Shown: piece after piece, positions 1-64,000 of the stretch
Layout: each line of letters opens with the position of its first letter
Numbering within the stretch: position 1 is the first letter of the stretch
Origin: a virus
UHGV virus genome: UHGV-0090440
DNA length: 64,000 bases
Direction: 5' to 3' (one strand)
The notes under the pieces: model-generated
What the model saw: only the letters and a program-made list of their open reading frames with translations
Database searches by the model: none
What the model was told of the DNA's origin: nothing
Program-made: the position numbers and the translations under genes

Positions 1-83
1 CGGCGGAAAAACCGGTATTTAACCGCACCGTTGGGCTGCGTGATACCTGGGCGAAGTTAGGTTAATAGGTATTTCGCCACATA

Positions 84-116
84 AAAAAGTAAACGCCGCT
101 ACTGCGGCGTTTTTTA
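84..116. terminator. rho-independent terminator hairpin 3' of dam
   Basis: Stem aaacgccgc/gcggcgttt (91-112) with tact loop, flanked by A-run and T-run, directly after the dam stop codon at 114-116. Confidence 0.6.
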
Positions 117-1019
117 CTTCATTATTGCAATTATATCGTTAGCAACTACACGTGTTGACGCCTTGCAGGAAACCGACCGTCTGGCTGCCATATGATGTAC
201 TTTAAACCCGTTTCCTTCATATAGTTCACGGATGCTTGGCGCACCACTATTTGTAATCACTACCTTAGCGCCGCGCTGGTGGGCTTCCACCAATAGAGAT
301 ACCAGCCGTTTCTGTTCGTCGAAACGGAAGCTATTTCCTGAATAACTGGTAAACCCTTCTGTATCCGGCAGCGGTTCATACGGCGGATCGCAAAAAATCA
401 CATCGCCTTCACCAGCCGCCTCGATGACGCCAGCAAAGTCACCTGATACAAAGGACGTGTTTTTGAGTACGTCATCAGCCAAAAATGCCTCCATCTCTGC
501 ATGTGGGAAGTAGGGCGCTTTGTATTTGCCATACCCCACGTTGAACTCGCCATTTTGGTTGTACCGCGTTACGCCATTAAAACAGTGCCGATTAAGGTAC
601 AAAAAGGCGGCAGCATGATGTAGCTGGTCATACTTTCCTCTGTTAAATGCCTCACGCACTTCGAGGTAACCGTCAGCGTTGTTGTAATTTTGGAAAAAAC
701 TATATGACAGCGTGACGAGCGAATGTCCTTCTCGCTGCAATGTCTGATAGAAGTTAATCAGGTCACCGTTAATATCATTAAGCAGGTTGTGGCGAAATCC
801 TGCATTCGTAAATACAGAACCGCCACCAACGAACGGTTCTATTAACCGCTTGCCGTGTGGTAGATGCTCAAGCACTGTAGGCAACTCTGAGAATTTACCG
901 CCTACCCATTTGAAGATCGGACGCTCATATTCATCCGGAGTCCGAATGGTGCGCATATAGCTAATTTCAGCCATCGTATCCTGTTTTTCTATGGCTATGC
1001 TTGCTATAGATTTACTCAT
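114..1019 (-). CDS. dam: DNA adenine methyltransferase (Dam family)
   Basis: Translation carries Dam hallmarks (FKWVGGK near the N-terminus, EPFVGGGSVF AdoMet motif, DPPY catalytic motif) and aligns along its length with E. coli Dam as I recall it. Start taken at ATG 1017-1019 (MSKSIAS), which overlaps the upstream gene's stop by 8 nt; the ORF-track N-terminal extension is discarded. Confidence 0.85.
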   Translation of the reverse strand: MSKSIASIAIEKQDTMAEISYMRTIRTPDEYERPIFKWVGGKFSELPTVLEHLPHGKRLIEPFVGGGSVFTNAGFRHNLLNDINGDLINFYQTLQREGHSLVTLSYSFFQNYNNADGYLEVREAFNRGKYDQLHHAAAFLYLNRHCFNGVTRYNQNGEFNVGYGKYKAPYFPHAEMEAFLADDVLKNTSFVSGDFAGVIEAAGEGDVIFCDPPYEPLPDTEGFTSYSGNSFRFDEQKRLVSLLVEAHQRGAKVVITNSGAPSIRELYEGNGFKVHHMAARRSVSCKASTRVVANDIIAIMK

Positions 1020-1764
1020 AGAGCACCCCCTTATTCGCTTCGAAAACTGCCTTTGCGAATCCATGTGGAGTAGCACTTCGAAAATTAGCCCTGTCAGGCC
1101 CTGGTGGCGCGGCATGGATTCTGTTATCTGGCTTGCCTAATGATTCGTCCATTAGGGCATCAGGCATGACAAAGCCCTGGCCGCTCCAGAGGCATGTTTT
1201 TTTGGTGTAGTTATCTTCCTGACAATATGCAGTGAAGAAGTAAGGGTGAAAGATGTGATCTGGCTTACGCCAGAATGTCGATATTTTGCTGACCGGATTT
1301 TCAATCATGTACGGACAACCGATCATCTTTGCAATGTCATAACACTGCCAGACAACCTGCATTGCTTTGAACTGGAAAACCGGATCTTTATTAGCCTTGT
1401 CCGAAAACCAGCGCGCGCCGGAAACAGCCAGGTCAGTACACGGTGGGAACCCGGCCAGAAACACGATGCGCTGCAAATTCTTACGGAGAAAAGCGTATAC
1501 TTCATCGCTATCGATGATCGCACTAATACGCGTCAGAACGGCACCTGATTGCATCCGCTCGTCACTGGTCGATAAGTGCTGTGGATCGACGATAGCGGCA
1601 TCGACACCGTATTCCAGCCAGGGGGCAACCATTGCCCCCGTAAAATCACACAGACTCACAACAAGCGGTCGGTTATTATCGTTCTGCTTCACCGCCAATA
1701 GCCTCCACCAGCGCGTTAAACAGTGCAGATAATTCGCCCGTAAAGAGCACGAAATCAGCATCAA
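1012..1764 (-). CDS. putative DNA (cytosine-5) methyltransferase, short form
   Basis: Motifs resembling C5-MTase motif I (VVSLCDFTGAM), motif IV (GFPPCTDLAVSG) and ENV motif VI (YMIENPVS). Stop is translationally coupled to the dam start. The start codon is uncertain because the 5' end overlaps the rdgC-like ORF. Confidence 0.5.
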   Translation of the reverse strand: MMLISCSLRANYLHCLTRWWRLLAVKQNDNNRPLVVSLCDFTGAMVAPWLEYGVDAAIVDPQHLSTSDERMQSGAVLTRISAIIDSDEVYAFLRKNLQRIVFLAGFPPCTDLAVSGARWFSDKANKDPVFQFKAMQVVWQCYDIAKMIGCPYMIENPVSKISTFWRKPDHIFHPYFFTAYCQEDNYTKKTCLWSGQGFVMPDALMDESLGKPDNRIHAAPPGPDRANFRSATPHGFAKAVFEANKGVLYE

Positions 1765-2581
1765 ATCGTTGTGCTACATCCTCCCGGTCGATATCGTCGT
1801 TCTGGTCATAGAGATCATCACAGAATGTCAGGGCTTTGATACTCATATCATCGTTGACTCTGAACGACGCGCGGTCCATCCAGTTAATTGCAACGGTCGT
1901 AGCTACTTTCCCCGCCTCAATGTGAGACATAATCTCGTCGGACTGTAGATCAACTTTGTTGCAGCGAACGGCACCACCATTATCGAGCAGACCCTTTAAT
2001 GTGGCGTCTTCACCTGCTGTAAATCCGGCAGGGAAGCTGTTTTTAAACCACTCGGTCATTGTAATTTCCAGCGGTTCGCGTGGTGTGAATGGAATGACAG
2101 GCAGGCTGCCGAGCGATTTTCGCAATAAAGCCAGCTGGTCCTCTGCCTTTTTGGCGCTGCTTGCCTCAACGAATACCAGATGGTTGCTGCGGTCGATCAG
2201 GATTTTTGCGAGTGATTTTCTCGTGAAAGCACGAGGAAGAAGAGAGTGAAGCACTTCATCCTTCAGCGAATCTTTTTCGGTCTTCTTCAGCTTTCTGTCT
2301 TGCTCTTCTTCAAGTTTCAGGATTTTTTTCTGTAACTCTTCTTTGAGTACTTGAGAAGGCAGGATTTTTTCCTCTCGTTTATGCTGCATCAGAAGAAAAC
2401 CCTGGTATTCATGGGTGAGGTTGTCGCCAAGAATTGGGGTCCAACCAGCTTTAGCCATATCCTGAGAACCGCATGGGGTAAACACAAACTTGCTAAGGGC
2501 TGCATTTACTACTGCGGTATCCCAGTTAACTTCGCGTGAAAGACGATAGATGAAGATATTTTTGAAAGCGACTGATCTCAT
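1676..2581 (-). CDS. rdgC: RdgC-like recombination-associated protein
   Basis: N-terminus MRSVAFKNIFIYRLSRE...FTPCGSQDMAKAGW resembles E. coli RdgC (MLWFKNLMVYRLSRE...FTPCGSQDMAK) from memory; length about 300 aa as in RdgC. Confidence 0.7.
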   Translation of the reverse strand: MRSVAFKNIFIYRLSREVNWDTAVVNAALSKFVFTPCGSQDMAKAGWTPILGDNLTHEYQGFLLMQHKREEKILPSQVLKEELQKKILKLEEEQDRKLKKTEKDSLKDEVLHSLLPRAFTRKSLAKILIDRSNHLVFVEASSAKKAEDQLALLRKSLGSLPVIPFTPREPLEITMTEWFKNSFPAGFTAGEDATLKGLLDNGGAVRCNKVDLQSDEIMSHIEAGKVATTVAINWMDRASFRVNDDMSIKALTFCDDLYDQNDDIDREDVAQRFDADFVLFTGELSALFNALVEAIGGEAER

Positions 2582-2592
2582 TTCTCACCATT

Positions 2593-2626
2593 TGTGTTAG
2601 AAAATATGCGTTAATTATCTAACACA
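2593..2626. promoter_or_regulatory. paired operator-like motifs (TGTGTTAGAAAAT ... ATCTAACACA) upstream of the rdgC-like gene
   Basis: Inverted pair of the dispersed TGTTAGAAA / TTTCTAACA motif, 10-40 nt upstream of the rdgC start on the minus strand. Confidence 0.45.
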
Positions 2627-2640
2627 AATGGGTGCATTTT

Positions 2641-3294
2641 CTATCCTTTCTTGAAATCGAAGTTGCCAGCAGTGGCCTGAAAGGTTCCCCCTGCCTTGAA
2701 AGCTATGTCCCCGTTAGCGGTGACAGCAATATTTTCCCCATTAACATTGATGTTGTTGGCTGATTTGACGTTAACACTCCCTCCTGCATTCACGATTACA
2801 TCAGCCGGACCAATGATATATATCTGCCCGGACTCATTCATGCCAATCCTTGAGCCTGCTGCCGTATTGGCAATTTCATAGCCGCCACCAGCAGTTCGTA
2901 CTTCAAGAATATTGTTGCGGTGAATAACGAAGTCTTTCGTTGCTGAGATTTGGGGGCGGGGAGGTGCTCCATCTACTTCCGGCGGCGTCCAGCCGCTACC
3001 ATTGCCTGACGCCTCCGGCGCGACGTTTGGAACTCCGCCAGGCGCATCCTGAGCCGCGCCAACTATCATTGGGCGTCTGGTGTCTATTCGACCGTTAACA
3101 TCTAAATAAGGAAACTCTACCCAGACCAGGTCACCTTTGACTGTAGGTACAAAAGCGTTCCCGATGGGTAACAGGTATTCCGCCCAGGGTAGATCGTCAT
3201 CAGGAACGCCATTCCAGTCAGGTAAAACACGGACTTGAGCACGCATAAGCCCTGCCGGGTGCACAGTTCCAACAATTTGCGCTCTACGCTTCAT
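2641..3294 (-). CDS. putative baseplate spike / gpV-like protein
   Basis: N-terminal OB-fold-like pattern (LPW...G..PTVKGDLVWVEF...G) typical of P2 gpV / Mu gp45-family spike proteins, followed by a Gly/Asn-rich repetitive C-terminus (NAGGSVNVKSANNINVNGENIAVTANGD). Confidence 0.4.
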   Translation of the reverse strand: MKRRAQIVGTVHPAGLMRAQVRVLPDWNGVPDDDLPWAEYLLPIGNAFVPTVKGDLVWVEFPYLDVNGRIDTRRPMIVGAAQDAPGGVPNVAPEASGNGSGWTPPEVDGAPPRPQISATKDFVIHRNNILEVRTAGGGYEIANTAAGSRIGMNESGQIYIIGPADVIVNAGGSVNVKSANNINVNGENIAVTANGDIAFKAGGTFQATAGNFDFKKG

Positions 3295-4271
3295 TTGTTA
3301 GGCACTCCCAATATCATTCGTGTTGTGTAGCCTACTCGGTCCTCAAAGTGCGCAACATTTTTTACTATCAGCTTACGGGGCATTGATTCATCAATGCGGT
3401 TTTCCTGGTCATAGCGGTATACGATAATCTCTATTACCATCCCCGGTTTTATATCAGGATTGCCTGCGACTTCTATATCCATTTTGGGGACGAGAGACAG
3501 CTGCATATTGCGAAGAGTTTCCATATCAGAGTCGGATATATAACGCACTGGGAGTGAGCTATCGCCATATTCGACGTAGCCATCGGTCATGGAATACCCA
3601 ACAAAACGATATTGATTCTTTGCTGTTGTCGCATGTTCCTGTTGGAGTAGGCGCATTTTGGACAAAGTGTATTCTGCTTTAGGGTTATTCCCCTCGTAGG
3701 TAAATGATGGCGTTTGCTTCATCAGATCAGCCAGGGTGTAAAAGTTAAATTCCCCCCGACATACCCAACACAATGCACCTTTGTCTCGCGCTATCTCCGA
3801 AAGCATTTTTGACGGTTTGTCACCAGCATTCAGATGATATGTAACTGCGCGTTTTAGCACGCTGCTGGTAATTTTAAGTTTGCCGGAATATGCCTTGAAT
3901 ATAGCGTCTGGTGTTTTGTTGGTATGTAAATTTGTGCGCGGGGAGGGGATCTTAAACCTGCGCACGTCTTCACTGACAGCAATAACGGTAACAACATCAC
4001 CAGCCAGCATTGCAGACGTAACAAAGAAATCTGTTTTAAAAGTGCCAGCATTACCGTTTGGATCGCCCATTTCAGCCACCAGCGATGCACCGTATTTGGC
4101 TTTCCAGTCATCAATTACGGTGCCGGTAGCGTCATGAATTTCCAGTTTTAGCAAAGGGGCTTTGAGGCAGGTTTTTTCTACATATACTGCGGTAAAAATC
4201 CAGTCTCGTGGCACTTTGTTATCGTTAATGAGCACTGACTGTAGAAAATATTGTTGTAACTCCTGGGCCAC
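3291..4271 (-). CDS. hypothetical protein (possible virion/baseplate module)
   Basis: 326-aa ORF, stop overlaps the start of the spike-like gene (translational coupling); no recognisable motif. Confidence 0.35.
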   Translation of the reverse strand: MAQELQQYFLQSVLINDNKVPRDWIFTAVYVEKTCLKAPLLKLEIHDATGTVIDDWKAKYGASLVAEMGDPNGNAGTFKTDFFVTSAMLAGDVVTVIAVSEDVRRFKIPSPRTNLHTNKTPDAIFKAYSGKLKITSSVLKRAVTYHLNAGDKPSKMLSEIARDKGALCWVCRGEFNFYTLADLMKQTPSFTYEGNNPKAEYTLSKMRLLQQEHATTAKNQYRFVGYSMTDGYVEYGDSSLPVRYISDSDMETLRNMQLSLVPKMDIEVAGNPDIKPGMVIEIIVYRYDQENRIDESMPRKLIVKNVAHFEDRVGYTTRMILGVPNK

Positions 4272-4274
4272 TTA

Positions 4275-5042
4275 TCACCCCATAGATATCGAGGTTTCGG
4301 TAATAATACGTTTTGCGTCCAACTCCCATGCTGTGATCACGTCTGCAATCACACTTATCGGCGCTTGTGTGGCATAAATACGCTCTTCTCCAATTGGTGC
4401 TGAAACATCCGTAAAGCCGACTTCTTTGGCATCCTGTATCGAGCAAATCAGCGGGACCGGGACACGAACAAGGTGAGTGGTTGCTTCAAATTGTGTACCT
4501 GTCATCAGGCGAAGCCGTGCGCCCAGCGAATTACACATCAGACTCATGGTCGCTTTATCAGTTGCCATTAACGTAACGTCATACGTCAGAATGGCCTGGG
4601 TGTATTCCAGTTCTGCTAAAGGCGTTCCGCTATCTGGTTCGCAAAAACTGGCTACTTTTTTGCGGTCAATCTGCTGATCATCGTTGATATAATTGATATC
4701 CATAGTGCGTGAGATATTGACCAGGGGGAGAGCATCCCGGTTAATGTTCTGGTTTTCAGGTTTTCTCCCTTGCCCGGCATTTGCGCGACGAACTGCTTTA
4801 AGAAACTCGATCGCATTGTCGAAACGGGCCATATAGACACGCTCTGCTGGTGGACGATTCAGGAATGACGCAAAGCGTTTTTCTTCCGGCGCGGGGGCCA
4901 CCAGTAAGATATCAGAAAAAATGTTGCTGATTAGCGTCGCAAACGCGTTATCCACGTTTTCAAAGCCCGTGGTCTGGAATTTTCCTGTGCGTAAGGTTTG
5001 CCATTCACCGGTTCGCGCCAGGAGGGTTTTATTTGACGTCAT
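4275..5042 (-). CDS. hypothetical protein
   Basis: 255-aa ORF in the same tightly packed minus-strand operon. Confidence 0.35.
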   Translation of the reverse strand: MTSNKTLLARTGEWQTLRTGKFQTTGFENVDNAFATLISNIFSDILLVAPAPEEKRFASFLNRPPAERVYMARFDNAIEFLKAVRRANAGQGRKPENQNINRDALPLVNISRTMDINYINDDQQIDRKKVASFCEPDSGTPLAELEYTQAILTYDVTLMATDKATMSLMCNSLGARLRLMTGTQFEATTHLVRVPVPLICSIQDAKEVGFTDVSAPIGEERIYATQAPISVIADVITAWELDAKRIITETSISMG

Positions 5043-5872
5043 TCGATCACTCCGTTTTGAGTCGTATCAAAATTCCTGGCAGGTATGCAGTAATAAAGCG
5101 AACCAACATGCTGTGTGCCGTAGCTAAAAATACGGTGCACGTACCACCAGCGGCGGGCTACGCCGTTTACCATCTCTTCATTCCATTCAAGAATTGAGCC
5201 GACGGGGACGTTATTTGCTGCAATACGCAGAATCAGAACATCATCGGTTAAGCCATCCTGCTCACCGTCTGCGTCAATTGCATGGAAAGAGTCACGCCCG
5301 TCAGGGTTATCCAGCACATAAACGATTTCAGGTTCCTGGTAAGTCAGTTCGCGTTGGTTGTTATCCAGTTCAGTGAATGACTCTTCTCCTGTTTCGTCGC
5401 TGACTACCCCATATGTGCCAACATCTGGTCGATATAAGAGAGCCTGAAACGCGTCTGGGCTGGATTCAATAATCAGCATCCAGTCTGCGCGGATTTGGTC
5501 ATTAAAGGCTTTATGCCCGTTATAGCGTGCTTTTAACTGTGGAGTCGGTTCTCTGCCAGCCAGGGAAGGTGGAAGTATGGCTATATCTGATTCGCCAGCG
5601 TCCGGAGTAAGGCCACCGTTGCTATCAGCAAAATTATCATGGCTATCAGCTTCGGCGGTGGATTGCTCTTCCAGAATGCTGAATGAATCCGGTCCGGCAT
5701 TGCCATGTTCCGGCGCGCTTCCTGCATCCGCTTCAACCGTCGCTGGCGTTTCTCTCTGCGTGCTGTCATGTTCTGACTCCTTACTTGCCAGGTTTGCATC
5801 GTCAGCAAACCATTCGTCAAAACGGCCCATAAGCATCCTCAAAGGTCGATTTATCAGGTATCGAGGGTGCAT
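5039..5872 (-). CDS. hypothetical protein with acidic low-complexity N-terminal half
   Basis: 277-aa ORF, first gene of the minus-strand block; D/E/S-rich N-terminal region. Confidence 0.3.
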   Translation of the reverse strand: MHPRYLINRPLRMLMGRFDEWFADDANLASKESEHDSTQRETPATVEADAGSAPEHGNAGPDSFSILEEQSTAEADSHDNFADSNGGLTPDAGESDIAILPPSLAGREPTPQLKARYNGHKAFNDQIRADWMLIIESSPDAFQALLYRPDVGTYGVVSDETGEESFTELDNNQRELTYQEPEIVYVLDNPDGRDSFHAIDADGEQDGLTDDVLILRIAANNVPVGSILEWNEEMVNGVARRWWYVHRIFSYGTQHVGSLYYCIPARNFDTTQNGVIE

Positions 5873-5909
5873 TATCTGGAGATTGTGATTTCAATTCATA
5901 TCCCGGCAT

Positions 5910-5945
5910 GGGACTAAAGTGCTTTACATTGTCCCATATTGGGAC
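5910..5945 (+). promoter_or_regulatory. palindromic operator-like sites upstream of higB
   Basis: GGGAC-N16-GTCCC and the perfect palindrome GTCCCATATTGGGAC lie 30-65 nt upstream of higB, consistent with antitoxin autoregulation. Confidence 0.45.
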
Positions 5946-5975
5946 TAGCATACTTTCAGAGAGAAGGAATCTGTG

Positions 5976-6278
5976 ATGAAAATAATTTCGCTAAAAACAC
6001 TAAGGGATTTCTGGGCGAAGAATCCCGATGCAGAACAGCCATTAAAGGCATGGGTTGATGAAGCAACAAAGGCTGACTGGAAAAATCCGGCTGAAATCAA
6101 AGAACAGTACCGGACAGCCAGCATCCTTAAAAACAGGCGCGTGGTGTTCAATATTAAGGGAAATGATTACAGGTTAATTGTCGCAATTGCTTATCAGCGA
6201 GGATGGATGTTCGTTAAGTTTATTGGAACACATAAGGAATACGATGCCATTGAAGCGGATACAATAGAACTGGAGTAA
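5976..6278 (+). CDS. higB: type II toxin HigB (RelE/ParE superfamily)
   Basis: C-terminal VFNIKGNDYRLIVAI...FIGTHKEYDAI matches the HigB pattern (YVFNVGGN..RVV...THKEYD). Toxin gene precedes the antitoxin, as in hig loci. ATG at 5976 has an upstream GAGAAGGA RBS. Confidence 0.75.
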   Translation: MKIISLKTLRDFWAKNPDAEQPLKAWVDEATKADWKNPAEIKEQYRTASILKNRRVVFNIKGNDYRLIVAIAYQRGWMFVKFIGTHKEYDAIEADTIELE

Positions 6279-6281
6279 ATC

Positions 6282-6641
6282 ATGAACATTAAACCTATCC
6301 GTACAGAACAAGATTATGAGGCCGCACTGCGTGCGGTCGAACCGATGTTCGATAACGAACCGGAAATGAACACACCGGAAGGCGATTTCTTTGAAGTAAT
6401 GTGCCTGCTCATTGAAGAGTACGAGAAAAAGCATTACCCAATTGAGCCACCATCACCTATTGAAGCCATTAAATTCCGTATGGAACAGCAAGGGCTGACC
6501 GTGAAGGATCTGGAACCGGCGATTGGTAAGTCAAATCGTGTTTACGAAGTGCTAAATGGGACACGAAATTTAACGTTACCTATGATTCGTCGTTTACATT
6601 CCCAGTTTGGCATTCCTCTTGAAAGCCTGGTTGGTGTATGA
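6282..6641 (+). CDS. higA: HigA-like antitoxin, HTH (XRE family)
   Basis: 119-aa ORF starting 4 nt after the higB stop; C-terminal half has a helix-turn-helix pattern (LTVKDLEPAIGKSNRVYEVLNGTRNLTLPMIRRL). Confidence 0.7.
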   Translation: MNIKPIRTEQDYEAALRAVEPMFDNEPEMNTPEGDFFEVMCLLIEEYEKKHYPIEPPSPIEAIKFRMEQQGLTVKDLEPAIGKSNRVYEVLNGTRNLTLPMIRRLHSQFGIPLESLVGV

Positions 6642-6675
6642 GTTTGGCGGTCTGTATGACCGCCTTTGTTGTCAA

Positions 6676-7872
6676 TCAAGAACCTTTCTTCACGTACTCC
6701 ATAAACATTTTTTCAGCTTGCTCAGGTGACGTTCCTGCCATGACCAGTGCATCAATGAACGCCTGCTTCTTCAGTGCGAACTGATCGGCAAGGCGTTGCT
6801 GAAGTTCCTTATTTTTCTGTTTCTCACGTTGCAAGGCCGCTTCTTTTGCAGCCGCCCGTTTTTTCTGTGCGTCTGACAACTTTCTGGCCCTGGTCAGCTG
6901 GTCACGTAGCTTGTCAATCTTCCCGTTGTCCTTTGCCAGTTTTGTACTTAAAGCGGCCTGGCGCTTCTGATAGAGCCTCCATTCGCGTTTGGCGGCTTCA
7001 ACGTTCGTTTTACTGCTACGATTGCGATTAAACTCCTTCTCGTCTTCTTTTGAGAAGTGTTTAGTTGTACGGCGGCGATCGTCACCAAATGCAATTTGCG
7101 TTGCAGCCTTTTGTAGCGCACGAGCAATACTCATTTGCCAACTGGCGGACTGTAACCGCGTCATTGAGTGGATCACGTGTTTACAGGCGACGCCTTGCAG
7201 CTTCGGGTTGCGAACTTTTGGATAGGCGTATTCTTTTGGCGGTGCCAGGGCAAAGTTACCCGCAGTGGCGATGTAACGATACCAGTATTGATGACGACCA
7301 CAGTCACAATCGAAAGACACTCGCCCGGCGCACAGTGATTTAGTGATTTTGAGAGCTGATTTATCGTCTTCTGCGATGTCATCAACCATCTGATCCCATT
7401 CTTCAAAGCGTATCCGGACGATATGGTGCTGGTGGACGGATATATCCGATGCTTCTACGCGGATATTAATCACATTGTGGCGAAGAGATACGGGGGTAGC
7501 TCTTTTGATACCAGATCCGTCATCCACGGCGTTATTTGCACGCTTAATATCGATTGCCTGGCTGGATGCCACCAGCTGGGCGTATGTGATGCCAGCCGTC
7601 TTGCTGTCATATTTTTCGCGCGTTTTACTCCGTAGCTTTTCGAAACCTTTCAGGTCGTCTCGCGTGAAGAACGTGCCGCCTTTTTTCTTCCCTAACTTGA
7701 GAATATCTTCGGCGGATTTGTTCCTCAGTCTACCTGGCGTCAGCGTCCGGTGAGCTTGTCGGCGCTTACGGGTTTGTTCTTTCCTGATAATCTCGAATAA
7801 ACGCGTGAAGTCCTTAGAGGACAGGCCGTCAGTGATATAGCGCCCGTCCTGGTTTTTCAGGAAATCAGGCAT
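6676..7872 (-). CDS. hypothetical protein with SWIM-type zinc-finger motif and K/R-rich coiled-coil C-terminus
   Basis: CxCx(n)CxH pattern (FDCDCGRHQYW...CKHVIH); C-terminal 120 aa highly charged and coiled-coil-like. Confidence 0.4.
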   Translation of the reverse strand: MPDFLKNQDGRYITDGLSSKDFTRLFEIIRKEQTRKRRQAHRTLTPGRLRNKSAEDILKLGKKKGGTFFTRDDLKGFEKLRSKTREKYDSKTAGITYAQLVASSQAIDIKRANNAVDDGSGIKRATPVSLRHNVINIRVEASDISVHQHHIVRIRFEEWDQMVDDIAEDDKSALKITKSLCAGRVSFDCDCGRHQYWYRYIATAGNFALAPPKEYAYPKVRNPKLQGVACKHVIHSMTRLQSASWQMSIARALQKAATQIAFGDDRRRTTKHFSKEDEKEFNRNRSSKTNVEAAKREWRLYQKRQAALSTKLAKDNGKIDKLRDQLTRARKLSDAQKKRAAAKEAALQREKQKNKELQQRLADQFALKKQAFIDALVMAGTSPEQAEKMFMEYVKKGS

Positions 7873-8194
7873 TTTCTATCTCCGGTTCCGCGCTCGCGTA
7901 ATCACGGATCTTGTTCCTCAGCCATGCCACATCAGGAAGAGTTAACGTGGTCCCGGCGGGCATTTCTTCCATTTCTGACTCATGGCCCACCAGCACCCGG
8001 AATACCCAGCGCAAATCTGCATTGCCATACGCCCTGTAGGCTGCAAGGTCTGAACGATATACTTCATCAATCTTTATCGTGTACTGGAAATTATCAGAGT
8101 GATACTCCGATACCCGCTTAATCATTTCCTGGTGAAACAGCGCACGAAAAATATCGTCTTCAATGTACCTATCGTCGAGTCTGCTATAGCCCAT
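7865..8194 (-). CDS. hypothetical protein
   Basis: 109-aa ORF overlapping the downstream gene's start by 8 nt (operon). Confidence 0.35.
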   Translation of the reverse strand: MGYSRLDDRYIEDDIFRALFHQEMIKRVSEYHSDNFQYTIKIDEVYRSDLAAYRAYGNADLRWVFRVLVGHESEMEEMPAGTTLTLPDVAWLRNKIRDYASAEPEIENA

Positions 8195-8387
8195 AACAAA
8201 GCCTCTCAGTCATAACCTGGGGGAAACTGTATGCAGGGTGTGAAATGCGAGAAACAGACAGGCCACCAGTTCAGGGGGATGTGGTTCATAAATCCCCTCA
8301 CTGGTGACAAGTGACTTTCATTAATCTTTATGCGGGGGCCAGCTTCATTTGCTGGCATTAGATTAAAAATTAAACGGAGTGAATGAC

Positions 8388-8522
8388 ATGGATGTTATCT
8401 TCGAATTATTAATGCTAATTGATCTGTTTATGAACGCCTCATTGACCACGCAAATACTGGCGTCAATATTTTTGTTACTCTTCTACCTGGTATTGAGGGA
8501 GTTAACAAAGCTACTAATGTGA
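8388..8522 (+). CDS. small hydrophobic peptide (44 aa), candidate membrane peptide
   Basis: ATG at 8388 preceded by ACGGAGTG; translation MDVIFELLMLIDLFMNASLTTQILASIFLLLFYLVLRELTKLLM is almost entirely hydrophobic. Not in the supplied ORF track because it is under 60 aa. Confidence 0.25.
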   Translation: MDVIFELLMLIDLFMNASLTTQILASIFLLLFYLVLRELTKLLM

Positions 8523-9176
8523 TCAAAGTATCACGGTATCTTCATCAACTTCTTTCCCAGTCAGTGTCTTTGGCTGGGAGGTGCCTGCTTTAACTTTTTC
8601 ATGCCCAATAATGGACAGGAACGAAGCGAGTATGCCTGTTTTTTGCTCTTTCTCGACTGTACCGGTCATCTGCTCTACGTAATCCGCACTGGCTACATTG
8701 TGGTATACGGTCGCGTAGCAACACAGGATCATCAAAATATGCTCCGGCCTGATATCCTGCCAGTTCACCCGGTAGACTTCTTCTCCGTTACCGTTGTATT
8801 CGGTGTCAACGATGGAGTCAGGGATTTCGAAAGCACCTTTGTTATTTTGCGGCAGGGATAATAGCTTCTGGAGTTTTAACTCTCTGTATCTTTCCATCCC
8901 GACGATGATTGCTGCTCTGCCATCGGCATGACGGGTCTTGAGAGTCACCTGGCTTGCTCCGGTGCCAGCGGAGATCGTTGGCGTAATTTCGTCTACCAGT
9001 ACCTTAAATTTGCTTTTCCGCAGGGCTGCTATAGCTGGAGGAATTTTTTGCTTTTGCTCCAATGCTGACGCGGGAAGGGGTTTTACTTCGTTAATAATGA
9101 GAGCACCGTCTTTCAGTATTGCAGTGAGCATTTGAGGCTTGCTGGTGGTCAGGCTGAATATTGCGATCTTTTCCAT
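8523..9176 (-). CDS. hypothetical protein
   Basis: Start taken at MEKIAIFSL (ATG 9174-9176) with a GGAGGAAGG RBS; the ORF-track extension to 9218 runs into a terminator hairpin. Confidence 0.4.
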   Translation of the reverse strand: MEKIAIFSLTTSKPQMLTAILKDGALIINEVKPLPASALEQKQKIPPAIAALRKSKFKVLVDEITPTISAGTGASQVTLKTRHADGRAAIIVGMERYRELKLQKLLSLPQNNKGAFEIPDSIVDTEYNGNGEEVYRVNWQDIRPEHILMILCCYATVYHNVASADYVEQMTGTVEKEQKTGILASFLSIIGHEKVKAGTSQPKTLTGKEVDEDTVIL

Positions 9177-9202
9177 TGTCCTTCCTCCACGGATGACGGA
9201 TA

Positions 9203-9228
9203 CAAAAAAAGGCCGCACATGGCGGCCT
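9203..9228 (-). terminator. rho-independent terminator (minus-strand orientation)
   Basis: On the minus strand: GGCCGCCATGTGCGGCC hairpin followed by TTTTTTT. Confidence 0.5.
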
Positions 9229-9444
9229 GCTTTGGCGTTATGACTCCCTACCGCGCTTCGGCTGAAAGTTAATCGTCAAAAGAACCTTCAACGGGAGCCG
9301 TTAGCGCGATGGATTATGTGCAGTTTGTGATTTCCAAAATAGTGTCAACCACTTTTGGTGGATTTTATTTTTTAACCGAAATTTGGCCTAAATCATGTTT
9401 ATGTAGTTAATTGTTTTTATAACATAAAAATTCATTTTGTTTGC

Positions 9445-10068
9445 ATGAAGGATGGTGTAGTGAAGTTAAGGGCTTTAGGGGCCGCGCTCGCGGCTATGTT
9501 GGGATGCGTATCTGCTAATACTGCCAATGCAACTGCGTTACCTGCACAATTCAGGGCAGGGCAGCAGGTTATGAATAACGCTGGTGGAGATCATTCACAA
9601 GCGGCCATTATGGACTTTTGCAAGAGGGAGGGCATTCCATTACGGCCTGTTGGAACTCAGTTTATTGGTAAAACTGACTTTTGCGTTTTTGCATATACAG
9701 CATATCTGACGGACAAAGCTATAACAAAAACAGGTTATTCAACCAAAGATACTCTTTCCAGATTAAGTCAGGGATGGCAGCAATTCGAAGTGTATCGCCA
9801 GCAAGGATTAGGTGAGTTATTGCAACCTCTTTTTATGCTTGCGTTGGTGCCAGAGGGGCAGCAATTTTTGGTTAAAAAGGGAATGCTTCGCCAAAGTGAT
9901 ATTGCCGGGTTCGATAGCATGATGGCTTATGAGCGCAAACTAACCGAGCAGCGAAATAAAAAACCATCTGCTTCATGTGTGCAAAGTAAAACAGCAGAAT
10001 ACAGTGCAGTAGCCGGGCCTTTAGCCAAACAAATGGCAGAGCAATGGTGTAAAAAATACGGGCAATAA
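9445..10068 (+). CDS. secreted protein of unknown function
   Basis: N-terminal signal-peptide-like segment (LRALGAALAAMLGCVSANTANA); preceded by an AT-rich intergenic region. Confidence 0.45.
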   Translation: MKDGVVKLRALGAALAAMLGCVSANTANATALPAQFRAGQQVMNNAGGDHSQAAIMDFCKREGIPLRPVGTQFIGKTDFCVFAYTAYLTDKAITKTGYSTKDTLSRLSQGWQQFEVYRQQGLGELLQPLFMLALVPEGQQFLVKKGMLRQSDIAGFDSMMAYERKLTEQRNKKPSASCVQSKTAEYSAVAGPLAKQMAEQWCKKYGQ

Positions 10069-10088
10069 GTTACGCAGCGGAGGCAGAA

Positions 10089-10481
10089 TTGAAAAGATTG
10101 GCTATTGCTTTACTGGCGTCTTTCCCTTTGATCGCGAGCGCCGGAAATTTACAAGTTAAGTGCGGTCGGTTTGATATAAAAATCTATCCAGATGCCATAT
10201 TTCTGAATGGGAATAAGGTTGATAACGCACACCGAAAAACTGAATCTGACGTAATGAGCTATGTGTTCCAGGAGTATGCGGAGATGGGGGGAACTTACAC
10301 GCTGTACTCGCTGGATGTTCCTTCTCGCGGTGATATGACATTATCCCATCAATGGCAGAACGCCGATGGCGAAGCTCTGCGCGAGGTTAAAACAGAAAAA
10401 TGTGGCACTTTCCATTCTTTTAAAGGGAAAGCGCCAAATGTTAAATCTGTGCTTGAAAAACAGCGCGCAGGTGAGCTTTAA
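10089..10481 (+). CDS. secreted protein of unknown function
   Basis: Signal-peptide-like N-terminus MKRLAIALLASFPLIASA; RBS GGAGG 8 nt upstream. Confidence 0.45.
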   Translation: MKRLAIALLASFPLIASAGNLQVKCGRFDIKIYPDAIFLNGNKVDNAHRKTESDVMSYVFQEYAEMGGTYTLYSLDVPSRGDMTLSHQWQNADGEALREVKTEKCGTFHSFKGKAPNVKSVLEKQRAGEL

Positions 10482-11367
10482 ACACCTTTAACCACGGAGA
10501 TGCCGTTCCCTGCACGATAGCGGCGGGGAACGGAATTCTCCATCAGGTCACGAATTACTCCCGCCTCATGTAGTTCCACTGTTTCCCAGTATCTGTTTGT
10601 CGCCAATTACGCCCCGTTCCGCCAGGGGAAGGTATGAACGAGCTTCTGCTTCGGTTGCAGCCATGACGCAGATATACAGGTGTTTTTGGCAGGAATAGAA
10701 ACGCCAGATAAATTCAGAATGAGTTGGGGTGGGGATAGTAGCGATATTGGCAGCCTCCTTTGACTAAGTTAAGGAGCTACCGCGTGAGGTTCCAATCCCG
10801 GCACCCGTTTTTCTAAGGTGCCGTAGAAATATACCCCACGATAAGGCCAGGGCGCAAAAGTCAGTATTTTATGCTTTGGCGGATTTCTTCCGGGCTTGCT
10901 TGCAGGCGTAGGCCATTGCTTTAGCTTTCACTTCATCCAGCTTCCCGGTGATCACTTCTTTTCCGAGAGTGACAAACCAGTCATAGCAACCGCCAGTGAT
11001 GTTCTGGATTTGAAAGTTGAGGTAGCGAACGGTCATTTTGACACCCCCAGCGCGAGTAAAGAATGCAGATTATCGCGTGAGTGGCGGACAACGAGTGACG
11101 GGAAAAGACAGTAGCTGTTCATAGTGTAGTGACTCCTTGCTTTCGGAGCCGCCATCGACTGTTCCACGGTCTGGTGGCGGCGCAATAAAGGCTGGAACAC
11201 CGTGAGTCAACGGGGGCTTTTCAGCCACCTATATTGCACCGCCATAGGTATGGCGGCGGCAATAATACGAAAAACTATACAGTTTGTCTCAAAAAGTTGA
11301 CCGGTGTGCCAATCGGTAGTGAATGTACATCGGAGAAATTTATAATTCAACTTAAAATGTTAGAAAA

Positions 11368-11943
11368 CTAATTCATCAATTCAATCGCCATCTGATACAA
11401 CGTCATTTCATCAGCATTGTGCCGCCTGAAATCTGCTTTACCGCCTATTTTTCCATCAGCATGAACAGGAACCAACCAGGGGTATTGCTCGCGGATCTCT
11501 GCTGGCGCTGCGTGTTGATGGTGCCATTTACACAAAGGGAGGACGTATTTATGCGCGTTCTCTGCTGTTCTTCCGAAGATGTGGTGCAGGGATACCACAG
11601 GGCTATGCTGTCCGTGCATATGGCAGGCAATGCAGGGGAGAGCACCGATGGCAGTTTGTATCCGGCGCTCATCTGCTGTGAGTGTTCTGCCTTTCAGGCC
11701 GCGTGACGCGCGAGTTTTTTTGACAGGAGCAGAAGCGGCCTTCTCTTTTCTTCGCTGTTCATATTGCTTCGCTTTTTCAATTTTCTTTTGACGATATTCA
11801 GGCGATGCGGCTTTTTCTCGCGCACGCTGCTGCTGGCGTTGAGCTTGCTGAAGACGCTTTGCCCTTTGTTCCTCCCGCCATTTCGGATCAGCCAGTTTTT
11901 GCAGGGCTTTTTGTGTCTGTTTCTCCCAATAGCTTTGCTTCAT
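11368..11943 (-). CDS. ref: Ref-like HNH endonuclease
   Basis: Basic, low-complexity N-terminal region followed by an HNH-type core (CIACHMHG...SLHHIFGR...LPLCKWHH), the architecture described for P1 Ref. Start taken at the first ATG (MKQSYWEK). Confidence 0.55.
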   Translation of the reverse strand: MKQSYWEKQTQKALQKLADPKWREEQRAKRLQQAQRQQQRAREKAASPEYRQKKIEKAKQYEQRRKEKAASAPVKKTRASRGLKGRTLTADERRIQTAIGALPCIACHMHGQHSPVVSLHHIFGRTAENAHKYVLPLCKWHHQHAAPAEIREQYPWLVPVHADGKIGGKADFRRHNADEMTLYQMAIELMN

Positions 11944-11987
11944 AGAAATACCCGGTTTGTCTACATAGCCGCTATGGTTGATCAAAC

Positions 11988-12020
11988 ATGTTAGAAAATC
12001 AAAATTGATTTTCTAACACA
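11988..12020. promoter_or_regulatory. perfect inverted pair of operator-like motifs
   Basis: TGTTAGAAAATC-aaaatt-GATTTTCTAACA: 12-bp perfect inverted repeats, in the divergent region between the ref-like gene and the plus-strand gene block. Confidence 0.5.
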
Positions 12021-12214
12021 AAATGAAGATACTTTTTTCAGACGCTATATCAGGAGGTCATGATGCTTGTCGCAATTAGTGCAATCCACCAGCAATCCGG
12101 TACAGAAATTGGGTTGCTATATGTCCTGTTTTTCACTGTCCTGGCGTTGTTTGAGCTGGGCATTGAACTCTTTGCTCTCATCAACTTTTGCGTAACGTTC
12201 CTGGGGAAACTTTG

Positions 12215-12826
12215 ATGTCAAAACGCATTATGAAAATTTACATCGCGGGGCCGATGACTGGTTATCCCGGCTACAACCGCACAGCGTTTTTTTCGAAAGC
12301 AAAAGAGCTGATGGAGGTAGGGCATATTGTTCTGAATCCGGCGCTGTTACCTGCTGGCCTCTGCGAGAGCGAATACATGGATATTTGCCTTGCAATGGTG
12401 CGTTCGGCTAATGCGGTCTATTTGCTCAAGGGGTGGGAGGAATCAGTTGGCGCTCGTGCAGAGCACGAGCTGGCTCAAAAGCTGGGGCTGAATGTAATTT
12501 ATGAGTCACCAACCAACATTGAATGCCAGGTTGCTCCGCATATTTACCGGGAACTGGTCAATGCACTGCGTGATATCGCTGCTGTATATCACGGCACAGA
12601 ACAGCTTCGTGAGCGCTTAGCCCATACCATTTCCTATTACCTTTCTTTATCTCATGAGCACAAGCTCCGCCAGAAGGTAATGATCAAATTTATCATGAGG
12701 TTATCGAAATCCCTGGCAAACGCCGATCCAAAGAATCCATTACCGAAAGAGGCAATGAATTACCTAAAGTCCTGCAACGTTGTTTCTGAAGATGGCGTTC
12801 TTTTGGTTAGAAGGAGTTCTGCGTGA
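12215..12826 (+). CDS. DUF4406-like (nucleoside 2-deoxyribosyltransferase-like fold) protein
   Basis: KIYIAGPMTGYPGYN motif near the N-terminus is the DUF4406 signature as I recall it; ATG 12215 has a GGGGAA RBS. Confidence 0.45.
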   Translation: MSKRIMKIYIAGPMTGYPGYNRTAFFSKAKELMEVGHIVLNPALLPAGLCESEYMDICLAMVRSANAVYLLKGWEESVGARAEHELAQKLGLNVIYESPTNIECQVAPHIYRELVNALRDIAAVYHGTEQLRERLAHTISYYLSLSHEHKLRQKVMIKFIMRLSKSLANADPKNPLPKEAMNYLKSCNVVSEDGVLLVRRSSA

Positions 12827-13140
12827 GCTGGCGGGGATGGGGAAGGGCAGAAATCATGATACTCCGCCAGTGCGCCGGGACTATGACAGTCGAGGGTATT
12901 GGGAGACTGATCGGGCGTACCGGTGGTGCTGTCAGGACTAAAGCGCGGCAACTGCGGATCAGCATGATTCTGAAAGGAGACTTTCATCCGTCAGCCAAAT
13001 ACCGGCAGAGCGATATAGAACTGGCACGGCAGCTTCATCAGTGTGGTGTTCCCCGCCGTGAGATCGCAGAAAAACTCGAAATGCCCCTGGGAATGATTAA
13101 TCAGTACGTTTATTTCGAAAGGAGAGTACATGAAGTCTGA
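12823..13140 (+). CDS. hypothetical small DNA-binding-like protein
   Basis: 105-aa ORF overlapping the neighbouring stop; HTH-like segment VEGIGRLIGRTGGAVRTKARQL. Confidence 0.3.
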   Translation: MSWRGWGRAEIMILRQCAGTMTVEGIGRLIGRTGGAVRTKARQLRISMILKGDFHPSAKYRQSDIELARQLHQCGVPRREIAEKLEMPLGMINQYVYFERRVHEV

Positions 13141-13831
13141 AGGTTTAACGCCAGAGCAACTGGCGGAGATCGAGCTTTACTATCCGTTACGTGAACGTTA
13201 TTCACCGAAACCAGCGCCTAAATGCCCTGTTTGTGGCGAGGAAATGTCAATGCAGCGCATATCTGGATCACATGTTGTTTATGCCTGTTCCGGCATGGAG
13301 GATGACGGATGCTTCAAAACTGGACGAACTTATGCTGACGAGCATTACAAAAATTCGCGCATATCAGTAGTTGATGGTAGCGATCCTGATGTGATTGAAC
13401 TGCTGGACGAGAACGTGGAGAAGGCTCTAACGCTTGAGAATCTGCGTGTTGAGCTGGAGGCCGCTAAAAAGTGTATTGCAGAGCTGGAAAGCAATTGCGG
13501 GGCGCTGGTGGCGGAATGCCAAAACAAAAAAGCAGCACTTGAGGAAATTCTTAGCCATCTCCCAATTAATCATCCAGATATAGACATCGCATGTGTAGCG
13601 AACATAGCTCATAACAAATTAGGCGAGGCGAAAAGCACTACATCTGAAGCTTACCTTGTTGAAATACAGGCTCAGGGATTGGAGGCATTCGCTTTGACGA
13701 TGCGCGATACCGGAGATGATCCATTTTTTGATTCCGTTGCTTCTGCTTGCGCGGATGCGGCTGACAGGTTCGCAGCCCTGCTTCGTAAAGGACAATCCTG
13801 CCTGCGCCCGAACTTTGAAGGGAAAAGATGA
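13130..13831 (+). CDS. Ea22/Ead-like coiled-coil protein (paralogue 1)
   Basis: Coiled-coil segment [23 protein letters not shown] shared with the three paralogues below. Confidence 0.4.
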
Positions 13832-14154
13832 TGCCCACATCGCATTCTGCAATTACCCAGGAAAAAGCCTTCCACATACTCGAACGATTAGAGACGCTCG
13901 CTACGGAGGAGGATATATCCCCGGAGATGCTGGTTGAGTGCAGCCGTGTGATATTGCGTCGCAAGAACGACATCGCGCGGCTGACATCTGGCGCACCATC
14001 CGTATCAGCCAGTCCAACGCTTTATTGCAGCTTCTGCAACAAATCCCAGCACACCGTTAAAAAGTTAATTGCCGGGGACAACGCTTTCATATGCAACGAG
14101 TGCGTGAAAGATTGCAACAACATTATCCAGGAAGATCAAAGGGAATCAGCATGA
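13828..14154 (+). CDS. standalone ClpX N-terminal zinc-binding-domain homologue
   Basis: C-terminal 40 aa ([39 protein letters not shown]) align almost residue-for-residue with the E. coli ClpX N-domain ([40 protein letters not shown]), including all four Zn-ligand cysteines; no AAA+ module follows. Confidence 0.6.
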
Positions 14155-14834
14155 AATTTTCCAAATTTTCTGAGTTGGTGAATCGTATTTTGTCCAACAA
14201 CCACAGCCATCGTCGCGATATGGATGTAACGATCGTTGTTCATTCGCCTGGCAGCATTGGTTCAACACCTTCAGTTGAGGTTCAGTCAATTCACGCTGGT
14301 TTTGATTGGGATTCCGGGAAAGTGCTGATTTTCCCAGCACAGGCACTGACCACGCTAACACCAGAACAGATTACTGATATTACTGATAGTGTGCGCAAAG
14401 GTCAGTCCTGGCACGCATATCAGGAATATAAAAAGCATAAAGAGCAGTTGGAAAAATTGTCGATTGAACTGGATGCTGCAAAACAGCGCGTAGCAGAACT
14501 GGAGGCCAGTCGCGTGACGCTGGCGGAGGAGAACTCGTGGCTGAAGATGCTCATAGAAGATCATGCTGGTTGTACTGCTGTCTGCCCAAATTGCTCTCAT
14601 GAAGAACCCAGTGAAACAGACGACATTGTTTGGTCTTACCGTTCACGGGAAACGCCAGCCACCGATGCTTTCCTGGCTGAAGTACGTGCGCAGGGCGTGG
14701 ATATGGCTCGTAACGCGATGATTGATTTTGTCGATGGTGAAGTTGGGCCAAACAAGAACGTTCCGGGGCTGATTAGAGGCGCAGAGATATGCGTAAGTAT
14801 TGCTGAACAGCTTCGCAAAGGAGGCAGCCAGTGA
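14151..14834 (+). CDS. Ea22/Ead-like coiled-coil protein (paralogue 2)
   Basis: Start ATG overlaps the upstream stop (ATGA). Shares [17 protein letters not shown] and the C-terminal [11 protein letters not shown] with the 17717 paralogue. Confidence 0.4.
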
Positions 14835-15139
14835 ATATCGACACGACAATAACGATCGATACGCTCCTAAATACCGGTCTGGCACTTCTCGGTTGGCTTT
14901 ACATCATGTCCCGTACATGGCGTTGGCTGGGTTCCATTTTCCTGAAACAGTGGAAAAAACGGCGCAAACAGGAACTACGCCAGAAGGCATTAGAAGCGTT
15001 CTATGACGCATTTGAGCTTAGCCGCATTGAACCAGGCACAACAGCGAGGATAGCGACAAAAGGCGACCTGATGATAGTGATGTTCAGACAGGAGAAACCA
15101 AATGACAGAACAGACGATGACAAATCGCGAACTTGTTGA
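14831..15139 (+). CDS. hypothetical protein, N-terminal hydrophobic segment
   Basis: 102-aa ORF, stop/start coupled to neighbours. Confidence 0.3.
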   Translation: MNIDTTITIDTLLNTGLALLGWLYIMSRTWRWLGSIFLKQWKKRRKQELRQKALEAFYDAFELSRIEPGTTARIATKGDLMIVMFRQEKPNDRTDDDKSRTC

Positions 15140-15326
15140 TGCCGCGATTGAACTTGCTGGCGATTTTTATTCCATGATGGGGTACACGCATCGCCCAGGC
15201 TTCAAATATTGGGAGTCTCCGCACCCGCAAGAGCAACGGGTATTTCAAATGGCCTGCCGCGCTTTTGAAGTTATTCGCGGTTCTGATGTGATGGACGCGG
15301 TTGCTGATTTGGAGGATGAAGAGTGA
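15102..15326 (+). CDS. hypothetical protein
   Basis: 74-aa ORF in operon context. Confidence 0.25.
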   Translation: MTEQTMTNRELVDAAIELAGDFYSMMGYTHRPGFKYWESPHPQEQRVFQMACRAFEVIRGSDVMDAVADLEDEE

Positions 15327-15634
15327 ACACAATTAAAGAAATGCCGGTAGAACGTGATGAATATGGCTGCTGGACACATCCGGAGTATGAAAAGTTTTGC
15401 GCAGGTCGTGAATATATATCCACTGAGGAATTTGACGCCTGGATGAAGGAAAATAATCTTCAGTGGACTATTCGCAGTATGGATGAAGATCATTTTAATC
15501 TGGACGCAGATGGTCCCGATATTGCCGCCTGGGAACCAGAGCGACCAGAGGGCGAAGGATGGTTTGTTGGCTCTATTCATGACACTGAAGATGGCCCGGT
15601 TTGTATCTGGCTGCGGGAGAAGGTTGCCGCATGA
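15323..15634 (+). CDS. hypothetical protein
   Basis: 103-aa ORF overlapping the neighbouring stop codon. Confidence 0.3.
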
Positions 15635-16323
15635 ATCAGGCGCTGCATGAAGTGAATTTATATAGCCGTATTGATGGTTCAGGCTACAGAAACATATGGG
15701 TTGTTGGTGATTTGCACGGTTGCTGCACCCTACTTATGAATGAACTCCATCGTGTGGATTTTGACCCGACACAGGATTTACTGATATCGGTTGGCGACCT
15801 TATCGATCGCGGCACCGAAAATGTTGAATGCCTGGAGCTATTGCAGATGCCCTGGTTTCGGTCGGTTATGGGAAACCACGAGCGATTAATGATCGATGCG
15901 TTAAGTCCCGCAGGCAATGTGAATAACTGGCTAATGAATGGCGGTCAATGGTTCTTCATGCTGGACACTGATCAGGAAATATTAGCCAGGGCGCTGGTGG
16001 AGCTGGTAAAGCGTCTGCCCTATATCATTGAGCTGAACACCGGGCATGAAACTATCGTTATAGCCCATGCCGACTATCCAGGTGGAGAGTACCAGTTCGG
16101 TAAGGATGTGTCGCTTTTTGATGTTGTCTGGTCGCGCAGTCGCGTCGGTGATTCGATAGATGGCATTGGTGGAGAAATCACAGGCGCAGATCGCTTTATC
16201 TTTGGGCACACACCGGTACGAAGACCAAAAGCATACTGGAATCAGCACTACATAGACACGGGCGCGGTTTTTTGCGGAAATCTGACGCTAATGCAGGTGA
16301 AGGGAGGGCAGCTTAAAGTCTGA
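15631..16323 (+). CDS. ppp: Ser/Thr protein phosphatase (lambda-PPase / PrpA-like metallophosphoesterase)
   Basis: Metallophosphoesterase motifs GDLHGC, GDLIDRG, GNHE present; start taken at MNQALHEV (ATG 15631). Confidence 0.75.
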
Positions 16324-16349
16324 TCAAATCATTTACGCACTCAAAAAAG

Positions 16350-16380
16350 CGTTAGAACGTTGATTTTAGTTTTCTAACAT
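16350..16380. promoter_or_regulatory. operator-like motif pair
   Basis: GTTAGAACG ... TTTTCTAACAT, 40-70 nt upstream of the 16422 gene. Confidence 0.4.
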
Positions 16381-16421
16381 ATTATTTTACCGCTCGGAAC
16401 AAAACAGAGTCGGTATACATT

Positions 16422-17417
16422 ATGAGTGCAATAATCACACCTCATTTCGTAAACGGAGCTGGTGTGGCTGTCTTTCCGGTAGACAAGCCCACCAGCAACT
16501 ACATTGGCGCAGGTCGCCGTTTCATTATCTCTCCACTTCCGCGCGAACAGGCTGAAAACACGCCAGATGGCGTAGTGGATCTGAACTATTCGCTGGTTGC
16601 CAACCAGTCTCTGAAAGCATTTTTTCAAAGCGAGCGCGTATTTAACGCATTAGGCGGTGAAGATTCGCTTGTTCATTGGGTAAGTTCCAATATCCACGAT
16701 TGCCAGGCGCACGATAAGCGCGATTGCAGCCACCAGCTAACCACTCATTTCTATAACGGCTCTGCCGTTCGCCTGTGCTGGAAGCATGATGCGGAATACA
16801 TGATGAAGGGGTACGGCAAGCTGGATGACCAGTTATCCCTGAATCGTGCCAACTGGGTTATGAACTGGGCTGCGAGCGAGTTAAAACTACCGCCAGAACG
16901 CGATCTGAGCATGGTTGAACTCACTTTTTGGGCCATTCGCCGGAATCTGAAAGACGAGCTGCCAGATGAAGCCGGTCGCATTGCATTTTGTCAGCCAAAA
17001 CAGGAAATCCCTACCGGCACACTGAAAGAATCGGATATCACCTGGGAGCACAGCACCCGTGAGCTGGTGGACATAACCGCAGAGCAGATCGTCAACCTGT
17101 CTGTAGATGAGGATTCCGGCCTGCTGTATATGCGCCGACCAAAAGCAGTCCTCGGTAAAAGCCCGGCTTATCTCCGGTTTGTGGTTTCTCGTCCGTGCAT
17201 CGGATGCGGTGGCAAAGTTAACCACCCGTTCATGTACCGCGCCCGCTCGTTAAACGAACACGATCGCTGGGCCGTTCCTCTTTGCGATGAATGCGCCAGA
17301 AGCGCAGAAAACGATGTCCGGGCATGGGAAAAAGCACATGGCATACGCCTTTACGTAGCCGCCAACCAGCTTTTCGACTTCGCCATCGAGCGCGGAGTGA
17401 TCACGTTCAATAACTGA
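16422..17417 (+). CDS. hypothetical protein with C-terminal Cys-rich region
   Basis: 331-aa ORF; CIGCGG...PLCDEC near the C-terminus. Confidence 0.35.
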   Translation: MSAIITPHFVNGAGVAVFPVDKPTSNYIGAGRRFIISPLPREQAENTPDGVVDLNYSLVANQSLKAFFQSERVFNALGGEDSLVHWVSSNIHDCQAHDKRDCSHQLTTHFYNGSAVRLCWKHDAEYMMKGYGKLDDQLSLNRANWVMNWAASELKLPPERDLSMVELTFWAIRRNLKDELPDEAGRIAFCQPKQEIPTGTLKESDITWEHSTRELVDITAEQIVNLSVDEDSGLLYMRRPKAVLGKSPAYLRFVVSRPCIGCGGKVNHPFMYRARSLNEHDRWAVPLCDECARSAENDVRAWEKAHGIRLYVAANQLFDFAIERGVITFNN

Positions 17418-17430
17418 TGGGAACAATGCA

Positions 17431-17730
17431 ATGAGTCAAGGTAATGGTGACGGAGCTGCAAAGTGCAGAATCTCCACTTGTTTGATTAATGACAAAAAAA
17501 TAGAACCGTGCGCGGCGTTGGCACAATCCCTGGAGCAGGATGCTGAATACACGACGCGGAAAGGTCTGCTGAAATACAAAATCTATAACCATGAATTAAT
17601 TCATTCACAAGACCTGATCATGCTGCGGTCAGGCGAGCTTTCTAAATCGCCGATTCGAATTTCATTTTGCCCGTTCTGTGGTGAAAGTCTGAAAACGTGG
17701 GAAGCGGAGGCAACCAGTGATCAAAATTAA
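17431..17730 (+). CDS. hypothetical protein with Zn-ribbon-like C-terminus
   Basis: 99-aa ORF; C..C ... CPFC spacing. Confidence 0.3.
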   Translation: MSQGNGDGAAKCRISTCLINDKKIEPCAALAQSLEQDAEYTTRKGLLKYKIYNHELIHSQDLIMLRSGELSKSPIRISFCPFCGESLKTWEAEATSDQN

Positions 17731-18415
17731 CTATCAAGAACTGCGCGAGGCGGCGGAACAGGCAACGCAAGATGAATGGGTAGCATATATTTTGCCGGGT
17801 CATAACGGCATTTATCCTGCGCGCACGTCTGAGGGTAGGCATTGCGGATACTTTATTGACTGGCCTGGCATTGATGGACAAAGAAATGCTGGTGCTAATG
17901 CCCGTTATATCGCGGCTATCCCACCAAAAGTTGCGCTGGCACTCCTGGGCGAAATTAAGCGCCTGGAGGACACAAATATTGATGCTATGTGCCGAATAGC
18001 ACCGCTTGAGACTAAGCTCGCGGCTCTGGTGGCAGAGAACGCCGGGCTGAAACTCGCAATGGCTGTAACTCTTAATCATGTGTCGGTCACGGATGCAGGG
18101 CAGGCCGGAGTTGCTGCAATGATAATCAACGATGCTCTGCACCACAGCGAAACCCCAGCCACCGATGCTTTTCTGGCTGAAGGGAAGACTGAAGCACGCA
18201 AGGAAGGCGCTTATTTTGTGGCGAACAGAATGTTGGCAGCCTGGAAAGCTGGTTTTATTGATGATACTGCGAAGAACGCCGCGGATATTGCCCGGATGAT
18301 CCTTACCTCTACTGAGTTTATGGCTAATGCGCCGGAAGGCGATTTTGATCGCTCATTCTCTGATGGCGTTCTCGAAGATATCGCCGAACAGCTTCGTAAA
18401 GGAGTCATCCAATGA
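17717..18415 (+). CDS. Ea22/Ead-like protein (paralogue 3)
   Basis: N-terminus KINYQELREAAEQATQDEW and C-terminal [11 protein letters not shown]...[11 protein letters not shown] shared with paralogues. Confidence 0.4.
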   Translation: MIKINYQELREAAEQATQDEWVAYILPGHNGIYPARTSEGRHCGYFIDWPGIDGQRNAGANARYIAAIPPKVALALLGEIKRLEDTNIDAMCRIAPLETKLAALVAENAGLKLAMAVTLNHVSVTDAGQAGVAAMIINDALHHSETPATDAFLAEGKTEARKEGAYFVANRMLAAWKAGFIDDTAKNAADIARMILTSTEFMANAPEGDFDRSFSDGVLEDIAEQLRKGVIQ

Positions 18416-19122
18416 GCAAGATTGATTATCAAAAGCTTCGTGAAATCGCTGAAAAAACAAAAATTGCTGGTGAAGCACCTGTAATGCCTTTCGATCAGCG
18501 AATTAATGCGCTTAACGATTTTATGAAGCACTTTTCGCCAGATATCGCGCTGGCATTGTTGGATGAATGGGAAAGAAACCAGCAATACATAAAACGCCGC
18601 GATCAGGAGAACGAGGATATTGCGCTAACGGTAGGGAAGCTGCGCGTTGAGCTGGAAGGCAAAGACAGCAAAATAGCCAATCTTACCGCCGAACGCGATG
18701 CTCTTCGTGAAGGTGAGATGGGCGACGCTAGGCATAGCAACACACGGGCCGCAGCTGATATCTACTTCCAACTGGTCGAGGAGTGCGAAATTCCTGCTGG
18801 CGGTTCTCTGGTCGAGTACGTTGACGATATGCGCGAGAAGCTGGAAGCCGCAGAGAAGCGCATTGCAGAACTGGAAAGCAACGAAGTCCGTGAAGTCGGA
18901 AATCAGTTTCTTGTTGTTCGCCATCCTGGGAAAACTCCTGTCATCAAGCACTGCACTGGTGACCTGGAAGAGTTTCTGCGGAAGTTAATCGAACAAGACC
19001 CGTTAGTAACTATCGACATCATTACGCATCGCTATTACGGGATTGGCGGTCAATGGGTTCAGGATGCAGTTGAGTATCTGCATATGATGTCTGACGCTGG
19101 CATTCGCATCAAAGGAGAGTGA
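18412..19122 (+). CDS. Ea22/Ead-like coiled-coil protein (paralogue 4)
   Basis: N-terminus SKIDYQKLREIAEKT and coiled coil LEAAEKRIAELESNE parallel the other paralogues. Confidence 0.4.
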   Translation: MSKIDYQKLREIAEKTKIAGEAPVMPFDQRINALNDFMKHFSPDIALALLDEWERNQQYIKRRDQENEDIALTVGKLRVELEGKDSKIANLTAERDALREGEMGDARHSNTRAAADIYFQLVEECEIPAGGSLVEYVDDMREKLEAAEKRIAELESNEVREVGNQFLVVRHPGKTPVIKHCTGDLEEFLRKLIEQDPLVTIDIITHRYYGIGGQWVQDAVEYLHMMSDAGIRIKGE

Positions 19123-19123
19123 T

Positions 19124-19954
19124 ATGAGCGCTATAACCAAAGATCGACTACTGACAATCAAGCAGTGGCGCGAAACATACGGACCTGGTAGCAACGTTGT
19201 ACTGCCAGCAGAAGAAGCGGAAGAACTGGCGCGGATTGCGCTGACATCGCTGGAAGCAGAGCCTATTGGTGAAGTTTCAGAGAAGCAACATGGCCTTGTT
19301 ATGGATGGGACGGTAGACCTTGGCGGGAAATCAACTTATCGCATCATTAAGGGAGAAAAAGCGATGAAGTTGTTGCCGTTGGGGACGAAGTTTTATACCG
19401 CACCGCCAGCGCCGATAACGCCGGAGGCCATTGAAAACGCAATTGAATACATCCGCAGTATCGCTTTTCACATCGATGAAGACGATTACCACGGCAAACA
19501 TATTGCGTATTTCATGCGACAAGCATTGGCCTGGCTGGAAGGGCATTCATGCAGCGACGACAGACAGGGTAAAGCCGAGAATCAACCAGTACGCGGCAAC
19601 CATGCTGCCGAATCCAATCGCGGTAATGAGTGGACCGGCAATCCTGATATTGATAACGCAATCATCATGCTCGACCGCATAGATACGCTGGAAAATTGCG
19701 ATGATGACCGTATTGAGGCTGTTAAGGCCGTTTTGCGTAGACTGGCTGGCAACCATCCGGATTTTCCGGATAGCTCCCAACAATCGCCCAAGGAAAGCGT
19801 AAAAACCACTCTGGAAAGAGGCTATCTTGAGGCCGCATTAAAGATTAAGCCGGGCCATACGCTAGGCGTCATTGATGCCATGTTGGTTCATGAAATGGCG
19901 AAGGCTTTATTGCCGCTGGTGGCTGATAAAATTCCGAATAAGGCCGATATCTGA
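19124..19954 (+). CDS. hypothetical protein
   Basis: 276-aa ORF, last gene of the plus-strand block, followed by a terminator. Confidence 0.35.
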   Translation: MSAITKDRLLTIKQWRETYGPGSNVVLPAEEAEELARIALTSLEAEPIGEVSEKQHGLVMDGTVDLGGKSTYRIIKGEKAMKLLPLGTKFYTAPPAPITPEAIENAIEYIRSIAFHIDEDDYHGKHIAYFMRQALAWLEGHSCSDDRQGKAENQPVRGNHAAESNRGNEWTGNPDIDNAIIMLDRIDTLENCDDDRIEAVKAVLRRLAGNHPDFPDSSQQSPKESVKTTLERGYLEAALKIKPGHTLGVIDAMLVHEMAKALLPLVADKIPNKADI

Positions 19955-19965
19955 TCACCATGCTA

Positions 19966-19997
19966 AAATCCCCTCAATTCACAGAGGGGATTTTTGT
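19966..19997 (+). terminator. rho-independent terminator
   Basis: Stem atcccctc/gaggggat with 9-nt loop followed by TTTTGT. Confidence 0.55.
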
Positions 19998-19999
19998 AT

Positions 20000-20266
20000 A
20001 TGTTGCATAGAGTTTTATGGAAAAGCGTTATTGTCGGCGCGATCTTGGCTATGTCTGGGTGTGCAATGGTGCAATACAACGACGGTGAAAAGGTAAGCAT
20101 CCAGTCAGATGGCTGGTATGGGCTGGATAGTCTGCAAAAAACCGCAGATAAAGCCTGTCAGCAATATGGGAAGTCTAAAGCCGTATATCAGCATAGCGCG
20201 AACGCTAATCCCCATCTCGCGCCCGGTACGGGCGTTCAGAACACCATTTGGAAATGCGAACCATAA
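20000..20266 (+). CDS. putative small lipoprotein
   Basis: Start at ATG 20000 (MLHRVLWK...); signal-peptide-like segment ending in AMSGC (lipobox-like). Confidence 0.35.
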   Translation: MLHRVLWKSVIVGAILAMSGCAMVQYNDGEKVSIQSDGWYGLDSLQKTADKACQQYGKSKAVYQHSANANPHLAPGTGVQNTIWKCEP

Positions 20267-20305
20267 TGCTGGTGGCATCTTTGTTACAAAGAGGAACACC
20301 TGCTC

Positions 20306-20656
20306 TCAATGCAGGGGATGAGATTTAACGAAATCGATCACCCTATCCTGAACTTCAGAAAGAAGGTCTTTTTCACGCGCCAGGACGTCAGGATATTGAC
20401 GTTCTGGCCTTACCAGATGCCGGAGCTTCCCATTAAGCAGAATGGCCTCAGAAAACACTTTTACGCTGTGCTTTATCCCCTCTGTTTCACTTTTCAGCGT
20501 CAAAATAAAGCGCAATTGCTTATTAGCCTGATTCGGATTCAATACACGAATTTGCAGTTCGGCTATGCTGTTTCGCAATGGGATTGATGCCACCACACTG
20601 GTGCAGTCCCTGATTGTCTGAATTGAACGGCTAACATTGAGAACGTTATTGTGCAT
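20306..20656 (-). CDS. hypothetical protein
   Basis: 116-aa ORF on the opposite strand between the lipoprotein and hot. Confidence 0.25.
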   Translation of the reverse strand: MHNNVLNVSRSIQTIRDCTSVVASIPLRNSIAELQIRVLNPNQANKQLRFILTLKSETEGIKHSVKVFSEAILLNGKLRHLVRPERQYPDVLAREKDLLSEVQDRVIDFVKSHPLH

Positions 20657-20688
20657 GTGCCTGATCCACTAACTCCTGGAGGTTTCTT

Positions 20689-20940
20689 GTGTCAGATCGA
20701 AATATAGCAGCTAAAAGCCAGGAAGAGCGAGACAAGGTGAACGTAGACCTTGCCGCCAGCGGCGTTGCTTACAAAGAACGGCTGAATATACCTGTGATTG
20801 CAGAGCAGGTGGCCCGTGAGCAACCGGAAAACCTGCGCGCCTATTTCATGGAACGGCTACGGCACTACCGGCAGTTAAGCCTCCAGTTGCCAAAAGGGAG
20901 CGATCCGGTGTATCAGAAAGAAGATATAGCCAAAAAATAA
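20689..20940 (+). CDS. hot: homologue of DNA polymerase III theta subunit (Hot)
   Basis: [43 protein letters not shown] aligns closely with E. coli HolE ([44 protein letters not shown]) from memory. Confidence 0.8.
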
Positions 20941-21038
20941 CGCACCACCAGGCGAGCGCAAAGCATCGCGCTATTGCACACTTCAAGCATCTTTAATGTA
21001 TACTGTATGGATAAACAGTATTCTGAGGTGAAAACGCT

Positions 21039-21428
21039 ATGGGCTTCCCTTCTCCTGCGGCGGATTATGCTGAGAGCCGTATTTCTCTTGATCAGCAGAT
21101 AATTAGACATCCTTCAGCGACCTACTTCATGAGGGCAGCTGATAGTCATCATCGTGAGGGAATATTACAGGGTGCTTTGCTGGTGGTTGATTCCTCGCTT
21201 ACTCCGGTTGATGGTTCTCTGCTTGTGTGCGCTATGGAGGGTGAATATCGCATAAAGAGATACAGGAAGTATCCGCGCCAGCACCTGGAGGATTTAAGCA
21301 CCGGGAGGAAAGAGGCGTTACCAGTGGATGACGATGGATGCACGGGGAGTAATGCTGTTTTTGGTGTGATCACTCATGTCATCAATGATGTCCGAAGTGG
21401 GGAATTTGATGATTGTCCGGTGATTTGA
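21039..21428 (+). CDS. humD: UmuD'-like protein (HumD)
   Basis: GFPSPAADYAE..ISLDQQIIRHPSATYF aligns with UmuD (GFPSPAADYVE..IDLNQLLIQHPSATYF); C-terminus VFGVITHVI matches UmuD VFGVVIHVV. The GDSM Ser-nucleophile motif appears replaced (DSHH), as expected for a pre-processed UmuD' analogue. Confidence 0.75.
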   Translation: MGFPSPAADYAESRISLDQQIIRHPSATYFMRAADSHHREGILQGALLVVDSSLTPVDGSLLVCAMEGEYRIKRYRKYPRQHLEDLSTGRKEALPVDDDGCTGSNAVFGVITHVINDVRSGEFDDCPVI

Positions 21429-21500
21429 GCTGCAAAGTGCTGGTGCTTTATACCTGTGAAGTTTATAGTTGTGTACACATAACGAGCACATGAGGTGTTT

Positions 21501-21722
21501 ATGCAATCCATTAACTTCCGTACCGCGCGCGGCAACCTTTCTGAAGTGCTCAACAATGTTGAAGCCGGGGAAGAGGTTGAAATCACCCGCAGAGGCCGAG
21601 AGCCAGCAGTAATTGTCAGCAAGGCTACTTTTGAAGCCTACAAAAAAGCGGCGCTGGATGCTGAATTTGCATCCCTGTTTGACACCCTGGACTCCACCAA
21701 CAAGGAACTGGTTAACCGATAA
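21501..21722 (+). CDS. phd: Phd antitoxin
   Basis: [39 protein letters not shown]... matches P1 Phd as I recall it; immediately followed by doc. Confidence 0.85.
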
Positions 21723-22102
21723 TGAGGCATATATCACCGGAAGAACTTATTGCGCTTCATGATGCGAATATAAGCCGCTACGGCGGCCTGCCGGGAATGT
21801 CAGATCCGGGTAGGGCAGAGGCCATTATCGGGAGAGTTCAGGCCAGAGTTGCCTACGAAGAGATCACCGACCTTTTCGAAGTCTCCGCCACCTACCTGGT
21901 GGCTACGGCGAGAGGGCATATATTCAATGATGCCAATAAGCGTACCGCGCTAAACAGTGCGCTGCTATTTCTACGCCGTAACGGTATACAGGTATATGAT
22001 TCTCCCGTGCTGGTGGAACTTGCGGTGGGGGCCGCAACTGGTGAAATCCCCGTATCTTCAGTAGCGGAAAAACTACGTGAATTATTTGGTTCCAATATTT
22101 GA
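21722..22102 (+). CDS. doc: Doc toxin (Fic-fold kinase)
   Basis: 126 aa; start overlaps the phd stop; [11 protein letters not shown] Fic-like motif. Confidence 0.85.
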
Positions 22103-22107
22103 AAAGA

Positions 22108-22130
22108 AGCCCGCTCAACCAGGCGGGCTT
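22108..22130. terminator. hairpin terminator between doc and the convergent minus-strand operon
   Basis: aagcccgc-tcaaccag-gcgggctt stem-loop; a T-rich tract follows on the minus strand. Confidence 0.45.
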
Positions 22131-22185
22131 CCTACTATCACTCAATGATTTTTTCTGCTGTCAGCCAGCTAATTCGGTGATGTTT

Positions 22186-22986
22186 TTAGGCGTCAGCATC
22201 CTCCGCTACCTCTGCTTCAACATCAGCCACGGCTTCATCGGACGGTTCTTCTTTGGCCTGCTCTGCAATCGCCGCACGGCATTTTGCCCTTGCTGTGGCG
22301 ATTGCTTCAGCACGCACATCATCAGGAATCATTGACGTGATATACATATCCAGTTCTTCGGCGCGGAACACTGTTTGGTCCAGATATTCGCGTAGCATCC
22401 AGGTAAACTCGAAATCACACGCGATAATCTCTGCGCTACCTTCTGCACCATTTGGGAAATGAATAAATGCCTGTTTAGCCAAACCGATAACACGACATGC
22501 GGTTGCCAAAACAGCGGCAACCAGGTTTACATTTTCACACGCTACGGGCTGATTAACGCCGGAGATTACTCCATTTAACTGTCGGTTATATGGAAGGTAG
22601 TTTGAGATGCGTTCTACGCGCCATGTGCCAGTCAGGCTGCCATTCTTAAAGATAATTGGTGTAACGGATAGCCCAAGCTCGCGTATAAGTCGTTGCGCTA
22701 TAGCAGGATCATTAAACATGTCTAATGCTACACATTCGAAAGACTGTGCAAGGGTAAACAGTTCTTCCAGAGAGTAGTCTTTGCCCCTGGCGGTGATGTA
22801 ACGATGAACGCCGCTTTCTGCATCACTCCATATAGCTACGCCATGCTCTTCATTCAGCTCTTCATTAAAGCCGAGATACGTCATGATAGTACGTTCAATC
22901 GTGTCAAACGGCAGTGACATGTCGGCGTTAACAGCCACCAGCAGGCCATTACGCAAGCGGTATTGAATTGCTTTAGTATTTTCCAC
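22186..22986 (-). CDS. hypothetical protein, acidic C-terminus
   Basis: 266-aa ORF. Confidence 0.35.
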   Translation of the reverse strand: MENTKAIQYRLRNGLLVAVNADMSLPFDTIERTIMTYLGFNEELNEEHGVAIWSDAESGVHRYITARGKDYSLEELFTLAQSFECVALDMFNDPAIAQRLIRELGLSVTPIIFKNGSLTGTWRVERISNYLPYNRQLNGVISGVNQPVACENVNLVAAVLATACRVIGLAKQAFIHFPNGAEGSAEIIACDFEFTWMLREYLDQTVFRAEELDMYITSMIPDDVRAEAIATARAKCRAAIAEQAKEEPSDEAVADVEAEVAEDADA

Positions 22987-22992
22987 GTTAAA

Positions 22993-23655
22993 TCACTCCA
23001 CTACAAACCAGTCACATGCCAGTAAGTCGCCTACAGAAGGAACCCACGGAACAACTACACCTTGTGCATTTTTTAAGGCGAAATAAGCACCATACGGAAC
23101 GAGATCGCCGGGGAAATATCCCTTAATGGCTTCCATTCGTGCCGGGTACTGTCCTTCAGGAACCAGCCAGCAGAATTGGTTTTCGCCGTTCCACCCGCGC
23201 CGGGCAACTTTCTTGCCATCCTTCAGCCACATCAGCGCGTCAGAAAAGTCGGCTGCTTCAAGGTCGATTTCTTCTTGTAGAGTAGCGATACCGCCAGCAG
23301 AAATAGTTACGTCCCTGGCTGTAATGAATGTCACCCCATTGTGACCTTCAATGCTGAGCGATACCCCATTTTCGGAGGCGACGTTAACCCGGCTATAGCA
23401 TTTTTCAAATGCTTTCTCTGGCACATAGACCAGATAGCCATTTTCAGCAGTGACGAGATATCCTCCTATTTGCGGTCGGAATTTTTCCAAGAACGCACCA
23501 TCAACACGAAGCGTCATTCCTTTTGGCTCAACGACTTCGATACTGCCAAAAATGGGCGCATAAGCTTTGCCGACAATAACAATATCTTTGATTTTCGATG
23601 CCCGAATGATGCTGTGGCATTTGTATTTGGGGAACACCTGAAAAGTGCTGACCAT
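22993..23655 (-). CDS. hypothetical protein (DUF2829-like C-terminal motif)
   Basis: C-terminal W..KDGKKV.RRGW...VP....GDLLACDW resembles the DUF2829 signature as I recall it. Confidence 0.35.
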   Translation of the reverse strand: MVSTFQVFPKYKCHSIIRASKIKDIVIVGKAYAPIFGSIEVVEPKGMTLRVDGAFLEKFRPQIGGYLVTAENGYLVYVPEKAFEKCYSRVNVASENGVSLSIEGHNGVTFITARDVTISAGGIATLQEEIDLEAADFSDALMWLKDGKKVARRGWNGENQFCWLVPEGQYPARMEAIKGYFPGDLVPYGAYFALKNAQGVVVPWVPSVGDLLACDWFVVE

Positions 23656-23669
23656 AATCCTTCCTCTAC

Positions 23670-24164
23670 TTAAAACTTTGCGTACTGAAGCGGTGTACGC
23701 TTGATTTCAACGCGGTCTTCCGATGTGCTACCAAAGCCACCAGCGCCTCGCTCTGTTTCATCGAGTTCATCAACTTCTACCAGCGATACCGGTTCAACAC
23801 GCTCAAAAATGCCTTGCATGACCGCCATTCCTGGCTTGAGGCAAACGCCTTCACCACCGGGATCTGTAATCAGTTTTGCCATGATTTCACCGCGATAATC
23901 GGAGTCGATAATTCCTACGCAGTTAGCCAGGCGAGTATGTTTTTTGCAGCCCAATCCGGAACGCGGATAGAGTTTCAGACACCAGCCGGGCGGGATCTCC
24001 ATAGCCAGTCCGGTGTACACCCACCAGCTTGAGGAAATTGCACCATTGCTATCGACACATGGTTTTATTTCAACAGCCTCAAAATCCATCGCCGCCGATC
24101 CGGAGGTGGCATAAGCTGGAAGTTTTGCTGCCGGATGTAGGCGTTTCACTTTTACGTAAATCAT
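23670..24164 (-). CDS. dut: dUTPase (trimeric dUTP diphosphatase)
   Basis: Conserved dUTPase motifs: AMDF, RSG, IIDSDYRGEI, and C-terminal ERGAGGFGSTS. Confidence 0.8.
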   Translation of the reverse strand: MIYVKVKRLHPAAKLPAYATSGSAAMDFEAVEIKPCVDSNGAISSSWWVYTGLAMEIPPGWCLKLYPRSGLGCKKHTRLANCVGIIDSDYRGEIMAKLITDPGGEGVCLKPGMAVMQGIFERVEPVSLVEVDELDETERGAGGFGSTSEDRVEIKRTPLQYAKF

Positions 24165-24637
24165 TGTTTTTTAGCTCTCTGCGTGAAGGTGTAAACCCGA
24201 CGTTTGATATGTGGAACGGTAGGAACAGGAATACAGGAACTTTCAATAACTCCTTGCTCCTCCAGCGATCGCACCGCCCGCAAGAACTGCGACGTGTCGC
24301 CGCCAAACTGGCGGGCATAGGTGCTGCCGTTATGAAGTATTTGAGCTATTACCCGGGCTTTTGTCTGGCTGTCACGATATGCGAATAGCCGCACGGCCTC
24401 TTCTGGCGCAATCGATAACTGATAGCCTTTACCGGCACGGTGTCGAATGAATCCATGCGCCAGTAGGTTTTTGAGTTCGTTACGAGTGCGAACAGATCCG
24501 TAATCCAGGAAGTGTGGATTGATAACGACTGGCTTAAACCATTCCGTAGGTGCTTTAGCTAATAGAGCTAACAGCTTCCCGGACAATCCTGGATAGGAAG
24601 ACGGGTAACAATTCAGAGATGGGTAATAAGTTTTCAC
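24161..24637 (-). CDS. hypothetical protein
   Basis: 158-aa ORF overlapping the neighbouring stop. Confidence 0.3.
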   Translation of the reverse strand: MKTYYPSLNCYPSSYPGLSGKLLALLAKAPTEWFKPVVINPHFLDYGSVRTRNELKNLLAHGFIRHRAGKGYQLSIAPEEAVRLFAYRDSQTKARVIAQILHNGSTYARQFGGDTSQFLRAVRSLEEQGVIESSCIPVPTVPHIKRRVYTFTQRAKKQ

Positions 24638-24990
24638 CGACGCCCCCTTGCCGGATATCGACCTGCATTAGTATCCGGTGCAATAAAGCCGGTAGTGGGG
24701 CGAGTGAAAGCGAGATTAATCTTCTCGACCATAGTGCGATAATTTTCCTGATAGTGGGCCAGGAGTTTTTCGGCGGCAATGATGGTTACTTTCCGGACGT
24801 AGCTTTCTGCTTCCTCCAGATTTCGCCAGTTTTTTTCGAGGGTAAACACAGGGACGGCCTCAAGCCCGGTCATGATGCCGAATACAACGACAGCATGACT
24901 GTTCTTAACACCAGCGGCGAAGGTTACGGTGTAACCATCCACCGTGAAGCGTCTTGATTCCGTGATTTGACTCTGCAAAGCACCCTCCAA
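24634..24990 (-). CDS. hypothetical protein
   Basis: 118-aa ORF, first gene of the minus-strand block downstream of dre. Confidence 0.3.
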   Translation of the reverse strand: MEGALQSQITESRRFTVDGYTVTFAAGVKNSHAVVVFGIMTGLEAVPVFTLEKNWRNLEEAESYVRKVTIIAAEKLLAHYQENYRTMVEKINLAFTRPTTGFIAPDTNAGRYPARGRR

Positions 24991-25034
24991 AATAGGCGAG
25001 GGTACTTTACAGCAAAGATAACAATCTAAAAAGA

Positions 25035-25046
25035 TGTGTTAGAAAT
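25035..25046. promoter_or_regulatory. operator-like motif TGTGTTAGAAAT
   Basis: Single copy between the dre stop and the start of the 24990 gene. Confidence 0.4.
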
Positions 25047-25051
25047 TTAAT

Positions 25052-26080
25052 TTACGAATCCATCAAGCGGCTATTAGCCCCCACAGACACACCGCCACGG
25101 CGCAGATACCGCATAAGTGTTTCCGGTTTCTTCCAGGTTCCTTCCTGCATGATCTCCACCATAGACACCTGCTTTTCAGCCATATCAATAGCGGCCCCGA
25201 CGCGTGCACTATGCCCGGTCCACGTCCGGTATCTTCCTTTGTTTGGCGTAGCATCCCTTTTATTCAGCAACCCCCAGGCGTCGCTGAATATTTTCTCCAT
25301 TGCAGGTGCAGTAAGGGGCGTTGTCGTAATCCTGGCCTTATTGCTACGGTGTATCGGCGGGAACAGCACCGCGTCAGGATGTTCACGAAGCCCGGAAACA
25401 TCCAGCCAGTCATTCAGCACAGCAGTAGTGCGACGGGAAAGCACCTTATCAAGCCCGGCGGCGGTCGTTATTGTCTTCGTGTGTGAAATATGTAGCGTGA
25501 CAGTGTCACCTATTTGGTCCAGATCTCCTACACGAATACGCGAGATTTCCGACATACGCATCAGCGTATTGTATGCAACAAAGAGAAAAGCCCGGTTGCG
25601 CTGGTCCACCAGCCGTTCTGACCTGGACAGCAGGACGTCGAGCAGTTTCAGGTCGTCCCACCGCAACGGTATAGCCTGGCCTGTTCGCTCGCCTTTTCCC
25701 GTTGCCGCTTCGCGCCGGATGCGCCGCATGGCCAGAGACACACTTTTATCGTCCGACAGCGGCGGGAGGCCACATTGCGAAAGCAGCATGTTAAGCATGG
25801 CATAGTGCTTATCAATGGTGGTCGAAGCCAGATCGGCATCATGCAACTGAAGAAAATACTCGCGGGCCATTTCTGGTGAGATCGGAAACCAGGCAAGCTG
25901 GCGAGCGTGACACCAGCGCGCCCAGGAATGAAACACCAACCGGAGGTCGCGCAGAGTATTCGGCGCATAAGCCCCCTGGTCATTCATGAACCGCATAAAG
26001 TTTTCTGCGGCTTCCTGGTACTCTTTGCCAATGTTGCGCAGAAAACCACCGGAACTGCCAGAGATAATCAACTCACTCAT
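25052..26080 (-). CDS. dre: Cre-family tyrosine recombinase (Dre-like)
   Basis: 342 aa, collinear with P1 Cre (WFP, NML, MRRIR, AYNTL.R..EI.RIRV.D, WSGHSARVGAA.DMA...EIMQ.G.W), with the catalytic R..H..R..Y arrangement, but only about one third identical to Cre. The sequence matches Dre of phage D6 as I recall it. Confidence 0.85.
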   Translation of the reverse strand: MSELIISGSSGGFLRNIGKEYQEAAENFMRFMNDQGAYAPNTLRDLRLVFHSWARWCHARQLAWFPISPEMAREYFLQLHDADLASTTIDKHYAMLNMLLSQCGLPPLSDDKSVSLAMRRIRREAATGKGERTGQAIPLRWDDLKLLDVLLSRSERLVDQRNRAFLFVAYNTLMRMSEISRIRVGDLDQIGDTVTLHISHTKTITTAAGLDKVLSRRTTAVLNDWLDVSGLREHPDAVLFPPIHRSNKARITTTPLTAPAMEKIFSDAWGLLNKRDATPNKGRYRTWTGHSARVGAAIDMAEKQVSMVEIMQEGTWKKPETLMRYLRRGGVSVGANSRLMDS

Positions 26081-26232
26081 GGAACTATTTCACCTCTATA
26101 TACAGATGACGCTACGCGAAAAATATAAAAATGACAGGGTAGCTATAAGTTAATTTTCAAAATACAAGCCTTTGATTCGAAGCACGTATTTTCAGTGATG
26201 TCAATACTGTTCATCTACACATGATTATAGTC

Positions 26233-26264
26233 TAACTTTAAATAATGCCAATTATTTAAAGTTA
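26233..26264. promoter_or_regulatory. rox-like recombination site (lox analogue)
   Basis: TAACTTTAAATAAT-GCCA-ATTATTTAAAGTTA: perfect 14-bp inverted repeats around a 4-bp spacer, about 150 bp upstream of dre. The arm shares TAACTT with loxP (ATAACTTCGTATA) and the site matches the published rox sequence as I recall it. Confidence 0.8.
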
Positions 26265-26364
26265 TAAAATGCCGATTTTTTTGTAATCCATCATAGATTG
26301 ATGATGGACAGTAACACGTTGCCTTCATGGTCTTTAATTTGCGAAGTGTGGTTTCAACGGTTGG

Positions 26365-26374
26365 TTTTCTAACG
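26365..26374. promoter_or_regulatory. operator-like motif TTTTCTAACG
   Basis: Copy in the dre / 26474 divergent intergenic region. Confidence 0.3.
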
Positions 26375-26447
26375 TTGATGACAAAAAAATCATAGTCCGA
26401 TCCTTTACTCGCTCTGTTATTCGACATAAATTTGTCATAGTAATTTT

Positions 26448-26460
26448 ATGTTAGAAAACT
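26448..26460. promoter_or_regulatory. operator-like motif ATGTTAGAAAACT
   Basis: 14 nt upstream of the 26474 start codon. Confidence 0.4.
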
Positions 26461-26473
26461 AAATCGCGTAGGA

Positions 26474-27514
26474 ATGATGAGTATGAAGTCGATCGAGAAA
26501 GAGTACAAACGGTTCCTGCAAACCGCAGAACGGTGGAAAGAGCTGGTGGTCGCAAACTCTGTTTTCCATGATACCAGTTATGCTGGTGAGGAATTCCGCC
26601 ATGTTGCATTAACGCATGACCAAAACATATTAGAAGAAGCTGAAAAATGTCTTGCTGAATGGAAAGCCTTCGTTGACATGTGCCGCGATGCCGACGGCAA
26701 AGCGTCGAACATTGTTGAGTCCGTATATTCTCCGATCCCATTCATCATTGAGGACACCAATCAAAGCACGCATGTCGTTGTGCAAAGCGCTACAACAACA
26801 CGTGCATTTACACGTGAACAATTGCTAAAAAAATACGACAAAATCATAAAGAAAAGCCTGAAAAATAGGGTTTTTTCTCAAATCGTAGGTGCTCTTGAAG
26901 AAGAACAGCGCTTCTTTGAAGCTGAGCCTGAAGGCGAGATCTACCGGGCGCGTAAAGAGGCATATACAGATGTTGTGCTGACAACAAACATCGAAGGCAG
27001 TAATGCCCTTTCTCGCTTTAGAGTTGGCGCACATGGCGCATTGGTTTTCGCAAGACTACCGAAGACAACGATCCCCGTTGTCAATAATGTTGGTGAACGC
27101 CGGAGCATTACAATTTATTCTGGCGTCGAATCGGTACCTTGCAGCCTTCTCGGCGATTTTAACTTATATCGTGTTCGTGACCTGGAAAAACACCAGCCAA
27201 GCTACGTTGCGAAGTCGTATATCTTAAGGAACATCGATATTCGCAATGAAAGCCTTAAGCAGAAATCCGCTAAGATGCTGGAGGATGCCGATCCGGCTAT
27301 TCGCCATATCATTGAGCGTAAGATACGTACATCACGTGAAGCAATGGCAAGGCTGGATAAAATGGATCTGGAATTGTTAGACGTAATGATGGCCTCTGGA
27401 GACGACCTGACCGGCATTAAACTGAATGAAGCTCGTAAAAAATACGGCAAAGCAATCGAAGAACGTTACGGATACACATTCCCCCAAACGCAGTACGCCG
27501 CGAAGCTCTGGTAA
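26474..27514 (+). CDS. hypothetical protein divergent from dre (possible regulator; function unknown)
   Basis: 346-aa ORF with an operator-like motif directly upstream; no recognisable similarity to P1 C1. Confidence 0.4.
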   Translation: MMSMKSIEKEYKRFLQTAERWKELVVANSVFHDTSYAGEEFRHVALTHDQNILEEAEKCLAEWKAFVDMCRDADGKASNIVESVYSPIPFIIEDTNQSTHVVVQSATTTRAFTREQLLKKYDKIIKKSLKNRVFSQIVGALEEEQRFFEAEPEGEIYRARKEAYTDVVLTTNIEGSNALSRFRVGAHGALVFARLPKTTIPVVNNVGERRSITIYSGVESVPCSLLGDFNLYRVRDLEKHQPSYVAKSYILRNIDIRNESLKQKSAKMLEDADPAIRHIIERKIRTSREAMARLDKMDLELLDVMMASGDDLTGIKLNEARKKYGKAIEERYGYTFPQTQYAAKLW

Positions 27515-27523
27515 TCACAACCG

Positions 27524-27549
27524 GCCCCGCATCGCGGGGCTTTATATAT
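27524..27549 (+). terminator. rho-independent terminator
   Basis: ccccgc-atc-gcgggg hairpin followed by TTTATATAT; overlaps the pacB stop on the other strand. Confidence 0.45.
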
Positions 27550-29050
27550 CCAGATCCGGCATTTCGATATCCGCCAGAACCTGATCTCGGAAAGTTGCCA
27601 TTTCGGCACCAATATCTTCATTAGCAGGCACATAGTCCACCAGCATAGTGAAGCAGTAGGTATCCCATCGGTCAGGCGATTTGATGTTTAGCTTTTGCCG
27701 CATGTGCTCTTTGCGCATCATCGCCATTTTCCCTTCTTCATTCATTAAAAAGGGGATTTTTGACGCTTGCTCTGCCGTTTTAGGGTCACTGTCTATCCGC
27801 ATACGCCCTGACTTTATGGCATCACGCGCCATGATATTTGCGTAGGCACGCTGATTAACAAATCGCTCCCTGTCTTTGTTCGCAAACATGGGTTTTCCCC
27901 ACCGAATACGTACCGGGTTCGCACCACGACGCACCAACTGCGCACACGTATCAGAACCAAAACCATCAGCATCAACCGCGATTGTTATATTCGGGTATTT
28001 TTCCGGCGTACATTCGTTATATATGAAGTCAGCAAAGGCCAATGGGTCCATAGTGCCAGGCATCTCCATTACCTTAAAGTTAACAACGCGCCGCTTATCC
28101 CTGTGACCTGATACCTTGCAGATGTTGAGGACCGACTTATCTCGCCCATTACCAACGTCAGCCGTTGCCACCCATCCCCAGTTTTTCTCCAACAACACCT
28201 TGCGGCGAGCAGAGCGATCGCATTCATCACGACCAAGCAAATAGCCGTTAATTTCTCGTGGGAACTGACCAAGCACCTTGACCATGTACTCAATAGAATC
28301 GCGCCCGCCATATTCCAGAAGCTTCTCCTTGATGAATTGTGGTGTGACGAACGGTGATTCTTCCGAGTTAAGAACAATTGCTGTCCAGATCCCTTTCGGG
28401 TTGTCTGGGGTTTTTGCTCGAGAATGGTGCGAATCGTAGAAATAACCACTTGGCCTTGTTGGCTGGGATAGCATCAACATCCGGTTATCTTCTTCAGTAA
28501 GAGCACCGGTCATTACGCCGATCGCCTTATCAGATATACCAGATGCTTCATCCAGAATTAGAAGCAAATGTGCCGCGTGTTCCCCCGCCAGCGCTTCTTC
28601 GTTGCCGAGTCGATAACCTTTGCAGAGAACTTCCCAAATCCCCTTACGGGAGCGCTCATAAAACATGGTGTCAGAGAGGACAAAATAGGTCTGCAACCAC
28701 CCATGACGCTTAACTGCATTCGCCCAATACTGTTTAACGTATTTGAATACGCCTGTTTTTACCTGGCCTATCTTGTTAGCAACAATGATGACACGGGCAT
28801 CGGGGAACAGGATCATAAAAATCAACAGCAACATCGCGGTAAGGGACGACTTCCCCGTTCCGTGTCCGGACGTGACGGTAGTCCTACTCCCCGTTTCCTG
28901 TACGGACTGAATGATCTGCTGCTGCTGCGGGGAGGGGAACATCCCAAAAATATCGACAACAGCCTGGGTAAAGTTGTAGCGGTATTTGATTACCATATCG
29001 CGCCAGCGTGGATCTCTGGTGACGCATTTAACCTTGCGCCCGCCAGCCAT
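27542..29050 (-). CDS. pacB: terminase large subunit (PacB-like)
   Basis: 502 aa; Walker A-like TSGHGTGKSS and Walker B-like LLLILDEASG in the N-terminal ATPase half; sits directly downstream of a PacA-like gene with start/stop overlap. Confidence 0.7.
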   Translation of the reverse strand: MAGGRKVKCVTRDPRWRDMVIKYRYNFTQAVVDIFGMFPSPQQQQIIQSVQETGSRTTVTSGHGTGKSSLTAMLLLIFMILFPDARVIIVANKIGQVKTGVFKYVKQYWANAVKRHGWLQTYFVLSDTMFYERSRKGIWEVLCKGYRLGNEEALAGEHAAHLLLILDEASGISDKAIGVMTGALTEEDNRMLMLSQPTRPSGYFYDSHHSRAKTPDNPKGIWTAIVLNSEESPFVTPQFIKEKLLEYGGRDSIEYMVKVLGQFPREINGYLLGRDECDRSARRKVLLEKNWGWVATADVGNGRDKSVLNICKVSGHRDKRRVVNFKVMEMPGTMDPLAFADFIYNECTPEKYPNITIAVDADGFGSDTCAQLVRRGANPVRIRWGKPMFANKDRERFVNQRAYANIMARDAIKSGRMRIDSDPKTAEQASKIPFLMNEEGKMAMMRKEHMRQKLNIKSPDRWDTYCFTMLVDYVPANEDIGAEMATFRDQVLADIEMPDLDI

Positions 29051-30414
29051 TAATCATCCTCCGGCGGTTCTATCGCGATATCATCATCTCCGGCGTCATA
29101 CCCTGCATCAGATGCATCATAATCACCGTAAATTTCAGCCGTTGCCGAAGGGTCAATATCCAGCTCTTCGTCGTTGGCCTCGAATTCTCCAGCTTTACGC
29201 TCGCCATTGCGGTCATAATCTCCGCACCCCAATTCTTCAACAATGGTTGCCACATCCGCCCGGCGCTCTGCCAGCCATTGCGGATGGTTAGCCTGAAGCG
29301 TTGCAAACTCCCTTGCCTCTTTGTCCAGCTGTTCATCATCAACATCATTGACGTCAGAAACAGGTGGTTCGAGAAGAGTGATAGCTTTCGCCGCGCGCGC
29401 CGCGAGGATAGCCGGGACGCTGACCCCCTGGCGCTCGATGTATTCAGCAACACCGATATCATCCAGTTCCTCGCGCTCACGCATACGTATAGCGGCGGCG
29501 ATAACTCTGGCTGCGCGTGCGTCAGCGCCAATGCGATATTCAATCTCTTTGCCACGCTGTTCGGCCTGTAGGCGTGCTAATTCGAGTTTTTCTCTGGCCT
29601 CAGCCTCTTTGAATGCTTGCTGGCGAGCGCTCTGACGAAGCTTTTCATCCCCCTGTCGCAGCTTTTGTTCGGACTGATATATAGCTGCCAACCTACTGAT
29701 AAAATCATTCATGTAGTAGGCCGCGTCACTGATTAGACCGAGAAGGCGCTGCCCAGGGTGCATTCCTTCTGGCTCTTTATCGCCCAAGGTGTCTATTTCC
29801 GCCTGTAGACGTTCGGCCTCCTGATCAACAATGCTTTGATACTGAAGTGCGCGCTCTTGCGCCATTTGAATTGCTAACCGCAGGTGTTCTTCTGCGCCGT
29901 TCTTCATCATATCGCGAGCAACATTCGTAGTTGGCAATGTGGCACGCTGCACAGCACCGTCAGGGATCATTGCAGAAGATCCCTCAATTTTTGGGGCGCT
30001 TTTATCTTCTTCGGGGATCATTTTCGCCATTTTTTCGCGCAATGATCTCCTGACGGATTCTTTTATCTCATTGTTATTATTTGAATTATTTTCATGATCC
30101 GAAGTTTTCTTTCTCGGCATACTTCGGAAAGAACCTGCGCCCTGCGAATTGTCAATTTCTGTAAATTTTGTTTTTTCTGCACCCTCTTCCTGCTTTTTTG
30201 TTGCTCTTCCTGCCCGTTTTTTTTCAGGTGATTTGGTGCTTTTTTTTGTTGTCTTTACCTGCGACCGCACCTCATTTTTTTTCATATTGAGATGCTTTCT
30301 GGCTGTATTGAAGCTAAGGCCATGCTCCTCACAGTATTCCTTTACAGTGATCCCTTTTTCTTCACGCAACGCTATAAAGCGGGCGCGGTGCTCCTCCCAA
30401 TTAACCAGACTCAT
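29050..30414 (-). CDS. pacA: terminase small / pac-recognition subunit (PacA-like)
   Basis: N-terminal HTH-like region (ITVKEYCEEHGLSFNTARKHL), then a long charged region; positioned upstream of pacB as in P1. Confidence 0.55.
   Translation of the reverse strand: MSLVNWEEHRARFIALREEKGITVKEYCEEHGLSFNTARKHLNMKKNEVRSQVKTTKKSTKSPEKKRAGRATKKQEEGAEKTKFTEIDNSQGAGSFRSMPRKKTSDHENNSNNNNEIKESVRRSLREKMAKMIPEEDKSAPKIEGSSAMIPDGAVQRATLPTTNVARDMMKNGAEEHLRLAIQMAQERALQYQSIVDQEAERLQAEIDTLGDKEPEGMHPGQRLLGLISDAAYYMNDFISRLAAIYQSEQKLRQGDEKLRQSARQQAFKEAEAREKLELARLQAEQRGKEIEYRIGADARAARVIAAAIRMREREELDDIGVAEYIERQGVSVPAILAARAAKAITLLEPPVSDVNDVDDEQLDKEAREFATLQANHPQWLAERRADVATIVEELGCGDYDRNGERKAGEFEANDEELDIDPSATAEIYGDYDASDAGYDAGDDDIAIEPPEDD
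29964..30099. other. candidate pac site (GATC-hexamer cluster inside pacA)
   Basis: Five GATC sites within 136 bp (29964, 29978, 30016, 30044, 30096) embedded in TGATC/GGATC hexamers inside pacA. Confidence 0.3.
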
Positions 30415-30803
30415 AAAGCAACACCACGCTTTTTAACGGCGGCATTCCACAGCTTATTCGCCATGTCCACCAGCTCTCGTTGCTCTTTTCGCGCCTGTTC
30501 GACTGATTTCCTGCTACAGTTTTTAACCAGTAAACTGCCGTATTCAGGGGTTCGCCCACGCACCTTGAACTGATATCCGTTCAGGCCATGCAACCAGTAT
30601 TTTCGTGGGTAAACGCGATCATCAAGCTCACAGATTGCCCTGCTTGAACGAACAAAATGACGAATGATGTTAGTTACACTTACTCGTGAGACATGGAGAT
30701 GAGGGTATTTTTCTTTGGCGAGAATGGTAATTTCAGTGACTGTCAGATAGCAGTCAGCCCTAATCATGATATCCGCAATTTCTGCGCTGCTGATTTGTTC
30801 CAT
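30411..30803 (-). CDS. hypothetical protein upstream of pacA (position analogous to a late-gene regulator)
   Basis: 130-aa ORF, stop overlaps the pacA start. Confidence 0.3.
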   Translation of the reverse strand: MEQISSAEIADIMIRADCYLTVTEITILAKEKYPHLHVSRVSVTNIIRHFVRSSRAICELDDRVYPRKYWLHGLNGYQFKVRGRTPEYGSLLVKNCSRKSVEQARKEQRELVDMANKLWNAAVKKRGVAL

Positions 30804-30879
30804 TAATCCCCCGGGCAGGAAATGACCGAGGGGATGATAATGAGAATGTTAAAATTGTATAGACTGGCAAAAAGATGAT

Positions 30880-30911
30880 TGTATTAGAAAATTAATACTA
30901 AATATCTAACG
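30880..30911. promoter_or_regulatory. operator-like motif pair
   Basis: GTATTAGAAAATT ... ATATCTAACGC, upstream of the 30803 gene / pacA operon. Confidence 0.4.
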
Positions 30912-31304
30912 CTACCAGCGAGACAAACGAACAACATGTTTCACTTTTGCGATCCACTTTCCGCGACAACTATTGATTACGGCCTGTGCCAGCTTCAAAT
31001 TGGCTTCAAAATCAGCCTTACTACCATCAGACTCCACCAGCATTCCGCCATCTATTTCTGGTAAACATAGATAATCCTGCTCAACCTGCAGCGGCATTGA
31101 TGGCTCTCTGAATGGCGTTACTTGCTCTGCTTTCCAGCGAAAGCTAACCCTCATCCCCCTGGTGGTCATTACCAGATAGCCTGTTATAGTGCTTTTATGG
31201 CCCACATCAGTACGCGTGGCATTGCATGACACGATCTTACAGTTAGCGATAGACCACTCCATATTGGTGGCCTGTTGAGTGCTTAATTTGGTAGTCCCGT
31301 ACAT
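30912..31304 (-). CDS. hypothetical protein
   Basis: 130-aa ORF. Confidence 0.3.
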   Translation of the reverse strand: MYGTTKLSTQQATNMEWSIANCKIVSCNATRTDVGHKSTITGYLVMTTRGMRVSFRWKAEQVTPFREPSMPLQVEQDYLCLPEIDGGMLVESDGSKADFEANLKLAQAVINSCRGKWIAKVKHVVRLSRW

Positions 31305-31879
31305 CAGAAAGCCTCCCAGTCAGTCGCGATAATATCCACACCAGTTGCAAACCAGTCTGTCTGCGCCTGTAAATCACCATTCATCATTACCAGGCGAGGC
31401 ATCACCATCACATCGCACCCTTCCACAATATCGAATGCCTCTTCCGGCAAGAATTCGAAGAGCTTTTCTTTGCTGCCAATGCTGCCACGGAACATCGATA
31501 TATAGCTCCCTTTAGGCCATGATGTCCGCCGGGCATCAAGCCCTTTCATCATCCAGTAAAAAGCCGAGGAAAAAGGGATATTCTTTTTGCCAATGATTAC
31601 ATTATTCGCTTCTGTGTACTTCAGGAACTTAACTAACCTTACCATTGACTCGGATAACGCAACGTATGGCTCATGATTGATTGCTGACACGCTTACACCG
31701 TGCAATCCAACGCTTACCACTGTCATATCGCCGCTCTGTGCGGTTTCGATATTGACGCCTTTGCGAACTAATGAGGCGTAAAGTTCCTCTCGCTTTTGGG
31801 TCCAGCGTTCCCGCCTCCCTATGAAGTCACTCAAAATGAGATCTTCTTCTGCATATGCGTTATCGTTCGCCGTTAACAT
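31304..31879 (-). CDS. hypothetical protein
   Basis: 191-aa ORF; stop overlaps the next start. Confidence 0.35.
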   Translation of the reverse strand: MLTANDNAYAEEDLILSDFIGRRERWTQKREELYASLVRKGVNIETAQSGDMTVVSVGLHGVSVSAINHEPYVALSESMVRLVKFLKYTEANNVIIGKKNIPFSSAFYWMMKGLDARRTSWPKGSYISMFRGSIGSKEKLFEFLPEEAFDIVEGCDVMVMPRLVMMNGDLQAQTDWFATGVDIIATDWEAF

Positions 31880-32098
31880 AACGTCTCCTTTTTACACGCG
31901 CGACCATCTCTCGGTTAAACCGATAGAGATGTCGAAACTTCGTATTAATTAAGGGTTACAGCCTGAGCGGCTATATGATGAATTGAAAGGAGTTGTGGCG
32001 GTGGTGCCTCCACCTGCCAGGTTAGCCACTCCTGGCGACGTCACTTATCAGAACGTAGTGAATGAAAATGGCTTCGTCACGAGCGCATAGCCGCAATT

Positions 32099-32148
32099 AC
32101 CACAACGGAAACGGCGCTCGCGTTAATTAAACGCCTTTTCCTGTTGTG
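32099..32148. repeat. hairpin element U0 (CACAACGG ... CCTGTTGTG family)
   Basis: ccacaacggaaacggcg / cgccttttcctgttgtg arms; shares the conserved stem base of elements U1-U4. Confidence 0.4.
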
Positions 32149-32322
32149 CGCCGTACTCTTCCGGCTGTCACACCGAATCGCCAGGGTGGTGAGTCCTCGG
32201 TCCGACGATATGAACGGGGCTTGCACATTCCGGCTACCTGGTTTGTTGCCTGAGCTAGGGGAAAAGGTAACCCCTTTAACGTCACCAGACCGCTAACGAC
32301 GCATGTGCCATACGCCGTGTTA

Positions 32323-32398
32323 CAACCAAATATGGTGGCCCCTACCGGACTTGAACCGGTGACCGTGCGATTATGAGTCGCCAGCTCTAACCACTGAG
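32323..32398 (-). tRNA. trnI: tRNA-Ile (anticodon CAT, lysidine type) - could alternatively be Met
   Basis: 76-nt cloverleaf ending CCA; anticodon loop CTCATAA; close to E. coli ileX (GGCCCCTTAGCTCAGTGGTTAGAGCAGGCGACTCATAATCGC...) from memory. Confidence 0.7.
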
Positions 32399-32562
32399 CT
32401 AAAGGGCCAGATTACTGTTAATTCCGCTTACGCTTTTTGCCAGGACCGCGTAAGGCTTTTGCTGCTTGCTCGACCCCATATACAACCACCAGCAGAAATA
32501 AAAATGTCCACCAAGGGTTCTTATCGGCAAACGTCCAAAATTCCATCATGTTCTCTATTTGG

Positions 32563-33390
32563 TTATTTCACCGGAACAAACGGAACAGCGGTATTACTGG
32601 TCATATACTGCGGTAGCGTTCCGTTCCATTTGTTGATCGCTTCCAACTCCATAACGCCGGGGTTCTGGCGCAGAGCCTCACCGCGTAAACGAATGGCATC
32701 AGCTTCAGCCTGGGCTTTTGTGCGAATGGCATCGGCCTGTCCGGCAGCTTCTGCGCGCAGCATGTTGGCTTCTGCTTCGCGTTGCTTGACTTCCTGCTCG
32801 CGTTGCAGAGTTTTCTGGTTCGCCGTGACTTTGGCATTAATGCTGTCGATAACGGTTGGCGGGTACTCCGGCTTGCCCACATATGAGAGGCTCATTACCT
32901 GAATACCGATGGGCGTCATTTCTTCCTGGATGTCTTTAAGAGCTGCATCCAGTAGTTCAGACTTGCCACCGTCGATAAATTTGTCGGTGGTCATTTTGCT
33001 GGCCAGTCGGTTAAGTGCGTCGGCAATCTTCTGGCGCAGATCGGTGTCGGTAATGTCATCCACGCCTTTGCGGTAGGTCTGAAATACAGTTGTGACTTTT
33101 GCCGGATCAACCTTGTAAGCTACACCAATGTGGTAACCAATTGTTGTCCCGTCGCTCATTTGGAAGCTGAACGGATCATCATAGGTCTTCATTTGCTTAA
33201 AGGTCGGGAAGATATAAACTTCTGTGTTCCAGCCTGTCCAGTAGCGACCAACGCCAACTACTTCGCCGACACCTTTATCATCCCCCAGCTTATTTACTTT
33301 GATCCCTACATTGCCTGGTTCTACCCGGTCGCATCCGGTCAGACATAAAGAACCAAAAATAATCGCTGCACTAATCAACGTTTTTTTCAT
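32563..33390 (-). CDS. plp: SPFH/band-7 domain lipoprotein (Plp-like)
   Basis: Signal peptide with lipobox LTGC; SPFH-like core; coiled-coil C-terminal region (QREQEVKQREAEANMLRAEAAGQADA). Confidence 0.6.
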   Translation of the reverse strand: MKKTLISAAIIFGSLCLTGCDRVEPGNVGIKVNKLGDDKGVGEVVGVGRYWTGWNTEVYIFPTFKQMKTYDDPFSFQMSDGTTIGYHIGVAYKVDPAKVTTVFQTYRKGVDDITDTDLRQKIADALNRLASKMTTDKFIDGGKSELLDAALKDIQEEMTPIGIQVMSLSYVGKPEYPPTVIDSINAKVTANQKTLQREQEVKQREAEANMLRAEAAGQADAIRTKAQAEADAIRLRGEALRQNPGVMELEAINKWNGTLPQYMTSNTAVPFVPVK

Positions 33391-33607
33391 TAATCAATTT
33401 CCTGGTTTTTTCACGAAAAAAGACTACTGCAAAAGCCGGGTAAATGAGCGCGAGAAGGACTCCCAACAATACAAGTATTGTGCTGTCAGATGAGATCATA
33501 TTTGGCAAAAGCCAAACATACAGAACCAGTGACACAATCAAACAGAGGACGGCATAAATATATAGCCGCACCCATAGCGTTCGACATTTGTTCGGATTGT
33601 TCTGCAT
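33371..33607 (-). CDS. upl: small membrane protein upstream of plp (Upl-like)
   Basis: 78 aa with two hydrophobic helices; overlaps the plp start. Confidence 0.45.
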   Translation of the reverse strand: MQNNPNKCRTLWVRLYIYAVLCLIVSLVLYVWLLPNMISSDSTILVLLGVLLALIYPAFAVVFFREKTRKLINEKNVD

Positions 33608-33754
33608 CCTCTCACTCCATTATTCAACGAATAAAAAAGCTGCGGTGCCTGGTGCCTCCAGGTGACGTTAACCAGTTAACAATTAACGCCGGGATGTTTG
33701 ATTTAACCACTACGGAGGATTGTTTTAACTGTTCCGCGTGCGCTTAGCCGCATT

Positions 33755-33869
33755 CACCGCAATGGTAAGAGCACTTGGCTGGCTGGGCGGCGATGACGCC
33801 TGTACGCATTTGGTGATCCGGTTCTGCTTCCGGCATTCGCTTAATTAGCCAAATACTCTTAACGTTGCG
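33755..33869. repeat. long imperfect hairpin element U1
   Basis: Arms ccgcaatggtaagagcacttgg / ccaaatactcttaacgttgcg; abuts the 3' end of the tRNA-Ser-like gene. Confidence 0.4.
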
Positions 33870-33956
33870 CTGGCGGAGAGTAATGGAATCGAACCATCAT
33901 CGCTTGCGCAATGGGACGGTTTTCAAGACCGCTTGAGCACCATGCTCCCTACTCTC
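33870..33956 (-). tRNA. tRNA-Ser-like (anticodon TGA), class II, atypical D-arm
   Basis: Acceptor GGAGAGT/ACTCTCC with discriminator G and CCA; anticodon arm GCGGT-CTTGAAA-ACCGT nearly identical to E. coli tRNA-Ser(UGA); long variable arm; T-loop TTCGATT. The D-arm is short and irregular, so it may be a tRNA-like RNA or pseudogene. Confidence 0.4.
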
Positions 33957-34081
33957 CAATTGTTGTGGTTACCGGTACTGATCTCCGGCTTAGCGACCCC
34001 GGCTACTGACTGCATTGCAGTGTGTGAACTCGCCTCGTGTGTCGCTGGGGCATTTCTTTCCGCGCATCAGTCTGCGCATCA

Positions 34082-34158
34082 ACCACAACGGAAAGAGCAT
34101 TGGCTAACCAGGCTCGCCGACTCTTCACGATTATCGGCCCAATGCTCTTACCTGTTGT
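34082..34158. repeat. long imperfect hairpin element U2
   Basis: Arms ccacaacggaaagagcattgg / ccaatgctcttacctgttgtg (about 20 bp stem) around a 34-nt loop. Confidence 0.4.
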
Positions 34159-34340
34159 GCGCTCCGTTTCGTGGAGCTAACGGCGGGTGATCGGGCCGCA
34201 CCAGACTGGACTTATTTCAGCGTTATGCTCATGCCAGAGAATCAAACTGTGATGGTCGGTGCTGAACTCCGACACAGGGTTGTAGCAAGCCCCGCAAAGC
34301 GCGCACTACTGTAGTTGCGGCACATCAGCCTGTGCATTCA

Positions 34341-34435
34341 CCACAATGTTGAGAACACTGGTTGTCACGCTGCCTCGCGACCTTTATTCATAGATTGGGA
34401 TATGACCCCGTTACGCCAATGTTCTCAACGTTGTA
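34341..34435. repeat. long imperfect hairpin element U3
   Basis: Arms ccacaatgttgagaacactgg / ccaatgttctcaacgttgtag; stem differs from U2/U4 by compensatory changes. Confidence 0.4.
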
Positions 34436-34574
34436 GTGCCGGTTACGGTTCCGGCCAGGCTTCTTCCTCAACGGGGTGTTCTCCATACGGACTACCGTTT
34501 ATTGGTCGTTCCTGCGGTTTATGTTGTGAAGCCAGATGCTTATCTTCTGGTTGCTTCAAAGAGCTGCACTTCAT

Positions 34575-34661
34575 CACAACGGTAAGGGTACTTCGTAGGG
34601 ATTCGAACCCTCTGCCAAGCTCGGCGATCTCCGACGTCGCAAAATACCCTTACCTGTTGTG
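34575..34661 (-). ncRNA. hairpin element U4: long stem enclosing a tRNA-like T-arm (candidate small stable RNA)
   Basis: Arms cacaacggtaagggta / tacccttacctgttgtg; the loop on the minus strand contains AGGG-TTCGAAT-CCCT, a canonical T-arm. Lies directly 3' of tRNA-Thr on the same strand. Confidence 0.35.
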
Positions 34662-34662
34662 T

Positions 34663-34738
34663 TGGTGCCGGTTAACGGACTCGAACCGCTGACATCCTGC
34701 TTACAAGGCAGGCGCTCTACCAACTGAGCTAAACCGGC
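34663..34738 (-). tRNA. trnT: tRNA-Thr (anticodon TGT)
   Basis: 76-nt cloverleaf: acceptor GCCGGTT/AACCGGC, D-arm GCTC-AGTTGGTA-GAGC, anticodon loop CTTGTAA, T-loop TTCGAGT, 3' CCA. Confidence 0.75.
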
Positions 34739-34742
34739 AATT

Positions 34743-34829
34743 TGGTGGGGAGTGATGGAGTCGAACCACCCGAGTCGCAATGACAGTAGATTTACAGTCT
34801 ACCCCGCTGCCCCTACGGACTAACTCCCC
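34743..34829 (-). tRNA. tRNA-Tyr (anticodon GTA), class II
   Basis: Acceptor GGGGAGT/ACTCCCC, anticodon arm GTAGA-CTGTAAA-TCTAC (identical loop to E. coli tRNA-Tyr), long variable arm, T-loop TTCGACT, CCA end. Confidence 0.55.
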
Positions 34830-34834
34830 TAAAT

Positions 34835-34909
34835 TGGCGATGGTGGGTGGATTCGAACCACCGACCAGTTGGTTAACAGCCAACTGCTCTACCGCTGAGC
34901 TACACCATC
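34835..34909 (-). tRNA. trnA: tRNA-Asn (anticodon GTT)
   Basis: 75-nt cloverleaf: acceptor GATGGTG/CACCATC, D-arm GCTC-AGCGGTA-GAGC, anticodon arm GTTGG-CTGTTAA-CCAAC, T-arm GGTGG-TTCGAAT-CCACC, CCA. Confidence 0.75.
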
Positions 34910-35106
34910 ACTTGCCGGGTACGTCTCCGGCGAGGGCTTCCACCTCCGTATGCTTTTCGGCGCACCGCGCCCTGGCTGCAATTCGGTAACAGGGGATGCA
35001 TAACCCTGGCTTCCAGCGTGATTAGCGCCTTCAGCATGACGGGATATACCCGTTGCAAGACATTATCCCAGAAAGCCATTAACCAATGGCTGTTACGCGG
35101 GAGGGA

Positions 35107-35189
35107 CGTAACAGGTAAGGGCGCTGACCAGAAAGACCTGACCCTTCTCATTCATCTGGTTAATCACACCAGCGCCCTTGCCTGTTATG
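35107..35189. repeat. long hairpin element U5
   Basis: Arms cgtaacaggtaagggcgctg / cagcgcccttgcctgttatg (about 19 bp) around a 43-nt loop; shares the AACAGGTAAGGG core with U4. Confidence 0.35.
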
Positions 35190-35415
35190 CCTCCCCGTTC
35201 CCTAATACACAGACGGGGACACTCTGCGGTCGATTTTTTGACGGGGGACGACTCATACCCCGTGGCGTCAGGCTTCTTAGGCCGCTACCATCATCAGATC
35301 ATCGTTTGCATTTACTTTAATGGTCGGTTTCTAAACCGCCGCAAAGTCGCTAACCATGACGAAAACCCTAAAAAAGCCCACCCGAAGATGGGCAAATACG
35401 CTACGTATCACACAA

Positions 35416-35488
35416 GAAAGAAGCCGACTGCCTGAACTGGATTCACTTTCAAATGCCCGCTGAAAGGGATCACAAGTCGGCTTCTTTC
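35416..35488. repeat. long perfect hairpin (14-bp stem, 45-nt loop)
   Basis: gaaagaagccgact ... agtcggcttctttc. Confidence 0.35.
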
Positions 35489-35708
35489 TTGATGCGGCAC
35501 TCTCTCCGCCCGTCACCGCTCTGTCTCGGTTGTCGCGTTTGCCACGCCAGCCATAACGAGGTTTAAAGTCTTTGCACGTTCCCATCACTCGACTGCCGTC
35601 TGAGGCTGTTCGTTGCAGCGGGGGTGCCTCCCCCTGGGGATATCCCCGGCCTTACCCCATTCTTTCAAGACACAATGCAAGGCCACATCCGCATAGGTGC
35701 ATTACCGC

Positions 35709-35762
35709 AACATTAAGGAGGCATAGGGCGGTTACCTTTTGCCCTGAGTCTCCTTAATGTTG
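35709..35762. repeat. long perfect hairpin (13-bp stem with nested hairpin in loop)
   Basis: caacattaaggag ... ctccttaatgttg; the loop contains agggc...gccct. Confidence 0.35.
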
Positions 35763-35966
35763 AAGATGTGCATTGATGATTAGATGCAGCATGTACCGTT
35801 ACTCTCTGCCGGACCATCATCAATGAACACCTTAAAAAGACCTTCCGTGGCTCAACATGGACTGTCGTTTACTCCGCAAAGTGCTCTCTCTGAAACCACT
35901 TTCCGCACTAAACCTGCTGAATTTTGGCCTGCACGGTGCCAAAGCGTGCTCTTGCGTTACCATACT

Positions 35967-35977
35967 TTTCTAACGCT
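35967..35977. promoter_or_regulatory. operator-like motif TTTTCTAACGC
   Basis: Copy of the dispersed motif inside the ORF-free region. Confidence 0.3.
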
Positions 35978-35990
35978 TTAATTTGTTAAA

Positions 35991-36062
35991 TGCTGGTGGG
36001 CGAACAATAACCAATAAGTGACTATCAAGCCCAGCAAGCGAAACGTGGGTGCCGCCCACCAG
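35991..36062. repeat. long hairpin (10-bp stem, about 50-nt loop)
   Basis: ctggtgggcg ... cgcccaccag. Confidence 0.3.
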
Positions 36063-36121
36063 CAAGGAAAATTCTATGTTAAGTTACCTTCACAATCAAT
36101 ACATTCGAATCGTAATTTTAG

Positions 36122-36133
36122 ATTTCTAACACA
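36122..36133. promoter_or_regulatory. operator-like motif ATTTCTAACACA
   Basis: Immediately 3' of the stop codon of the 36134-37342 gene, at the edge of the ORF-free structured region. Confidence 0.4.
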
Positions 36134-37342
36134 TTATTTCCCGTAAAGATCTTCTACACCCCCATTCTTCTTATCCCATTCGTTCGCCCATACCCGGCAA
36201 GCGTCAATGATTTCCTGACGACGATCTCCTTGCATGAACGGAATGCTTTCATGGAAACAGCTTGGAATGCAGGCCACACTGAATACAGTATCAAACTCCG
36301 TCTGCTTGATTGCCTCCAGCGTCTCCGGACGCATTTTTAATTCATCGATTGGCGCATCCTTAGAGTCCATAATCCGGCGATATAAGCGCGGAAAATCCGT
36401 CTCCAGGTACGCCATAATTTTATCTGCGAGACATTCGTCTATGTCGGTATTCCAGTCCTTTTCGAAGCCCGGCAGGCGATAGTAAAGCGGCGTTCCCCAT
36501 ACCGATGGGATCACATCCATCGTTAACAGGCGATTGGTTCTGATTTGTTGATGGTAATTAGCCGTCAGCAGTGCTTCGCCACGCTGCCCAGTTTCCGCAA
36601 CCAGGCCGTGCGGATACTCATGGATGTAGGCAATGGCATCCCGCCCATCATACATAAGTGGAAATGTCTCTGGTCTTTGTCCCATGCCACAAGCACGGTT
36701 CAGATCGTGACCAAGCTGTGAGCACTCTCGCTTTAATGTTTCGATAATGCTCTGTGCTGTAGCCAACTTTTTACGCAGTGTGACGCCTTCGCCTTGATAA
36801 TCAATGCATTGCTGATTGAGCTTGGTTAAACGCTCTTTTAGTTCCCGGCGCTCTCTTTTCAGCGTGCGGTTATCCTTCTCCGCAACATCCAGCCGCTTTG
36901 TCAGGCTGGGCGGATAGTCTTTTTTGTAACGGTTCAAATCGGCTTCGGCAGATTTACGCAGTGTATTTGCCTGTTCAAGACGCGCTTCCAGATTGCCGAT
37001 CTCATTACGCATATTCACGGCAAATTGATTAACTGCATCACCCAGGCTTTCAACTGTCGCTGATACGCCTGTGACTTGTGAAAAACGGATCAAGCCATCA
37101 TTAACGGCTTGTTGGTATTCCTCAAACTGATCCACCAGCTTATTGTAATCAACTGCCCCATCATCAAGCAGCTTGTTGATTTCCGCCACCAGGTTATCTG
37201 TAGTGGCAATGACACTCTCGTGCAGTCGCTTTGACAGGTCATCACCCGGATTCCGTTTCTGTATAAGAGCGATTTGTGTGCGCAGCGTTTCAATTGCTGT
37301 CGAGATAATTTCCAGATTAGAAGCATCAGTGTGTTGACTCAT
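36134..37342 (-). CDS. hypothetical protein, coiled-coil N-terminal half
   Basis: 402-aa ORF with an operator-like motif about 25 nt upstream of its ATG. Confidence 0.4.
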   Translation of the reverse strand: MSQHTDASNLEIISTAIETLRTQIALIQKRNPGDDLSKRLHESVIATTDNLVAEINKLLDDGAVDYNKLVDQFEEYQQAVNDGLIRFSQVTGVSATVESLGDAVNQFAVNMRNEIGNLEARLEQANTLRKSAEADLNRYKKDYPPSLTKRLDVAEKDNRTLKRERRELKERLTKLNQQCIDYQGEGVTLRKKLATAQSIIETLKRECSQLGHDLNRACGMGQRPETFPLMYDGRDAIAYIHEYPHGLVAETGQRGEALLTANYHQQIRTNRLLTMDVIPSVWGTPLYYRLPGFEKDWNTDIDECLADKIMAYLETDFPRLYRRIMDSKDAPIDELKMRPETLEAIKQTEFDTVFSVACIPSCFHESIPFMQGDRRQEIIDACRVWANEWDKKNGGVEDLYGK

Positions 37343-37370
37343 TGCTGTTCCCGTTACCTTGTTAAATTAG

Positions 37371-37380
37371 TTTTCTAACA
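37371..37380. promoter_or_regulatory. operator-like motif TTTTCTAACA
   Basis: About 25-35 nt upstream of the 37342 start (reads ATGTTAGAAAACTAA on the coding strand, the same as upstream of the 26474 gene). Confidence 0.4.
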
Positions 37381-37422
37381 TATTTTATTAGTTTGATGAC
37401 GGTAGCGAAAGATGCAATAAAC

Positions 37423-37450
37423 AAAAAACCCGCCAATTGGCGGGTTTTTA
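37423..37450. terminator. bidirectional rho-independent terminator
   Basis: AAAAAACCCGCCAATTGGCGGGTTTTTA: perfect GC-rich hairpin with A- and T-tracts on both sides. Confidence 0.7.
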
Positions 37451-37455
37451 TGCAA

Positions 37456-37770
37456 TTACTGTGTTGCAGCCTGATAAATAAGATACGAGATAAATACAGG
37501 TACGATGGCCCATTCCAGCAATGAAAGTAGCCTCATTACTGTTATTGGGGTAACTCCATCCACGTATTGTTTCTCTGACATTTTCCCTAACCAACTAACC
37601 GACAACAGTGCCGAGTTTTCACCCAATTCCAGCTCTCTGAGCGCTTCACGGATTAACGGCGCTGTCACAGCCTTAACCGGTGTGCTCAACGTGATACTCC
37701 GCGTCCTCCCCGCATCGTCAGCGAACGCCAGACTCACATAATATTTTTTGCTCAATGTACAAACTCCCAA
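37456..37770 (-). CDS. hypothetical protein, C-terminal membrane helix
   Basis: 104-aa ORF ending in a hydrophobic segment (LLSLLEWAIVPVFISYLIY). Confidence 0.3.
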   Translation of the reverse strand: MGVCTLSKKYYVSLAFADDAGRTRSITLSTPVKAVTAPLIREALRELELGENSALLSVSWLGKMSEKQYVDGVTPITVMRLLSLLEWAIVPVFISYLIYQAATQ

Positions 37771-37952
37771 TCATCAGCGCTTGCACTTTCCGGGGTTATG
37801 TGAACCTTATCGCCAGTAACAATATTGCGAGCTTCAAAACTTCCATTGATACGTTTCGAGATCTCAATACATAGAGCCTGCTGCCATGAGCGACGACGAG
37901 CAATAGCATTAGTTCCTGCAGGGATAAGTTCTGCCACGTTAAGTAAACGCAA
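37752..37952 (-). CDS. hypothetical small protein
   Basis: 66-aa ORF coupled to neighbours. Confidence 0.2.
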   Translation of the reverse strand: MRLLNVAELIPAGTNAIARRRSWQQALCIEISKRINGSFEARNIVTGDKVHITPESASADDWEFVH

Positions 37953-37966
37953 AACGATTTCTCCGT

Positions 37967-38275
37967 TTAATCAAGACAAACATACTCCGTGATAGCTTTT
38001 ATGGCTTCAGCGGCACTGCGCGCCTCAAAGCAGTAGTAACCGGCTTCTGTGAGGCGCGTCATCCAGACGAGTTGTTCGGGAGTCAGGCGATTTCTCCCAT
38101 GTTTCATCTCAATGCGCATTCCGTGGTATCCCCCGCAAGCAAGGTCTATAGAAAGATCGGGATATCCCTTCTTTTGGCCCTCTGCCACCATTTTTATTGC
38201 CGTCCTTATGCCTCGCAGGCCACCGTTTGGAGTGGCGTGAGTATGCTCATACACATAACGCATATTGCGATACAT
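37967..38275 (-). CDS. VRR-NUC domain nuclease-like protein
   Basis: KKGYPDLSIDLACGGYHGMRIEMKHG fits the VRR-NUC (PD-(D/E)xK-like) signature. Confidence 0.5.
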   Translation of the reverse strand: MYRNMRYVYEHTHATPNGGLRGIRTAIKMVAEGQKKGYPDLSIDLACGGYHGMRIEMKHGRNRLTPEQLVWMTRLTEAGYYCFEARSAAEAIKAITEYVCLD

Positions 38276-38402
38276 CCAGTCCAGGACGCGAACCTGCTCG
38301 TAATGCTCATGGTTCCTTTTGATTAGATCTGGGTTTTTCTCCAGTTCTCTAAGAGCTGCGGCATGTGGGGATGTTTCAGAATATTCACTGCGACGCCTTC
38401 TC

Positions 38403-38414
38403 TTTCGCTCTATT
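38403..38414. promoter_or_regulatory. operator-like motif TTTTCTAACACA
   Basis: In the intergenic region upstream of the VRR-NUC gene. Confidence 0.35.
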
Positions 38415-38604
38415 TTCTAACACACCCATTGATAGTAAATATGCAAAATAATAACAACAACGTTAGGTTTGTAGAATAAGAGAGATACTACTCAAGGATC
38501 ATCTATATGCAACAGGTCGGATGTCCTTTTAAGGTAAAGCGTGACCTTAATCAACAAGGAGGGTAAATCGCATGGCATTTACCCAACCTGTTATTTTTAA
38601 AGGG

Positions 38605-38859
38605 TTATATTTTATCCTGTTCGGATAATTCTTTGATTGTCTTGTCGATTGCGATCAACCAACCTTCATAGGTTAAATCATCAACAAGTTCTACCAACTT
38701 ATCATCGGTGTGAGGAAAGTATATCCAGCTCCAGTTCGCCGGGTTTTCTGCTTTTCGCAGCGTAAAAACCTTCTTGTATCGGTGGAACTCAAGGACATAC
38801 CCCTTCGATATGGAATATCCCTTTAGGTCTTCGACCGTAAACCTACGATTCTTTCGCAT
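38605..38859 (-). CDS. hypothetical protein
   Basis: 84-aa ORF. Confidence 0.3.
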   Translation of the reverse strand: MRKNRRFTVEDLKGYSISKGYVLEFHRYKKVFTLRKAENPANWSWIYFPHTDDKLVELVDDLTYEGWLIAIDKTIKELSEQDKI

Positions 38860-38861
38860 GG

Positions 38862-39296
38862 CTACCCCATGATTCGATATTTCTCTACAGACTCGTCGTA
38901 ACTTGTGTACACGTATGGCTCTGTATCATCGGCATAAGGTGCGACTTCCAGAGCATGAACAGGATTGTATACCGCGTCATTTTCCAGGCGATCGCTCGAA
39001 TACAGATGCCCAGCCAAAACCGTAAGCGCCGGGCGACTCATTTTGTAGATCTCTGCCACATCACTATCTACAACTTGTCCAAATGATATGTCGCCGCGCT
39101 CCAGCAATAACGTTTTAAGCGCAGGCCACCACGGCCCATAAAGGTGATAAAGCTGTGGATCTCGTTTCAGCCTTTCCACCATGCCATTCAGATATGCATC
39201 CAGAAATGCCTCTTCACTCCTGCCATTGAGCGCCTGCGGCAAAATGTCCTCAAGGTAGGATTCCGTTGGTTTTACTGTGTCGATCAATGTTGTCAT
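38862..39296 (-). CDS. hypothetical protein
   Basis: 144-aa ORF downstream of darB. Confidence 0.35.
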   Translation of the reverse strand: MTTLIDTVKPTESYLEDILPQALNGRSEEAFLDAYLNGMVERLKRDPQLYHLYGPWWPALKTLLLERGDISFGQVVDSDVAEIYKMSRPALTVLAGHLYSSDRLENDAVYNPVHALEVAPYADDTEPYVYTSYDESVEKYRIMG

Positions 39297-39332
39297 TTTA
39301 ATTCGGCCTCTTTCGAGGCCGCTCCATATCTG

Positions 39333-42300
39333 TTAAGCCGCCGCTTCAATGATTTTACGCACTTCATCAATTGAATAGCGCGTCGATACCATCCAGGCCG
39401 GACGGTCAAAGTCCACATCGGCAACCGGGTTAACTTCGAAGTTCCAGAAACGCCCACCGATTTTCTTGATGGCATCTTTTGCGTTGCGAATAGATGAAGA
39501 TCCGGGCATATCTGCAATGAGATAAACAGCACCAGCGTCTTCACTTACGCTCCACCAGCGACCGCGGACACGTGCTTTGGCGCGAATAGGCTTATCGTTT
39601 ACCACGATAATGTAATCATCATTTGCTGCCTCGTCAGCCTTGTTCTCAGCAGCATCAGCCTGTTCTTCCCGTTCAGTCTTAGCCGCCGCAAGACGTTCAG
39701 CAATCTCTGACTCCGTAGCGCCACTATTTTTAAGCGACACAAAGTCATCCCACGTTGCAGATTTCAGAGCATCAGGCAACTCTTCCACATACCCGCCCGC
39801 TTTTAAGGCGTTAGCATGGCGTATAGCCATCCCGACAAGACGATTCAAGCTATCTGCATCTGCGAAATCATCACGGGTAATGCTTTTATCCTCAAATGCA
39901 TGAATTAACGCCCCCGCTTTAATCCAGACTGTTGCAGATGTTTCAAGCGGATTATCGGCATTAGAAATGCTTAGTTGCGCACTGTAAACTGACTGACCTG
40001 CCAACGAGGCAAGTGACGCCCAACCATCTGCATCACTTTGCATTTTGTACTGATCAAACAGCGCATCACGCCATGCATTTAGCGCCATGCGTGTTTTCTC
40101 AATTTTGGTTGTGATTTTGGACGTTCGCAGTTGTTCGAACATCTGCGAAATCTCTGAACCATTGGTGAAGGCTTTCATGCGCCCCTGGAAATCGCGGAAA
40201 GAAAGCACGCCTCGCCAGTACGTTTCCAGGCCTTCTCCATTTGGCTTGCGGAACAAGCTGCGGACATCTTCCTGAGTCACTTTTTCAAGTGAACGCCCGG
40301 AGAGATCGCGCCCTGCCATCCAGCCATCGAACGCCTTGACCACATCATCCATAGTGGCCTGAGCGCCCCATGCCTCCATACCTTGCTCATAATCGAAGCC
40401 AAACAATGCACGGAGAAAACCTTCTGCCTCTGAAATACGAAGTGGGTTATCACCTGTCTGGATTTTCGCGACTTCGCGTTTTAATGCTTCGTCGTTTACA
40501 TCAGGATAAATCCATTGTTCAGGTGCTATCTCGTCACTTCCAGATGCGCTAATTTTTTGACCAATCATCCCGCCATAGGTAAAGGCCATTTGAATCTGAC
40601 CATTGGCGTTACGATAAGCCCAATAGTTTACATCCGGTGCTCCTTGCCAACCGCCACGATCTCTCCCAGTTACCCGCATAACACCGCTACGAATAGCGTC
40701 ATAGAATTGATCGCGAGAAAGAGAGGTTGAAAGCTGGTGGCTTTGAACACCACGTGCCGCTATTTCTCGTGATTCAGCCACCCCCTCTTCAAATGTTACC
40801 GCTTCAACCACTGAGTCAAACGGTAATGTCATGGTTGAGCCAGGAGAACGAGAGTGGCGACTTGCTCTATCCAGCCAGGCGACGCGGCAGGTGTATTGCG
40901 CTTTTTCGCCCTCAATTTGTGTCACGCGTACAATCGCCGTTGTCTCGTATTCAGCATCAATGACTGCACGGTAGTAACTACCTTTATGCAACAGGATGTT
41001 CTTGCCAGTGCGCATATACTCCTGCGGGTTCTGAATAACATCGATACTGATATCCAGCACACCAGACTTAATAGCACGCTCCACATCACCACGAGAGCGT
41101 TTCATAACAGTATCCGCGTCCTTCGCCCTGGTGATTGCAAATCGCAATTCACGCACTCTTTTTTTAGCTTTGCTTAGTGCTGAAAGCGTATATTTCTGTC
41201 CGTTTTTGTTGGTGCCGCTCTTAATCAGTCCATCCAGATCACTCTGGTATCGTTGCGCCTGCTCCATCGCGCTTTTCAGTTCTGCCTCCATCATGCCGAT
41301 ATCCTTCCCGGCAGCATTCGCCGCTTTCAGGTAGTTATCGAGAGCATTATTGGCTTCGCGTTGCGCTTTAAGTCGCAGGCGTTCCTCACGTTCTTTCGAC
41401 TGACGAGCCATAATTGCGCGTCGTTCTTCCGGATTTGCCGCCAGCATAATGGCGCGTTCATCAGCGTCATCCGCATCACCATTGGCGATCTCTGACATAT
41501 CGGAGGTCATCACCATCTTGATCCAGTCTTTCTTACGTTTAAGCGTATCCAGACGGAAGTCATCGAATGTGCCTTTGCCACAATAATAGTGAACATTAAC
41601 CTTCTCTTGCGGAGAACCTACGCGCGCACCGCGCCCATTTCGTTGGTCGATACTGGCAGGAGTCCAGGGTAGTGTCAGGTGGTGAATATCGGTCGTTCCA
41701 ATATGCAGGTTGATACCTACTTCGGCTTTCTTGTTACAGATAATGATCCGCGTGCGCCCTTCGTTATAGTCGGCAGCAATACCTTCCATCCCCTCAAGGC
41801 CAGCATCATTTTTAGCAGAGAGATAATCCTCATATTGGGCCAGTTTACTGTAGTAGGTTTCCCATGCGCCTTCTTTGTATTCACCGTCTTTGTTTGGCGT
41901 CGGTTCGGTCGGTTTTTTGACCTTTTTCAGCTTAACACCACCAGCCTGGCTAACAGTCGTAGCATTGATAATGCCTATCTCCTGCTCTGACATTTGCAAC
42001 GCACTGGCAATGATGCGACGTAGTTTCTGGTGCTGGGCTTTCTCGTCGATAAAGATAATTTGCTTACCGTTCTTAAGCCCTTCACGAAGGTTCTCGATAA
42101 GTGCGGCATACTTAGGCGGGATCGGGTGTGACACCTGTTTCATGTCGATGCCTGCATCAGCAATTGCCTTGAGTATTTCAGCCTCCAGGTCAATGCTGGC
42201 ACGCAATTCGACGTGATTTGGATGCTCACTAAATGTTGTAGCTACAACCTTGCTGGTACGGGTACTGACCAGGCCTCCGGTCGCATCCTCCTCTGCTTCT

Positions 42301-45300
42301 TCTGCATCGTCTGCCGCTTTCCCACCAGCCACTTTTGGTAGGTTATTAGCTATAGACTTCACCTGTTCAGTAAGCTCTACAGGGAACTGGAATGTGATAG
42401 CGCTGGCGTAAAGATCCGGGTCGATAGCGACCTTATCCATGTCGCGAATGATAGAGAAAATGAAATCATCCGGTTTCTCGCGAGTGATATTGCCTTCATC
42501 ATCGACAGTGACGTCATCACCACGACTTAACTCCTGCGCGCGTTTACGAAGCTCTTCATAAGCTGCTTGCTGCTCTGGAGTCATTGGGATCTGCAAGGTG
42601 TTTTCGACGATATCCGGGATTTTTACCGTTGCACCAACATCGGAAGCCGTTTTAAGCGTTGTCCAGCGGTGGAAAATGCCACGCAGACCATCAAGGTTCT
42701 GGAAGCCCACCAGCCCCTGTTTCTCTTCCACTTCGCCAGAAATTTTCTGGACCTGAACAGTGGCTGTTTTACCGAACACTCGCACAAAGTCGTCAGGGGT
42801 AATAATCCCCATGTGCATCCACTCGTGCTGAGGGATCACCGTTGACAGCATGTTGAAGGCGTCAATAGGGCTATTAACCAGCGGAGTTGCTGTCAGCATT
42901 ACGACGCCGCGCCCATTGTGACGTTTCATCATGTACGCAGCTTTTACAGCCATGTCACGGGCCATTTTGGATACCGCCGGATTAGGTAAATATGCCAGTT
43001 GCCCCGCTTCACGCCCGGCACCAAAGGAGTTGCGGTAGTTGTGCCCTTCGTCGGCAATTACGCTATCGAAGTTCATATCCTCAAAGTACGGGATATTCTG
43101 CTTCTTCGCTGTACCGGTATTCGCGGCCTGGTCCTTAATCTTGTTCTTCTTCTGCGCATCACGGTGCTTGCCTGACGCCAGGTCAAGACGCCCCATTTCG
43201 GCGGCATTAAAGACAGCCTGCTGTGAGTTTTCTCCGATGGTTTCATCGCGCAACGGGATAGATGCGAACTGCTCTTTTGTCATGATGACCGTTCGCCAGT
43301 TCGACGATGGGATCATGTTCATGCGTTGAGCGATAACGGCACTGGCGGATTCTTTAACAACATTACGGGTGATCGGATTGCCGTCGTTATCAAGTCGCGG
43401 GGTGCCGTCCTGGTCGAGCACTGGGGCAGTCTGAATATTTCCGTCACCATCGCGCACTTCGTCCAGACCGATAAACATCATATTGGCGAAGGCATCTGCA
43501 CTGTAGAAGCTCTGTGCCTCGTGATACCAGTTCTGGTATACGGCCTTTGGAACAACGATACAGGTACGTTTGGTTCGCCCGGTTTCAAAGTTATAGGCTT
43601 CCAGTGCCAGCGCGGTCGTCGTTTTACCCAAACCAGTTCCGAATCCCATAATCCCGCGCCCATCTTCCGACAGACGACGAACTTCTTCGTTCTGGTAAGA
43701 AAGCGGTATACGTTTCCCGCTGATGCCTTCAAGCCCCAGGGGTGCGTCTGAATGGGTAAATGGAATATAACCGTTAAAGGCGTCGTTATAATCGCGGGCG
43801 ATCTGGTCTGCCTGCGGGTGAGTTCTTAACCAGTCGTTAAAACTCGTCTCAAGCTGGGCGATTTTGTCCAGGTACTCGTTAGCGTTCTGTCCGCGCGGTT
43901 TAACACCGTTCAGGTAGTTCTCAAGCTGATTCAGGAAGCCATCTTTGTTATTCGCTTTCTTGAACTCGTTCCCGTTTTTGCCGTTTACGGTTCGTAGTTG
44001 ATAGCCAGTAAATACCCCGTCCTTACCTTCGTAATCGTCCGGGGATACCAGAATGCCGTTCTCAACCTTAAGGTCGGGTTCTGTATACTTAAACTCGTCA
44101 TAGCCCTGCTCTGCCAGGAACTCTTTTATCAGGCGGCGATCCAACCACCGTGCGTTAAGGTTTACCGTGACTTTGTTCAGCGGTGTAAACGTGCGTTTCT
44201 CTTCGATTTTTGAAAGCTGGCGCTCAAAGTTGGCCTTCCGCTCTCCTGTGGACGCGTCTCGCCAGCCCACCAGCAGTGCCACTTTTGATTTAATATCACC
44301 GCTGGTGGCACGGCCCATCGGTAGCAGGCAACCATATCCATCAATAGCGATATCGTCGAATTTCGCCAGGTATTCCAGTGCTTGATCGTCGTCTTCTGGC
44401 AGTTCGCCTTTAAACGCCTCGCGGAAGTCATCAAGATTGATAGGATTAAGGGCAACATCGCTGAAAAGGTGTGTCACAACCTGTTCCGGACGAGTGAAAT
44501 CAATACCAGCAGCCCCTTTGCTAACATCAAGCCGTCCGGACAGCAGATCGGATGCTTCACCGTCCTGATTGACGTTCCCGGTAAATGTCAGCCAGTTCTT
44601 CGCGCCCGCTTCGGTAATGTCGTTTAGCTTAATGGCGTGTGGTGGGCCATATTTAGCAACTTCGGCAGCCGTCAGACGTGCGGCATCAGCCAGTTCATCA
44701 TCGACGTTTTCACCAAGGTTACGCTTATCCAGCGCTTTATTGATAAGTTGCCCGATCAGCGCACCGCGCATAATGCGCTCACGGTCTTTTTCGCGTTGTT
44801 TCCCAGCAAAGCGAATCATTGCCGCTACTTCATCACTGATAACCGATGGATAGTCGGAAGCGATCGCGGATATCTGCCCCCATGACAGAGCCAGAATGCC
44901 GTTTGTTGATTGGAACGTTGTTTGCAGATCACCGAATGTCGAAACACCATATCGGCTTACATCAAGTACGGAGGATTTGGTTGTCGCATCTTTAACCCAT
45001 TGCAGGCCATCAAACTCGTGCCAGATGCCACCTACAAGGCGCTTGTCTCCTACTTTGGCGCCCTGCCATGCCTGAGTAGTTACGCCAAGCAAATCCCAAT
45101 TAATGCGGCTTTCAAAGCGGCGTGATAGCGCGGTTTTCATCGACTCATTGGATACACGACCGTCCTTTTTCACCACCAGAGTATTGCGGAAGCTGGTACG
45201 TTCCATGTCGCCGTAAACAAATCGCTTCCCTTCGGTTGTAAACCATTTTCCTTTGAGGAAGGTATCCCAAAGGACGTTTGCCGATTTGAGTGTTGAATCA

Positions 45301-46250
45301 TCCGTGTCGGGGATCATCTCCAGGAAGGTTTCCGGGTGTTTACGCAATACCCATACGTCCACCACGGTATCTGTACCGGATTCGCTGAACGTACCGGAAG
45401 GCATACGATGTGCGCCCAAAAATTCCGCTTTACGGCTGACTTTATCGCGCAATTTTTTATATTTCGTACCATCGGTCATGCCATTCGGCACCACCAATAC
45501 GATAAGCCCACCAGGCTTAACCTTGTCGATCGTGCGCAGCACAAAGTAATTGCCAACGTTCTTCTCGTTTGCATATGCCGGATCAAGCCCGGCGACACCG
45601 GAACGCCCTTCACCAAACGGTACGTTACCAACAGCGTGATCATACATTGCGTCTTTCGCCGCCAGCGCCTCAAACGCCCCGATATTCACATCGTCTTCCG
45701 GGTGCAAAAGCTGGTTTATTCGACCGGAAATCGGAGACAGTTCGGCGCTGGTCATTATCATGCCCTGTCGTTTTGTCTCCTGGAAAATACCTGTGCCCGC
45801 TGATGGTTCCAGTACGTGCCCGCCATCAATACCGTAGTCAGCAAACAGATCCCATATACCTTCAGCCATAAACTGTGGCGTGTAGTATTCGTATTGGCTG
45901 CCCTCACCATCTGTCAGGCCGCCTTCACCGGTATACCCGGCAAGAATCTGACGCTGTTCGTCAGTTAATTTCGCCCCATCGAAGCCGGGCGGAAGGGAAT
46001 TAAGAAGCTCTACTGCGGCGTTGTTTGCTGCCCGCCGTGTTTTTTGAATACTGACACCATCGACTTTCTTAACGCCAAAGGTCGCAACAGCACGTAATTT
46101 ATGCAACCGGCTAACAATCTCAATCAGTTCGCCTAAGCTGGAGGCTTCACTGATTGAATGAAGTAGTTTATCCAAAGGATTACCCCCTCTAAACCGTAAA
46201 AAATCCGCTATGCGGTACGGTTGAGAGGGTATGGAGAATGTTATTTTCAC
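39333..46250 (-). CDS. darB: DarB-like giant antirestriction protein (N6-adenine MTase + SF2 helicase fusion)
   Basis: 2305 aa. N-terminus has MTase motif I (VLEPSAGTGIF) and motif IV (NVPFGE); the middle has helicase Walker A (GTGLGKTTTALA) and DEGH box (VIADEGHNYRN) plus later helicase motifs. Architecture and size match P1 DarB (about 2255 aa). Apparent GTG start at 46250. Confidence 0.75.
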   Translation of the reverse strand: MKITFSIPSQPYRIADFLRFRGGNPLDKLLHSISEASSLGELIEIVSRLHKLRAVATFGVKKVDGVSIQKTRRAANNAAVELLNSLPPGFDGAKLTDEQRQILAGYTGEGGLTDGEGSQYEYYTPQFMAEGIWDLFADYGIDGGHVLEPSAGTGIFQETKRQGMIMTSAELSPISGRINQLLHPEDDVNIGAFEALAAKDAMYDHAVGNVPFGEGRSGVAGLDPAYANEKNVGNYFVLRTIDKVKPGGLIVLVVPNGMTDGTKYKKLRDKVSRKAEFLGAHRMPSGTFSESGTDTVVDVWVLRKHPETFLEMIPDTDDSTLKSANVLWDTFLKGKWFTTEGKRFVYGDMERTSFRNTLVVKKDGRVSNESMKTALSRRFESRINWDLLGVTTQAWQGAKVGDKRLVGGIWHEFDGLQWVKDATTKSSVLDVSRYGVSTFGDLQTTFQSTNGILALSWGQISAIASDYPSVISDEVAAMIRFAGKQREKDRERIMRGALIGQLINKALDKRNLGENVDDELADAARLTAAEVAKYGPPHAIKLNDITEAGAKNWLTFTGNVNQDGEASDLLSGRLDVSKGAAGIDFTRPEQVVTHLFSDVALNPINLDDFREAFKGELPEDDDQALEYLAKFDDIAIDGYGCLLPMGRATSGDIKSKVALLVGWRDASTGERKANFERQLSKIEEKRTFTPLNKVTVNLNARWLDRRLIKEFLAEQGYDEFKYTEPDLKVENGILVSPDDYEGKDGVFTGYQLRTVNGKNGNEFKKANNKDGFLNQLENYLNGVKPRGQNANEYLDKIAQLETSFNDWLRTHPQADQIARDYNDAFNGYIPFTHSDAPLGLEGISGKRIPLSYQNEEVRRLSEDGRGIMGFGTGLGKTTTALALEAYNFETGRTKRTCIVVPKAVYQNWYHEAQSFYSADAFANMMFIGLDEVRDGDGNIQTAPVLDQDGTPRLDNDGNPITRNVVKESASAVIAQRMNMIPSSNWRTVIMTKEQFASIPLRDETIGENSQQAVFNAAEMGRLDLASGKHRDAQKKNKIKDQAANTGTAKKQNIPYFEDMNFDSVIADEGHNYRNSFGAGREAGQLAYLPNPAVSKMARDMAVKAAYMMKRHNGRGVVMLTATPLVNSPIDAFNMLSTVIPQHEWMHMGIITPDDFVRVFGKTATVQVQKISGEVEEKQGLVGFQNLDGLRGIFHRWTTLKTASDVGATVKIPDIVENTLQIPMTPEQQAAYEELRKRAQELSRGDDVTVDDEGNITREKPDDFIFSIIRDMDKVAIDPDLYASAITFQFPVELTEQVKSIANNLPKVAGGKAADDAEEAEEDATGGLVSTRTSKVVATTFSEHPNHVELRASIDLEAEILKAIADAGIDMKQVSHPIPPKYAALIENLREGLKNGKQIIFIDEKAQHQKLRRIIASALQMSEQEIGIINATTVSQAGGVKLKKVKKPTEPTPNKDGEYKEGAWETYYSKLAQYEDYLSAKNDAGLEGMEGIAADYNEGRTRIIICNKKAEVGINLHIGTTDIHHLTLPWTPASIDQRNGRGARVGSPQEKVNVHYYCGKGTFDDFRLDTLKRKKDWIKMVMTSDMSEIANGDADDADERAIMLAANPEERRAIMARQSKEREERLRLKAQREANNALDNYLKAANAAGKDIGMMEAELKSAMEQAQRYQSDLDGLIKSGTNKNGQKYTLSALSKAKKRVRELRFAITRAKDADTVMKRSRGDVERAIKSGVLDISIDVIQNPQEYMRTGKNILLHKGSYYRAVIDAEYETTAIVRVTQIEGEKAQYTCRVAWLDRASRHSRSPGSTMTLPFDSVVEAVTFEEGVAESREIAARGVQSHQLSTSLSRDQFYDAIRSGVMRVTGRDRGGWQGAPDVNYWAYRNANGQIQMAFTYGGMIGQKISASGSDEIAPEQWIYPDVNDEALKREVAKIQTGDNPLRISEAEGFLRALFGFDYEQGMEAWGAQATMDDVVKAFDGWMAGRDLSGRSLEKVTQEDVRSLFRKPNGEGLETYWRGVLSFRDFQGRMKAFTNGSEISQMFEQLRTSKITTKIEKTRMALNAWRDALFDQYKMQSDADGWASLASLAGQSVYSAQLSISNADNPLETSATVWIKAGALIHAFEDKSITRDDFADADSLNRLVGMAIRHANALKAGGYVEELPDALKSATWDDFVSLKNSGATESEIAERLAAAKTEREEQADAAENKADEAANDDYIIVVNDKPIRAKARVRGRWWSVSEDAGAVYLIADMPGSSSIRNAKDAIKKIGGRFWNFEVNPVADVDFDRPAWMVSTRYSIDEVRKIIEAAA

Positions 46251-46325
46251 GGGGACGATACTACCGTCAAAATCACATACTCCCCATAGTTTGCCTACTT
46301 ATTAACCAATGACCGGAAAAAAAAT

Positions 46326-46811
46326 ATGGCAAACATTGAACCTCGCTGGCTAATTGAAGCACGTAAGCACATTGGCCTGACTGAAATAAAAGGCGCTAAA
46401 CACAACCCTGAAATCGTTCAGTTTTGGCGCGACATCAAGCGCAGCGGAATTAAAGACGATGAAACGCCGTGGTGCGCAGCATTTGTCGGTGCAATGCTGG
46501 AACGTGTAGGCATCCGCTCAACAAGATTTGAGTCGGCAAAATCCTATCTGGATTGGGGCGAGAAATTAGATACACCGGCATACGGATGTATCGTTGTATT
46601 TACCCGCGTAGGCGGTGGGCACGTAGGCTTCGTTGTCGGACGCCGCGCCAATGGCGATCTGCTTGTCCTGGGTGGGAACCAGGGGGATGCGGTTAATATT
46701 CGCGCATTCCCAACATCAAGAGTGTCTGGCTATCGCTGGCCTGCTGGCGAACCACGCAATACCGCTCTGTTACCAGTCGGAGACGCAGCAACCTCAACTA
46801 ATGAGGCATGA
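46326..46811 (+). CDS. putative peptidoglycan hydrolase (TIGR02594/CHAP-like Cys-His protein)
   Basis: 161 aa; conserved-looking Cys (TPWCAAFVG) and His (GGGHVGFVV) spaced as in small phage cell-wall amidase/peptidase families. Assignment from memory. Confidence 0.35.
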   Translation: MANIEPRWLIEARKHIGLTEIKGAKHNPEIVQFWRDIKRSGIKDDETPWCAAFVGAMLERVGIRSTRFESAKSYLDWGEKLDTPAYGCIVVFTRVGGGHVGFVVGRRANGDLLVLGGNQGDAVNIRAFPTSRVSGYRWPAGEPRNTALLPVGDAATSTNEA

Positions 46812-47467
46812 AAAAAGCCCCGACCAGGCCGGGGCATCACGCTTCAAGTCACGATCCAATCATTACCGACTATATCAGCCGTCGATAAATCAACTTCCCG
46901 GATCTGGAGTCCATCAGTGTGCCTCCGCAATGCTGGGATTGGTAATATTGCGATACCAGGGATTAGTGTTTGGTTGTGGGGAAGTAGAGAAACGACCAGT
47001 AAGAACACCATACTGATCAGGGATCAGAGAACGGGCTTCTTTTTCGGTTGCGGCAATTGCGAAGTGATCGCAGTGTTTTTGCAGGGAGTGGAAACGCCAG
47101 ATGAATTCTGGACGTGAGCAAGGATTGGCATTAACCATAGTTACGGCCTCACTAACAGGTTTAACAACCTGCTACCCGCTGTCAAACAGGTGGCAGGACG
47201 TGACAGGGTTGACAGACTGGCGTTAGTGAAACCAGCAGGCCGAAGCCTCCCCATCACGCCCCACCATAATTCGGGCGTAACGCGATTTACGGACACAAAA
47301 ATACCGCAATATCGGAAATCTGCGGTTGTCCGCACTAACATTCAGGCTGTCAAACCTGGTCGCAGAATTTGCTACGACGGCATTAATATAAGCCTGAAAA
47401 CATGGAAGATCAACTAAAAATTTCAGCAATGGATGACTTCAGTCGATGATGCAGATCATACATTCCG

Positions 47468-47498
47468 ATTTAGAAACAGGAAATTAATTTTCTAATAC
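47468..47498. promoter_or_regulatory. operator-like motif pair
   Basis: TTTAGAAACA ... TTTTCTAATACA. Confidence 0.35.
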
Positions 47499-47551
47499 AA
47501 ATCATCGAGCGAGCATTTGCCGATCATTGGGAAGTTTTGTAGGCACACAGG

Positions 47552-48514
47552 TCATCCCCTAAATCCCGCAGGGATTGACCAATCCTCCCGGTCAAATTCA
47601 GACCGATAGCCACGCTGTTTCATCAGGTCAAAGGCTTCACCAATGGTTGCACACCCCTGGGAGCCAGAATAATCCATTGAGAAATCCAGGACACTGGATT
47701 GTTTAGGCTTATTCACTGCGGTAGCGGCACTACGTATCCATGCAAATTTTTTTGCCAGCTTTTCAGCGGTACGATACAGAGCCTGCCGTTTTGCGTGCCC
47801 CTCGTCTGAACGACGCTTTGCAGCTCTCGCTTTTGCCGCCGCCAGGCAGCGGTTGGTATGTTCTTCCCTGATTACTGGTTTTTTATCCAGCGCCCCATTA
47901 TCCGCTTGAGAACTATCTGCTGGTGAAGCCTTTGGCTGAACCGCGCATGATCTTTCTCTTCTTTTTGCTATAGAGTGACTCTTATTTTCTATTGGCTGTT
48001 CATTTTGAACATGGGGGGACTTGTTCAAAATGAACAGGGGGTTCCCAGTTTCAAAAAAATAACGAACCTTTGAAATCAACTGCTTAACCAGTTTTGTGGC
48101 GTTGGCAAATTTGATGCCCTGCTTACCCCCTATCTCCATTGCTGCATGAATGAAGTGGAGAAATTGTGTCGTAAACCGATATACGTTACACACCTGGGCA
48201 TTGTTATTCGCTACCTGATGTTGCCTAACAAGCATTCCGCACTTCGTCGCTTCAGCAAATGCCCGGCGTACAGTAGAAATACTGCGTCCTGTAATCTCGG
48301 ACATATCAGCATATGAGCGACGGATCATGTATTCATCGGTAGCCCCTGCCAGGTTGGCGAACTCGGCAATAATAGCGCTATGTGAAGGGGAAAGAAGACC
48401 GCTATGACGAGCAAAAAAACTCAACTGATGACCTTTGATTTTTTTGTGGTATTCAGTGTTGTTTTTATACTCAGAAGTGTTGAAAGTTACTGAAACTGAA
48501 TTTAAAATATTCAT
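47552..48514 (-). CDS. hypothetical HTH-containing protein (possible replication or regulatory protein)
   Basis: HTH-like segment MSEITGRSISTVRRAFAEATKCGML; basic C-terminal half. Confidence 0.35.
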   Translation of the reverse strand: MNILNSVSVTFNTSEYKNNTEYHKKIKGHQLSFFARHSGLLSPSHSAIIAEFANLAGATDEYMIRRSYADMSEITGRSISTVRRAFAEATKCGMLVRQHQVANNNAQVCNVYRFTTQFLHFIHAAMEIGGKQGIKFANATKLVKQLISKVRYFFETGNPLFILNKSPHVQNEQPIENKSHSIAKRRERSCAVQPKASPADSSQADNGALDKKPVIREEHTNRCLAAAKARAAKRRSDEGHAKRQALYRTAEKLAKKFAWIRSAATAVNKPKQSSVLDFSMDYSGSQGCATIGEAFDLMKQRGYRSEFDREDWSIPAGFRG

Positions 48515-48575
48515 CAGATAGTTCCGTGAAAAAATCTATCTACCGTATAAATCTATGCCAGTGGATTTATACACC

Positions 48576-48609
48576 CAAAAGCCGCTTCTCAGCGGCTTTT
48601 GCTTTTTTT
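48576..48609. terminator. bidirectional rho-independent terminator
   Basis: aaagccgct-tctc-agcggcttt hairpin followed by TTTTGCTTTTTTT. Confidence 0.6.
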
Positions 48610-48686
48610 GGCAGTCGCTACCGGAGCAGTGACCGCGATCCTACTCGATCACATCGGACAGAATCAACAGTGTATATAAATACACT

Positions 48687-48699
48687 ATGTTAGAAATTT
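48687..48699. promoter_or_regulatory. operator-like motif ATGTTAGAAATTT
   Basis: 15 nt 3' of the stop of the protease-like gene; nearly identical 20-mer to the copy at 25035. Confidence 0.4.
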
Positions 48700-48714
48700 A
48701 ATTTCATTCTGCGG

Positions 48715-49713
48715 TTATGCCCGTCGTGAAACGAAGAGTAATGGGGTAGTATTTTTGCTCTCCTTCGGCGATAACTCCGGCTCTTTCTTGCCTGATATCG
48801 GCAAGCCATAAGTCGCATTTGCCCCCAGTGATTCAAGCATCGCAGCCACTATGCGAGCATCATCTTCAGACTGCATACGGCAGAGCGCCCGGCGCTGTTC
48901 TGCGCTAATAAAAACAGGCATTTCCTGGATAGCGTCACGCAAAATCCGGCGGCATTGCTTTGCATTTTCCCCCTGGCTTTCCATCATCGCTGTTTGAGTG
49001 CGCAGCTTATCTCGAAGCTGTATGTTTTCCACTTCAAGGAGCATCAATTCTGACTCAAGGGCTTCACGCTGTGCTGACTCGAAAATAGCCTGCTGATTCT
49101 TCATTGCTGAAAAGTGGTGAACAAGATCCGTAGCCGCGTTATCGGTAAAACCTTGTTCGATAAGTGCCGCATGAATAGCCGCGTCGCGCTCTTCTGCTGA
49201 TTCCAGCATCAGGCTTTTCTTGTCCAGACTGATATAGTTAGGCACAGTTACGTAATCAAAGCCGTGAAAAGACTTTACCAGGGATACAGATGAATCTGGG
49301 CCAGATGTAGCCCATGACCAACCACCAGCACCTGAATTAATCATTCCCTGTACAATACGCCCGGTGTCTGTATCCAGTATTTCCTGCGTATGGGTAACAA
49401 TGCCGTTGTCGTCAATCGAAATGTCGATAGTCCTGTTTGATGGCACGTTCTCCAATACAACAGGTTTCCCATCAACCATCACAACAGAGACTTCCGGCAG
49501 GTTCAGGCTTTTCGTTTTGTTATAGTGCATCGCCCGGCGACCATGACCGTAATAGCCATACATCTCACCAAGTGCGATACGCTCTTTTGTTTCTGGCGAG
49601 TTGAATGTGTCTCGCACCGACTGAATAACGTAATTTCGGTTGTTCTGCGGTGTGTGTTTGCGGATTTTCTCTACCAGGGAGAAGCGATCCGTAACAGTGT
49701 TCAGTGATTGCAT
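48715..49713 (-). CDS. putative head maturation protease / scaffold-like protein (Pro-like)
   Basis: 332 aa directly downstream of the portal-like gene; C-terminal coiled-coil region. Assignment by position and composition only. Confidence 0.35.
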   Translation of the reverse strand: MQSLNTVTDRFSLVEKIRKHTPQNNRNYVIQSVRDTFNSPETKERIALGEMYGYYGHGRRAMHYNKTKSLNLPEVSVVMVDGKPVVLENVPSNRTIDISIDDNGIVTHTQEILDTDTGRIVQGMINSGAGGWSWATSGPDSSVSLVKSFHGFDYVTVPNYISLDKKSLMLESAEERDAAIHAALIEQGFTDNAATDLVHHFSAMKNQQAIFESAQREALESELMLLEVENIQLRDKLRTQTAMMESQGENAKQCRRILRDAIQEMPVFISAEQRRALCRMQSEDDARIVAAMLESLGANATYGLPISGKKEPELSPKESKNTTPLLFVSRRA

Positions 49714-49726
49714 TATTTCCCTCCGG

Positions 49727-51409
49727 TTAATTGCTCATCACAAATTTTGCAAAGTTTATTAACTGTTCTGGCGTCCAGTTTTCCGGATCGTCACCGGACG
49801 ACAACGGCGCGGATTCGTACATACCATGCTCGTTGTTTTGCTCTGATTCATTCGCCTTAAACTCTTTGATCATGGTGTTGAGAGTGTCATCGTCGATGTG
49901 CAACTGCTCGGTGAACAGATAACGCATAAACGCGTCACTACCAGCCAGTTTCGGGTTGTTCTGGATCTGGTCCATAATTTGGGAGATGACAGCAACAAAG
50001 TTGGCGCGTGCATCCAGTTCCCGGTTTTCCTCTTCCTGAATAGCAGTGTTCATTGAGTTGAATTGCACGTCATAAGGGCGGTTTTTTTCGGTGTAAACCT
50101 TGCCGTATTTATAAGCGAGGTGAATGTCCAGAAGCCGATAAATAGTTCGCTGGGCGGCCTGTCTGATCCAGTTCGCGCGTAAGGCGGCCTGGATAGCTGT
50201 TTGCTGCCAACCGCCTTCTCCAAGTCCACCACTCATCTGATCAGCCCAGCCAAGCATTGTTGCGTCAATACCGAGGCTTGCCGCGAGCTGTCGGAGATGA
50301 AACATAACGTCTTCGATACCACTGATATCTGCGGGTATAGATTGCGTATCAATGGTGATCCCGTTCTTCCCATCCCCCATGACGGGTATCAGATGGTTAA
50401 GCACAGTTGGAATAGCGTTGGCATTAATCGACCTTTGCGCCACCAGGTCACTATGACGCTTCAATGCCTGGCTGACGCCACGCGTATAGTTCGCCGCATT
50501 AACCGGGTCAAGTGTGTTCGTCGTAAGAGCAATCAGGCGGTCAATTTTGGCTGCATTATTTCGCGTTGATTTCAGCGCGGCGAGCGAAGCACATAAATTA
50601 AGGTAAGGTTCATAGCTGTATTCCAGGAATGAAGTTCCGTAATTCTGCGTCTCCATTAACGGCTTATCAGCTTGATCACTTAACAGTGAGTACCCTTTTG
50701 TGCCGTAGCTAACCGGAATAACTTTATGCTGTGGCGTCCAATAGGGATTTTTCATGGAAACCAGATTCCACGGTTCGGTTATTACTCTGCGCAAACTATG
50801 CGTATCCAGGATGTAATCACCACTGAATCCAACCAGCTGGCTGCCGCGATAAAATTCCTGGACGAAATGTGGCAGAGTGTAATAACTGGACTCAATGCCT
50901 GTTATCCCCCTGCCCTGTTCAGCATAAGGTCGGACATAAGACACCCCAAAGATCGCCATGATCATGGCCCATGAAGGAAGTCCGTCATTAATCATCGCCC
51001 CCAAATCAGCGGTTAACTCTTCACATCTACTTACTGCCTCGGCATCGGAACCATCCTTTGGCGAAAGGATGAATGCCTGTCCGTTTTTTTTTGAAGGCGC
51101 AAGCGCATGTGCAATGTGAATGTTTAAAGCCGTCGAGATAGTCGGGCTTTTAGCCATCGTTTCCAGGATGTTGTACTTTTGCAGGCGCTCGCCGGGCAGT
51201 TCAGCGGATAAAGAAATTGAATCTGCCTCACTCGTCATGCCATCGCTATTGCTCCCCAGGATGCCTGGACGTAAAGCAGACAGGCCGGAACGAGCAACGA
51301 CACTATGTCCGCTCGTAAAAACGACCGGATCGGCGGGCGTAACATCACCACCGTTGAAGGCTTTCTTCAATGCTGACAGAAAGCCTTTGTTTTTGTCTTT
51401 CGTTGCCAT
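49727..51409 (-). CDS. putative portal protein
   Basis: 560 aa, acidic C-terminal tail, located in the head-gene block between the DarA-operon genes and the protease-like gene. Assignment by size and position. Confidence 0.4.
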   Translation of the reverse strand: MATKDKNKGFLSALKKAFNGGDVTPADPVVFTSGHSVVARSGLSALRPGILGSNSDGMTSEADSISLSAELPGERLQKYNILETMAKSPTISTALNIHIAHALAPSKKNGQAFILSPKDGSDAEAVSRCEELTADLGAMINDGLPSWAMIMAIFGVSYVRPYAEQGRGITGIESSYYTLPHFVQEFYRGSQLVGFSGDYILDTHSLRRVITEPWNLVSMKNPYWTPQHKVIPVSYGTKGYSLLSDQADKPLMETQNYGTSFLEYSYEPYLNLCASLAALKSTRNNAAKIDRLIALTTNTLDPVNAANYTRGVSQALKRHSDLVAQRSINANAIPTVLNHLIPVMGDGKNGITIDTQSIPADISGIEDVMFHLRQLAASLGIDATMLGWADQMSGGLGEGGWQQTAIQAALRANWIRQAAQRTIYRLLDIHLAYKYGKVYTEKNRPYDVQFNSMNTAIQEEENRELDARANFVAVISQIMDQIQNNPKLAGSDAFMRYLFTEQLHIDDDTLNTMIKEFKANESEQNNEHGMYESAPLSSGDDPENWTPEQLINFAKFVMSN

Positions 51410-51473
51410 GAATCACCGCAAATTGTTTCCAGTTTTGCGGCAGCATAATCAGTATGTGATTTCAGCGGTTGGT

Positions 51474-52859
51474 TTAGTTTTCTGTACGGCAATTATTTGG
51501 AACTGTAGAATTTTCAAACATAGCAAAGTTCAGACCTTTCCCTTCGCCAAATTCACCCTCAATCTCATCGGAAACGGCAGACAAAATGCTACGCAGATCG
51601 ACATCTCCGCCGCCGAACATATCGCCTAACGCTTGTTGCTGGTGAATAAGCTCATCGTTAATTTTTTGCGCCAGTTTCTTGAAAGCGGCCCCCATACGCT
51701 TAGCGCTTCTGTTGTTGGCAACAATAAACAGAGCAAGCGCTTCCGCTTCCGGAGTGCTATCTCCAAACAATCCACGCTGTGCGATCACCTCTTCTACTGC
51801 CTGACCGTTATCTTTTGCTTCACGAACAAGGTTAATTGCTTCCTGTAGCGCGGCAATAGCCTGTTTATCCAGACCATTCAATTGCTCTATGCCGTCTACC
51901 AGTCCGGTTACCGTGTCATGGTGAACATCGCCTGAAAGTGACTGCATTTGCGCAAAATCGCTGGCTGCCGTATTTAATGCGGTAAGGATGTTACGCATTT
52001 CCGGATCTGGCTCTTCCGCCACCAGCCGAACAAGCCTTTCATCCTTGTACGCTTTGGCAAAAATTGCATTCTGGATGCGGTCGATAAGTTGTTTCGTTGG
52101 ACGCCCATCGGCAGTAAGCAAACCTGCCGTCGCCGTATCACCTATTTCGCGCAAAAACGCACGAATAAACGCATCATTGGACCGCGCCAGTAGATTTCCA
52201 TCATCTGAAGGATTAAATAGCGCCATGACGCTCTCAGTGAGAAATTGCGCATCCGCATACGCTTTTTCACTTGCAGCCATCTCTTGCAGATCGCTGATGT
52301 TTGAATCGCGGGCAAATTGAGCGCGGTCTACATCTGTGAGTCTTTCTCGCACCAGTACGGGCATAGACATTTGCGAAATTTCGTCAGGATTCAGACCAAA
52401 CTCTTTCGCATGGTCGATCAGGTACTGGCGATATTCATCCGCCTGCCCTTGCTCATAGGCACGCCAGATACCCATGCTCCTTCCGTTGCCGGATTCAACA
52501 ACGTTGTCCGGACCAACTATCGGCGCTCCGTGGCTGCTCATGCCGGAATCCGTTAATTGTGCCGGGCGTAAATTGGAGGCAATACGGTTAACCTGGAGTT
52601 TGCTTGATAGCCGTGTACGGTCACGTGGCTGGAGTTCTTCCGGGAAGGCCGGATTAATCGTACCGTCAAGGTTGTTCGAAATGATCAGACTGCTGGCATC
52701 AACGACCTTAAAAGCCGTCTTTACCTCTGCCCCTTTACTGGTGACTACGTAACTACTGCGCCCCTGGCGTGTTTCTCGCCTCTCTAATGAAGAAACCAGC
52801 GCAATAACACTGTTAATGTCTGCTGCTTCGGATAGCGCGGAAGTAACTGACTTGTTCAA
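51474..52859 (-). CDS. virion-associated protein of the DarA operon (Ddr-like)
   Basis: 461-aa ORF downstream of darA in the same operon. Confidence 0.35.
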   Translation of the reverse strand: MNKSVTSALSEAADINSVIALVSSLERRETRQGRSSYVVTSKGAEVKTAFKVVDASSLIISNNLDGTINPAFPEELQPRDRTRLSSKLQVNRIASNLRPAQLTDSGMSSHGAPIVGPDNVVESGNGRSMGIWRAYEQGQADEYRQYLIDHAKEFGLNPDEISQMSMPVLVRERLTDVDRAQFARDSNISDLQEMAASEKAYADAQFLTESVMALFNPSDDGNLLARSNDAFIRAFLREIGDTATAGLLTADGRPTKQLIDRIQNAIFAKAYKDERLVRLVAEEPDPEMRNILTALNTAASDFAQMQSLSGDVHHDTVTGLVDGIEQLNGLDKQAIAALQEAINLVREAKDNGQAVEEVIAQRGLFGDSTPEAEALALFIVANNRSAKRMGAAFKKLAQKINDELIHQQQALGDMFGGGDVDLRSILSAVSDEIEGEFGEGKGLNFAMFENSTVPNNCRTEN

Positions 52860-52952
52860 AATACACTCCCCTTACATAGAAAGCAGGAAGTGTAAAAAGT
52901 GTGTGATTTATGGACTTGCAGGAAAGTGAAAGGGGCATTTCAGCCCCTTTGA

Positions 52953-53321
52953 TTAGCCTGCATAACCGTTGGCTTTCACCCAGCTTATGGTCTGCTCTTT
53001 AGCCTGTTCCAACGTAAGGAACTCGCCTACATAGTTTGAGATCCCACGTAGCGCATCAATAAATTCCATTTGTGTGGACTTTGTGAACACACCGCCCAGG
53101 AAGTCAGTCACTATCTTAGGGACTTCATCTACAACAGGATCAGTCTGTTGTTGCGGTTCCGCTGCCGGTTGCGCGGCAGTCCCCAGGCCCAATTTCAGCA
53201 TCACATCAACAATCTGCTTACCAATGGTGACGCGTTGCAATACTGGCGCAGTTTTCTGCGCCTGCATTAGATCTGATAGCTCTTTACCTAATTTCAGGCG
53301 GTCTAAAACAGAGATGGTCAT
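52953..53321 (-). CDS. small DarA-operon protein
   Basis: 122-aa ORF whose start overlaps the darA stop. Confidence 0.35.
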   Translation of the reverse strand: MTISVLDRLKLGKELSDLMQAQKTAPVLQRVTIGKQIVDVMLKLGLGTAAQPAAEPQQQTDPVVDEVPKIVTDFLGGVFTKSTQMEFIDALRGISNYVGEFLTLEQAKEQTISWVKANGYAG

Positions 53322-55252
53322 TAAGCACCTCCCTGCTGAATTTCAGCCAGAATGTTGATCAGGTAGTCAACTGCTGCACCCACAGTGGCTTCGTTCTCGT
53401 CGTATCGACCTGCACTGATTAGAGCATTTGCTGCTTCCTGTACATGATCAAGTTCAGTACTGATGACCGTCAGATCGCGGGATGTAAACTGCTCCGGCAC
53501 GGATTTCAGGTACTCCAGCGCTTTATCTGCCTCCTGATCAGCTTCACTTGCTGATTCACCCGCTTCTTCTGGCTCCGGCTCCTGTTCTGGTGCTGGTTGT
53601 GGTTGTGATTCTGGCTCAACCACATGCTCTGTTTTTACTTCGCTTGAATAATTTTGAAGGGCGTTATACACGTCCATAATGAAAAGGTTCTCCCCATCAC
53701 CAAGTGGATACGCCACGTTTGGAAACGCTTTGCGGAAAAGAATTTTCACTTGCGCCTTGAATGTTTTCAGGTCACTGCCAAACAGGTCCACATAGCCATC
53801 AATATGTTTAGACATGCTGGACACAACCAATTGGCCTGCAAAATCTTTCAGCTCATCTTCATCAGGAAGATAGAGCAACTCGTACTGGCTGACTTCTTTA
53901 TCTGTCAGTTTACGGTCATACGTAATGATACCGTGACGAGCATATCCGTAATACTGATCAGCCTGGTCAGGACGATCAAGCACGGCTTTATTTCCATCCG
54001 GCACAGCACCAACACCAGCCGGGCGAGATTGAAGTGCATAGTGGTATTTACCTACATCTTGGCTCTCTGGTTGTGATACTGGGTTCGTCTCGGGGGCTGT
54101 CTGTGGTGGTTCGGAGTCTTCCTGCTGGCCTGGTAACACATCAACTTTATATTTATCTGCGTTATGCTCTCGGTAGGCTTTAAGTAATTTGGTTGCAGCA
54201 TCTGCCAAACTGCCTCCTTTGACAGCACTGGCATCAATACTGAATTTACCTTCAGGTGCTACTATCGTAACGAAATTGTCACTGCCGGACGTGACATAAT
54301 TAACTTCAGCGCCATTATCCAGCACTGTTTTTCCGTCAATGGCAAGATTATGTTTTACATGTCGCAGCTGGTCACTAAACGCTCGCTCCTTCGTTTTTTC
54401 ACCTTTAGCAGACAACAATTTATCGCGTTTTTCTTGTAATTCCTCGTTGATGGCTTTCTGGGCATCAAGTTTTTTTTGCATCTCCGTAAGAGCAGCACGC
54501 TTTTCAGTCAGCCCACGTTGCGCAACGTCCACCTGATCAATTGTTATTGACCGTTCTTCTGCCAGTTTATCTGCTTCATTGAGATAACTCTCAATATCTG
54601 CCTTCATTTTGTCCTGGCGCTCTTTTGCTTTCTTAAATTTTTCGCTGTTACGCTCAATCAAATTAGATAGCGCCTGGCATACCTGGCTTAAAGAAACATC
54701 TCTCCCACCAATCGGGGCGACAACGTGAGTTACGTTACGCTTATTAAGTAAAAACTGAAATGCAACAAGCTCGTCGTTACTCTTTATTTTTGCCCCGTCA
54801 GCTGTTGGAGAGTGGAAAATTATGCTTGTACTCTGCCCGTCAGTAAGCGGTATCTGCGCGGTCAAAACAGGGATATTAGCTACCCGACGTACACGACCGA
54901 TAATCGCACCACCAATACAATTACGTCCATTTTCATCGGTCCCGGCTTCATCAGTCCCTGCCATAATATTCGTACCATTCAGGCCACGATTCAGCGCACG
55001 GACGAAAGCTCGCATTGTTTGAGCTAACCGAATTCTGGTTGTAGTTATGGACTCAAACATAGCTTCGTCAGACACAACCAGAATTTCATTGCCCATATAG
55101 GCAAGCTCAATATCTTCTAAGGTCGCCGCCTCAAAAATCAGGTCATCTTCGCTTAATTCTTCTGAAGACCAGCGACCTGGCATATAGCCGGGGATCGTAT
55201 CAGCAAAAGTAGACTGAATATTAATTCGTAAAGGATTGTTAATCATGCTCAT
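53321..55252 (-). CDS. darA: DarA-like internal head / antirestriction protein
   Basis: About 643 aa from the MSMINNPL start (P1 DarA is about 639 aa); central coiled coil; acidic P/E/Q-rich C-terminal region; located between an Hdf-like gene and Ddr-like genes. Confidence 0.55.
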   Translation of the reverse strand: MSMINNPLRINIQSTFADTIPGYMPGRWSSEELSEDDLIFEAATLEDIELAYMGNEILVVSDEAMFESITTTRIRLAQTMRAFVRALNRGLNGTNIMAGTDEAGTDENGRNCIGGAIIGRVRRVANIPVLTAQIPLTDGQSTSIIFHSPTADGAKIKSNDELVAFQFLLNKRNVTHVVAPIGGRDVSLSQVCQALSNLIERNSEKFKKAKERQDKMKADIESYLNEADKLAEERSITIDQVDVAQRGLTEKRAALTEMQKKLDAQKAINEELQEKRDKLLSAKGEKTKERAFSDQLRHVKHNLAIDGKTVLDNGAEVNYVTSGSDNFVTIVAPEGKFSIDASAVKGGSLADAATKLLKAYREHNADKYKVDVLPGQQEDSEPPQTAPETNPVSQPESQDVGKYHYALQSRPAGVGAVPDGNKAVLDRPDQADQYYGYARHGIITYDRKLTDKEVSQYELLYLPDEDELKDFAGQLVVSSMSKHIDGYVDLFGSDLKTFKAQVKILFRKAFPNVAYPLGDGENLFIMDVYNALQNYSSEVKTEHVVEPESQPQPAPEQEPEPEEAGESASEADQEADKALEYLKSVPEQFTSRDLTVISTELDHVQEAANALISAGRYDENEATVGAAVDYLINILAEIQQGGA

Positions 55253-55874
55253 CCTCCAGGCGCGCGATTTCTTCTTTAAGAGCACGTGTCTTAGCTACTT
55301 CCTGAGACAAGGCAGCTTTAACGTTACCCGTATCTTGCATTACTTTGTCTGACTTGCTCTGGAGTTTAGACAGTTTGTCGTTAGCATTAGCGATATCTTC
55401 ACGGAGTGCATCACGTGATTCTTTCGCTTCAGCTAATCTCTGAGCGTTGGATTTAACTCCCTGCCGCTTCTTATTTTCGTCATCAATATTTTTTGCTGCA
55501 CGAGCAAGTTTTCGAGCTAATGACTTCTGGAAAGAAGTTGCTCCGCGATTAAATAAAGCCGCAAGAGATTGCCCCAAAGCCGACATTGTTTTTACTGGCT
55601 TGAACGGTACTGTTTTACCATTCAGTTTGATCCCAGATATATCACCGGTATCGTTAACCTGAACTTCCATTGTCTGTTCATCAAGACCAATAAGGGTAAA
55701 CGTGCGCGTCATGATCCCATCTTTCTTCCTGCCATTACTTGCAGGGACCACCCTCGCTATCTTGTAACCACCTTTGCTGATTTCTTTGACGAGTTTTGCC
55801 AGCCCCTTTTCGTTTAACTCATCATAATTAAGAAGAACATAATTATTCTTATTTGACATCCCAGTCTCCTTCAC
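55239..55874 (-). CDS. hdf: Hdf-like protein (DarA-operon coiled-coil protein)
   Basis: 211 aa with a C-terminal coiled coil resembling the DarA central region; stop overlaps the darA start. Confidence 0.4.
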   Translation of the reverse strand: MKETGMSNKNNYVLLNYDELNEKGLAKLVKEISKGGYKIARVVPASNGRKKDGIMTRTFTLIGLDEQTMEVQVNDTGDISGIKLNGKTVPFKPVKTMSALGQSLAALFNRGATSFQKSLARKLARAAKNIDDENKKRQGVKSNAQRLAEAKESRDALREDIANANDKLSKLQSKSDKVMQDTGNVKAALSQEVAKTRALKEEIARLEDEHD

Positions 55875-56295
55875 GCTTTTCGATCGTAAACTGGCGCTCT
55901 ATGCAGTCATTGATAGGGAAAATGCGATAAAGCGGATTCAGTCGGCAGTTACCGTTAGTCAATGTGACTTTCAGATCCCACTTCGTTGGCTCAAGATATT
56001 TCGTATCGATGAGCAAATACTCTTCTCTCTCACCGCGTTTTGAGGCGTCAACTGGTCGCGTTTTCCCTGAAATAACCACAGATGGATTTTTCAGGTCTTG
56101 CAACCAATATTCGATTTGAGCATTGCTGACCCAGCTTCGCTTAACACGTAGCGAAACAGGAAATGCTATAGCGGATTCTTTCACTACAGCGTCACCAATA
56201 CTCAAAATCTCAACACTCTTGCGACGAAAAATGAAACGGTCAATGATGGCAACAAATGCCATGATAAAAATGAAATAATTCCCAAAGTTACCCAT
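55849..56295 (-). CDS. lydB: LydB-like antiholin / lysis regulator
   Basis: 148 aa with one N-terminal TM helix, immediately downstream of the holin-like gene (P1 LydB is about 147 aa). Confidence 0.5.
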   Translation of the reverse strand: MGNFGNYFIFIMAFVAIIDRFIFRRKSVEILSIGDAVVKESAIAFPVSLRVKRSWVSNAQIEYWLQDLKNPSVVISGKTRPVDASKRGEREEYLLIDTKYLEPTKWDLKVTLTNGNCRLNPLYRIFPINDCIERQFTIEKREGDWDVK

Positions 56296-56621
56296 TATTT
56301 CTCTCCACCTTTTCCCCCATTCGCTATTACGCTTAAGAGATTCAAGACGTTACTAGCTCTGGACTTCAAGCCCTGTAAAATTTCTCTTCCGTTGTTACTG
56401 GCAATCAGAACAACGCAGAAAATGATACCTTCAGGCCATTCCTGGCTAACCGCCACCCCATACCCCGCAAGCCCGGCTGTTACCGCAGTAAACAATTCAC
56501 TCGCAAGATTGAGCAGGGACGCAGAAATGCGCCCGTCTCTAACTCCGAGAAGGAATACGCCGGTTCCACTTAGTAGGGATGTTATGACTACTACAGCCAG
56601 ATTTTCATAATCTGCAAACAT
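56295..56621 (-). CDS. lydA: LydA-like holin
   Basis: 108 aa with hydrophobic helices and a charged C-terminus (P1 LydA is about 109 aa); stop overlaps the lydB start. Confidence 0.55.
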   Translation of the reverse strand: MFADYENLAVVVITSLLSGTGVFLLGVRDGRISASLLNLASELFTAVTAGLAGYGVAVSQEWPEGIIFCVVLIASNNGREILQGLKSRASNVLNLLSVIANGGKGGEK

Positions 56622-56726
56622 ACCCCTCCAGAAATAACATCTAATGCGCCACTAACTTAGTCAGTTTGTTATTTCCTTACAGGACATCTTCTAAAATCTC
56701 CCTCCTTAACATACAAGGGGGAACAT

Positions 56727-57287
56727 ATGCTTATTGGATACATTCGCGTATCAACTAATGACCAAAACACAGCTTTACAACGAAACGCCCTTGAAAGCGC
56801 AGGATGTGAGCTAATTTTTGAGGATAAGGCGAGCGGCAAAAAGGCTGAACGCCCTGGGTTAAAAAAGGTTCTCCGTATGCTTTCCAGAGGTGACACCCTA
56901 GTCGTATGGAAGTTAGATCGTCTTGGGCGCAGTATGCGTCACTTGGTTGTGCTGGTGGAAGAGCTTCGTGACATAGGCATTAACTTCCGGAGTCTCACTG
57001 ACTCCATCGACACCAGTACACCAATGGGGCGCTTTTTCTTTCACGTAATGGGGGCGCTGGCAGAAATGGAACGTGAACTTATTGTTGAACGTACACGAGC
57101 TGGACTTGATGCAGCTCGCGCAGAAGGTCGAATAGGTGGGCGTCGGCCTAAATACCAGGAAGAAACATGGCAGCAAATGCGGCGATTGCTGGAGAAGGGC
57201 ATCCCCCGTAAGCAGGTTGCAATCATCTATGATGTGGCTGTTTCCACTCTTTATAAGAAGTTTCCGGCGTCATCATTTCAATCCTAA
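56727..57287 (+). CDS. cin: serine DNA invertase (Cin/Gin/Hin family)
   Basis: MLIGYIRVSTNDQNT...LVVWKLDRLGRSM...SPMGRFFFHVMGALAEMERELI...GRIGGR is near-identical in pattern to Gin/Cin, with the catalytic Ser in RVST; lies adjacent to the invertible segment. Confidence 0.9.
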   Translation: MLIGYIRVSTNDQNTALQRNALESAGCELIFEDKASGKKAERPGLKKVLRMLSRGDTLVVWKLDRLGRSMRHLVVLVEELRDIGINFRSLTDSIDTSTPMGRFFFHVMGALAEMERELIVERTRAGLDAARAEGRIGGRRPKYQEETWQQMRRLLEKGIPRKQVAIIYDVAVSTLYKKFPASSFQS

Positions 57288-57304
57288 ACCTTGGTTTAAG
57301 AGAA
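57279..57304. promoter_or_regulatory. cixL crossover site
   Basis: CAATCCTAAACC-TT-GGTTTAAGAGAA: 26-bp site with the TAAACC/GGTTT half-sites of gix/hix/cix around a 2-bp core; overlaps the cin stop. Confidence 0.75.
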
Positions 57305-59740
57305 CTCGGTACCAGCGGTGAAAAGATCCCCCTGTTGAGCACGGCTAACACATGGAGTGCGCGCCAGACTTTCAACGGCGGGATCACCGGGGCGCTGACA
57401 GGGAACGCCGACACCGCGACGAAACTTGCGACGGCAAGAAACATCAACGGTGTTAAATTTGATGGTTCTGTGGACATTTCGATACCAACAATTACGTCCA
57501 GAGGGCGTGTTACTGCGCTCACCGGTACAACACAAGGTGCTGCTACTGGATTGCAAATGTATGAGGCGTACAACAACGGCTATCCTTCTGCTTACGGGAA
57601 TGTGCTTCATCTTAAGGGCGCAACGGCAGTTGGTGAAGGTGAGTTGTTCATAGGTTGGAGCGGTACAAGTGGCGCTCATGCACCTGTACATGTACGTTCG
57701 CGACGAGATACTGATACAGCCAGTTGGTCAGAGTGGGCGCAGGTCTACACATCGAAGGATTCCATCCCTGGTGTAAATACCACGGGCAACCAGAACACAA
57801 CCGGAAACGCGGCGTCTGCAACGAAATTACAAACGGCAAGAACTATTGGTGGTGTTTCATTTAATGGCACCGCAAACATCGACCTGCCGGGCGTGAATAA
57901 AACAGGCAATCAGAGCACTACCGGCAATGCAGCTACAGCCACAAAACTGCAAACAGCACGCACCATTAATGGGGTTTCATTTGACGGAACGGCTAATATT
58001 TCTCTGTCACCGGCAAATATTGGTTGCCCGGCATCTCCTACTGGTTGGCTTGAAACAGGTGATAATGGAGCATCAATAACAACAGAGCAATTAGTGACTC
58101 TGCTACGAGATAATGGTGCTTTTAATGCAAAGGTATGGATAGCGCGTTGTGCCTGGGCGTATGCAAATAGTGCATCCATACCAGACAGCGAAACAGGATG
58201 CGGCATTATTCCACTGGCTGGCGCAGTTATAGAGGTATTTAATAATAGCAGTAGCACGAGTTATTTTACCATTCGTATAACAACGGCAACGACGACAAGT
58301 GTATCTGGCGCACTCACTAATGCTGAATTTATCTATGTGTCTAATGGCACAAGTTATTCACCAGGATGGCGCAGAGCGTATAACACTAAAAACAAACCTA
58401 CTGCGGCTGATGTCGGAGCTTTACCACTATCTGGAGGAGCGTTAACTGGCGGATTAACTGCTGCTGGCGAGATTATTTCCAAATCGGCGAATGGTCTGCG
58501 CATTGCCTATGGCAACTATGGATTCTTTATCCGTAATGACGGCGGCAGCACATATTTCATGCTAACAGCATCAGGAGATACGTTAGGTTCATGGAACAGT
58601 TTGCGACCGATTACAATTAATAATACCAGCGGTGTTGTGTCTATTGGTAATGGACTAAATGTTACTGGTGGCGTTAATGGTAGTTTGAACGGTAATGCAG
58701 CGACAGCGACCAAGTTACAAACCGCTAGAACTATAAATGGGGTGTCGTTTGATGGTTCTAAAAATATTGAGCTAACGGCGGAAGATTTAAATCTTGAGCA
58801 AACTGTAGAATTAGCCGCAGGAGCATTGCAGAAAAACCAGAACGGCGCAGATATTCCGGGAAAAGATACCTTCACTAAAAATATTGGTGCATGTCGCGCT
58901 TTTCACAGTTCTATTAGTACAGGTGCAGGGAACTGGACAACGGCACAATTGATTGAATGGCTGGATTCTCAAGGGGCATTCAATCACCCATACTGGATGT
59001 GCAAATGTTCATGGTCATACGGCAGTAATAAAATTATTACTGACACCGGATGTGGACTTATTCACCTTGCGGGTTGCGTTATTGAAGTTATGGGCTATAA
59101 AGGCGCCATGACCATTCGTATAACCACACCGAGTACCTCTAACGGTGGTGGCACTACGAATGCGCAATTTATATATATTAACCACGGTTCAGAGTATTTA
59201 CCTGGCTGGCGACGTGACTACAACACGAAAAACCAGCAGCCTGCATTTGCTTTAGGGCAGACAGGAAGCATAGTTGGAAATGACAAAGCTGTTGGATGGA
59301 ACTCGATTAGCGGGGTTTATAACGCTAATATTGGTGGATCATCTACGTTGATTCTCCATTTTTATATGGGAGCTGGTAGTTGTCCGGCTGTTCAGTTCCG
59401 CGTGAATTATAAGAACGGCGGTATTTATTATCGTTCTGCGCGTGACGGTTATGGTTTTGAAGCCGACTGGTCGGAATTTTATACTACAACACGTAAACCA
59501 TCTGCGGGAGATGTTGGGGCATATACCAAAGCAGAATGTGATTCACGATTTATTACAGGTATTCGATTAGGTACAAAATCGTCTGTGCAAACATGGAATG
59601 GTCCTGGATGGAACGATAAATCTGGTTATGTTGTTACTGCCTCAATTAACTCAAATAAGGACGAACTTATTGATACAACTCAGGCAAGGCCGCTGCAGTA
59701 TTGTATCAATGGTACATGGTATAACGCGGGAAGTATTTAA
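57290..59740 (+). CDS. alternative tail-fibre variable part (Sv'), currently promoterless and silent
   Basis: Reading frame opens at cixL; the first about 45 aa ([46 protein letters not shown]) are identical to an internal stretch of the minus-strand S gene; repeated [23 protein letters not shown] units follow. Confidence 0.7.
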
Positions 59741-59742
59741 TT

Positions 59743-60276
59743 ATGCAGCATTTAAAAAACATCAGATCAGGTAATCCAAAAACTGTTAAACAATATGAAT
59801 TGACGCGACAATTTGGTGTTGTCTGGTTGTATTCTGAAGACGGTAAAAACTGGTATGAGGAACAAAAGAACTTCCAGGATGACACTATAAAAATTGCTTA
59901 CACATCAGATGGAGTTATTGTGGCTATAAATAAAGACGTATCTACAATAAATCCAGAAGGTTTAAGTGTGGTTGAGGTTGCTGACATTACCGCAAATCGC
60001 CGTGCTGACATTTCTGGTAAATGGATGTTCAAAGATGGCGTAGTGATAAAGCGAACTTATACCGAGGAAGAACAGAGGCAACAAGCTGAAAATGAAAAGC
60101 AAAGCCTATTGCAACTTGTCAGGGATAAAACCCAACTGTGGGACTCACAGCTACGGCTGGGCATCATTTCCGATGAGAATAAACAGAAATTAACCGCGTG
60201 GATGCTATATGCGCAGAAAGTAGAATCTACAGATACCTCCATCCTGCCAGTAACGTTTCCCGAACAACCAGAATGA
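59743..60276 (+). CDS. alternative tail-fibre assembly chaperone (U')
   Basis: 177 aa; paralogue of the minus-strand U gene (shared GNPKTV.QY.LT..F...W...[19 protein letters not shown]). Confidence 0.7.
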
Positions 60277-60303
60277 GAAAAGGCCCGTTATCGGGCCTTA
60301 TTT

Positions 60304-60831
60304 TTACTCAGGTTTTTGTGGCCATTCTGGCTTTGACGTATCCACGCGGCTTACAAGAACGCTGTAGCGTTCCCATGCTTCCAGTCGGCTGTGGTCCTCA
60401 TCCGTTGCCATATTCAGCCTTACTGCACGCTCTAGTAGTTGAATGACTGATTCAGCATCAGCAAGAAGTCTGGCTTTCTGATTTTCTACCTGCTGCTGTA
60501 ATTCCTCTGCCGTATAAATACGTTTAATAACTGCGCCATCCTTAAACATCCAGTTACCAGAAATGTCGGCACGTCGGTTAGCAGTAATATCCGGCACTTC
60601 AACAACACTTAATCCATCCGGTCTGATAGCTGTTACATCCTTTTCCACATAGCGGATGATGTTATCTTTGTCATACGCTAATTTTATCGTGTCATCCTGG
60701 AAGTTCTTTTGTTCCTCATACCAGTTTTTACCGTCTTCTGTAAAAAACCAGATGACATCAAAATGTTTCGTCAGCTGGTATTGCTCAACTGTTTTTGGAT
60801 TACCCGCTGTTATATTGATCAAATGCTGCAT
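60304..60831 (-). CDS. U: tail-fibre assembly chaperone U (expressed orientation)
   Basis: Start taken at [18 protein letters not shown], 4 nt after the S stop; homologous to U'. Confidence 0.7.
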
Positions 60832-60835
60832 AAAT

Positions 60836-63800
60836 TTAAACCTGTGCCACGTTATACCATGTTCCATTAATCTGTTTCTGAACCGGCCTGTAATATACAC
60901 CTCCAATATTATCGGCAGAATTCGAGCCGGTATCCTGGACTATAATGCCAGTATAAACGCAGCCTGATGGTGCCTGATGCGTCCATGTCGAGGTGTTATT
61001 TGCTGGTTTATATGTAGATGCTCCACCAAGTCGCATGTCTCTTACATAACGAGAATCAAAGTTACCGTAATCCGAGGGGTTAACACGCCCTGTAATATTT
61101 ATGGTTTTATTACTTTGAATGCTGCCGGAGACAAAGCGCATAACATGAACGTTATTAGCATAAACGTCCAGATTACCGTCGCCATTTTGTTTAAAGCCCG
61201 TGTCATTATCACCCAAAACAATCGAGTTACCGCCAAGAGCACTGGATGTTCCGATGCCCAGTGCACCATTCAATTGACCGCCAGATAATGACAACGCCCC
61301 AACCTCAGCAGCAGTCGGTTTAATGTGCGAACTGTAAATTACATATACAGTTCCATCTGTCAGGCCTGTTGGTTTATTCGCTGTATAAGTTGGTGATGTA
61401 TGAATCGTTACGCTGGCGTTACTGGTATAATCCCACTGAATATTAACACCTGTGGCGTAATTACCTATTTCAACATAAACATCATAGGTATCACCGGATG
61501 TATTCACCCATGCAAAATTAGTAAATCCAACCGAGGTCCGTCGCCATAATGCACCAGTAATACCTTTTGGATTTCCATTTCCTGCACGCAGAACCAGCTC
61601 AGAGATGCCTGCTTGCTGCGGGGAGCCAACGTTAAACCCTGCACCACCAATCAGGCTTATGTAAACCACGGAACTGGCCTGTGGCATGGTTACAGTTGCC
61701 AGTTTGAACCATCCAGCACCACCACTAAAAGACATTGTTGTGGAGTTGATCGTGCCTATAGACCGTGGGTTAAGTTCAATATCTTTAGAACCATCAAACG
61801 AGACGCCGTTGATAGTACATGCTGTCTGCAACTTGGTCGCTGTCGCTGCATTACCGGTAGTGTTCTGATTACCTGTTTTATTCACACCTGGCAGGTCGAT
61901 ATTGGCACTACCATCGAATGACACTCCGCCTATTGTGCGTGCTGTTTGCAGTTTTGTTGCAGTTGCAGCATTACCGTTCAAACTACCATTGATGCCGCCA
62001 GTAACATCCAGACCATGCCCCATGCTTATCCGACCAGTTCTAAGATTAAGCGTAAAGGGACGTAGTGGCCCTATATCACCATTTTCCCCCTCATTCTCTC
62101 GTGTAGGGATGATATGCAGGCATTCTTCAGAACGACGAAAAATAGCACCAAAAGATGAATTAAATATCCTTAGTGCATTGACTGTCGATATTTTTACTTC
62201 ACTGCTGAAAAGGGCTTTAACAAGGACAGACAAAGCATCCCATTTAAGATTCATCAGGTCTTTTGTTGTGGTGCTCTGGCGACTTCTCCATTTGAAATAT
62301 TCATTGCCGTTGTCGCCTGTTTCAAACCACATGTATGAATCAGTATCGCTGTCGGCATCATTTTTAAAACCAATCTTCGCCCAGTCAGTATTCCGAATCC
62401 AGGCAAGGATTGAGTCGTTTTCAAAAGTAAGTCCACCGGACAAGGTATCGCCTGTCTTTTGAACCGCGTTATCAGCCTTGTTTACCGTTTCCTGTAGATT
62501 TAAATCTTCCGCCGTTAGCTCAATATTTTTAGAACCATCAAACGACACCCCATTTATAGTTCTAGCGGTTTGTAACTTGGTCGCTGTCGCTGCATTACCG
62601 GTTGTGTTCTGATTACCTGTTTTATTCACACCTGGCAGGTCGATATTGGCACTACCATCGAATGACACTCCGCCTATTGTGCGTGCTGTTTGCAGTTTTG
62701 TTGCAGTTGCAGCATTTCCTGAAAGGCTTGAAACAAACTGATGTGAGCAGTAATAACCACGTCCATTTTTAAAATCCAGAATGGTTTGAGTATTTGTACT
62801 TTCTGCTACTGGATCTGTGGCCCCCCACTTATAGGTGGCTTGACCAACGGTATAGTCAGTAGTAGGAACAATTACGTTCAAGCCCTCCTCAGCAAATATC
62901 TTGATAGGAAATGCTCTGGCTTCAACGTAAAATACACTACACAAATCGTCATCTTTCACACTTGAAATAATCGAGTGTATAGCTCGCTCAGTAGTAGAAT
63001 ATATTGAGAAAAAACCAGCTGCATATGAACCGCGATCAGACCAACCGCCAGGCATAACAAAACCATTAAATTCACAATTATTCATGGCGTATCCGCCAGC
63101 TGAGGAATAAGTAGTTATCACAACTCGTGAGGCTAATTCATCGGTACTGCCTCCAGATCGGCGAAAGACTATAGGATACCACTTACCGCTTACTGCATTT
63201 GCAGGCGCTGAAAAAGTGTATTTTCTCATCCCTTTTTTATTGTCTATTTCGCTTTTGCTGTAAACGTCCAGATCTTTAGGAGTCAACGTAATGTCAGCCG
63301 AACCATCGAACCTGACGCCATTAATGTTTATGGCTGTTTTCAATTTCGTCGCGGTGTCGGCGTTCCCTGTCAGCGCCCCGGTGATCCCGCCGTTGAAAGT
63401 CTGGCGCGCACTCCATGTGTTAGCCGTGCTCAACAGGGGGATCTTTTCACCGCTGGTACCGAGTTCTCTTAAACCAAGGTATTGGATAACGGCCAGTGTG
63501 CTTGTTTTAGCCAGAATATCTCGACCGACTGACGTTAAATCAGTCTGCGCTACCGTATCCTTACCAGTGAAATAAGGCAGTTTGTTTGCGCCTGTCGCAA
63601 GACCAGCAAGCGCGGTTAAAGTTGCATCAAGTGGCTGTTTCCCTGCCAGCGCATTTGTCATTGTTGTCGCAAAGTTCGGGTCATTGCCCAGTGCTGCTGC
63701 AAGCTCATTCAGGGTATCAAGAGCTTCAGGTGATGAGCCGACCAATGCAGAGATAGCAGCCCGTACGTAAGCAGTCGTAGCGATCTGCGTATTGTTTGTG

Positions 63801-64000
63801 CCCTGTGCAGCCGTAGGCGCAGTAGGGACACCCGTTAATGCAGGGCTTGCCAAAGGCGCTTTGAGAGCCAAGGCATTGTTGATAGTTGTGCTGTAATTCG
63901 GGTCGTTATTGATCGCAGCCGCTATTTCTTTCAGCGTATCCAGTGTGCCAGGCGCACCGTTGATAAGTGCAGTTATAGCTGCCTTAACAAAGGCTGTATT
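60836..64000 (-). CDS. S: tail-fibre protein S (5' end lies beyond the window)
   Basis: The frame stays open to the window edge; the ORF-track TTG start at 63871 is internal. It crosses cixR at 63464-63489, so the constant N-terminal part joins the variable part (60836-63463) in the current orientation. Contains [15 protein letters not shown](G/N)GVSFDGS repeats. Confidence 0.8.
63464..63489. promoter_or_regulatory. cixR crossover site
   Basis: TTCTCTTAAACC-AA-GGTATTGGATAA: differs from the Mu gix site (TTCCTGTAAACC-GA-GGTTTTGGATAA) as I recall it at only about 3 positions outside the core; in inverted orientation to cixL, with about 130-bp inverted repeats (57293-57423 and 63344-63475) inside it. 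Confidence 0.75.

Follow-up and report, generated by a model that had tools for sequence, protein, structure and literature searches.

The 64,000-nucleotide stretch of viral DNA analysed here (virus genome UHGV-0090440; "the window") contains three minus-strand ORFs that tile positions 114–2581 and encode an RdgC/HrdC homologue, a small cytosine-C5-methyltransferase-like protein and a Dam methylase (Table 1). We consider it likely that together they are the operon with which a phage-D6-like (P1-family) plasmid prophage modifies DNA, corresponding to the Odmt/Pdmt–uhr–hrdC–dmt operon of phage P1. The operon is real but ordinary, having been annotated before in phage D6, and finding it again matters little. 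What is new is the allele polymorphism at the rdgC–dam slot, where two unrelated cytosine-C5 methylase solutions alternate at a precisely bounded locus within one phage-plasmid lineage.

Table 1. Features of the rdgC–methylase–dam region (window coordinates).
Feature	Coordinates	Strand	Description
Intrinsic-terminator-like hairpin, bidirectional	91..112	both	9-bp stem, 6 GC pairs, T-runs on each strand
dam	114..1019	-	301 aa; Dam-family methyltransferase, putatively GATC N6-adenine-specific; DPPY motif
Exchangeable cassette	945..1675	-	blastn breakpoints vs L012 and L013
ATGAGTAA, start/stop overlap of small methylase gene and dam	1012..1019	-	8 nt; from the sequence
Small orphan cytosine-C5 DNA methyltransferase-like gene	1012..1692	-	226 aa, GTG start; phrog_757 / phage K42 "Dcm" family
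Overlap of rdgC 3′ end and GTG start of small methylase gene	1676..1692	-	17 nt; from the sequence
rdgC/hrdC homologue	1676..2581	-	301 aa; recombination-associated protein RdgC family; PF04381, NF001462, P1 HrdC, D6_65 annotation
Regulatory region upstream of rdgC	2589..2643	-	sigma-70-like promoter and inverted pair of operator-like sites

Organization of the operon

The first-pass annotation described a closely packed operon of three overlapping genes, with the dam start overlapping the preceding stop by 8 nt, and the ORF listing and the sequence bear out both statements: all three ORFs lie on the same strand, and the dam ATG (1019–1017) and the middle gene's TAA (1014–1012) fall within the string tATGagTAA, with AAGGGGG located 6 nt upstream of the ATG. 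The middle gene also overlaps rdgC, as had been proposed, but the extent of that overlap depends on the start codon: it would be 89 nt from TTG 1764 (a 250-aa product), whereas it is 17 nt from GTG 1692 (226 aa), which is most likely the true start. GTG 1692 is favoured by a GGAGG 9 nt upstream, by the N-termini of homologues, which begin 6–10 residues ahead of the LCDxTG motif, by the D6 annotation, which places the start at the same codon, and by the sequence GTG-AAG-CAG-AAC, which is also used as a start by the fused allele in sibling plasmids (L013, see below) and is conserved in the distant relative L007. The description of the protein as unusually short at 250 aa does not hold: 250 aa would require translation from the upstream TTG, probably not the true start, and a short length is normal for the family (179–305 aa, mostly 212–258 aa, among the best 120 homologues listed). 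For dam, an alternative start may lie at ATG 974.

Each of the two overlapped starts has its own Shine-Dalgarno sequence, and the three genes are probably translationally coupled through the overlaps. Phage operons commonly contain start/stop overlaps such as these, which taken alone are statistically unremarkable.

The outer two genes encode readily recognized proteins. The RdgC homologue matches PF04381 in the Pfam scan (E = 2.6e-102; 342.6 bits against a cutoff of 25; residues 6–298 of 301 covered) and NF001462 in the NCBIfam scan (382.7 bits against a cutoff of 330), and it is 52% identical to P1 HrdC over its full length. By homology, it is probably a duplex-DNA-binding protein that keeps RecA in check on phage DNA. 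The Dam protein matches PF02086 (E = 1.7e-56, Pfam) and TIGR00571 (247.3 bits against a curated cutoff of 114.85, NCBIfam), contains the sequence FCDPPYEP with its DPPY catalytic motif, and is 69% identical to residues 478–753 of P1 Dmt. From that identity to the P1 Dam domain we infer GATC specificity: the enzyme would methylate GATC as in P1, where GATC methylation controls pac cleavage. No pac site resembling that of P1, with its 7 hexamers, emerged from a GATC scan of the window; the scan found only a cluster of 5 sites, located in the pacA homologue.

Relationship to phages P1 and D6

In the uhr–hrdC–dmt operon of P1, as in the window, the RdgC homologue lies immediately upstream of, and overlaps, the methylase gene; a phage-borne RdgC, which had been singled out as notable, is therefore already familiar from P1. 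The P1 operon also has a C1 operator, Odmt, over the promoter Pdmt, and the window has an analogous paired operator-like site; it has no uhr. The two operons also differ in their methylases: P1 encodes a canonical PF00145 C5 domain fused to Dam in a single 754-aa protein, whereas the window encodes an unrelated 226-aa protein plus a stand-alone Dam. That the two are separate genes rather than one fused enzyme holds up, as their ORFs lie in two different frames with a stop at 1012–1014, but the claim that they occur in the opposite order from P1 does not: P1 Dmt has a PF00145 match starting at residues 8–135, with PF02086 over residues 493–725, so that the C5 domain is N-terminal and Dam C-terminal, the same order as in the window.

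Positions 1–2995 of the window are 98.8% identical in nucleotide sequence to Escherichia phage D6 (GenBank MF356679; Gilcrease and Casjens 2018) and identity to numerous E. coli and Salmonella plasmids reaches 99.8%, some plasmids, such as NZ_CP020051 (99.8%), being closer than D6 itself. The boundaries of D6 orf65, orf64 and orf63 are identical to those in the window, and only about 1% sequence divergence separates the two sets. The D6 record describes orf65 as RdgC family (similar to P1 hrdC), orf64 as a putative DNA-cytosine methylase and orf63 as a DNA-adenine methylase similar only to the C-terminal half of P1 dmt, which removes the novelty that the first-pass annotation had implied for separate methylase genes. 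The paper on a D6-like Salmonella plasmid does not mention these genes.

Two more distant relatives (contigs of 85–88 kb, with 64–75% amino-acid identity) keep separate genes in the same arrangement, with the small methylase and dam genes overlapping by 4 nt (L007) or 19 nt (L005) where the window has 8 nt. For these relatives dN is about 0.2 and dS is saturated, so that no dN/dS ratio is computable; the values are consistent with purifying selection in a qualitative sense only.

The small methylase

Whether given as 226 or 250 aa, the middle protein matches no Pfam family at E ≤ 1, PF00145 included, and no NCBIfam model, and searches of PDB sequences with the single sequence and with a 52-sequence profile returned chance-level matches only (BH2621, ornithine decarboxylase; E about 0.4–1). 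It does match the phrog_757 profile (E = 2.9e-78), and 1580 phage records match it by tblastn, defining a large family of fairly uniform short length. Most members lack an adjacent Dam, for example those in nin regions and in Drexlerviridae.

In structural comparison, the protein has a class-I SAM-methyltransferase fold of the C5-methylase type, and its top Foldseek match is a chain of a DNMT3A2–DNMT3L octamer entry. The catalytic domains of DNMT3A and DNMT3B are the best structural match yet share only 9–10% sequence identity with it, and as these are eukaryotic, multi-domain enzymes that act as oligomers, the match implies no evolutionary closeness. The segments F82-P83-P84-C85-T86 (motif IV) and E131-N132-P133 (motif VI) are invariant in 52 aligned members, as are the acidic D36 at the end of strand 2 and an RSxTP motif. 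In motif I, the loop that follows strand 1 is D16-F17-T18-G19-A20-M21 (family consensus LCDxTGxM), with one conserved glycine compared with FxGxG. The stretch from the TCLW strand to the RSATP motif, where canonical enzymes have a target-recognition domain, is only about 35 residues long (172–205).

A functional counterpart comes from the same family. The "Dcm-like C5 cytosine methyltransferase" of phage K42/KarlJaspers (Bas06), a reported trigger of retron Ec86, is 37% identical to the small methylase (bas06_0055; BLASTP E = 2e-41; 236 vs 226 aa). According to a preprint, the K42 enzyme formed 5mC and not 5cxmC, as judged by LC-MS upon over-expression with msDNA as the substrate, and a C82A/E128A/K175A/K176A mutant did not trigger the retron. 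C85 and E131 of the small methylase align with C82 and E128, and the small methylase retains all four of the mutated active-site residues (the catalytic Cys, the Glu of ENP and the two lysines of the KK pair). The 226-aa protein may form 5mC as well, the only functional evidence being that reported in the preprint for this 37%-identical homologue. Two differences bear on how far the comparison extends: K42, a virulent Drexlerviridae phage, carries its gene alone, uncoupled to rdgC or dam, unlike the window gene, and the K42 protein differs in the region that follows the KK motif and precedes the C-terminal motif, so its target specificity may differ.

The earlier description of the middle protein as cytosine-C5-methyltransferase-like is upheld by its fold, by its PPC and ENP catalytic motifs and by the 5mC activity reported for a homologue. 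By homology, it probably acts as an orphan cytosine-C5 DNA methyltransferase that depends on SAM and has a minimal catalytic core resembling that of DNMT3; it would mark phage DNA against restriction. Its assignment also links a widespread D6-type plasmid gene to a family of which one member reportedly triggers retron Ec86, from which we predict that D6-like elements could be sensed by Ec86.

We regard as very unlikely that the protein is instead an inactive or regulatory methylase-like subunit (DNMT3L-like) that modulates Dam or another enzyme and does not itself modify DNA. The short segment in place of a target-recognition domain, the failure of PF00145, a top Foldseek match within an octamer that includes DNMT3L and the tight coupling to dam would all fit such a role, but the invariance of the catalytic cysteine, ENP, D36 and RSxTP, the family members without a neighbouring Dam, and the activity and mutant phenotype of the K42 homologue all argue for an active enzyme. 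Slightly less probable still is an enzyme that transfers a non-methyl group (for example, carboxymethyl from Cx-SAM) or that acts on RNA or single-stranded DNA rather than on duplex phage DNA. E. coli CmoA does supply Cx-SAM, and an R-S pair at the equivalent position is also present in SAM-using DNMT3 enzymes. That pair, in what are also the best structural matches, argues against the non-methyl reading, as do the absence of a nearby cmoA or ligase gene among the window ORFs and in the D6 annotation and the LC-MS result for the K42 homologue.

Split and fused alleles at the rdgC–dam slot

D6-like plasmids are polymorphic at this locus: about 97 carry the split allele seen in the window, and about 21 carry a fused, P1-type Dmt. 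The breakpoints are sharp by blastn, with positions 1–944 and 1676–2700 of the window homologous to two fused-allele plasmids (L012 and L013) and the middle not. In the fused-allele plasmids, 945–1675 is replaced by 1.3–1.4 kb encoding a P1-type C5 methylase domain in frame with Dam, and the resulting L012 and L013 proteins (691 and 762 aa) match both PF00145 and PF02086; the L013 protein shares 85% overall identity with P1 Dmt and is almost the same as it across the C5 part. Both alleles, split and fused, share one GTG start codon, inside the 3′ end of rdgC. The surroundings are also the same: in pE2863-2 (NZ_AP018804) and NZ_CP066033, for example, a PF00145 domain fused to Dam replaces the small separate gene within the context found in the window (glnS, D6-type dam, D6-type rdgC, baseplate gene).

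These alignments show that the small gene occupies the slot held by the fused P1-type C5 domain in sibling D6-like plasmids. We also considered whether the small gene could be the split-off C5 domain of P1 Dmt and rejected that origin, because the small methylase has no similarity to the N-terminal C5 domain of P1 Dmt by BLASTP and an hhalign probability of 0.2%. Sequence comparison shows that it does not derive from P1 Dmt and places it in a very divergent C5-methylase family unrelated to that protein; its closest non-D6 relatives are located in nin regions of lambdoid prophages.

It is almost inconceivable that the two methylase ORFs reflect a sequencing frameshift in, or the pseudogenised decay of, what was one fused P1-like dmt gene: P1 and some D6-like plasmids do carry a fused C5::Dam gene at the equivalent position, and in a tail-versus-linker alignment the N-terminal tail of the window Dam, some 25 residues long, resembles the linker joining the two domains of fused Dmt alleles, but the small protein has no similarity to the P1 domain, ends where stand-alone homologues end and keeps all its catalytic motifs invariant, and the distant relatives keep two genes with different junction sequences. 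The high identity to D6 and to many independently sequenced plasmids excludes a sequencing frameshift at the junction, and the arrangement shared by D6, about 97 plasmids and the two distant relatives makes the split a genuine one.

One speculation, to which we assign a small but not negligible chance, is that the rdgC–dam slot serves as a swappable cytosine-modification cassette, with the small enzyme and the fused P1-type domain exchanged under opposing pressures from restriction, against which methylation protects, and from methylation-sensing defences such as retron Ec86, and that the small enzyme, with next to no target-recognition domain, might form a physical complex with the co-translated Dam. 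Such a complex is suggested by Rosetta-stone logic, given that a fused allele exists and that the linker tail is kept, and would make the small enzyme the non-covalent equivalent of the fused Dmt.

Putative promoter, operator-like sites and terminator

Upstream of rdgC lies a sigma-70-like promoter (TAGAAA, 18 nt, GATAAT; 2643..2614) that scores 9 of 12 matches in the promoter scan, a score not above chance on its own. It is accompanied by an inverted pair of 16-bp operator-like sites, one at 2614–2629 on the minus strand, covering the -10 element, and the other at 2590–2605 on the plus strand. The motif ATTTGTGTTAGAWAAT occurs 9 times in the window compared with 1.42 expected (0 of 100 shuffles reach 9), and a looser search gave 12 matches, none of them within an ORF of 150 aa or longer. 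Taken by itself, the 12-bp inverted repeat does not reach significance (2 matches; 7 of 100 shuffles reach 2), so the longer 16-bp motif is required. The P1 C1 operator consensus has no match in the window at up to 3 mismatches, and the operator sequence thus differs from that of P1. The motif is a candidate operator for the D6 immunity repressor: by analogy with P1, the promoter under the paired site is probably kept silent by a C1-type prophage repressor that would bind there.

No terminator was found between the upstream baseplate genes and the operon, which may therefore also receive late read-through transcription. A transcript would extend through rdgC, the small C5 methylase gene and dam and then stop at the hairpin terminator, which begins 2 nt past the dam stop and lies at the end of the convergent glnS gene as well.

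Organization of the operon and comparison with P1

The operon consists of three minus-strand ORFs that tile window 114-2581 (see table). Over window 1-2995 the sequence shares 98.8% identity with Escherichia phage D6, a P1-related plasmid prophage (MF356679), whose record describes the corresponding genes as orf65 ("RdgC family, similar to P1 hrdC"), orf64 ("putative DNA-cytosine methylase") and orf63 ([quoted passage not shown]). The operon is real, yet it had been annotated earlier in D6. The operon itself is of low significance; the modest additions made here are a cassette polymorphism, a link of the D6-type small gene to the reported trigger family of retron Ec86, and a candidate operator motif. 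In a plasmid collection, 121 plasmids matched (from E. coli, Salmonella, Shigella and Enterobacter), 97 of them covering at least 80% of the query with identity up to 99.8%. The close match to D6 and these 97 plasmids excludes a sequencing frameshift at the junction, and the two methylases are separate genes, as the first-pass annotation had proposed; it is unlikely that their ORFs reflect a frameshift or a pseudogene.

The reported overlap of the dam start with the stop of the middle gene was also confirmed: the dam ATG (1019) and the TAA (1012) form ATGAGTAA, with AAGGGGG upstream. The middle protein, in contrast, had been given 250 aa from a TTG at 1764, and four lines of evidence favor the GTG at 1692, from which the gene overlaps rdgC by 17 nt: a GGAGG sequence precedes this GTG by 9 nt, homologues start shortly ahead of a conserved LCDxTG motif, the D6 annotation uses the same start, and an identical GTG-AAG-CAG-AAC start is kept in a 75%-identity relative and, in sibling plasmids, serves another gene. 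The three genes are presumably translationally coupled; the Dam protein would methylate GATC, and the RdgC protein would modulate RecA.

Features of the operon and of related sites (window coordinates)
Feature	Position	Strand	Evidence or remark
glnS 3′ end	1-65		D6 orf62, plasmid-prophage-encoded glutaminyl-tRNA synthetase; convergent with dam
Hairpin terminator	91-112		Starts 2 nt past dam stop; bidirectional, common to glnS and dam
Dam-family N6-adenine methyltransferase, 301 aa	1019..114	-	PF02086 E 1.7e-56; TIGR00571 247 bits vs cutoff 115; DPPY motif
Middle ORF, 226 aa	1692 (GTG) to 1012 (TAA)	-	PHROG 757 "DNA methyltransferase" E 2.9e-78
RdgC-family protein, 301 aa	2581..1676	-	PF04381 E 2.6e-102; NF001462 382.7 bits vs cutoff 330
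Sigma-70-like promoter	2643..2614		By itself not significant
Copies of 16-bp motif (looser set)	2590-2605, 2614-2629, 9414, 10445, 11984, 12008, 25032, 26444, 30877, 37370, 38412, 47487		Outside ORFs of at least 150 aa (12/12)
GATC cluster	29965-30096		Five sites within 136 bp
pacA (terminase, phrog_1711) homologue	29050-30414	-	Contains GATC cluster

In P1, the gene order is Odmt (a C1 operator), Pdmt, uhr, hrdC, dmt. P1 Dmt (754 aa) carries its PF00145 C5-methylase match N-terminally (best stretch residues 8-135) and PF02086 Dam at 493-725; both phages therefore place the cytosine enzyme ahead of Dam, and the order is not opposite as first described. The window Dam aligns with P1 Dmt residues 478-753 at 69% identity. 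With the window RdgC 52% identical to P1 HrdC, a phage-borne RdgC, which had been singled out, is not new either, and the earlier comparison with P1 is partly wrong.

The small methylase family

Pfam and NCBIfam profile scans of the middle ORF gave no match. The possibility that it is a Dmt fragment was rejected, since neither BLASTP nor hhalign found any similarity to the P1 C5 domain. Its family is very large: 7915 of 8000 candidates scored are homologues at E <= 1e-5, and tblastn matches 1580 phage records. The 120 best homologues are 179-305 aa long, mostly 212-258 aa, and among the matches listed they had no Pfam domain, bar one call of 305 aa that matches RdgC. That protein (P0004, PF04381) comes from a 1-kb contig and appears to be an rdgC-methylase read-through call. 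The short length and divergent motif I noted at first pass are both present but are traits of the family rather than of this locus. Invariant in 52 aligned members are FPPCT (motif IV Pro-Cys), ENP (motif VI), DxYxKxT, RSxTPxGF and the acidic D36 after strand 2.

A 711-bp dcm gene of phage K42, a phage 95.4% identical to KarlJaspers Bas06, is reported to be the trigger of retron Ec86 and to yield 5mC in msDNA by LC-MS; an inactive C82A/E128A/K175A/K176A mutant served as control (preprint, bioRxiv 10.1101/2023.08.16.553469). KarlJaspers bas06_0055 is 711 bp long, carries exactly these four residues, and is 37% identical to the window's small protein (E 2e-41), where they align with C85, E131, K164 and K165. 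This homology and the aligned catalytic residues support the original cytosine-methyltransferase-like reading. The small protein belongs to this family and has a C5-methylase fold, and we infer that it forms 5mC; with these residues in place it is unlikely to be an inactive regulatory subunit, and transfer of a non-methyl group, with 5mC the product reported for K42 dcm, is likewise improbable.

The nearest non-D6 relatives (59-60% identity) lie in prophage-like gene neighbourhoods. In two Cronobacter prophages (L016 and L017, 3564-5257), the closest of these homologues sit between ninB and ninE/ninF in the lambdoid nin region, a classic site for orphan methylases. Because no adjacent gene there has a recognised nuclease domain, these relatives look like orphan methylases.

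In more distant relatives, on 85-88 kb contigs, rdgC, the small gene and dam are kept separate, with junctions that overlap by 19 and 4 nt; dN is ~0.2 with dS saturated and the ratio not computable, consistent with purifying selection. In one of them (L005, Logan SRR15244401 contig, 2939-5559), the small methylase has 69% amino-acid identity to the window's, versus 47% for RdgC and 45% for Dam, which suggests that the middle gene is under stronger constraint or was transferred more recently. In the other (L007, 3941-4621), gene callers pick an ATG after the LCDxTG motif, and a GTG inside rdgC is the more likely start.

Split and fused alleles

Some D6-like plasmids match the query at its two ends only. 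NZ_AP018804 and NZ_CP066033 share the glnS, rdgC and baseplate context of the window, and their slot holds a single gene of 762 and 691 aa, respectively, with both PF00145 and PF02086; the C5 part of this fused allele is nearly identical to P1 Dmt and the Dam part is D6-type. Because homology to the window covers 1-944 and 1676-2700, the swapped segment is 945-1675, with the rdgC stop codon and the Dam linker as its borders, and the window Dam has an N-terminal tail that aligns with the linker of the fused allele. Within the D6 context, the plasmid collection contains ~97 records with the split allele and 21 with the fused one, indicating an allele polymorphism of this cassette in D6-like plasmids.

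The two fused genes (315-2390 in NZ_CP066033, 315-2603 in NZ_AP018804) diverge from each other in the variable middle of the C5 domain, the probable location of its target-recognition part. As annotated, the 691-aa allele lacks motif I and follows rdgC after a 64-nt gap, which may mean a damaged N-terminus or a miscalled start.

Candidate regulatory sites

The sigma-70-like promoter is flanked by an inverted pair of a 16-bp motif, ATTTGTGTTAGAWAAT. This motif (ATTTGTGTTAGAAAAT) has 9 hits in the window versus 1.4 expected, a number attained in 0 of 100 shuffles, and a second inverted pair lies at 11984/12008. The set mirrors the dispersed C1 operators and Odmt site of P1; the window has no match to the P1 C1 operator consensus itself, and the two examined stretches of the D6 record show no feature of the motif's type. 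The motif is probably the operator set of a D6-type C1 repressor, a candidate that would place the operon under repressor control. Late read-through from the upstream baseplate gene into the operon is also possible, since no terminator-like site was found between that gene and rdgC.

The GATC cluster, with borderline statistical support, is reminiscent of the Dam-regulated pac site that P1 carries within pacA, with fewer sites than P1's seven hexamers.

Follow-up and report, generated by a model that had tools for sequence, protein, structure and literature searches.

Probable C1 Operators of a D6-Like Phage-Plasmid

The C1 repressor of phage P1 acts through scattered operators, a design long known from this phage: Op2a/b, Op21, Op51, Op53, Op55, Op68, Op72ab, Op82, Op83, Op86ab, Op88, Op94 and Op99a-e have been described, and the operator consensus of P1 and P7 is ATTGCTCTAATAAATTT. 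The window, a 64,000-nucleotide stretch of virus genome UHGV-0090440 analyzed here at its full length, displays this design with a different recognition sequence. By analogy with P1, the repeated 19-bp motif T-R-TGTTAGAAA-A-Y-TAA-N-N-T is very probably the operator of a C1-family repressor encoded by a D6-like plasmid prophage (c1, 26477-27514).

A P1 Relative Close to Phage D6

The element is related to P1, and for most of the window its sequence is ~95-98% identical to that of phage D6. D6 (GenBank MF356679, AY753669), the sequenced type member of the lineage, carries the same motif in the same places, with 20 matrix hits, and no operators or promoters are annotated in its GenBank records. 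Several gene cassettes of the window are swapped relative to D6, and both D6 antirepressor (ant-type) genes, orf18 and orf82, are missing from the window.

The sites hold their positions in D6, and also in the plasmids L008 and pK91, which encode C1 proteins with 80% and 68% identity, while the neighboring intergenic DNA diverges. Around c1, a three-way alignment of diverged elements reveals the conserved core TTTTCTAA of the site at 26358-26376 amid diverged surroundings, and the site at 26447-26465 is identical or near-identical in D6, L008 and pK91 despite differing flanks.

An Asymmetric Motif Confined to Intergenic DNA

The repeated motif reported in the initial annotation is real: there are 11 exact copies of its core, TGTTAGAAA, on both strands of the 64-kb window against 0.59 expected, and 100 shuffles that preserved dinucleotide content never reached this number. 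Derived from 16 sites and applied with a cut-off of at least 14 bits against a background of Markov-shuffled sequence, a 19-bp weight matrix finds 17 half-sites against 0.47 expected, spread over 12 loci (Table 1). Informative positions beyond the 9-mer, which had no part in choosing the sites, are -2 T, -1 R, +9 A, +10 Y, +11 T, +12/+13 AA and +16 T. Flanks beyond the 19 bp carry no information; the copies are therefore independent sites rather than fragments of a longer repeat. One-mismatch variants of the core are CGTTAGAAA at 26366 and 35967, TATTAGAAA at 30882 and 47489, and TGTTAGATA at 2616.

Placement between genes, also proposed earlier, holds for all 12 loci (p ~5e-12, given a non-coding share of 11.5%). 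Each 19-mer is either non-coding or overlaps coding sequence by at most seven bases, with the intergenic status of the 38406 site hinging on the pmgM start codon that is accepted. The initial annotation had placed copies at every operator locus in Table 1 other than 9408-9426 and 11356-11374, and sites are found at each of them. The good site at 11356-11374 had been overlooked, and the copy given at 38403 in fact occupies 38406-38424, with its 9-mer at 38414-38422. The pair described as a perfect 12-bp inverted repeat is perfect, but its arms are 14 bp long around a 2-bp center at 11989-12018.

Table 1. Candidate operators, the candidate repressor gene and associated RNA features of the window.
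Position	Strand	Feature	Score and structure	Context	Counterparts
2593-2626	.	Bivalent operator (candidate)	Halves 2593-2611 (+) TGTGTTAGAAAATATGCGT and 2608-2626 (-) TGTGTTAGATAATTAACGC; 18.0 + 22.5 bits; span 34 bp	Between hrdC start (2581, -) and gene 5 stop; upstream of hrdC/C-methylase/dmt operon	P1 Odmt/Op68 (upstream of uhr-hrdC-dmt); D6 64114-64147
9408-9426	-	Weak operator (tentative candidate) TATGTTATAAAAACAATTA	10.7 bits	Between mat and ORF starting 9445	Similar weak D6 site 72195-72213; P1 Omat at matching place, next to LPmat
11356-11374	+	Single operator (candidate) AATGTTAGAAAACTAATTC	25.4 bits	Directly past ref stop; upstream of orf86-orf85 and icd-like gene (-)	D6 75978-75996
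11987-12020	.	Bivalent operator (candidate)	22.5 + 27.7 bits; span 34 bp; 14-bp perfect arms	Between divergent ref (-, start ~11946) and orf88 operon (+, start 12063)	P1 Oref/Op2a, ~100 bp upstream of ref
16348-16381	.	Bivalent operator (candidate)	Strong half 16363-16381 (-), 26.9 bits; weak half 16348-16366 (+), 9.8 bits	Between ppp stop (16323) and pdcB start (16422)	D6 80707-80740
25035-25053	+	Single operator (candidate) TGTGTTAGAAATTTAATTT	27.3 bits	At dre stop; upstream of orf117-orf116-dut-orf114-isaA operon (-, start 24978)	Loosely, P1 Ossb/Op21, controlling ssb-isaA; kept in D6, L008 (80%-identical C1; position 3043) and pK91 (L006, 68%-identical C1; position 18557)
26358-26376	-	Weaker single operator (candidate) AACGTTAGAAAACCAACCG	17.6 bits	Between rox and c1	P1 Oc1/Op99
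26447-26465	+	Operator (candidate) TATGTTAGAAAACTAAATC	26.5 bits	Ends 11 bp before c1 start codon	
26477-27514	+	c1, candidate repressor gene for the motif			99.4% identical to D6 C1
30880-30913	.	Bivalent operator (candidate)	24.6 + 15.1 bits; span 34 bp	77-110 bp upstream of lpa start (30803, -)	P1 Olpa/Op94, 71-87 bp upstream of lpa; kept in D6 and L008
32333-34909	-	tRNAs (between these positions)			
35959-35977	-	Single operator (candidate) AGCGTTAGAAAAGTATGGT	16.0 bits	Upstream of tRNA cluster (-)	P1 Obanab/Op72, upstream of tRNA-tci-ban operon
36115-36133	-	Single operator (candidate) TGTGTTAGAAATCTAAAAT	25.3 bits	Right after pmgS stop, head of tRNA operon	D6 9066-9084; inverted pair at same place in L008
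37364-37382	-	Single operator (candidate) TATGTTAGAAAACTAATTT	28.4 bits, top score of all sites	Between pmgR and pmgS	P1 OpmgRa/b (Op86); identical in D6 and L008
38406-38424	-	Single operator (candidate) TGTGTTAGAAAATAGAGCG	18.4 bits	Upstream of pmgM	P1 O26/Op82, upstream of pmgL-pmgM; D6 11358-11376, within annotated 5' end of pmgM
47186-47271	-	C4 RNA (Rfam)			
47339-47391	-	a1b1 targets (Rfam)			
47466-47499	.	Bivalent operator (candidate)	Strong half 47481-47499 (-), 26.6 bits; degenerate half 47466-47484 (+)	Upstream of c4 antisense-RNA/icd operon	P1 Oc4/Op51, 99 bp upstream of a1
48686-48704	+	Single operator (candidate) TATGTTAGAAATTTAATTT	26.9 bits	172 bp upstream of repL (start 48514, -); directly past pro stop	P1 OrepL/Op53; one-mismatch D6 copy 22465-22483

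The mixture of single sites and inverted pairs noted earlier is borne out: five of the 12 loci are inverted pairs and seven are singles or tandem singles, and sites may face toward or away from the gene. All five pairs share an identical 34-bp span in which the two halves have 4 bp in common at their AT-rich 3' ends; three have a weak partner (19-mers 16348-16366, 30895-30913 and 47466-47484). If the pairs acted as hairpins in RNA or DNA, for termination or processing, the singles would be decayed halves with no protein-binding role, and indeed hairpins of -11 to -16 kcal/mol are predicted for the pairs at 2593-2626 and 11987-12020, and several sites lie directly past stop codons. However, the other three pairs give weak folds of -3 to -6 kcal/mol while the 34-bp span is still exact in all, AT base pairs dominate the stems, and scans of three regions, including the pair-bearing lpa and c4 regions, found no terminator-like site. 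Moreover, over half of the loci consist of one asymmetric site in which the conserved part reaches 10 bp past the 9-mer on one side only, and single sites stay single across the diverged relatives. Intrinsic terminators, expected to form a stable GC-rich hairpin ahead of a T run, and structured repeats, expected to keep their stem pairing from copy to copy, were rejected given the AT-rich stems, the weak folds in three of five pairs, the lack of terminator-like sites in the three scanned regions and the preponderance of single half-sites; that hairpins explain the motif can hardly be credited.

Shared Loci, Different Specificity

When the gene map, C4 RNA and tRNAs of the window are set against the P1 annotation, a named P1 operator is found at the matching gene junction for nine or ten of the 12 loci, and the targeted operons in common comprise c1, lpa, c4-icd, repL, ref, hrdC-dmt, the tRNA operon and pmgR/S. 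Two loci, 11356 and ppp-pdcB (16348), have no exact P1 counterpart; at the latter, homology with P1-type phages stops inside ppp. The weak site at 9408-9426, which falls where P1 has Omat, is assigned as an operator only tentatively.

The architecture is shared as well. In P1 and the window alike, the sites number ~12-20, measure 17-19 bp, are non-palindromic and lie scattered in intergenic DNA in either orientation, single or as inverted pairs with AT-rich 3' overlap, and in both the 3' part of the operator resembles a -10 hexamer. The distance to lpa is similar (Table 1), and a homologous repressor gene occupies the same genomic slot. The systems differ in informative operator length (17 bp in P1, 19 bp in the window), in the geometry of the pairs (a 28-bp span with a 6-bp overlap in P1 Op72ab, annotated as the divalent operator Obanab, as opposed to 34 and 4 bp), in the greater frequency of pairs in the window, and in the absence from the window of kilA between the operator and repL.

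The recognition sequences themselves are distinct. The P1 consensus has no match in the window at up to three mismatches, and the P1 matrix has no hits in either the window or D6; 17 D6-type and no P1-type sites are found in the window, 18 D6-type and no P1-type sites in D6, and 20 P1-type and no D6-type sites in P1. The difference in specificity that had been proposed is thus upheld by the absence of the P1 consensus from the window and of the D6-type motif from P1. As far as sequence can tell, the element uses the P1 design but falls outside P1 immunity specificity. The D6-type and P1-type matrices show no greater likeness than controls with shuffled columns do, so common descent of the operators cannot be claimed.

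C1 as the Candidate Repressor

The c1 product is, on alignment and gene order, a distant homologue of P1 C1. The two proteins differ in length (345 residues in the window, 283 in P1) and are 21% identical over 267 collinear residues (E = 3e-8); both belong to phrog_1678 (E = 2e-169 for the window protein and 3e-140 for P1 C1), and, as in P1, c1 is flanked by the recombinase/rox site and pacB. The window C1 was assigned to no Pfam family and has no DNA-binding domain recognizable in Pfam; nor was a solved structure found for it.

The motif is linked to this protein by the P1 analogy, from which we infer that C1 binds it; the TGTTAGAAA set most likely represents the binding sites of the master lysogeny repressor. 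The view expressed in the initial annotation, that these are asymmetric operators of the P1 C1 type with a non-P1 specificity, finds support in the P1-related genome, the C1 homologue and the matching operator loci, all of which point the same way. The sites might instead bind a host factor or some other protein that the element encodes, with a second repressor, a nucleoid protein and an HTH protein of the antitoxin type as candidates; the element does encode other possible DNA binders, e.g., HigA-like proteins, and the lack of a recognizable Pfam domain in C1 would fit this reading. Yet the regulon matches the P1 C1 regulon locus for locus, one site abuts the c1 start codon, and the motif follows the D6-type c1 allele across plasmids but occurs neither in P1 nor in a relative with a C1 of just 30% identity, making a different binder unlikely. 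Nor is the motif known to resemble LexA, CRP, IHF or TyrR boxes.

Distinction From Lpa-Dependent Late Promoters

An alternative reading takes the sites for Lpa-dependent late promoters, with TGTTAGAAA as the activator box and TAAWWT, two bases on, as the -10 hexamer. The motif is followed by a -10-like hexamer (TAAAAT or TAATTT) at fixed spacing, a good -35 element is usually missing, and P1 late promoters (AAGTNACTT, 4 bp, -10 hexamer) have the same general build of a box plus -10 without a -35. A changed box would be plausible since the window Lpa is only 31% identical to P1 Lpa. However, no TGTTAGAAA sites are found upstream of prt, lydA, ddrB, darB, gene 7, gene 26 or mat, whereas AAATMACA-N7-TANNNT occurs at these late-operon positions in seven copies against 0.45 expected, always correctly oriented and at the places of the P1 late promoters. 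The TGTTAGAAA sites differ from P1 Lpa promoters in genomic position and target genes: they precede lpa, c1, c4 and repL, none of which can depend on Lpa, and the strong singles at 11356, 25035 and 48686 face away from the operon that they precede. The -10 resemblance is accounted for by the P1 operator, which likewise ends in TAAATT, a hexamer given in the P1 annotation as the -10 element of one ban promoter. The late-promoter reading was rejected because a distinct motif sits at the late operons, and it now appears very improbable.

A Putative Lysogeny Circuit

If the P1 analogy holds, C1 in a lysogen would occupy the ~12 scattered loci, binding as one monomer per asymmetric site and two per pair. 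Its occupancy would keep the promoters of early and lytic functions off: those of lpa (the late-gene activator), repL (lytic replication) and the c4-icd immunity-bypass operon, and also those of the tRNA and dut-isaA operons, ref, hrdC-dmt, pmgS/pmgM and pdcB. The site at 26447-26465 is likely the autoregulation site of c1, through which C1 would repress its own synthesis. Bound C1 may act by occluding RNA polymerase, although simple scans of the c1, lpa and c4 regions place consensus sigma-70 promoters near the sites, not on them. Upon loss of C1, lpa would be released and Lpa would activate the late operons via AAATMACA-N7-TANNNT.

Among accessory immunity components, no homologue of the Lxc (Bof) co-repressor and no coi-like ORF were identified in the window; orf13, at the Lxc position, belongs to phrog_6844, and P1 Lxc to phrog_2160. 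The window does contain icd as well as the C4 RNA and the a1b1 targets of this RNA.

Identity and gene map of the element

Phage D6 is among the known relatives of P1 and persists as a plasmid. A megablast search of positions 10000-30000 against phage genomes places Escherichia phage D6 first (~95% identity), with P1, P7, RCS47 and SJ46 matching some genes only. Aligned in full to D6 (MF356679), a sequenced and named P1 relative with an annotated c1 gene, the element is 89-98% identical over most of the 64 kb and retains the D6 gene order; gene names are D6 names transferred by tblastn (Table).

Table. Candidate operator sites, probable late-promoter motifs, genes and other features, in window coordinates.
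Feature	Position	Strand	Context
Operator pair	2593-2626		Upstream of hrdC-methylase-dmt; P1 counterpart Odmt
Operator	11356		Precedes second icd-like operon; no exact P1 equivalent
Operator pair	11987-12020		Upstream of ref; Oref
Operator pair	16348-16381		Precedes pdcB; no exact P1 equivalent
Operator	25035		Precedes dut-isaA operon; no exact P1 equivalent
Operators	26358, 26447		Between rox and c1; Op99
Operator pair	30880-30913		77-110 bp upstream of lpa; Olpa (71-87 bp upstream)
Operators	35959, 36115		Head of tRNA operon; Obanab, heading tRNA-tci-ban operon
Operator	37364		Upstream of pmgS; OpmgR
Operator	38406		Upstream of pmgM; O26
Operator pair	47466-47499		Upstream of C4 RNA; Oc4
Operator	48686		Upstream of repL; OrepL
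Late motif	5871-5891	-	Upstream of gene 7
Late motif	9313-9333	-	Upstream of mat
Late motif	46226-46246	-	Upstream of darB
Late motif	46270-46290	+	Upstream of lysin orf16
Late motif	51442-51462	-	Upstream of prt
Late motif	52889-52909	-	Upstream of ddrB
Late motif	56654-56674	-	Upstream of lydA
P1 late-promoter box	8309-8317		Upstream of gene 26
hrdC-dmt	117-2581	-	D6 name transfer
Tail genes 5, 6, 24, 7, 25, 26, then mat, ref			D6 name transfer
Early operon	from 12063	+	D6 name transfer
ppp, pdcB, then phd/doc			D6 name transfer
isaA, dut and following genes		-	D6 name transfer
dre	25055-26080	-	D6 name transfer
rox	about 26233-26264		D6 map
c1	26477-27514 (end 27511 in gene map)	+	D6 name transfer
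pacB, pacA, lpa	27545-30803	-	D6 name transfer
tRNA cluster, then pmgS, pmgR, pmgM, ulx, darB			D6 map
icd, repL			D6 map
pro, prt, ddrB, darA, lydB, lydA, cin, tail-fibre genes			D6 map
C4 RNA	47186-47271		Rfam
a1b1 targets	47339-47391		Rfam
tRNA genes Asn, Tyr, Thr, Ser, Met	32333-34909	-	ARAGORN, Rfam
SPFH/Band 7 protein gene	32563-33390	-	Inside tRNA operon
D6 orf6 homologue	31304-31879	-	Two genes upstream of lpa
Ead/Ea22-like paralogues	17717-19122	+	In place of D6 orf100-103
Replacement ORF	9445-10068		phrog_12786
Replacement ORF	10089-10481		phrog_13864
Near-consensus sigma-70 promoter	26224-26251	-	Overlaps rox

A dispersed, asymmetric intergenic motif

The initial annotation described a motif scattered between genes in the manner of P1 C1 operators. 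Its 9-mer core, TGTTAGAAA, occurs exactly 11 times against 0.59 expected, a count that no shuffle reached. Aligned in their own orientation, 16 copies define a longer, asymmetric element, T-R-TGTTAGAAA-A-Y-TAA-N-N-T, in which the bases outside the 9-mer are informative although they played no part in site choice; the flanks beyond these 19 bp hold no information. A weight matrix finds 17 half-sites (single 19-bp copies) scoring at least 14 bits, where 0.47 are expected.

All loci initially listed are real, including those described as pairs, although several partners are degenerate; the site placed at 38403 exists, about 10 bases off, at 38406-38424, and one good site (11356-11374) had been overlooked. 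The placement between genes holds throughout: every site is intergenic in a window of which 11.5% is non-coding (p about 5e-12 for 12 loci). Five inverted pairs each span exactly 34 bp. A role of the sites as hairpins or terminators is unlikely, because three of the pairs fold weakly, a T run is absent and most loci are single sites.

A probable P1-type design with a different specificity

The product of the c1 ORF is 99.4% identical to the D6 C1 protein, the master lysogeny repressor, and 21% identical to P1 C1 over 267 collinear residues (E = 3e-8). Both the window and P1 proteins match phrog_1678 very strongly; a Pfam search assigns neither to a family, and a PDB search returns no solved structure of the window protein. 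The P1 operator consensus has no matches in the window. Scans for the two site types give 20 P1-type and 0 D6-type sites in the P1 genome, 0 and 18 in D6, and 0 and 17 in the window: the two specificities are mutually exclusive, and the P1 and D6-type operator matrices resemble each other no better than a column-shuffled null.

The P1 record annotates C1 operators as Oref, Omat, Ossb, Oc4 (Op51), OrepL (Op53), Orlf, Odmt (Op68), Obanab (Op72, divalent), O26 (Op82), Oppp, OpmgRa/b (Op86), OpmgT (Op88) and Olpa (Op94); the Op99 cluster adjoining P1 c1 was recovered by our own scan. Most window sites occupy corresponding junctions (Table), and sites of both elements lie in either orientation relative to the gene, singly or in pairs. 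For the ppp/pdcB junction, examined for an operator swap in P1-type phages, homology to these phages stops inside ppp, short of the junction. The matching junctions, the C1 homology and the mutually exclusive sites support the initial proposal of P1-type immunity with a distinct specificity: a design that is P1's combined with a recognition sequence that is the D6 lineage's.

Probable late promoters carry a separate motif

The TGTTAGAAA sites were at first taken for late promoters dependent on Lpa, the late-gene activator, because a -10-like TAAWWT follows TGTTAGAAA by two bases and no good -35 is present. This reading was rejected: none of the sites lies upstream of a late operon, where a distinct motif is found instead. 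The -10 resemblance is accounted for by the P1 operator, which likewise ends in a -10-like sequence, TAAATT, the annotated -10 of one ban promoter.

In the annotated P1 record (AF234173), late promoters consist of AAGTNACTT, 4 bp and a -10 hexamer, a box that is not enriched in the window (22 copies, 23 expected). Inspection of the regions upstream of D6 late operons revealed a common motif that differs from TGTTAGAAA: AAATMACA-N7-(T)ANNNT, with seven window copies against 0.45 expected, each oriented into a late operon. Its positions are those of P1 LPmat, LPlyz, LPpro and LPdar, so that the element probably uses its own set of late promoters, and TGTTAGAAA is something else. The motif is probably the D6-type Lpa-dependent late promoter; its difference from the P1 box AAGTNACTT-N4 is consistent with the window Lpa (Pfam PF25716) being only 31% identical to P1 Lpa. 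An exact match to the P1 late-promoter box, AAGTGACTT, occurs once in the window, at the position of P1 LP26/LPpmgL, and is also present in D6; it may represent either a remnant or a second, functional type of late promoter.

Proposed action of C1

Occupancy of these operators by C1 in the lysogen is the best-supported account of the sites. Bound C1 would silence lpa, repL, the c4-icd operon, ref, hrdC-dmt, the tRNA operon and other early operons, while a candidate site ending 11 bp before the c1 ATG would let C1 limit its own synthesis. Late genes would stay off in the lysogen because Lpa is absent. Paired sites, with their fixed 34-bp geometry, would each bind two C1 molecules, as at P1 Op72ab.

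Simple scans place candidate consensus sigma-70 promoters near the operator sites, not on them. The operator's own TAAWWT may serve as the -10 of the regulated promoters. The more sweeping proposal that every 19-bp site unites promoter and operator in one self-sufficient cassette, bidirectional pairs and antisense singles included, is doubtful. Were it true, the regulated promoter would take its -10 hexamer from the 3' TAAWWT; for c1 this would mean a transcript with almost no leader, beginning about 2-5 bases ahead of the ATG. Each 34-bp inverted pair would act as a symmetric promoter firing in both directions, from starts about 17 bp apart, and would be shut by two C1 monomers. The three "backwards" single sites after the stop codons of dre, pro and ref would then direct C1-controlled antisense transcripts into these genes. 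Such a system would illustrate the recognition, by a highly diverged C1 of no known fold, of a long asymmetric sequence that also serves as core promoter DNA.

Conservation and significance

The same junctions are occupied in D6, which has a further site ahead of gene 23, in a region that the window does not cover. E. coli and Salmonella commonly harbour P1-like phage-plasmids of the D6 lineage: in PLSDB this c1 type is found on 149 plasmids, some of which carry resistance genes. Sites at the dre, c1, lpa, tRNA, pmgS and pmgM junctions are retained in an E. coli plasmid with 80% identity in C1, and a Salmonella Typhi resistance plasmid that holds only a fragment of such an element (C1 68% identical) retains the c1- and dre-adjoining sites; the surrounding intergenic DNA has diverged in both. 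More distant relatives, with C1 25-30% identical, occur in Leclercia, Citrobacter and Xenorhabdus. D6-type sites are absent from the Leclercia adecarboxylata plasmid pE1_003 (L007; C1 30% identical). There, repeated (G)TGATCAC elements, each containing a Dam site, occur at 9133-9525 and elsewhere, clustered upstream of c1, and may be its own operator. The same plasmid carries 12 copies in 30 kb of a 9-mer, GCTGGTGGA, containing the Chi sequence GCTGGTGG.

For D6-lineage phage-plasmids of the P1-like group, the analysis provides a probable operator sequence and regulon map and, together with the late-promoter motif, makes both tiers of the lysis-lysogeny circuit readable from sequence. It can assist annotation of these plasmids, prediction of heteroimmunity between co-resident P1-like elements and the selection of DNA fragments with which to study binding by the C1 family, whose structure is uncharacterised; it does not point to a new mode of regulation. 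The operators are not annotated in the D6 GenBank records. Full-text literature searches, whose reach did not extend to the D6 genome paper, returned nothing relevant on the motif or on D6 operators; the D6-lineage operators may therefore already have been described in print.

Cassette differences from D6

Both D6 antirepressor genes, orf18 (Roi-like, downstream of icd) and orf82 (Rha/KilA-like), are missing from the window: D6 19860-20688 is deleted (junction about 46910-46915), and D6 72289-75058 is replaced at 9503-10625 by two ORFs without known function. C4 RNA and icd are retained. These losses may therefore have inactivated or altered the immunity-bypass arm. The two adjacent Ead/Ea22-like paralogues (Pfam PF13935) represent one of several early-operon cassette swaps relative to D6.

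A Tad2-like (Thoeris anti-defence 2) domain (Pfam PF11195, E = 1e-9) lies at the C-terminal end of the D6 orf6 homologue, whose gene is on the same strand as lpa and two genes upstream of it. The SPFH/Band 7 protein gene lies near the place of D6 tciA/tciB. The strand of the tRNA genes agrees with an operon read from the operators at its head; in the collinear GenBank record of D6, the tRNAs (7145-7850) are placed on the + strand, apparently an annotation error. The near-consensus sigma-70 promoter at the rox recombination site (TTGGCA, 16 bp, TATAAT; 11/12 matches) reads toward dre.

Follow-up and report, generated by a model that had tools for sequence, protein, structure and literature searches.

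A predicted HigB/HigA toxin–antitoxin operon of the K-12 type, with a conserved palindromic operator, in a D6-like phage-plasmid

Introduction

Do two short genes preceded by palindromes, lodged among the tail genes of a virus genome (UHGV-0090440), form a toxin–antitoxin (TA) operon that represses itself, and what would such an operon do for the element that carries it? The DNA analysed here, i.e., the window (one stretch of 64,000 nucleotides), is a D6-like, P1-related phage-plasmid, and two systems for post-segregational killing, phd-doc and higBA, have been described in D6-like plasmid prophages (PMC6799933). The original prediction read the locus as a HigB/HigA module with a palindromic operator, serving addiction or abortive infection in addition to phd/doc. 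The latter, the classical addiction module of P1-type plasmid prophages, is also carried in the window (PhdYeFM at 21495-21722, E 3e-13; Fic/Doc at 21722-22102, E 3e-9), so that higBA is its second TA module, as had been proposed. The two modules belong to unrelated families, phd/doc having a Phd/YefM antitoxin, a Fic/Doc kinase toxin and the antitoxin gene first.

Results

Layout of the locus and its expression signals

The locus is a compact two-gene unit, higB-higA, on the + strand (5900-6672 of the 64 kb window), and its features are the following:

5893-6281, + strand: exchangeable segment holding promoter, operators and higB (alignment with D6 and pF719)
5900-5914, no strand: candidate distal operator O1, imperfect palindrome ATCCCG-GCA-TGGGAC, 31 bp upstream of O2
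5923-5928, + strand: -35 hexamer TTTACA of the predicted hig promoter (promoter scan)
5931-5945, no strand: candidate operator O2, perfect palindrome GTCCCA-TAT-TGGGAC, filling the -35/-10 spacer
5946-5951, + strand: -10 hexamer TAGCAT, directly abutting O2 (promoter scan)
5963-5968, + strand: Shine-Dalgarno GAAGGA of higB, 7 nt 5' of the ATG (read from the sequence)
5976-6278, + strand: higB, putative RelE-superfamily toxin (PF09907; Pfam, PDB and PADLOC matches)
6271-6274, + strand: GGAG ribosome-binding site of higA, within the 3' end of higB, 7 nt 5' of the start codon (read from the sequence)
6282-6641, + strand: higA, putative antitoxin/repressor, N-terminal domain at about residues 1-60, C-terminal helix-turn-helix (HTH) at 63-115
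6646-6672, + strand: predicted intrinsic terminator, GGCGGTC-TGTAT-GACCGCC followed by TTTGTTGT (terminator scan)

The toxin gene comes first; it starts with an ATG that is also used by its homologues and by the RefSeq annotation of near-identical plasmids, encodes 100 aa, and is separated by 3 nt from higA (119 aa, same strand). The mechanical start of the higB reading frame is an in-frame GTG at 5973. A sigma-70 promoter is predicted upstream (TTTACA-17 nt-TAGCAT, 5923-5951, 9/12 matches in the promoter scan); TAGCAT is merely a moderate match to a -10 hexamer. Downstream, the terminator hairpin has a folding energy of -14.6 kcal/mol, and neither the promoter scan nor the terminator scan found a promoter-like or terminator-like site on the + strand at the higB-higA junction. 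With one promoter upstream, one terminator downstream and neither in between, the pair is predicted to be a single operon. An Rfam search over 5500-7000 gave chance-level matches only, i.e., no known RNA element. The extent originally proposed for the module, 5910-6641, has both open reading frames in place and ends exactly where higA does; its left border cuts through the left half-site of O1, which begins at 5900, and its right border leaves out the terminator.

Both genes resemble the K-12 HigB/HigA complex

HigB matches the Pfam family PF09907 (HigB_toxin) over all 74 positions of the profile (E 3.4e-34; score 117 bits, cut-off 27) and the HigB chains 5IFG_A, 5YCL_B and 6KML of the PDB (E about 1e-7), which belong to solved complexes of E. 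coli K-12 (5IFG) and S. flexneri (5YCL). Identity to K-12 HigB is 28%, and ten residues (K42, F58, N59, G62, N63, R66, T85, H86, Y89, and D90) that are at least 95% conserved among 75 aligned sequences are all identical in the K-12 protein. HigA carries an HTH_3 domain at residues 63-115 (Pfam), i.e., at its C terminus, and aligns with the HigA chain 5IFG_B over residues 6-112 (E 2e-8, 32% identity). The naming of the two proteins as HigB and HigA is borne out by these matches, with a PF09907 toxin, an HTH_3 antitoxin and both partners matching chains of the same complex. Each protein was also assigned to a PHROG family; neither was matched by NCBIfam, and a Pfam search gave no match of the window HigB to PF05015.

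On homology, the pair is of the K-12 (YgjN/YgjM) type and not of the Rts1/Proteus PF05015 type. The K-12 HigB-HigA (YgjN-YgjM, 5IFG), S. flexneri HigBA (5YCL), and Salmonella SehAB systems are all PF09907, toxin-first modules, as in the window. HigA proteins of this type use the N-terminal part for dimerisation and toxin binding and the C-terminal part for DNA binding, and bind two palindromes on the -35 and -10 boxes of their promoters (PMC7160566; PMC11980606). By homology the window HigA is arranged likewise, with the toxin-binding/dimerisation domain first and the HTH at the C terminus, and the predicted window operators likewise lie over the -35/-10 region. Further differences are in length, the HigA of K-12 having 138 aa (119 aa here), and in setting, i.e., a phage-plasmid instead of a chromosome. 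Rts1/Proteus vulgaris-type HigBA (PF05015, including the D6 cassette) is like the window pair in being toxin-first, in having a ribosome-dependent RelE-superfamily toxin and in self-repression through a palindrome (the last two being predicted properties of the window pair), whereas the HTH of its antitoxin is placed near the N terminus rather than the C terminus, and BLASTP detected no similarity between the D6 PF05015 toxin and the window HigB. Two other pairs were considered as relatives and rejected: Coxiella ToxP/AntitoxP, proposed as an experimental relative, belongs to the V. cholerae HigB2 family, and the IncC plasmid "higBA" (tad-ata) shows its greatest similarity to the A. baumannii pAB120 pair.

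Of the relatives that have been tested experimentally, PD-lambda-2 is the closest by profile score. Its A profile in PADLOC (PD-Lambda-2_A, PDLC03979) matches HigB with E 9.9e-42 (139.6 bits), and its B profile matches HigA with E 7e-43 (145.5 bits) over positions 1-119 of 402 only. PD-lambda-2 of E. coli ECOR42, whose proteins are RCO93357.1, RCO93356.1 and RCO93355.1, is an experimentally selected, three-gene abortive-infection defence (Vassallo et al. 2022, PMC9519451), in which B joins a HigA domain to a C-terminal ImmA/IrrE peptidase and a third gene, C (P4-antitoxin-like), is required for defence (PMC9519451). The window has the A-like HigB; however, its HigA ends at 119 aa without a peptidase domain, is followed by the terminator and a convergent tail gene, and the third + strand gene is absent. 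Given that both the peptidase domain and the third gene are missing, the window locus is not a PD-lambda-2 system. In that defence system, toxicity comes from B by itself and rescue from the HigB-like A (PMC9519451), and the polarity of the toxin should thus not be taken for granted here, even though the peptidase is absent.

An 84%-identical higBA cassette lies beside the c1 repressor gene of the phage-plasmid pLH50. Against it, pN/pS is 0.12 for higB and 0.06 for higA; the substitutions are overwhelmingly synonymous, and both genes are under purifying selection.

Two palindromes at the hig promoter

The GGGAC/GTCCC copies reported upstream of the genes are present, GGGAC at 5910-5914 and 5941-5945 and GTCCC at 5931-5935. 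A repeat finder resolved them into a perfect inverted repeat with arms of 6 nt (GTCCCA and TGGGAC, 3 nt apart, 5931-5945), i.e., O2, and a 14-nt pair (5901-5914 and 5931-5944, 79% complementary). In the pLH50 cassette, the counterpart of O1 reads ATCCCA-AGA-TGGGAC, both half-sites being conserved and the central 3 nt different. TGGGAC/GTCCCA is under-represented in the 64 kb (9 observed on both strands vs 23 expected), and three of the nine sites are packed into 37 bp (P about 8e-5 by simulation). A relaxed motif, [AG]TCCC[AG]N3[CT]GGGA[CT], has exactly two matches in the 64 kb, at 5900 and 5931.

The comparative set consisted of 80 genome loci with HigB homologues (62-86% identity), representing 73 distinct upstream regions from Enterobacterales, Pasteurellaceae, Pseudomonas, many Betaproteobacteria, and others. 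A short higA homologue (118-133 aa, mostly 118-127 aa) follows higB in almost all 80 loci, at a distance of a few to about 27 nt. The relaxed motif lies upstream of higB in 69 of the 73 distinct loci and was matched only once in 218 kb of flanks. Anchored on the motif, the homologue loci yield the consensus TTGc...aGTCCCA-nnn-TGGGAC-TAnacT; the palindrome always sits between -35-like and -10-like hexamers, with a -35 of TTGCnn at the same distance from the operator as in the window, and its half-sites are conserved around a freely varying centre of 3 nt. Because the relaxed motif occurs at two places only in 64 kb, and at the same promoter position in 69/73 homologue loci, the hig repeats are not a chance occurrence.

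Within the clade with this operator, the putative recognition helix of HigA, NRVYEvL (residues 85-91), is all but invariant, and mean identity is higher in the C-terminal, DNA-binding half of the protein (0.70) than in the N-terminal half (0.52). A conserved palindrome with a variable centre, accompanied by a nearly invariant putative recognition helix, looks like an antitoxin operator, and HigA very probably represses its own promoter via O1/O2, to judge from these patterns. The original suggestion of autoregulation through a palindromic operator is thereby strengthened, as the identical palindrome is found in the promoters of homologous higBA operons across Proteobacteria. In K-12 the helix reads SMVSRVL instead of NRVYEVL, so that the operator would be expected to differ in sequence from that of K-12; a full-text literature search turned up no description of the operator sequence.

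Number and spacing set the window somewhat apart from its relatives. Two operators are present in only five homologue loci, all of Enterobacterial type and 28-32 bp apart (31 bp in the window). In 63 of the 69 operator-bearing homologues the operator begins 27-28 nt 5' of the start codon, compared with 45 nt in the window, and the start codon follows the -10 hexamer by 6-8 nt, which implies a leaderless higB mRNA in most of the clade; one example of this leaderless type is the copy in a lambdoid prophage of E. coli O45:H2. The longer distance in the window is due to an 18-nt insertion that supplies GAAGGA (alignment with a Citrobacter homologue), an insertion common to pLH50 and a Shigella remnant and absent from most homologues; transcription of the window operon is predicted to start near 5958, with a leader of about 18 nt.

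A cassette inserted antisense in the late tail operon, and its replacement

The higBA pair lies on the + strand between - strand tail genes that are homologues of P1 genes 7 and 25. A gap of 145 bp separates higB from the gene 7 homologue, and the convergent gene 25 homologue starts 35 nt past higA. In P1, genes 26-25-7-24-6-5 form one late operon transcribed from LP26, with genes 25 and 7 spaced by 3 nt; given this adjacency, higBA is an insertion, antisense to late transcription. Read on the - strand, the 6646-6672 hairpin is followed by AAACUCAU and lacks a U-tract, which is found on the + strand only. Late tail-operon transcripts can thus probably read through it.

The PF05015 higBA of D6 is inserted at this very site, with tail genes 7 and 25 on either side. 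In D6, as in most relatives, the segment 5893-6281 is replaced by a PF05015 toxin, its own HigA (HTH at residues 16-70), its own palindrome (TGCACT-N7-AGTGCA) and a terminator, the junction falling exactly at the higA start codon. The 119-aa higA is left behind as an orphan, intact in D6 and pF719 (15 synonymous and two non-synonymous changes between the D6 orphan and the window gene), and is reduced to a 5' fragment in most other related plasmids; in the plasmid examined, this fragment is annotated as a truncated pseudogene and a 729-bp hypothetical gene comes next. In some Shigella dysenteriae plasmids, all that remains is the promoter with the higB 5' end. The possibility that the orphan higA serves D6-type plasmids as an "anti-addiction" gene was considered and rejected, the gene being a truncated pseudogene in most relatives; it is better read as a decaying relic. 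Searches elsewhere in the window found no PF05015 TA and no D6 orf73.

Among the sequences that match, only 21 of 125 plasmid records and 19 of 95 complete E. coli genomes retain higB, and its loss is always accompanied by the gain of another TA pair. The window thus represents a minority arrangement, probably the ancestral one, and the higBA cassette looks dispensable for the element. Copies of about 80% identity occur at 155 chromosomal places in E. coli genomes, and the one chromosomal copy examined lies in a lambdoid prophage, adjoining the immunity region; the pair is a recurrent phage cargo.

Discussion

We consider it likely that the locus is an intact type II TA operon of the K-12 HigB/HigA kind, self-repressed, carried as cargo by a D6-like phage-plasmid and acting as a second addiction module beside phd/doc. 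What is observed at the locus and in its relatives is the gene content and order, the homology, the anatomy of promoter, operators and terminator, and the family-wide conservation of the operator. For toxicity, neutralisation, repression, Lon lability and a post-segregational role we draw on analogy with the family, of which the K-12 pair is the guide: its HigB cleaves translated mRNA only (PMC2814082), and its HigA represses a single upstream promoter, with Lon needed for induction (PMC2814082). By this analogy, the promoter at 5923-5951 would drive a bicistronic higB-higA mRNA ending at the terminator (6646-6672), HigA dimers, or HigB-HigA2-HigB complexes, would bind O1 and O2 via the C-terminal HTH, and occupancy of the operators would block RNA polymerase and repress the operon, while HigB would be bound and neutralised by the N-terminal half of HigA. 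Once the resupply of HigA stops, e.g., when the plasmid prophage is lost, Lon would degrade HigA and free HigB, which would cleave mRNA on translating ribosomes and bring growth to a stop. Plasmid-free segregants would be penalised in this manner, and higBA would act as an addiction module beside phd/doc. Addiction of the plasmid prophage is the most probable role of higBA by analogy with such systems.

The same pair might instead have phage defence as its main role, shielding the lysogen from other phages by abortive infection or exclusion, with plasmid addiction being secondary. Both proteins match PD-lambda-2, HigB its A component and HigA the first 119 positions of B (E 1e-41 and 7e-43), and both fall into PHROG families; close copies are typical prophage cargo (the 155 chromosomal places in E. 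coli, one of them near a lambdoid immunity region), the pLH50 copy is near the c1 repressor gene, and HigB-family toxins of TAC modules mediate abortive infection (PMC11980606). However, the two parts that distinguish PD-lambda-2, i.e., the third gene and the peptidase fused to HigA, are both absent from the window, no trigger or sensor is evident at the cassette, and the carrier is a low-copy plasmid prophage, for which addiction is the classical role. We thus regard a primarily defensive function as unlikely. Its fate elsewhere suggests that the pair might be a remnant, inactive or in decay, and a selfish passenger about to be lost: higB has been replaced in most D6-like plasmids, many of which keep just a truncated higA pseudogene, and some Shigella dysenteriae plasmids retain nothing but the promoter and the higB 5' end. 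In the window, however, both reading frames are full length with all family-invariant residues, the expression signals (promoter, terminator, and the two operators and two ribosome-binding sites) are intact as well, and the changes relative to pLH50 are overwhelmingly synonymous, which makes a remnant very improbable here.

Another reading concerns the repeats alone, which might be an Lpa-type late promoter for the divergent gene 7 homologue instead of a HigA operator. They do lie within the 145-bp gap between higB and this gene, which might need a new promoter with a cassette sitting inside a P1-type late operon, and in a comparison with LP26, one of the 11 P1 late promoters, the heptamer GACTAGC, present in and after the -22 element of LP26, was seen to recur at 5943-5949. 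Yet neither strand has a TAnnnT hexamer after the motif at the spacing seen in P1, the exchange in D6 and most relatives has removed the repeats along with higB and left gene 7 in place, and the palindrome accompanies higBA in chromosomes of Pseudomonas, Comamonadaceae, Rhodocyclales, and others that are devoid of P1-like genes. As the motif travels with higB and not with gene 7, and occurs in non-phage genomes, we rejected the late promoter, to which we give practically no credence, and retain the repeats as the candidate HigA operators.

The position of the cassette invites a bolder extension of the addiction model, one that we put forward as rather improbable. Since the cassette is antisense inside the late tail operon and has a terminator that probably acts in a single direction, late lytic transcription through higBA might cut the resupply of HigA and free HigB at a set time; separately, the serial replacement at the site, where higBA, an unrelated higBA with an orphan higA, and an unrelated higBA with a truncated higA have all been seen, suggests direct competition between the addiction modules of incompatible phage-plasmids. 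If true, the antisense timing would couple HigB to the lytic programme, in host shut-off or the exclusion of competitors, and not solely to plasmid loss.

The higBA pair is real but ordinary, and databases already annotate it automatically. A D6-like phage-plasmid with two maintenance TA pairs confirms what has been assumed for the group and adds little to it. The palindrome GTCCCA-N3-TGGGAC in the promoter spacer, common to a large clade of PF09907 higBA operons of Proteobacteria, offers a target for studies of binding and specificity. The 18-nt leader with a Shine-Dalgarno gained by the phage-plasmid copies, in a clade most of whose members look leaderless, may bear on the toxin:antitoxin ratio in toxin-first operons. 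Finally, the related plasmids provide a natural replacement series at one hotspot, in which one TA cassette is displaced by another and the orphan antitoxin then decays.

Distribution and exchange of the higBA cassette

Other mobile elements carry the same higBA cassette at different sites: the P1-like plasmid pLH50 has it close to the c1 repressor gene and next to an integrase gene, and in the E. coli O45:H2 chromosome it adjoins the immunity region of a lambdoid prophage. In complete E. coli genomes, a distant search additionally matched it to 155 chromosomal locations. At the higB site itself, a replacement hotspot, the promoter and higB are exchanged in phage D6 and most related plasmids for an unrelated higBA cassette of the PF05015 type, whose junction with higA falls exactly at the higA start codon.

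Copies, replacements and remnants of the cassette
Window 5893-6281: promoter and higB, the segment exchanged in D6 and most related plasmids
Phage D6 (L001) 3196-4421: replacement series
Relative L003: replacement series
Related plasmid L087, 2508-2702: replacement series
pLH50 (L085) 2503-3244: higBA cassette
E. coli O45:H2 chromosome (L088) 3970-4665: higBA cassette
Shigella dysenteriae plasmid (L086) 2501-2619: truncated cassette remnant

In D6 and pF719 the 119-aa higA is an intact orphan; in most other related plasmids the higA match is limited to the first ~183 nt, and the remnant in L087 is annotated as a pseudogene with its C-terminus missing. Among the majority type of relatives, this truncation goes together with an insertion of orf73. 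The latter gene (D6 4484-5212) is AT-rich, encodes a hypothetical protein of 242 aa for which Pfam gave no match, and sits 3' of higA in many relatives, while being absent from the window. In three D6-like plasmids of S. dysenteriae the higBA cassette is reduced to a truncated remnant, which comprises only the proximal operator, the leader and about 80 nt from the 5' end of higB; the sequence beyond it is unrelated.

Other toxin-antitoxin loci

The phd/doc module, alongside which higBA was originally noted as a second module of the addiction or abortive-infection type, is indeed present (window 21495-22102), with a 75-aa PhdYeFM antitoxin gene and a 126-aa Fic/Doc toxin gene overlapping by one base. 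The gene 26 and mat homologues flank another variable spot (window 8195-8522), where the match between the window and its relatives ends at 8257. At this spot the relatives (L003 4567-4680; L087 5100-5190) harbor a gene for a "HigA family addiction module antitoxin", and no convincing ORF was found in the window's gap.

Placement within the late tail operon

A comparison of window 5831-6675 with the P1 locus (L004 3114-7865) places the higBA cassette, in antisense orientation, inside a region that in P1 is one late tail operon (26-25-7-24-6-5) whose genes 25 and 7 are separated by just 3 nt. Since a U-tract follows the higBA terminator hairpin on the + strand but not on the - strand, late transcription probably continues across the cassette in antisense. 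The - strand also shows a hairpin weakly resembling a terminator, at 6123-6108 (-9.2 kcal/mol, z -1.9). At window 5828-5872 (- strand), the mechanical ORF of the gene 7 homologue begins at position 5872; D6 and the RefSeq annotations of near-identical plasmids begin it at a downstream ATG (5830), preceded by a GAGGA ribosome-binding site, and with this start the gap to higB becomes ~145 bp.

Promoter, operator and leader

Proteobacterial higBA loci of the PF09907 type form a large clade (the 80 fetched loci, L005-L084, and the prophage copy, L088) with a common promoter architecture: one predicted operator, GTCCCA-N3-TGGGAC, lies in the region 30-50 nt 5' of the higB homologues, with the -35 hexamer on one side and the -10 hexamer on the other. 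No published description of this operator turned up in a full-text search. A fourth TGGGAC, at window 6557-6562 within higA and adjoining a weak promoter-like match (6558-6586), encodes Asn-Gly-Thr of the HTH region and is probably a coding-sequence coincidence.

As only 6-8 nt separate the -10 hexamer from the start codon in most clade loci, the sequences suggest that their toxin mRNAs are leaderless. An 18-nt leader with the Shine-Dalgarno GAAGGA (window 5952-5975, downstream of the -10 hexamer and ahead of the start codon of higB) is missing from the chromosomal and prophage homologues and restricted to the phage-plasmid copies, i.e., the window, pLH50 and the Shigella remnant.

What the first reader, a model, noticed from the sequence alone, without database searches (positions are those of the whole stretch)
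11368..12020. Ref-like HNH nuclease directly under a perfect operator palindrome
In P1, Ref is a RecA-dependent programmable nuclease and is repressor-controlled. Here a Ref-like gene sits next to the strongest copy of the TGTTAGAAA operator pair.
Basis: partly seen in the sequence, partly recalled or inferred. Interest (0 to 1): 0.4.

Follow-up and report, generated by a model that had tools for sequence, protein, structure and literature searches.

The report
Repressor-controlled Ref nuclease gene, D6-like prophage
This is the ordinary, already-annotated ref gene (a RecA-dependent DNA-cutting enzyme) of a D6-like plasmid prophage of E. coli, sitting next to a two-part binding site for the phage's own lysogeny repressor, just as ref does in phage P1.

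Summary
Both the observation and the interpretation hold, but the feature is ordinary. The window is a D6-like phage-plasmid, collinear with Escherichia phage D6. The gene at 11368-11943 (-), 191 aa from its ATG, is a clear Ref homologue: Pfam RecA_dep_nuc E=2e-36, P1 Ref structure 3PLW E=1e-52, 92% identical to D6 Ref and 55% to P1 Ref. The Zn-coordinating active-site histidines, the Cys residues and a charged N-terminal tail are conserved.

The palindrome at 11989-12018 is perfect (14+2+14) and not expected by chance. Its core TGTTAGAAA occurs 11 times in the window against 0.6 expected. In D6, 11 of 12 copies are intergenic (P~1e-10). They lie where P1 has C1 operators: upstream of c1, c4-icd-ant, repL and ref.

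Refinements:
- The palindrome lies in a divergent intergenic region. It probably controls both ref and a rightward early operon, through back-to-back TTGATT -35 boxes.
- A second, single operator overlaps the ref stop codon and heads a degenerate c4/icd module.
- The perfect palindrome is a minority allele; in five of the seven relatives aligned the ref-side arm is mismatched.

Repression and RecA dependence are inferred, not shown. The same region is on plasmids in 99 of 5,426 complete E. coli genomes and is annotated as Ref there. Interest is low.

The parts
11368..11943 (-). ref homologue, 191 aa plus stop. It has a charged N-terminal tail of about 79 residues and a C-terminal HNH (His-Me finger) nuclease domain.
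   Evidence: Pfam PF16786, 124.7 bits. PDB 3PLW, E=1.2e-52. 92% identical to D6 Ref and 55% to P1 Ref, with P1 C96/C99/C130/H133/H134/H136/H153 all conserved. The N-terminal 79 residues hold 25 K+R and 9 D+E; published P1 figures are 25+ and 9- in 76 residues. The ATG start agrees with PGAP in NZ_CP029365.
11989..12018 (.). Perfect 30-bp palindrome, read as a bivalent repressor operator made of two inverted 14-bp half-sites with a 2-bp gap. It lies between ref and the divergent rightward operon.
   Evidence: The right arm is invariant in 8 related sequences although both flanks are replaced by unrelated sequence, which is a phylogenetic footprint.
11974..12002 (-). Candidate sigma-70 promoter of ref (inferred). 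The -35 is TTGATT (12002->11997), the spacer is 17 nt, and the -10 is AACCAT (11979->11974). The ref-proximal half-site covers the -35 and the spacer.
   Evidence: Read directly from the sequence. The -10 block ATGrTTGATCAA is conserved across both flank alleles. It matches only 7 of 12 consensus positions and was not reported by the consensus scan.
12005..12033 (+). Candidate sigma-70 promoter of the rightward operon (inferred). The -35 is TTGATT (12005-12010), the spacer is 17 nt, and the -10 is GATACT (12028-12033). A GGAGG ribosome-binding site follows, then the ATG at 12060.
   Evidence: Read directly from the sequence. It matches 8 of 12 positions and was not reported by the scan. The downstream genes are an orf88 homologue and a DUF4406 protein.
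11358..11371 (+). Monovalent operator copy TGTTAGAAAACTAA. It overlaps the ref stop codon and lies 7 nt upstream of a candidate -35 on the minus strand (TTGAAT 11350->11345; -10 TACATT 11327->11322).
   Evidence: Zero mismatches to the consensus. Invariant in 8 relatives, including the divergent RL465 plasmid II. P1 Oc4 sits in the same way just upstream of, and touching, the -35 of P2c4.
11170..11249 (-). C4-like antisense RNA of a degenerate second immI module, downstream of ref on the same strand.
   Evidence: Rfam RF01695 C4, 40.2 bits, E=9e-6 in a 1.7-kb search, below the gathering score of 45. An Icd-like ORF follows at 10745-10584. PMC6799933 reports a second antisense-RNA/icd region in the D6-like plasmid pYU39_89.
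26474..27514 (+). c1-like prophage repressor gene (346 aa), the presumed protein that binds the TGTTAGAAA operators. It has its own operator copy at 26449-26462.
   Evidence: Collinear with D6 orf1, annotated 'prophage repressor, similar to P1 C1'. NCBIfam phage_rep_C1 scores 25.7 bits, E=7e-6, far below the cut-off of 500. BLASTP against P1 C1 gives 21% identity over 267 aa, E=3e-8. The operator copy lies 25 bp upstream of the ATG.

Best explanation
The window is a D6-like plasmid prophage. The gene at 11368-11943 (-) encodes its Ref protein. Ref has a charged, disordered N-terminal tail that binds DNA, and a C-terminal Zn-dependent HNH nuclease domain that, as in P1, cuts DNA only where RecA filaments are bound.

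The gene is read from a weak sigma-70 promoter (-35 TTGATT, -10 AACCAT). This promoter is embedded in a 30-bp perfect palindrome made of two inverted TGTTAGAAAATCAA half-sites. That palindrome is a bivalent operator for the prophage's C1-type repressor, encoded at 26474-27514.

In the lysogen two repressor molecules occupy the palindrome. They cover the two back-to-back -35 hexamers and shut off ref leftward. They also shut off the orf88/DUF4406 early operon rightward. When the repressor is inactivated, both are expressed. Ref then adds RecA-dependent DNA damage that reinforces SOS and the lytic switch, as shown for P1.

A second, single operator overlaps the ref stop codon. It belongs to the next transcription unit, a c4-like RNA and icd-like remnant.

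Shown here: Ref family homology, conserved active-site residues, the palindrome, the statistics of the motif, its intergenic distribution, and its conservation. Inferred: the identity of the binding protein, the promoters, repression, and RecA dependence.
For: Ref identity:
- Pfam RecA_dep_nuc, E=2e-36.
- 3PLW, E=1.2e-52.
- 55% identity to P1 Ref, with all Cys and His of the nuclease core conserved.
- N-terminal charge 25+/9-, as in P1.

Context:
- collinear with phage D6, whose record annotates this gene as 'Ref-like RecA filament endonuclease'.

Operator:
- 11 copies of the core against 0.59 expected.
- 11 of 12 D6 copies are intergenic in a genome that is 10.2% non-coding (binomial P=1.4e-10).
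- monovalent sites, plus four bivalent sites that share the same 14+2+14 geometry.
- the half-sites are conserved while the flanks are replaced.
- Copies lie upstream of c1 (26449), of the canonical c4-icd-ant module (47484), of repL (48688) and of lpa (30882). The P1 record places C1 operators at Oc1, Oc4, OrepL and Oref. P1 also has bivalent operators such as Oc1ab.

Function in P1:
- PMC4713147: ref is a C1-repressed lytic gene, and H134/H153 are the Zn-coordinating active-site residues.
Against: - No experiment links the C1-like protein to TGTTAGAAA. The protein is only 21% identical to P1 C1, and the motif bears no resemblance to the P1 operator.
- Both candidate promoters are weak (7 and 8 matches of 12) and were not called by the consensus scan.
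- The ribosome-binding site in front of the ATG at 11943 is poor (GGG), unlike the AAGAGG in D6.
- In five of the seven aligned relatives the ref-side arm carries two or more mismatches, so tight bivalent binding is not a general requirement.
- The P1 attenuator-like GC hairpin with a T-run just before the ref ATG is absent here, so the regulation is not identical to P1's.
Confidence: 0.85

Rival explanations
1. The palindrome is essentially the operator and promoter of the rightward early operon (orf88, DUF4406 and downstream genes). Ref is merely adjacent: it is transcribed from another signal or only weakly, and is not itself repressor-controlled.
For: The rightward promoter candidate is the better one: TTGATT-17-GATACT followed by a strong GGAGG ribosome-binding site. 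The arm on that side is invariant in all relatives, whereas the ref-side arm is degenerate in most.
Against: The ref-side half-site still keeps the TTAGA core in every relative. The putative ref -10 block next to it is conserved across two otherwise unrelated flank alleles. The gap between the palindrome and the ref ATG is only 46 bp, which leaves no room for an independent promoter. P1 ref is C1-controlled.
Confidence: 0.1
2. The TGTTAGAAA sites are bound by a regulator other than the C1-like protein. Candidates are another phage DNA-binding protein, such as the small HTH-like protein at 12823-13140, or a host factor. Alternatively the sites are structural DNA sites such as iterons or partition sites.
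For: No direct evidence ties the sites to C1. The C1 homology is remote. The sites are AT-rich, as are sites for nucleoid proteins.
Against: The sites are dispersed singly or in pairs in promoter regions around the whole genome. They are not clustered like iterons or parS. One lies 25 bp upstream of c1 itself, and the others lie at the homologues of P1's C1-controlled units. Conservation of a 9-bp exact core is too strict for H-NS or IHF-type binding.
Confidence: 0.04
3. The palindrome is a chance or structural inverted repeat, for example a bidirectional terminator or a recombination site, with no regulatory role.
For: It is one of three long perfect inverted repeats in the window. One of the others is the rox recombination site.
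Against: Its arms are copies of a motif repeated 11 times. The flanking genes diverge from it rather than converge on it. It is AT-rich, has a 2-nt gap, and has no T-run or GC stem of the terminator type (one search lists no terminator there).
Confidence: 0.01

Closest known systems
Ref (orf87, YP_009914764) of Escherichia phage D6, and the 'Ref family recombination enhancement nuclease' genes of D6-like plasmid prophages (e.g. WP_112031931 on NZ_CP029365, pYU39_89)
   Same: Same gene at the same position in a collinear genome. The protein is 92% identical to D6 Ref, and the DNA is 99.1% identical to NZ_CP029365. The divergent DUF4406 operon and the 3' operator/c4-like module are the same.
   Different: D6 and most relatives have an imperfect palindrome (ref-side arm TTAGATATTCAA), a different 5' leader with a stronger ribosome-binding site, and a start two codons longer. 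D6 Ref has Tyr at the position of P1 H136, where the window has His. This window has also lost the antirepressor downstream of the c4/icd copy.
Bacteriophage P1 Ref with operator Oref (former Op2a)
   Same: - HNH nuclease core with conserved Zn-binding and active-site residues, plus a charged N-terminal tail.
- The repressor operator overlaps the ref promoter.
- A further operator overlaps the ref stop codon (Omat in P1).
- The genome-wide operator set is a mix of monovalent and bivalent sites.
   Different: - Only 55% identical, and the N-terminal tail is not alignable in part.
- The operator sequence is unrelated (TGTTAGAAAAyTAA against ATTGCTCTAATAAATTT) and is bivalent rather than monovalent.
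- The repressor is only 21% identical.
- There is no attenuator-like hairpin before the ATG.
- The neighbours differ: cre/c8 and mat in P1, a divergent DUF4406 operon and a c4-like RNA here.
P1 bivalent C1 operators (e.g. Oc1ab, Oban)
   Same: Two inverted copies of an asymmetric repressor site form a near-palindrome over a promoter.
   Different: In P1 the two 17-bp sites overlap and span 28 bp in total. Here two 14-bp cores are separated by 2 bp and span 30 bp, and they cover two divergent -35 hexamers.

Membership tests
Ref / RecA-dependent nuclease family (Pfam PF16786) | Significant match to the family profile above the curated cut-off | tested here: met
   124.7 bits against a cut-off of 26.9, E=2e-36, covering profile positions 2-102 of 103.
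Ref / RecA-dependent nuclease family (Pfam PF16786) | Sequence homology to the solved P1 Ref nuclease core (3PLW) | tested here: met
   phmmer E=1.2e-52, aligned over residues 41-205 of the 205-aa ORF against residues 10-183 of the chain.
Ref / RecA-dependent nuclease family (Pfam PF16786) | Zn-coordinating active-site histidines (P1 H134 and H153, plus a third His) and the structural Cys residues | tested here: met
   P1 H134 and H153 correspond to H142 and H161. P1 H113, H133 and H136 and C96, C99 and C130 are also conserved. The roles of the residues are taken from PMC4713147.
Ref / RecA-dependent nuclease family (Pfam PF16786) | Highly charged N-terminal DNA-binding segment of about 76 residues | tested here: met
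   The 79 residues before SRGLKGR hold 25 K+R and 9 D+E. The published P1 figures are 25 positive and 9 negative in 76 residues (PMC4330346). Disorder itself was not predicted.
Ref / RecA-dependent nuclease family (Pfam PF16786) | Nuclease activity that requires RecA filaments on the DNA | not testable with these tools
   This is a biochemical property. It is inferred from 55% identity to P1 Ref.
P1-type C1 repressor / operator immunity system | Encodes a C1-family repressor | tested here: inconclusive
   NCBIfam phage_rep_C1 scores 25.7 bits, E=7e-6, far below the equivalog cut-off of 500. BLASTP against P1 C1 gives 21% identity over 267 aa, E=3e-8. This is a remote homologue, not an equivalog. 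The gene order (cre-like gene, rox site, c1, pacB) matches P1.
P1-type C1 repressor / operator immunity system | Operators match the P1 17-bp consensus ATTGCTCTAATAAATTT | tested here: not met
   The consensus here is tRTGTTAGAAAAyTAA. The P1 sites read are unrelated in sequence. The system works like P1 immunity but has a different specificity.
P1-type C1 repressor / operator immunity system | Many dispersed operators, monovalent and bivalent, at the promoters of c1, the immI operon, the lytic replicon, ref and other early genes | tested here: met
   for the sites. for the P1 positions (Oref, Omat, Oc1a-e, Oc4, OrepL, Orlf).
P1-type C1 repressor / operator immunity system | The repressor binds the operator and represses ref | not testable with these tools
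   Needs EMSA or footprinting, or a reporter assay.

The most novel reading that the evidence does not exclude
The D6-type C1 homologue has evolved a completely different operator specificity (tRTGTTAGAAAAyTAA). I found no description of this motif in the annotated D6 record or in the searchable literature.

In this allele a perfect 30-bp palindrome with back-to-back -35 boxes would act as a high-affinity bidirectional switch. Together with the single operator about 620 bp away at the ref stop codon, it could enclose the toxic ref gene in a repression loop, comparable to C1/Lxc looping in P1.

On this reading the perfect-palindrome allele is a recombinant variant selected for tighter silencing of ref.
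Probability: 0.1. Interest if true: 0.3.

Novelty: already known. Interest (0 to 1): 0.1.

Why it matters
It matters little beyond annotation. The result confirms that D6-like phage-plasmids keep the P1 logic of holding the potentially toxic RecA-dependent nuclease Ref under the lysogeny repressor. These elements are on plasmids in about 2% of complete E. coli genomes.

As a by-product it gives a usable operator consensus (tRTGTTAGAAAAyTAA, with monovalent and 14+2+14 bivalent forms). That consensus maps the repressor regulon of this phage-plasmid family.

This could help in three ways:
- annotating early genes;
- predicting immunity groups among D6-like plasmids;
- interpreting phage-antibiotic synergy, because P1 Ref enhances ciprofloxacin killing.

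Tried and rejected
- The TTG-extended 205-aa ORF (to 11985) was rejected as the reading frame in favour of the ATG at 11943. The extension would run into the operator, has no ribosome-binding site, and PGAP uses the ATG in the near-identical plasmid.
- The sigma-70 consensus scan found no promoter in the ref/orf88 intergenic region. The promoters proposed are hand-read sub-threshold matches.
- I considered that the operator at the ref stop codon is the equivalent of P1 Omat, which controls mat. I rejected this because mat lies elsewhere in D6-like genomes, and the downstream unit here is a c4-like RNA with an icd-like ORF. The better analogue is therefore P1 Oc4.
- Rfam at gathering thresholds finds no RNA between 10400 and 12100. 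Only the relaxed search gives the sub-threshold C4 hit.
- I could not read Gilcrease & Casjens 2018 (the D6 genome paper) or Lobocka et al. 2004 (the P1 genome paper). Neither is held, so I cannot say whether the D6 operator motif was already published.
- Full-text searches for the motif and for 'D6-like' with 'operator' and 'repressor' found nothing relevant.
- The terminator and recombination-site readings of the palindrome were rejected.
- I ran no large protein database search and no structure prediction, because the PDB and Pfam matches were already decisive.

Full report
**What the window is**

A megablast of 11000-12300 finds Escherichia phage D6 at 87% identity over the full length. 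The matching gene there is annotated 'Ref-like RecA filament endonuclease, similar to P1 gene ref'. A whole-window BLAST against the 91,159-bp D6 genome shows collinearity at 78-98% identity. The matches run from the dmt/hrdC region through ref, cre, the rox site, c1, pacAB, darB, repL and the tail-fibre genes. The window is therefore a D6-like plasmid prophage.

The same 951-bp region occurs on 112 PLSDB plasmids from Escherichia, Salmonella and Shigella. It is also present in 99 of 5,426 complete E. coli genomes, always on plasmids and never on the chromosome. RefSeq names the gene 'Ref family recombination enhancement nuclease' there.

**The gene**

- The mechanical ORF is 11368-11985 (-), 205 aa from a TTG.
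- The ATG at 11943 gives 191 aa. PGAP uses this start in the 99.1% identical plasmid NZ_CP029365.
- The protein matches Pfam PF16786 (RecA_dep_nuc) at 124.7 bits (cut-off 26.9), over 101 of 103 profile positions.
- It matches the crystallised P1 Ref (3PLW) at E=1.2e-52.
- It is 92% identical to D6 Ref and 55% identical to P1 Ref.

Every Cys and His of the P1 nuclease core is conserved: C96, C99, H112/113, C130, H133, H134, H136 and H153. P1 H134 and H153 correspond to H142 and H161 in the window protein. In P1 these are Zn-coordinating active-site residues, and their replacement inactivates the nuclease (PMC4713147; PMC4330346).

The 79 residues before the conserved SRGLKGR contain 25 K+R and 9 D+E. 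P1's DNA-binding tail has the same charge count, 25 positive and 9 negative in 76 residues. RecA dependence is inferred from homology only.

**The palindrome**

The arms are 11989-12002 and 12005-12018. They are 14 nt each, perfectly complementary, with a 2-nt gap. Only three perfect inverted repeats in the window have arms of at least 14 nt and a gap of at most 10 nt. The other two are the lox-like rox site and a repeat inside repL. None of 30 Markov shuffles produced one.

**The motif as an operator set**

TGTTAGAAA occurs 11 times in the window against 0.59 expected, and 0 of 100 shuffles reached that count. Aligning the copies extends the consensus to about tRTGTTAGAAAAyTAA.

In D6, where a full annotation is available, 11 of 12 exact copies are intergenic although only 10.2% of the genome is non-coding (binomial P=1.4e-10).

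Copies in the window, with D6 gene names:

| Position | Location |
|---|---|
| 26449 | 25 bp upstream of the c1-like gene |
| 47484 | upstream of the canonical C4 RNA/icd/ant module |
| 48688 | upstream of repL |
| 30882 | upstream of lpa |
| 2595/2611 | upstream of hrdC-dmt |
| 16366 | upstream of the pdcB-like gene |
| 25037 | upstream of the operon below cre |
| 11989/12005 and 11358 | at both ends of ref |

The P1 record places C1 operators at the corresponding units: Oc1a-e, Oc4, OrepL, Oref and Omat. It also distinguishes monovalent from bivalent operators.

Here four sites are bivalent with one fixed geometry, 14+2+14: 2595-2624, 11989-12018, 16350-16379 and 30882-30911. The ref site is the only one of the four whose two arms are identical.

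The presumed binding protein (26474-27514) is a remote C1 homologue. It scores 25.7 bits against NCBIfam phage_rep_C1 (cut-off 500) and is 21% identical to P1 C1 (E=3e-8). That fits an operator sequence unrelated to P1's.

**Conservation**

I aligned the ref/orf88 intergenic region from the window, D6 and six plasmids. Two unrelated flank alleles appear on both sides of the palindrome. The palindrome core persists in both, and the arm distal to ref is invariant.

The ref-side arm is TGTTAGAAAATCAA only in the window-type allele (the window, NZ_CP029365 and pMUB-MIN14-1). In the other allele it is TTAGATATTCAA with variable upstream bases. About 11 of 112 PLSDB plasmids and 22 of 99 genome records are at least 95% identical to the window region. 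The perfect palindrome is therefore a minority allele.

The single site at the ref stop codon is invariant in all eight sequences, even where its surroundings diverge.

**How it probably works (inferred)**

The centre of the palindrome reads AATCAA-AA-TTGATT, which is two back-to-back TTGATT -35 hexamers.

- Leftward: TTGATT (12002->11997), a 17-nt spacer, then AACCAT (11979->11974). The ref ATG follows 31 nt later. The -10 block is conserved in both flank alleles.
- Rightward: TTGATT (12005-12010), a 17-nt spacer, then GATACT (12028-12033). A GGAGG site and the ATG at 12060 follow. That ATG opens a small ORF followed by a DUF4406 gene and further early genes.

Each half-site covers the -35 and spacer of one promoter. 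Repressor bound to both would silence both directions. The two promoters are sub-threshold matches (7 and 8 of 12) and the consensus scan did not report them.

In P1 the monovalent Oref lies between the -35 and -10 of P2ref. ref is induced when C1 is inactivated, inhibits lysogenisation, and boosts SOS and ciprofloxacin killing (PMC4713147).

**What lies beyond the 3' end of ref**

The operator at 11358-11371 lies 7 nt upstream of a TTGAAT-17-TACATT promoter candidate on the minus strand. A C4-like RNA follows at 11170-11249. It scores 40.2 bits against Rfam C4, E=9e-6, below the gathering score of 45. After it come homologues of D6 orf86 and orf85 and an Icd-like ORF.

This mirrors P1 Oc4, which touches the -35 of P2c4 ahead of c4-icd-ant. 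It matches the 'second antisense RNA/icd region' noted in pYU39_89 (PMC6799933).

In this window the D6 antirepressor, simB and orf80 are missing, and 9497-10625 is unrelated DNA.

**Differences from P1**

- The operator sequence and valency differ.
- The repressor is only remotely related.
- There is no attenuator-like GC hairpin with a T-run before the ATG (compared).
- The neighbouring genes differ.

**Verdict**

The refinement is that the palindrome is a shared, bidirectional operator. The feature is an already-annotated gene in a well-sampled phage-plasmid family and follows the P1 paradigm.

The only element possibly not yet described is the D6-type operator consensus. I could not check that against the D6 genome paper, which is not held. 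Interest is low.

Noticed in passing
window 10570-11371 (- strand): A degenerate second immI-like module lies directly downstream of ref. It comprises the operator at 11358-11371, a C4-like RNA at 11170-11249 (Rfam C4 40.2 bits, below the gathering score of 45), homologues of D6 orf86 and orf85, and an Icd-like ORF whose C-terminus diverges from D6 Icd. The antirepressor that follows in D6 is absent. The C4-like RNA may therefore be an orphan antisense RNA.
   Followed up: partly
window 9497-10625: This segment is not present in D6 and replaces D6 simB, orf80, most of pmgF and ant. It carries two plus-strand ORFs, 9445-10068 (207 aa) and 10089-10481 (130 aa). Both have hydrophobic N-termini that look like signal peptides, and neither has a Pfam or NCBIfam match.
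   Followed up: partly
window 2595-2624, 16350-16379, 30882-30911: Three further bivalent operator-like pairs share the same 14+2+14 geometry as the ref palindrome, each with one imperfect arm. They lie upstream of hrdC-dmt, the pdcB-like HNH gene and lpa respectively.
   Followed up: partly
window 46917-47497 (- strand): This is the canonical immI module. It has an operator-like site at 47484-47497, the c4 a1/b1 targets at 47339-47391 (Rfam RF03163, 51.5 bits), the C4 antisense RNA at 47186-47271 (RF01695, 68.8 bits), and then icd (47138-46917). An ant1 homologue was searched for by tblastn and not found in the window at E<=1e-3.
   Followed up: partly
window 47996-48037: A perfect 16+16 inverted repeat with a 10-nt GC-rich spacer (CTGTTCATTTTGAACA...TGTTCAAAATGAACAG) lies inside the repL gene. 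It is the longest perfect inverted repeat in the window and a candidate element of the lytic origin oriL, which in P1 lies within repL.
   Followed up: no
window 26233-26264: A perfect 14+14 inverted repeat with a 4-nt spacer (TAACTTTAAATAAT GCCA ATTATTTAAAGTTA) lies between the cre-like recombinase gene and c1. It corresponds to the rox (lox-like) site annotated in D6.
   Followed up: partly
L005 30001-30579 (D6 ref) compared with window 11368-11943: D6 Ref has Tyr (WHHQY) where P1 (H136) and the window protein (H144) have His. If this His is the third Zn ligand, the D6 reference protein itself might be impaired while the window allele keeps the P1 state.
   Followed up: no
window 32336-34909 (- strand): Four tRNA genes were called by Rfam, three of them clustered at 34666-34909 and one at 32336-32408. 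They correspond to the tRNA cluster annotated in D6.
   Followed up: no
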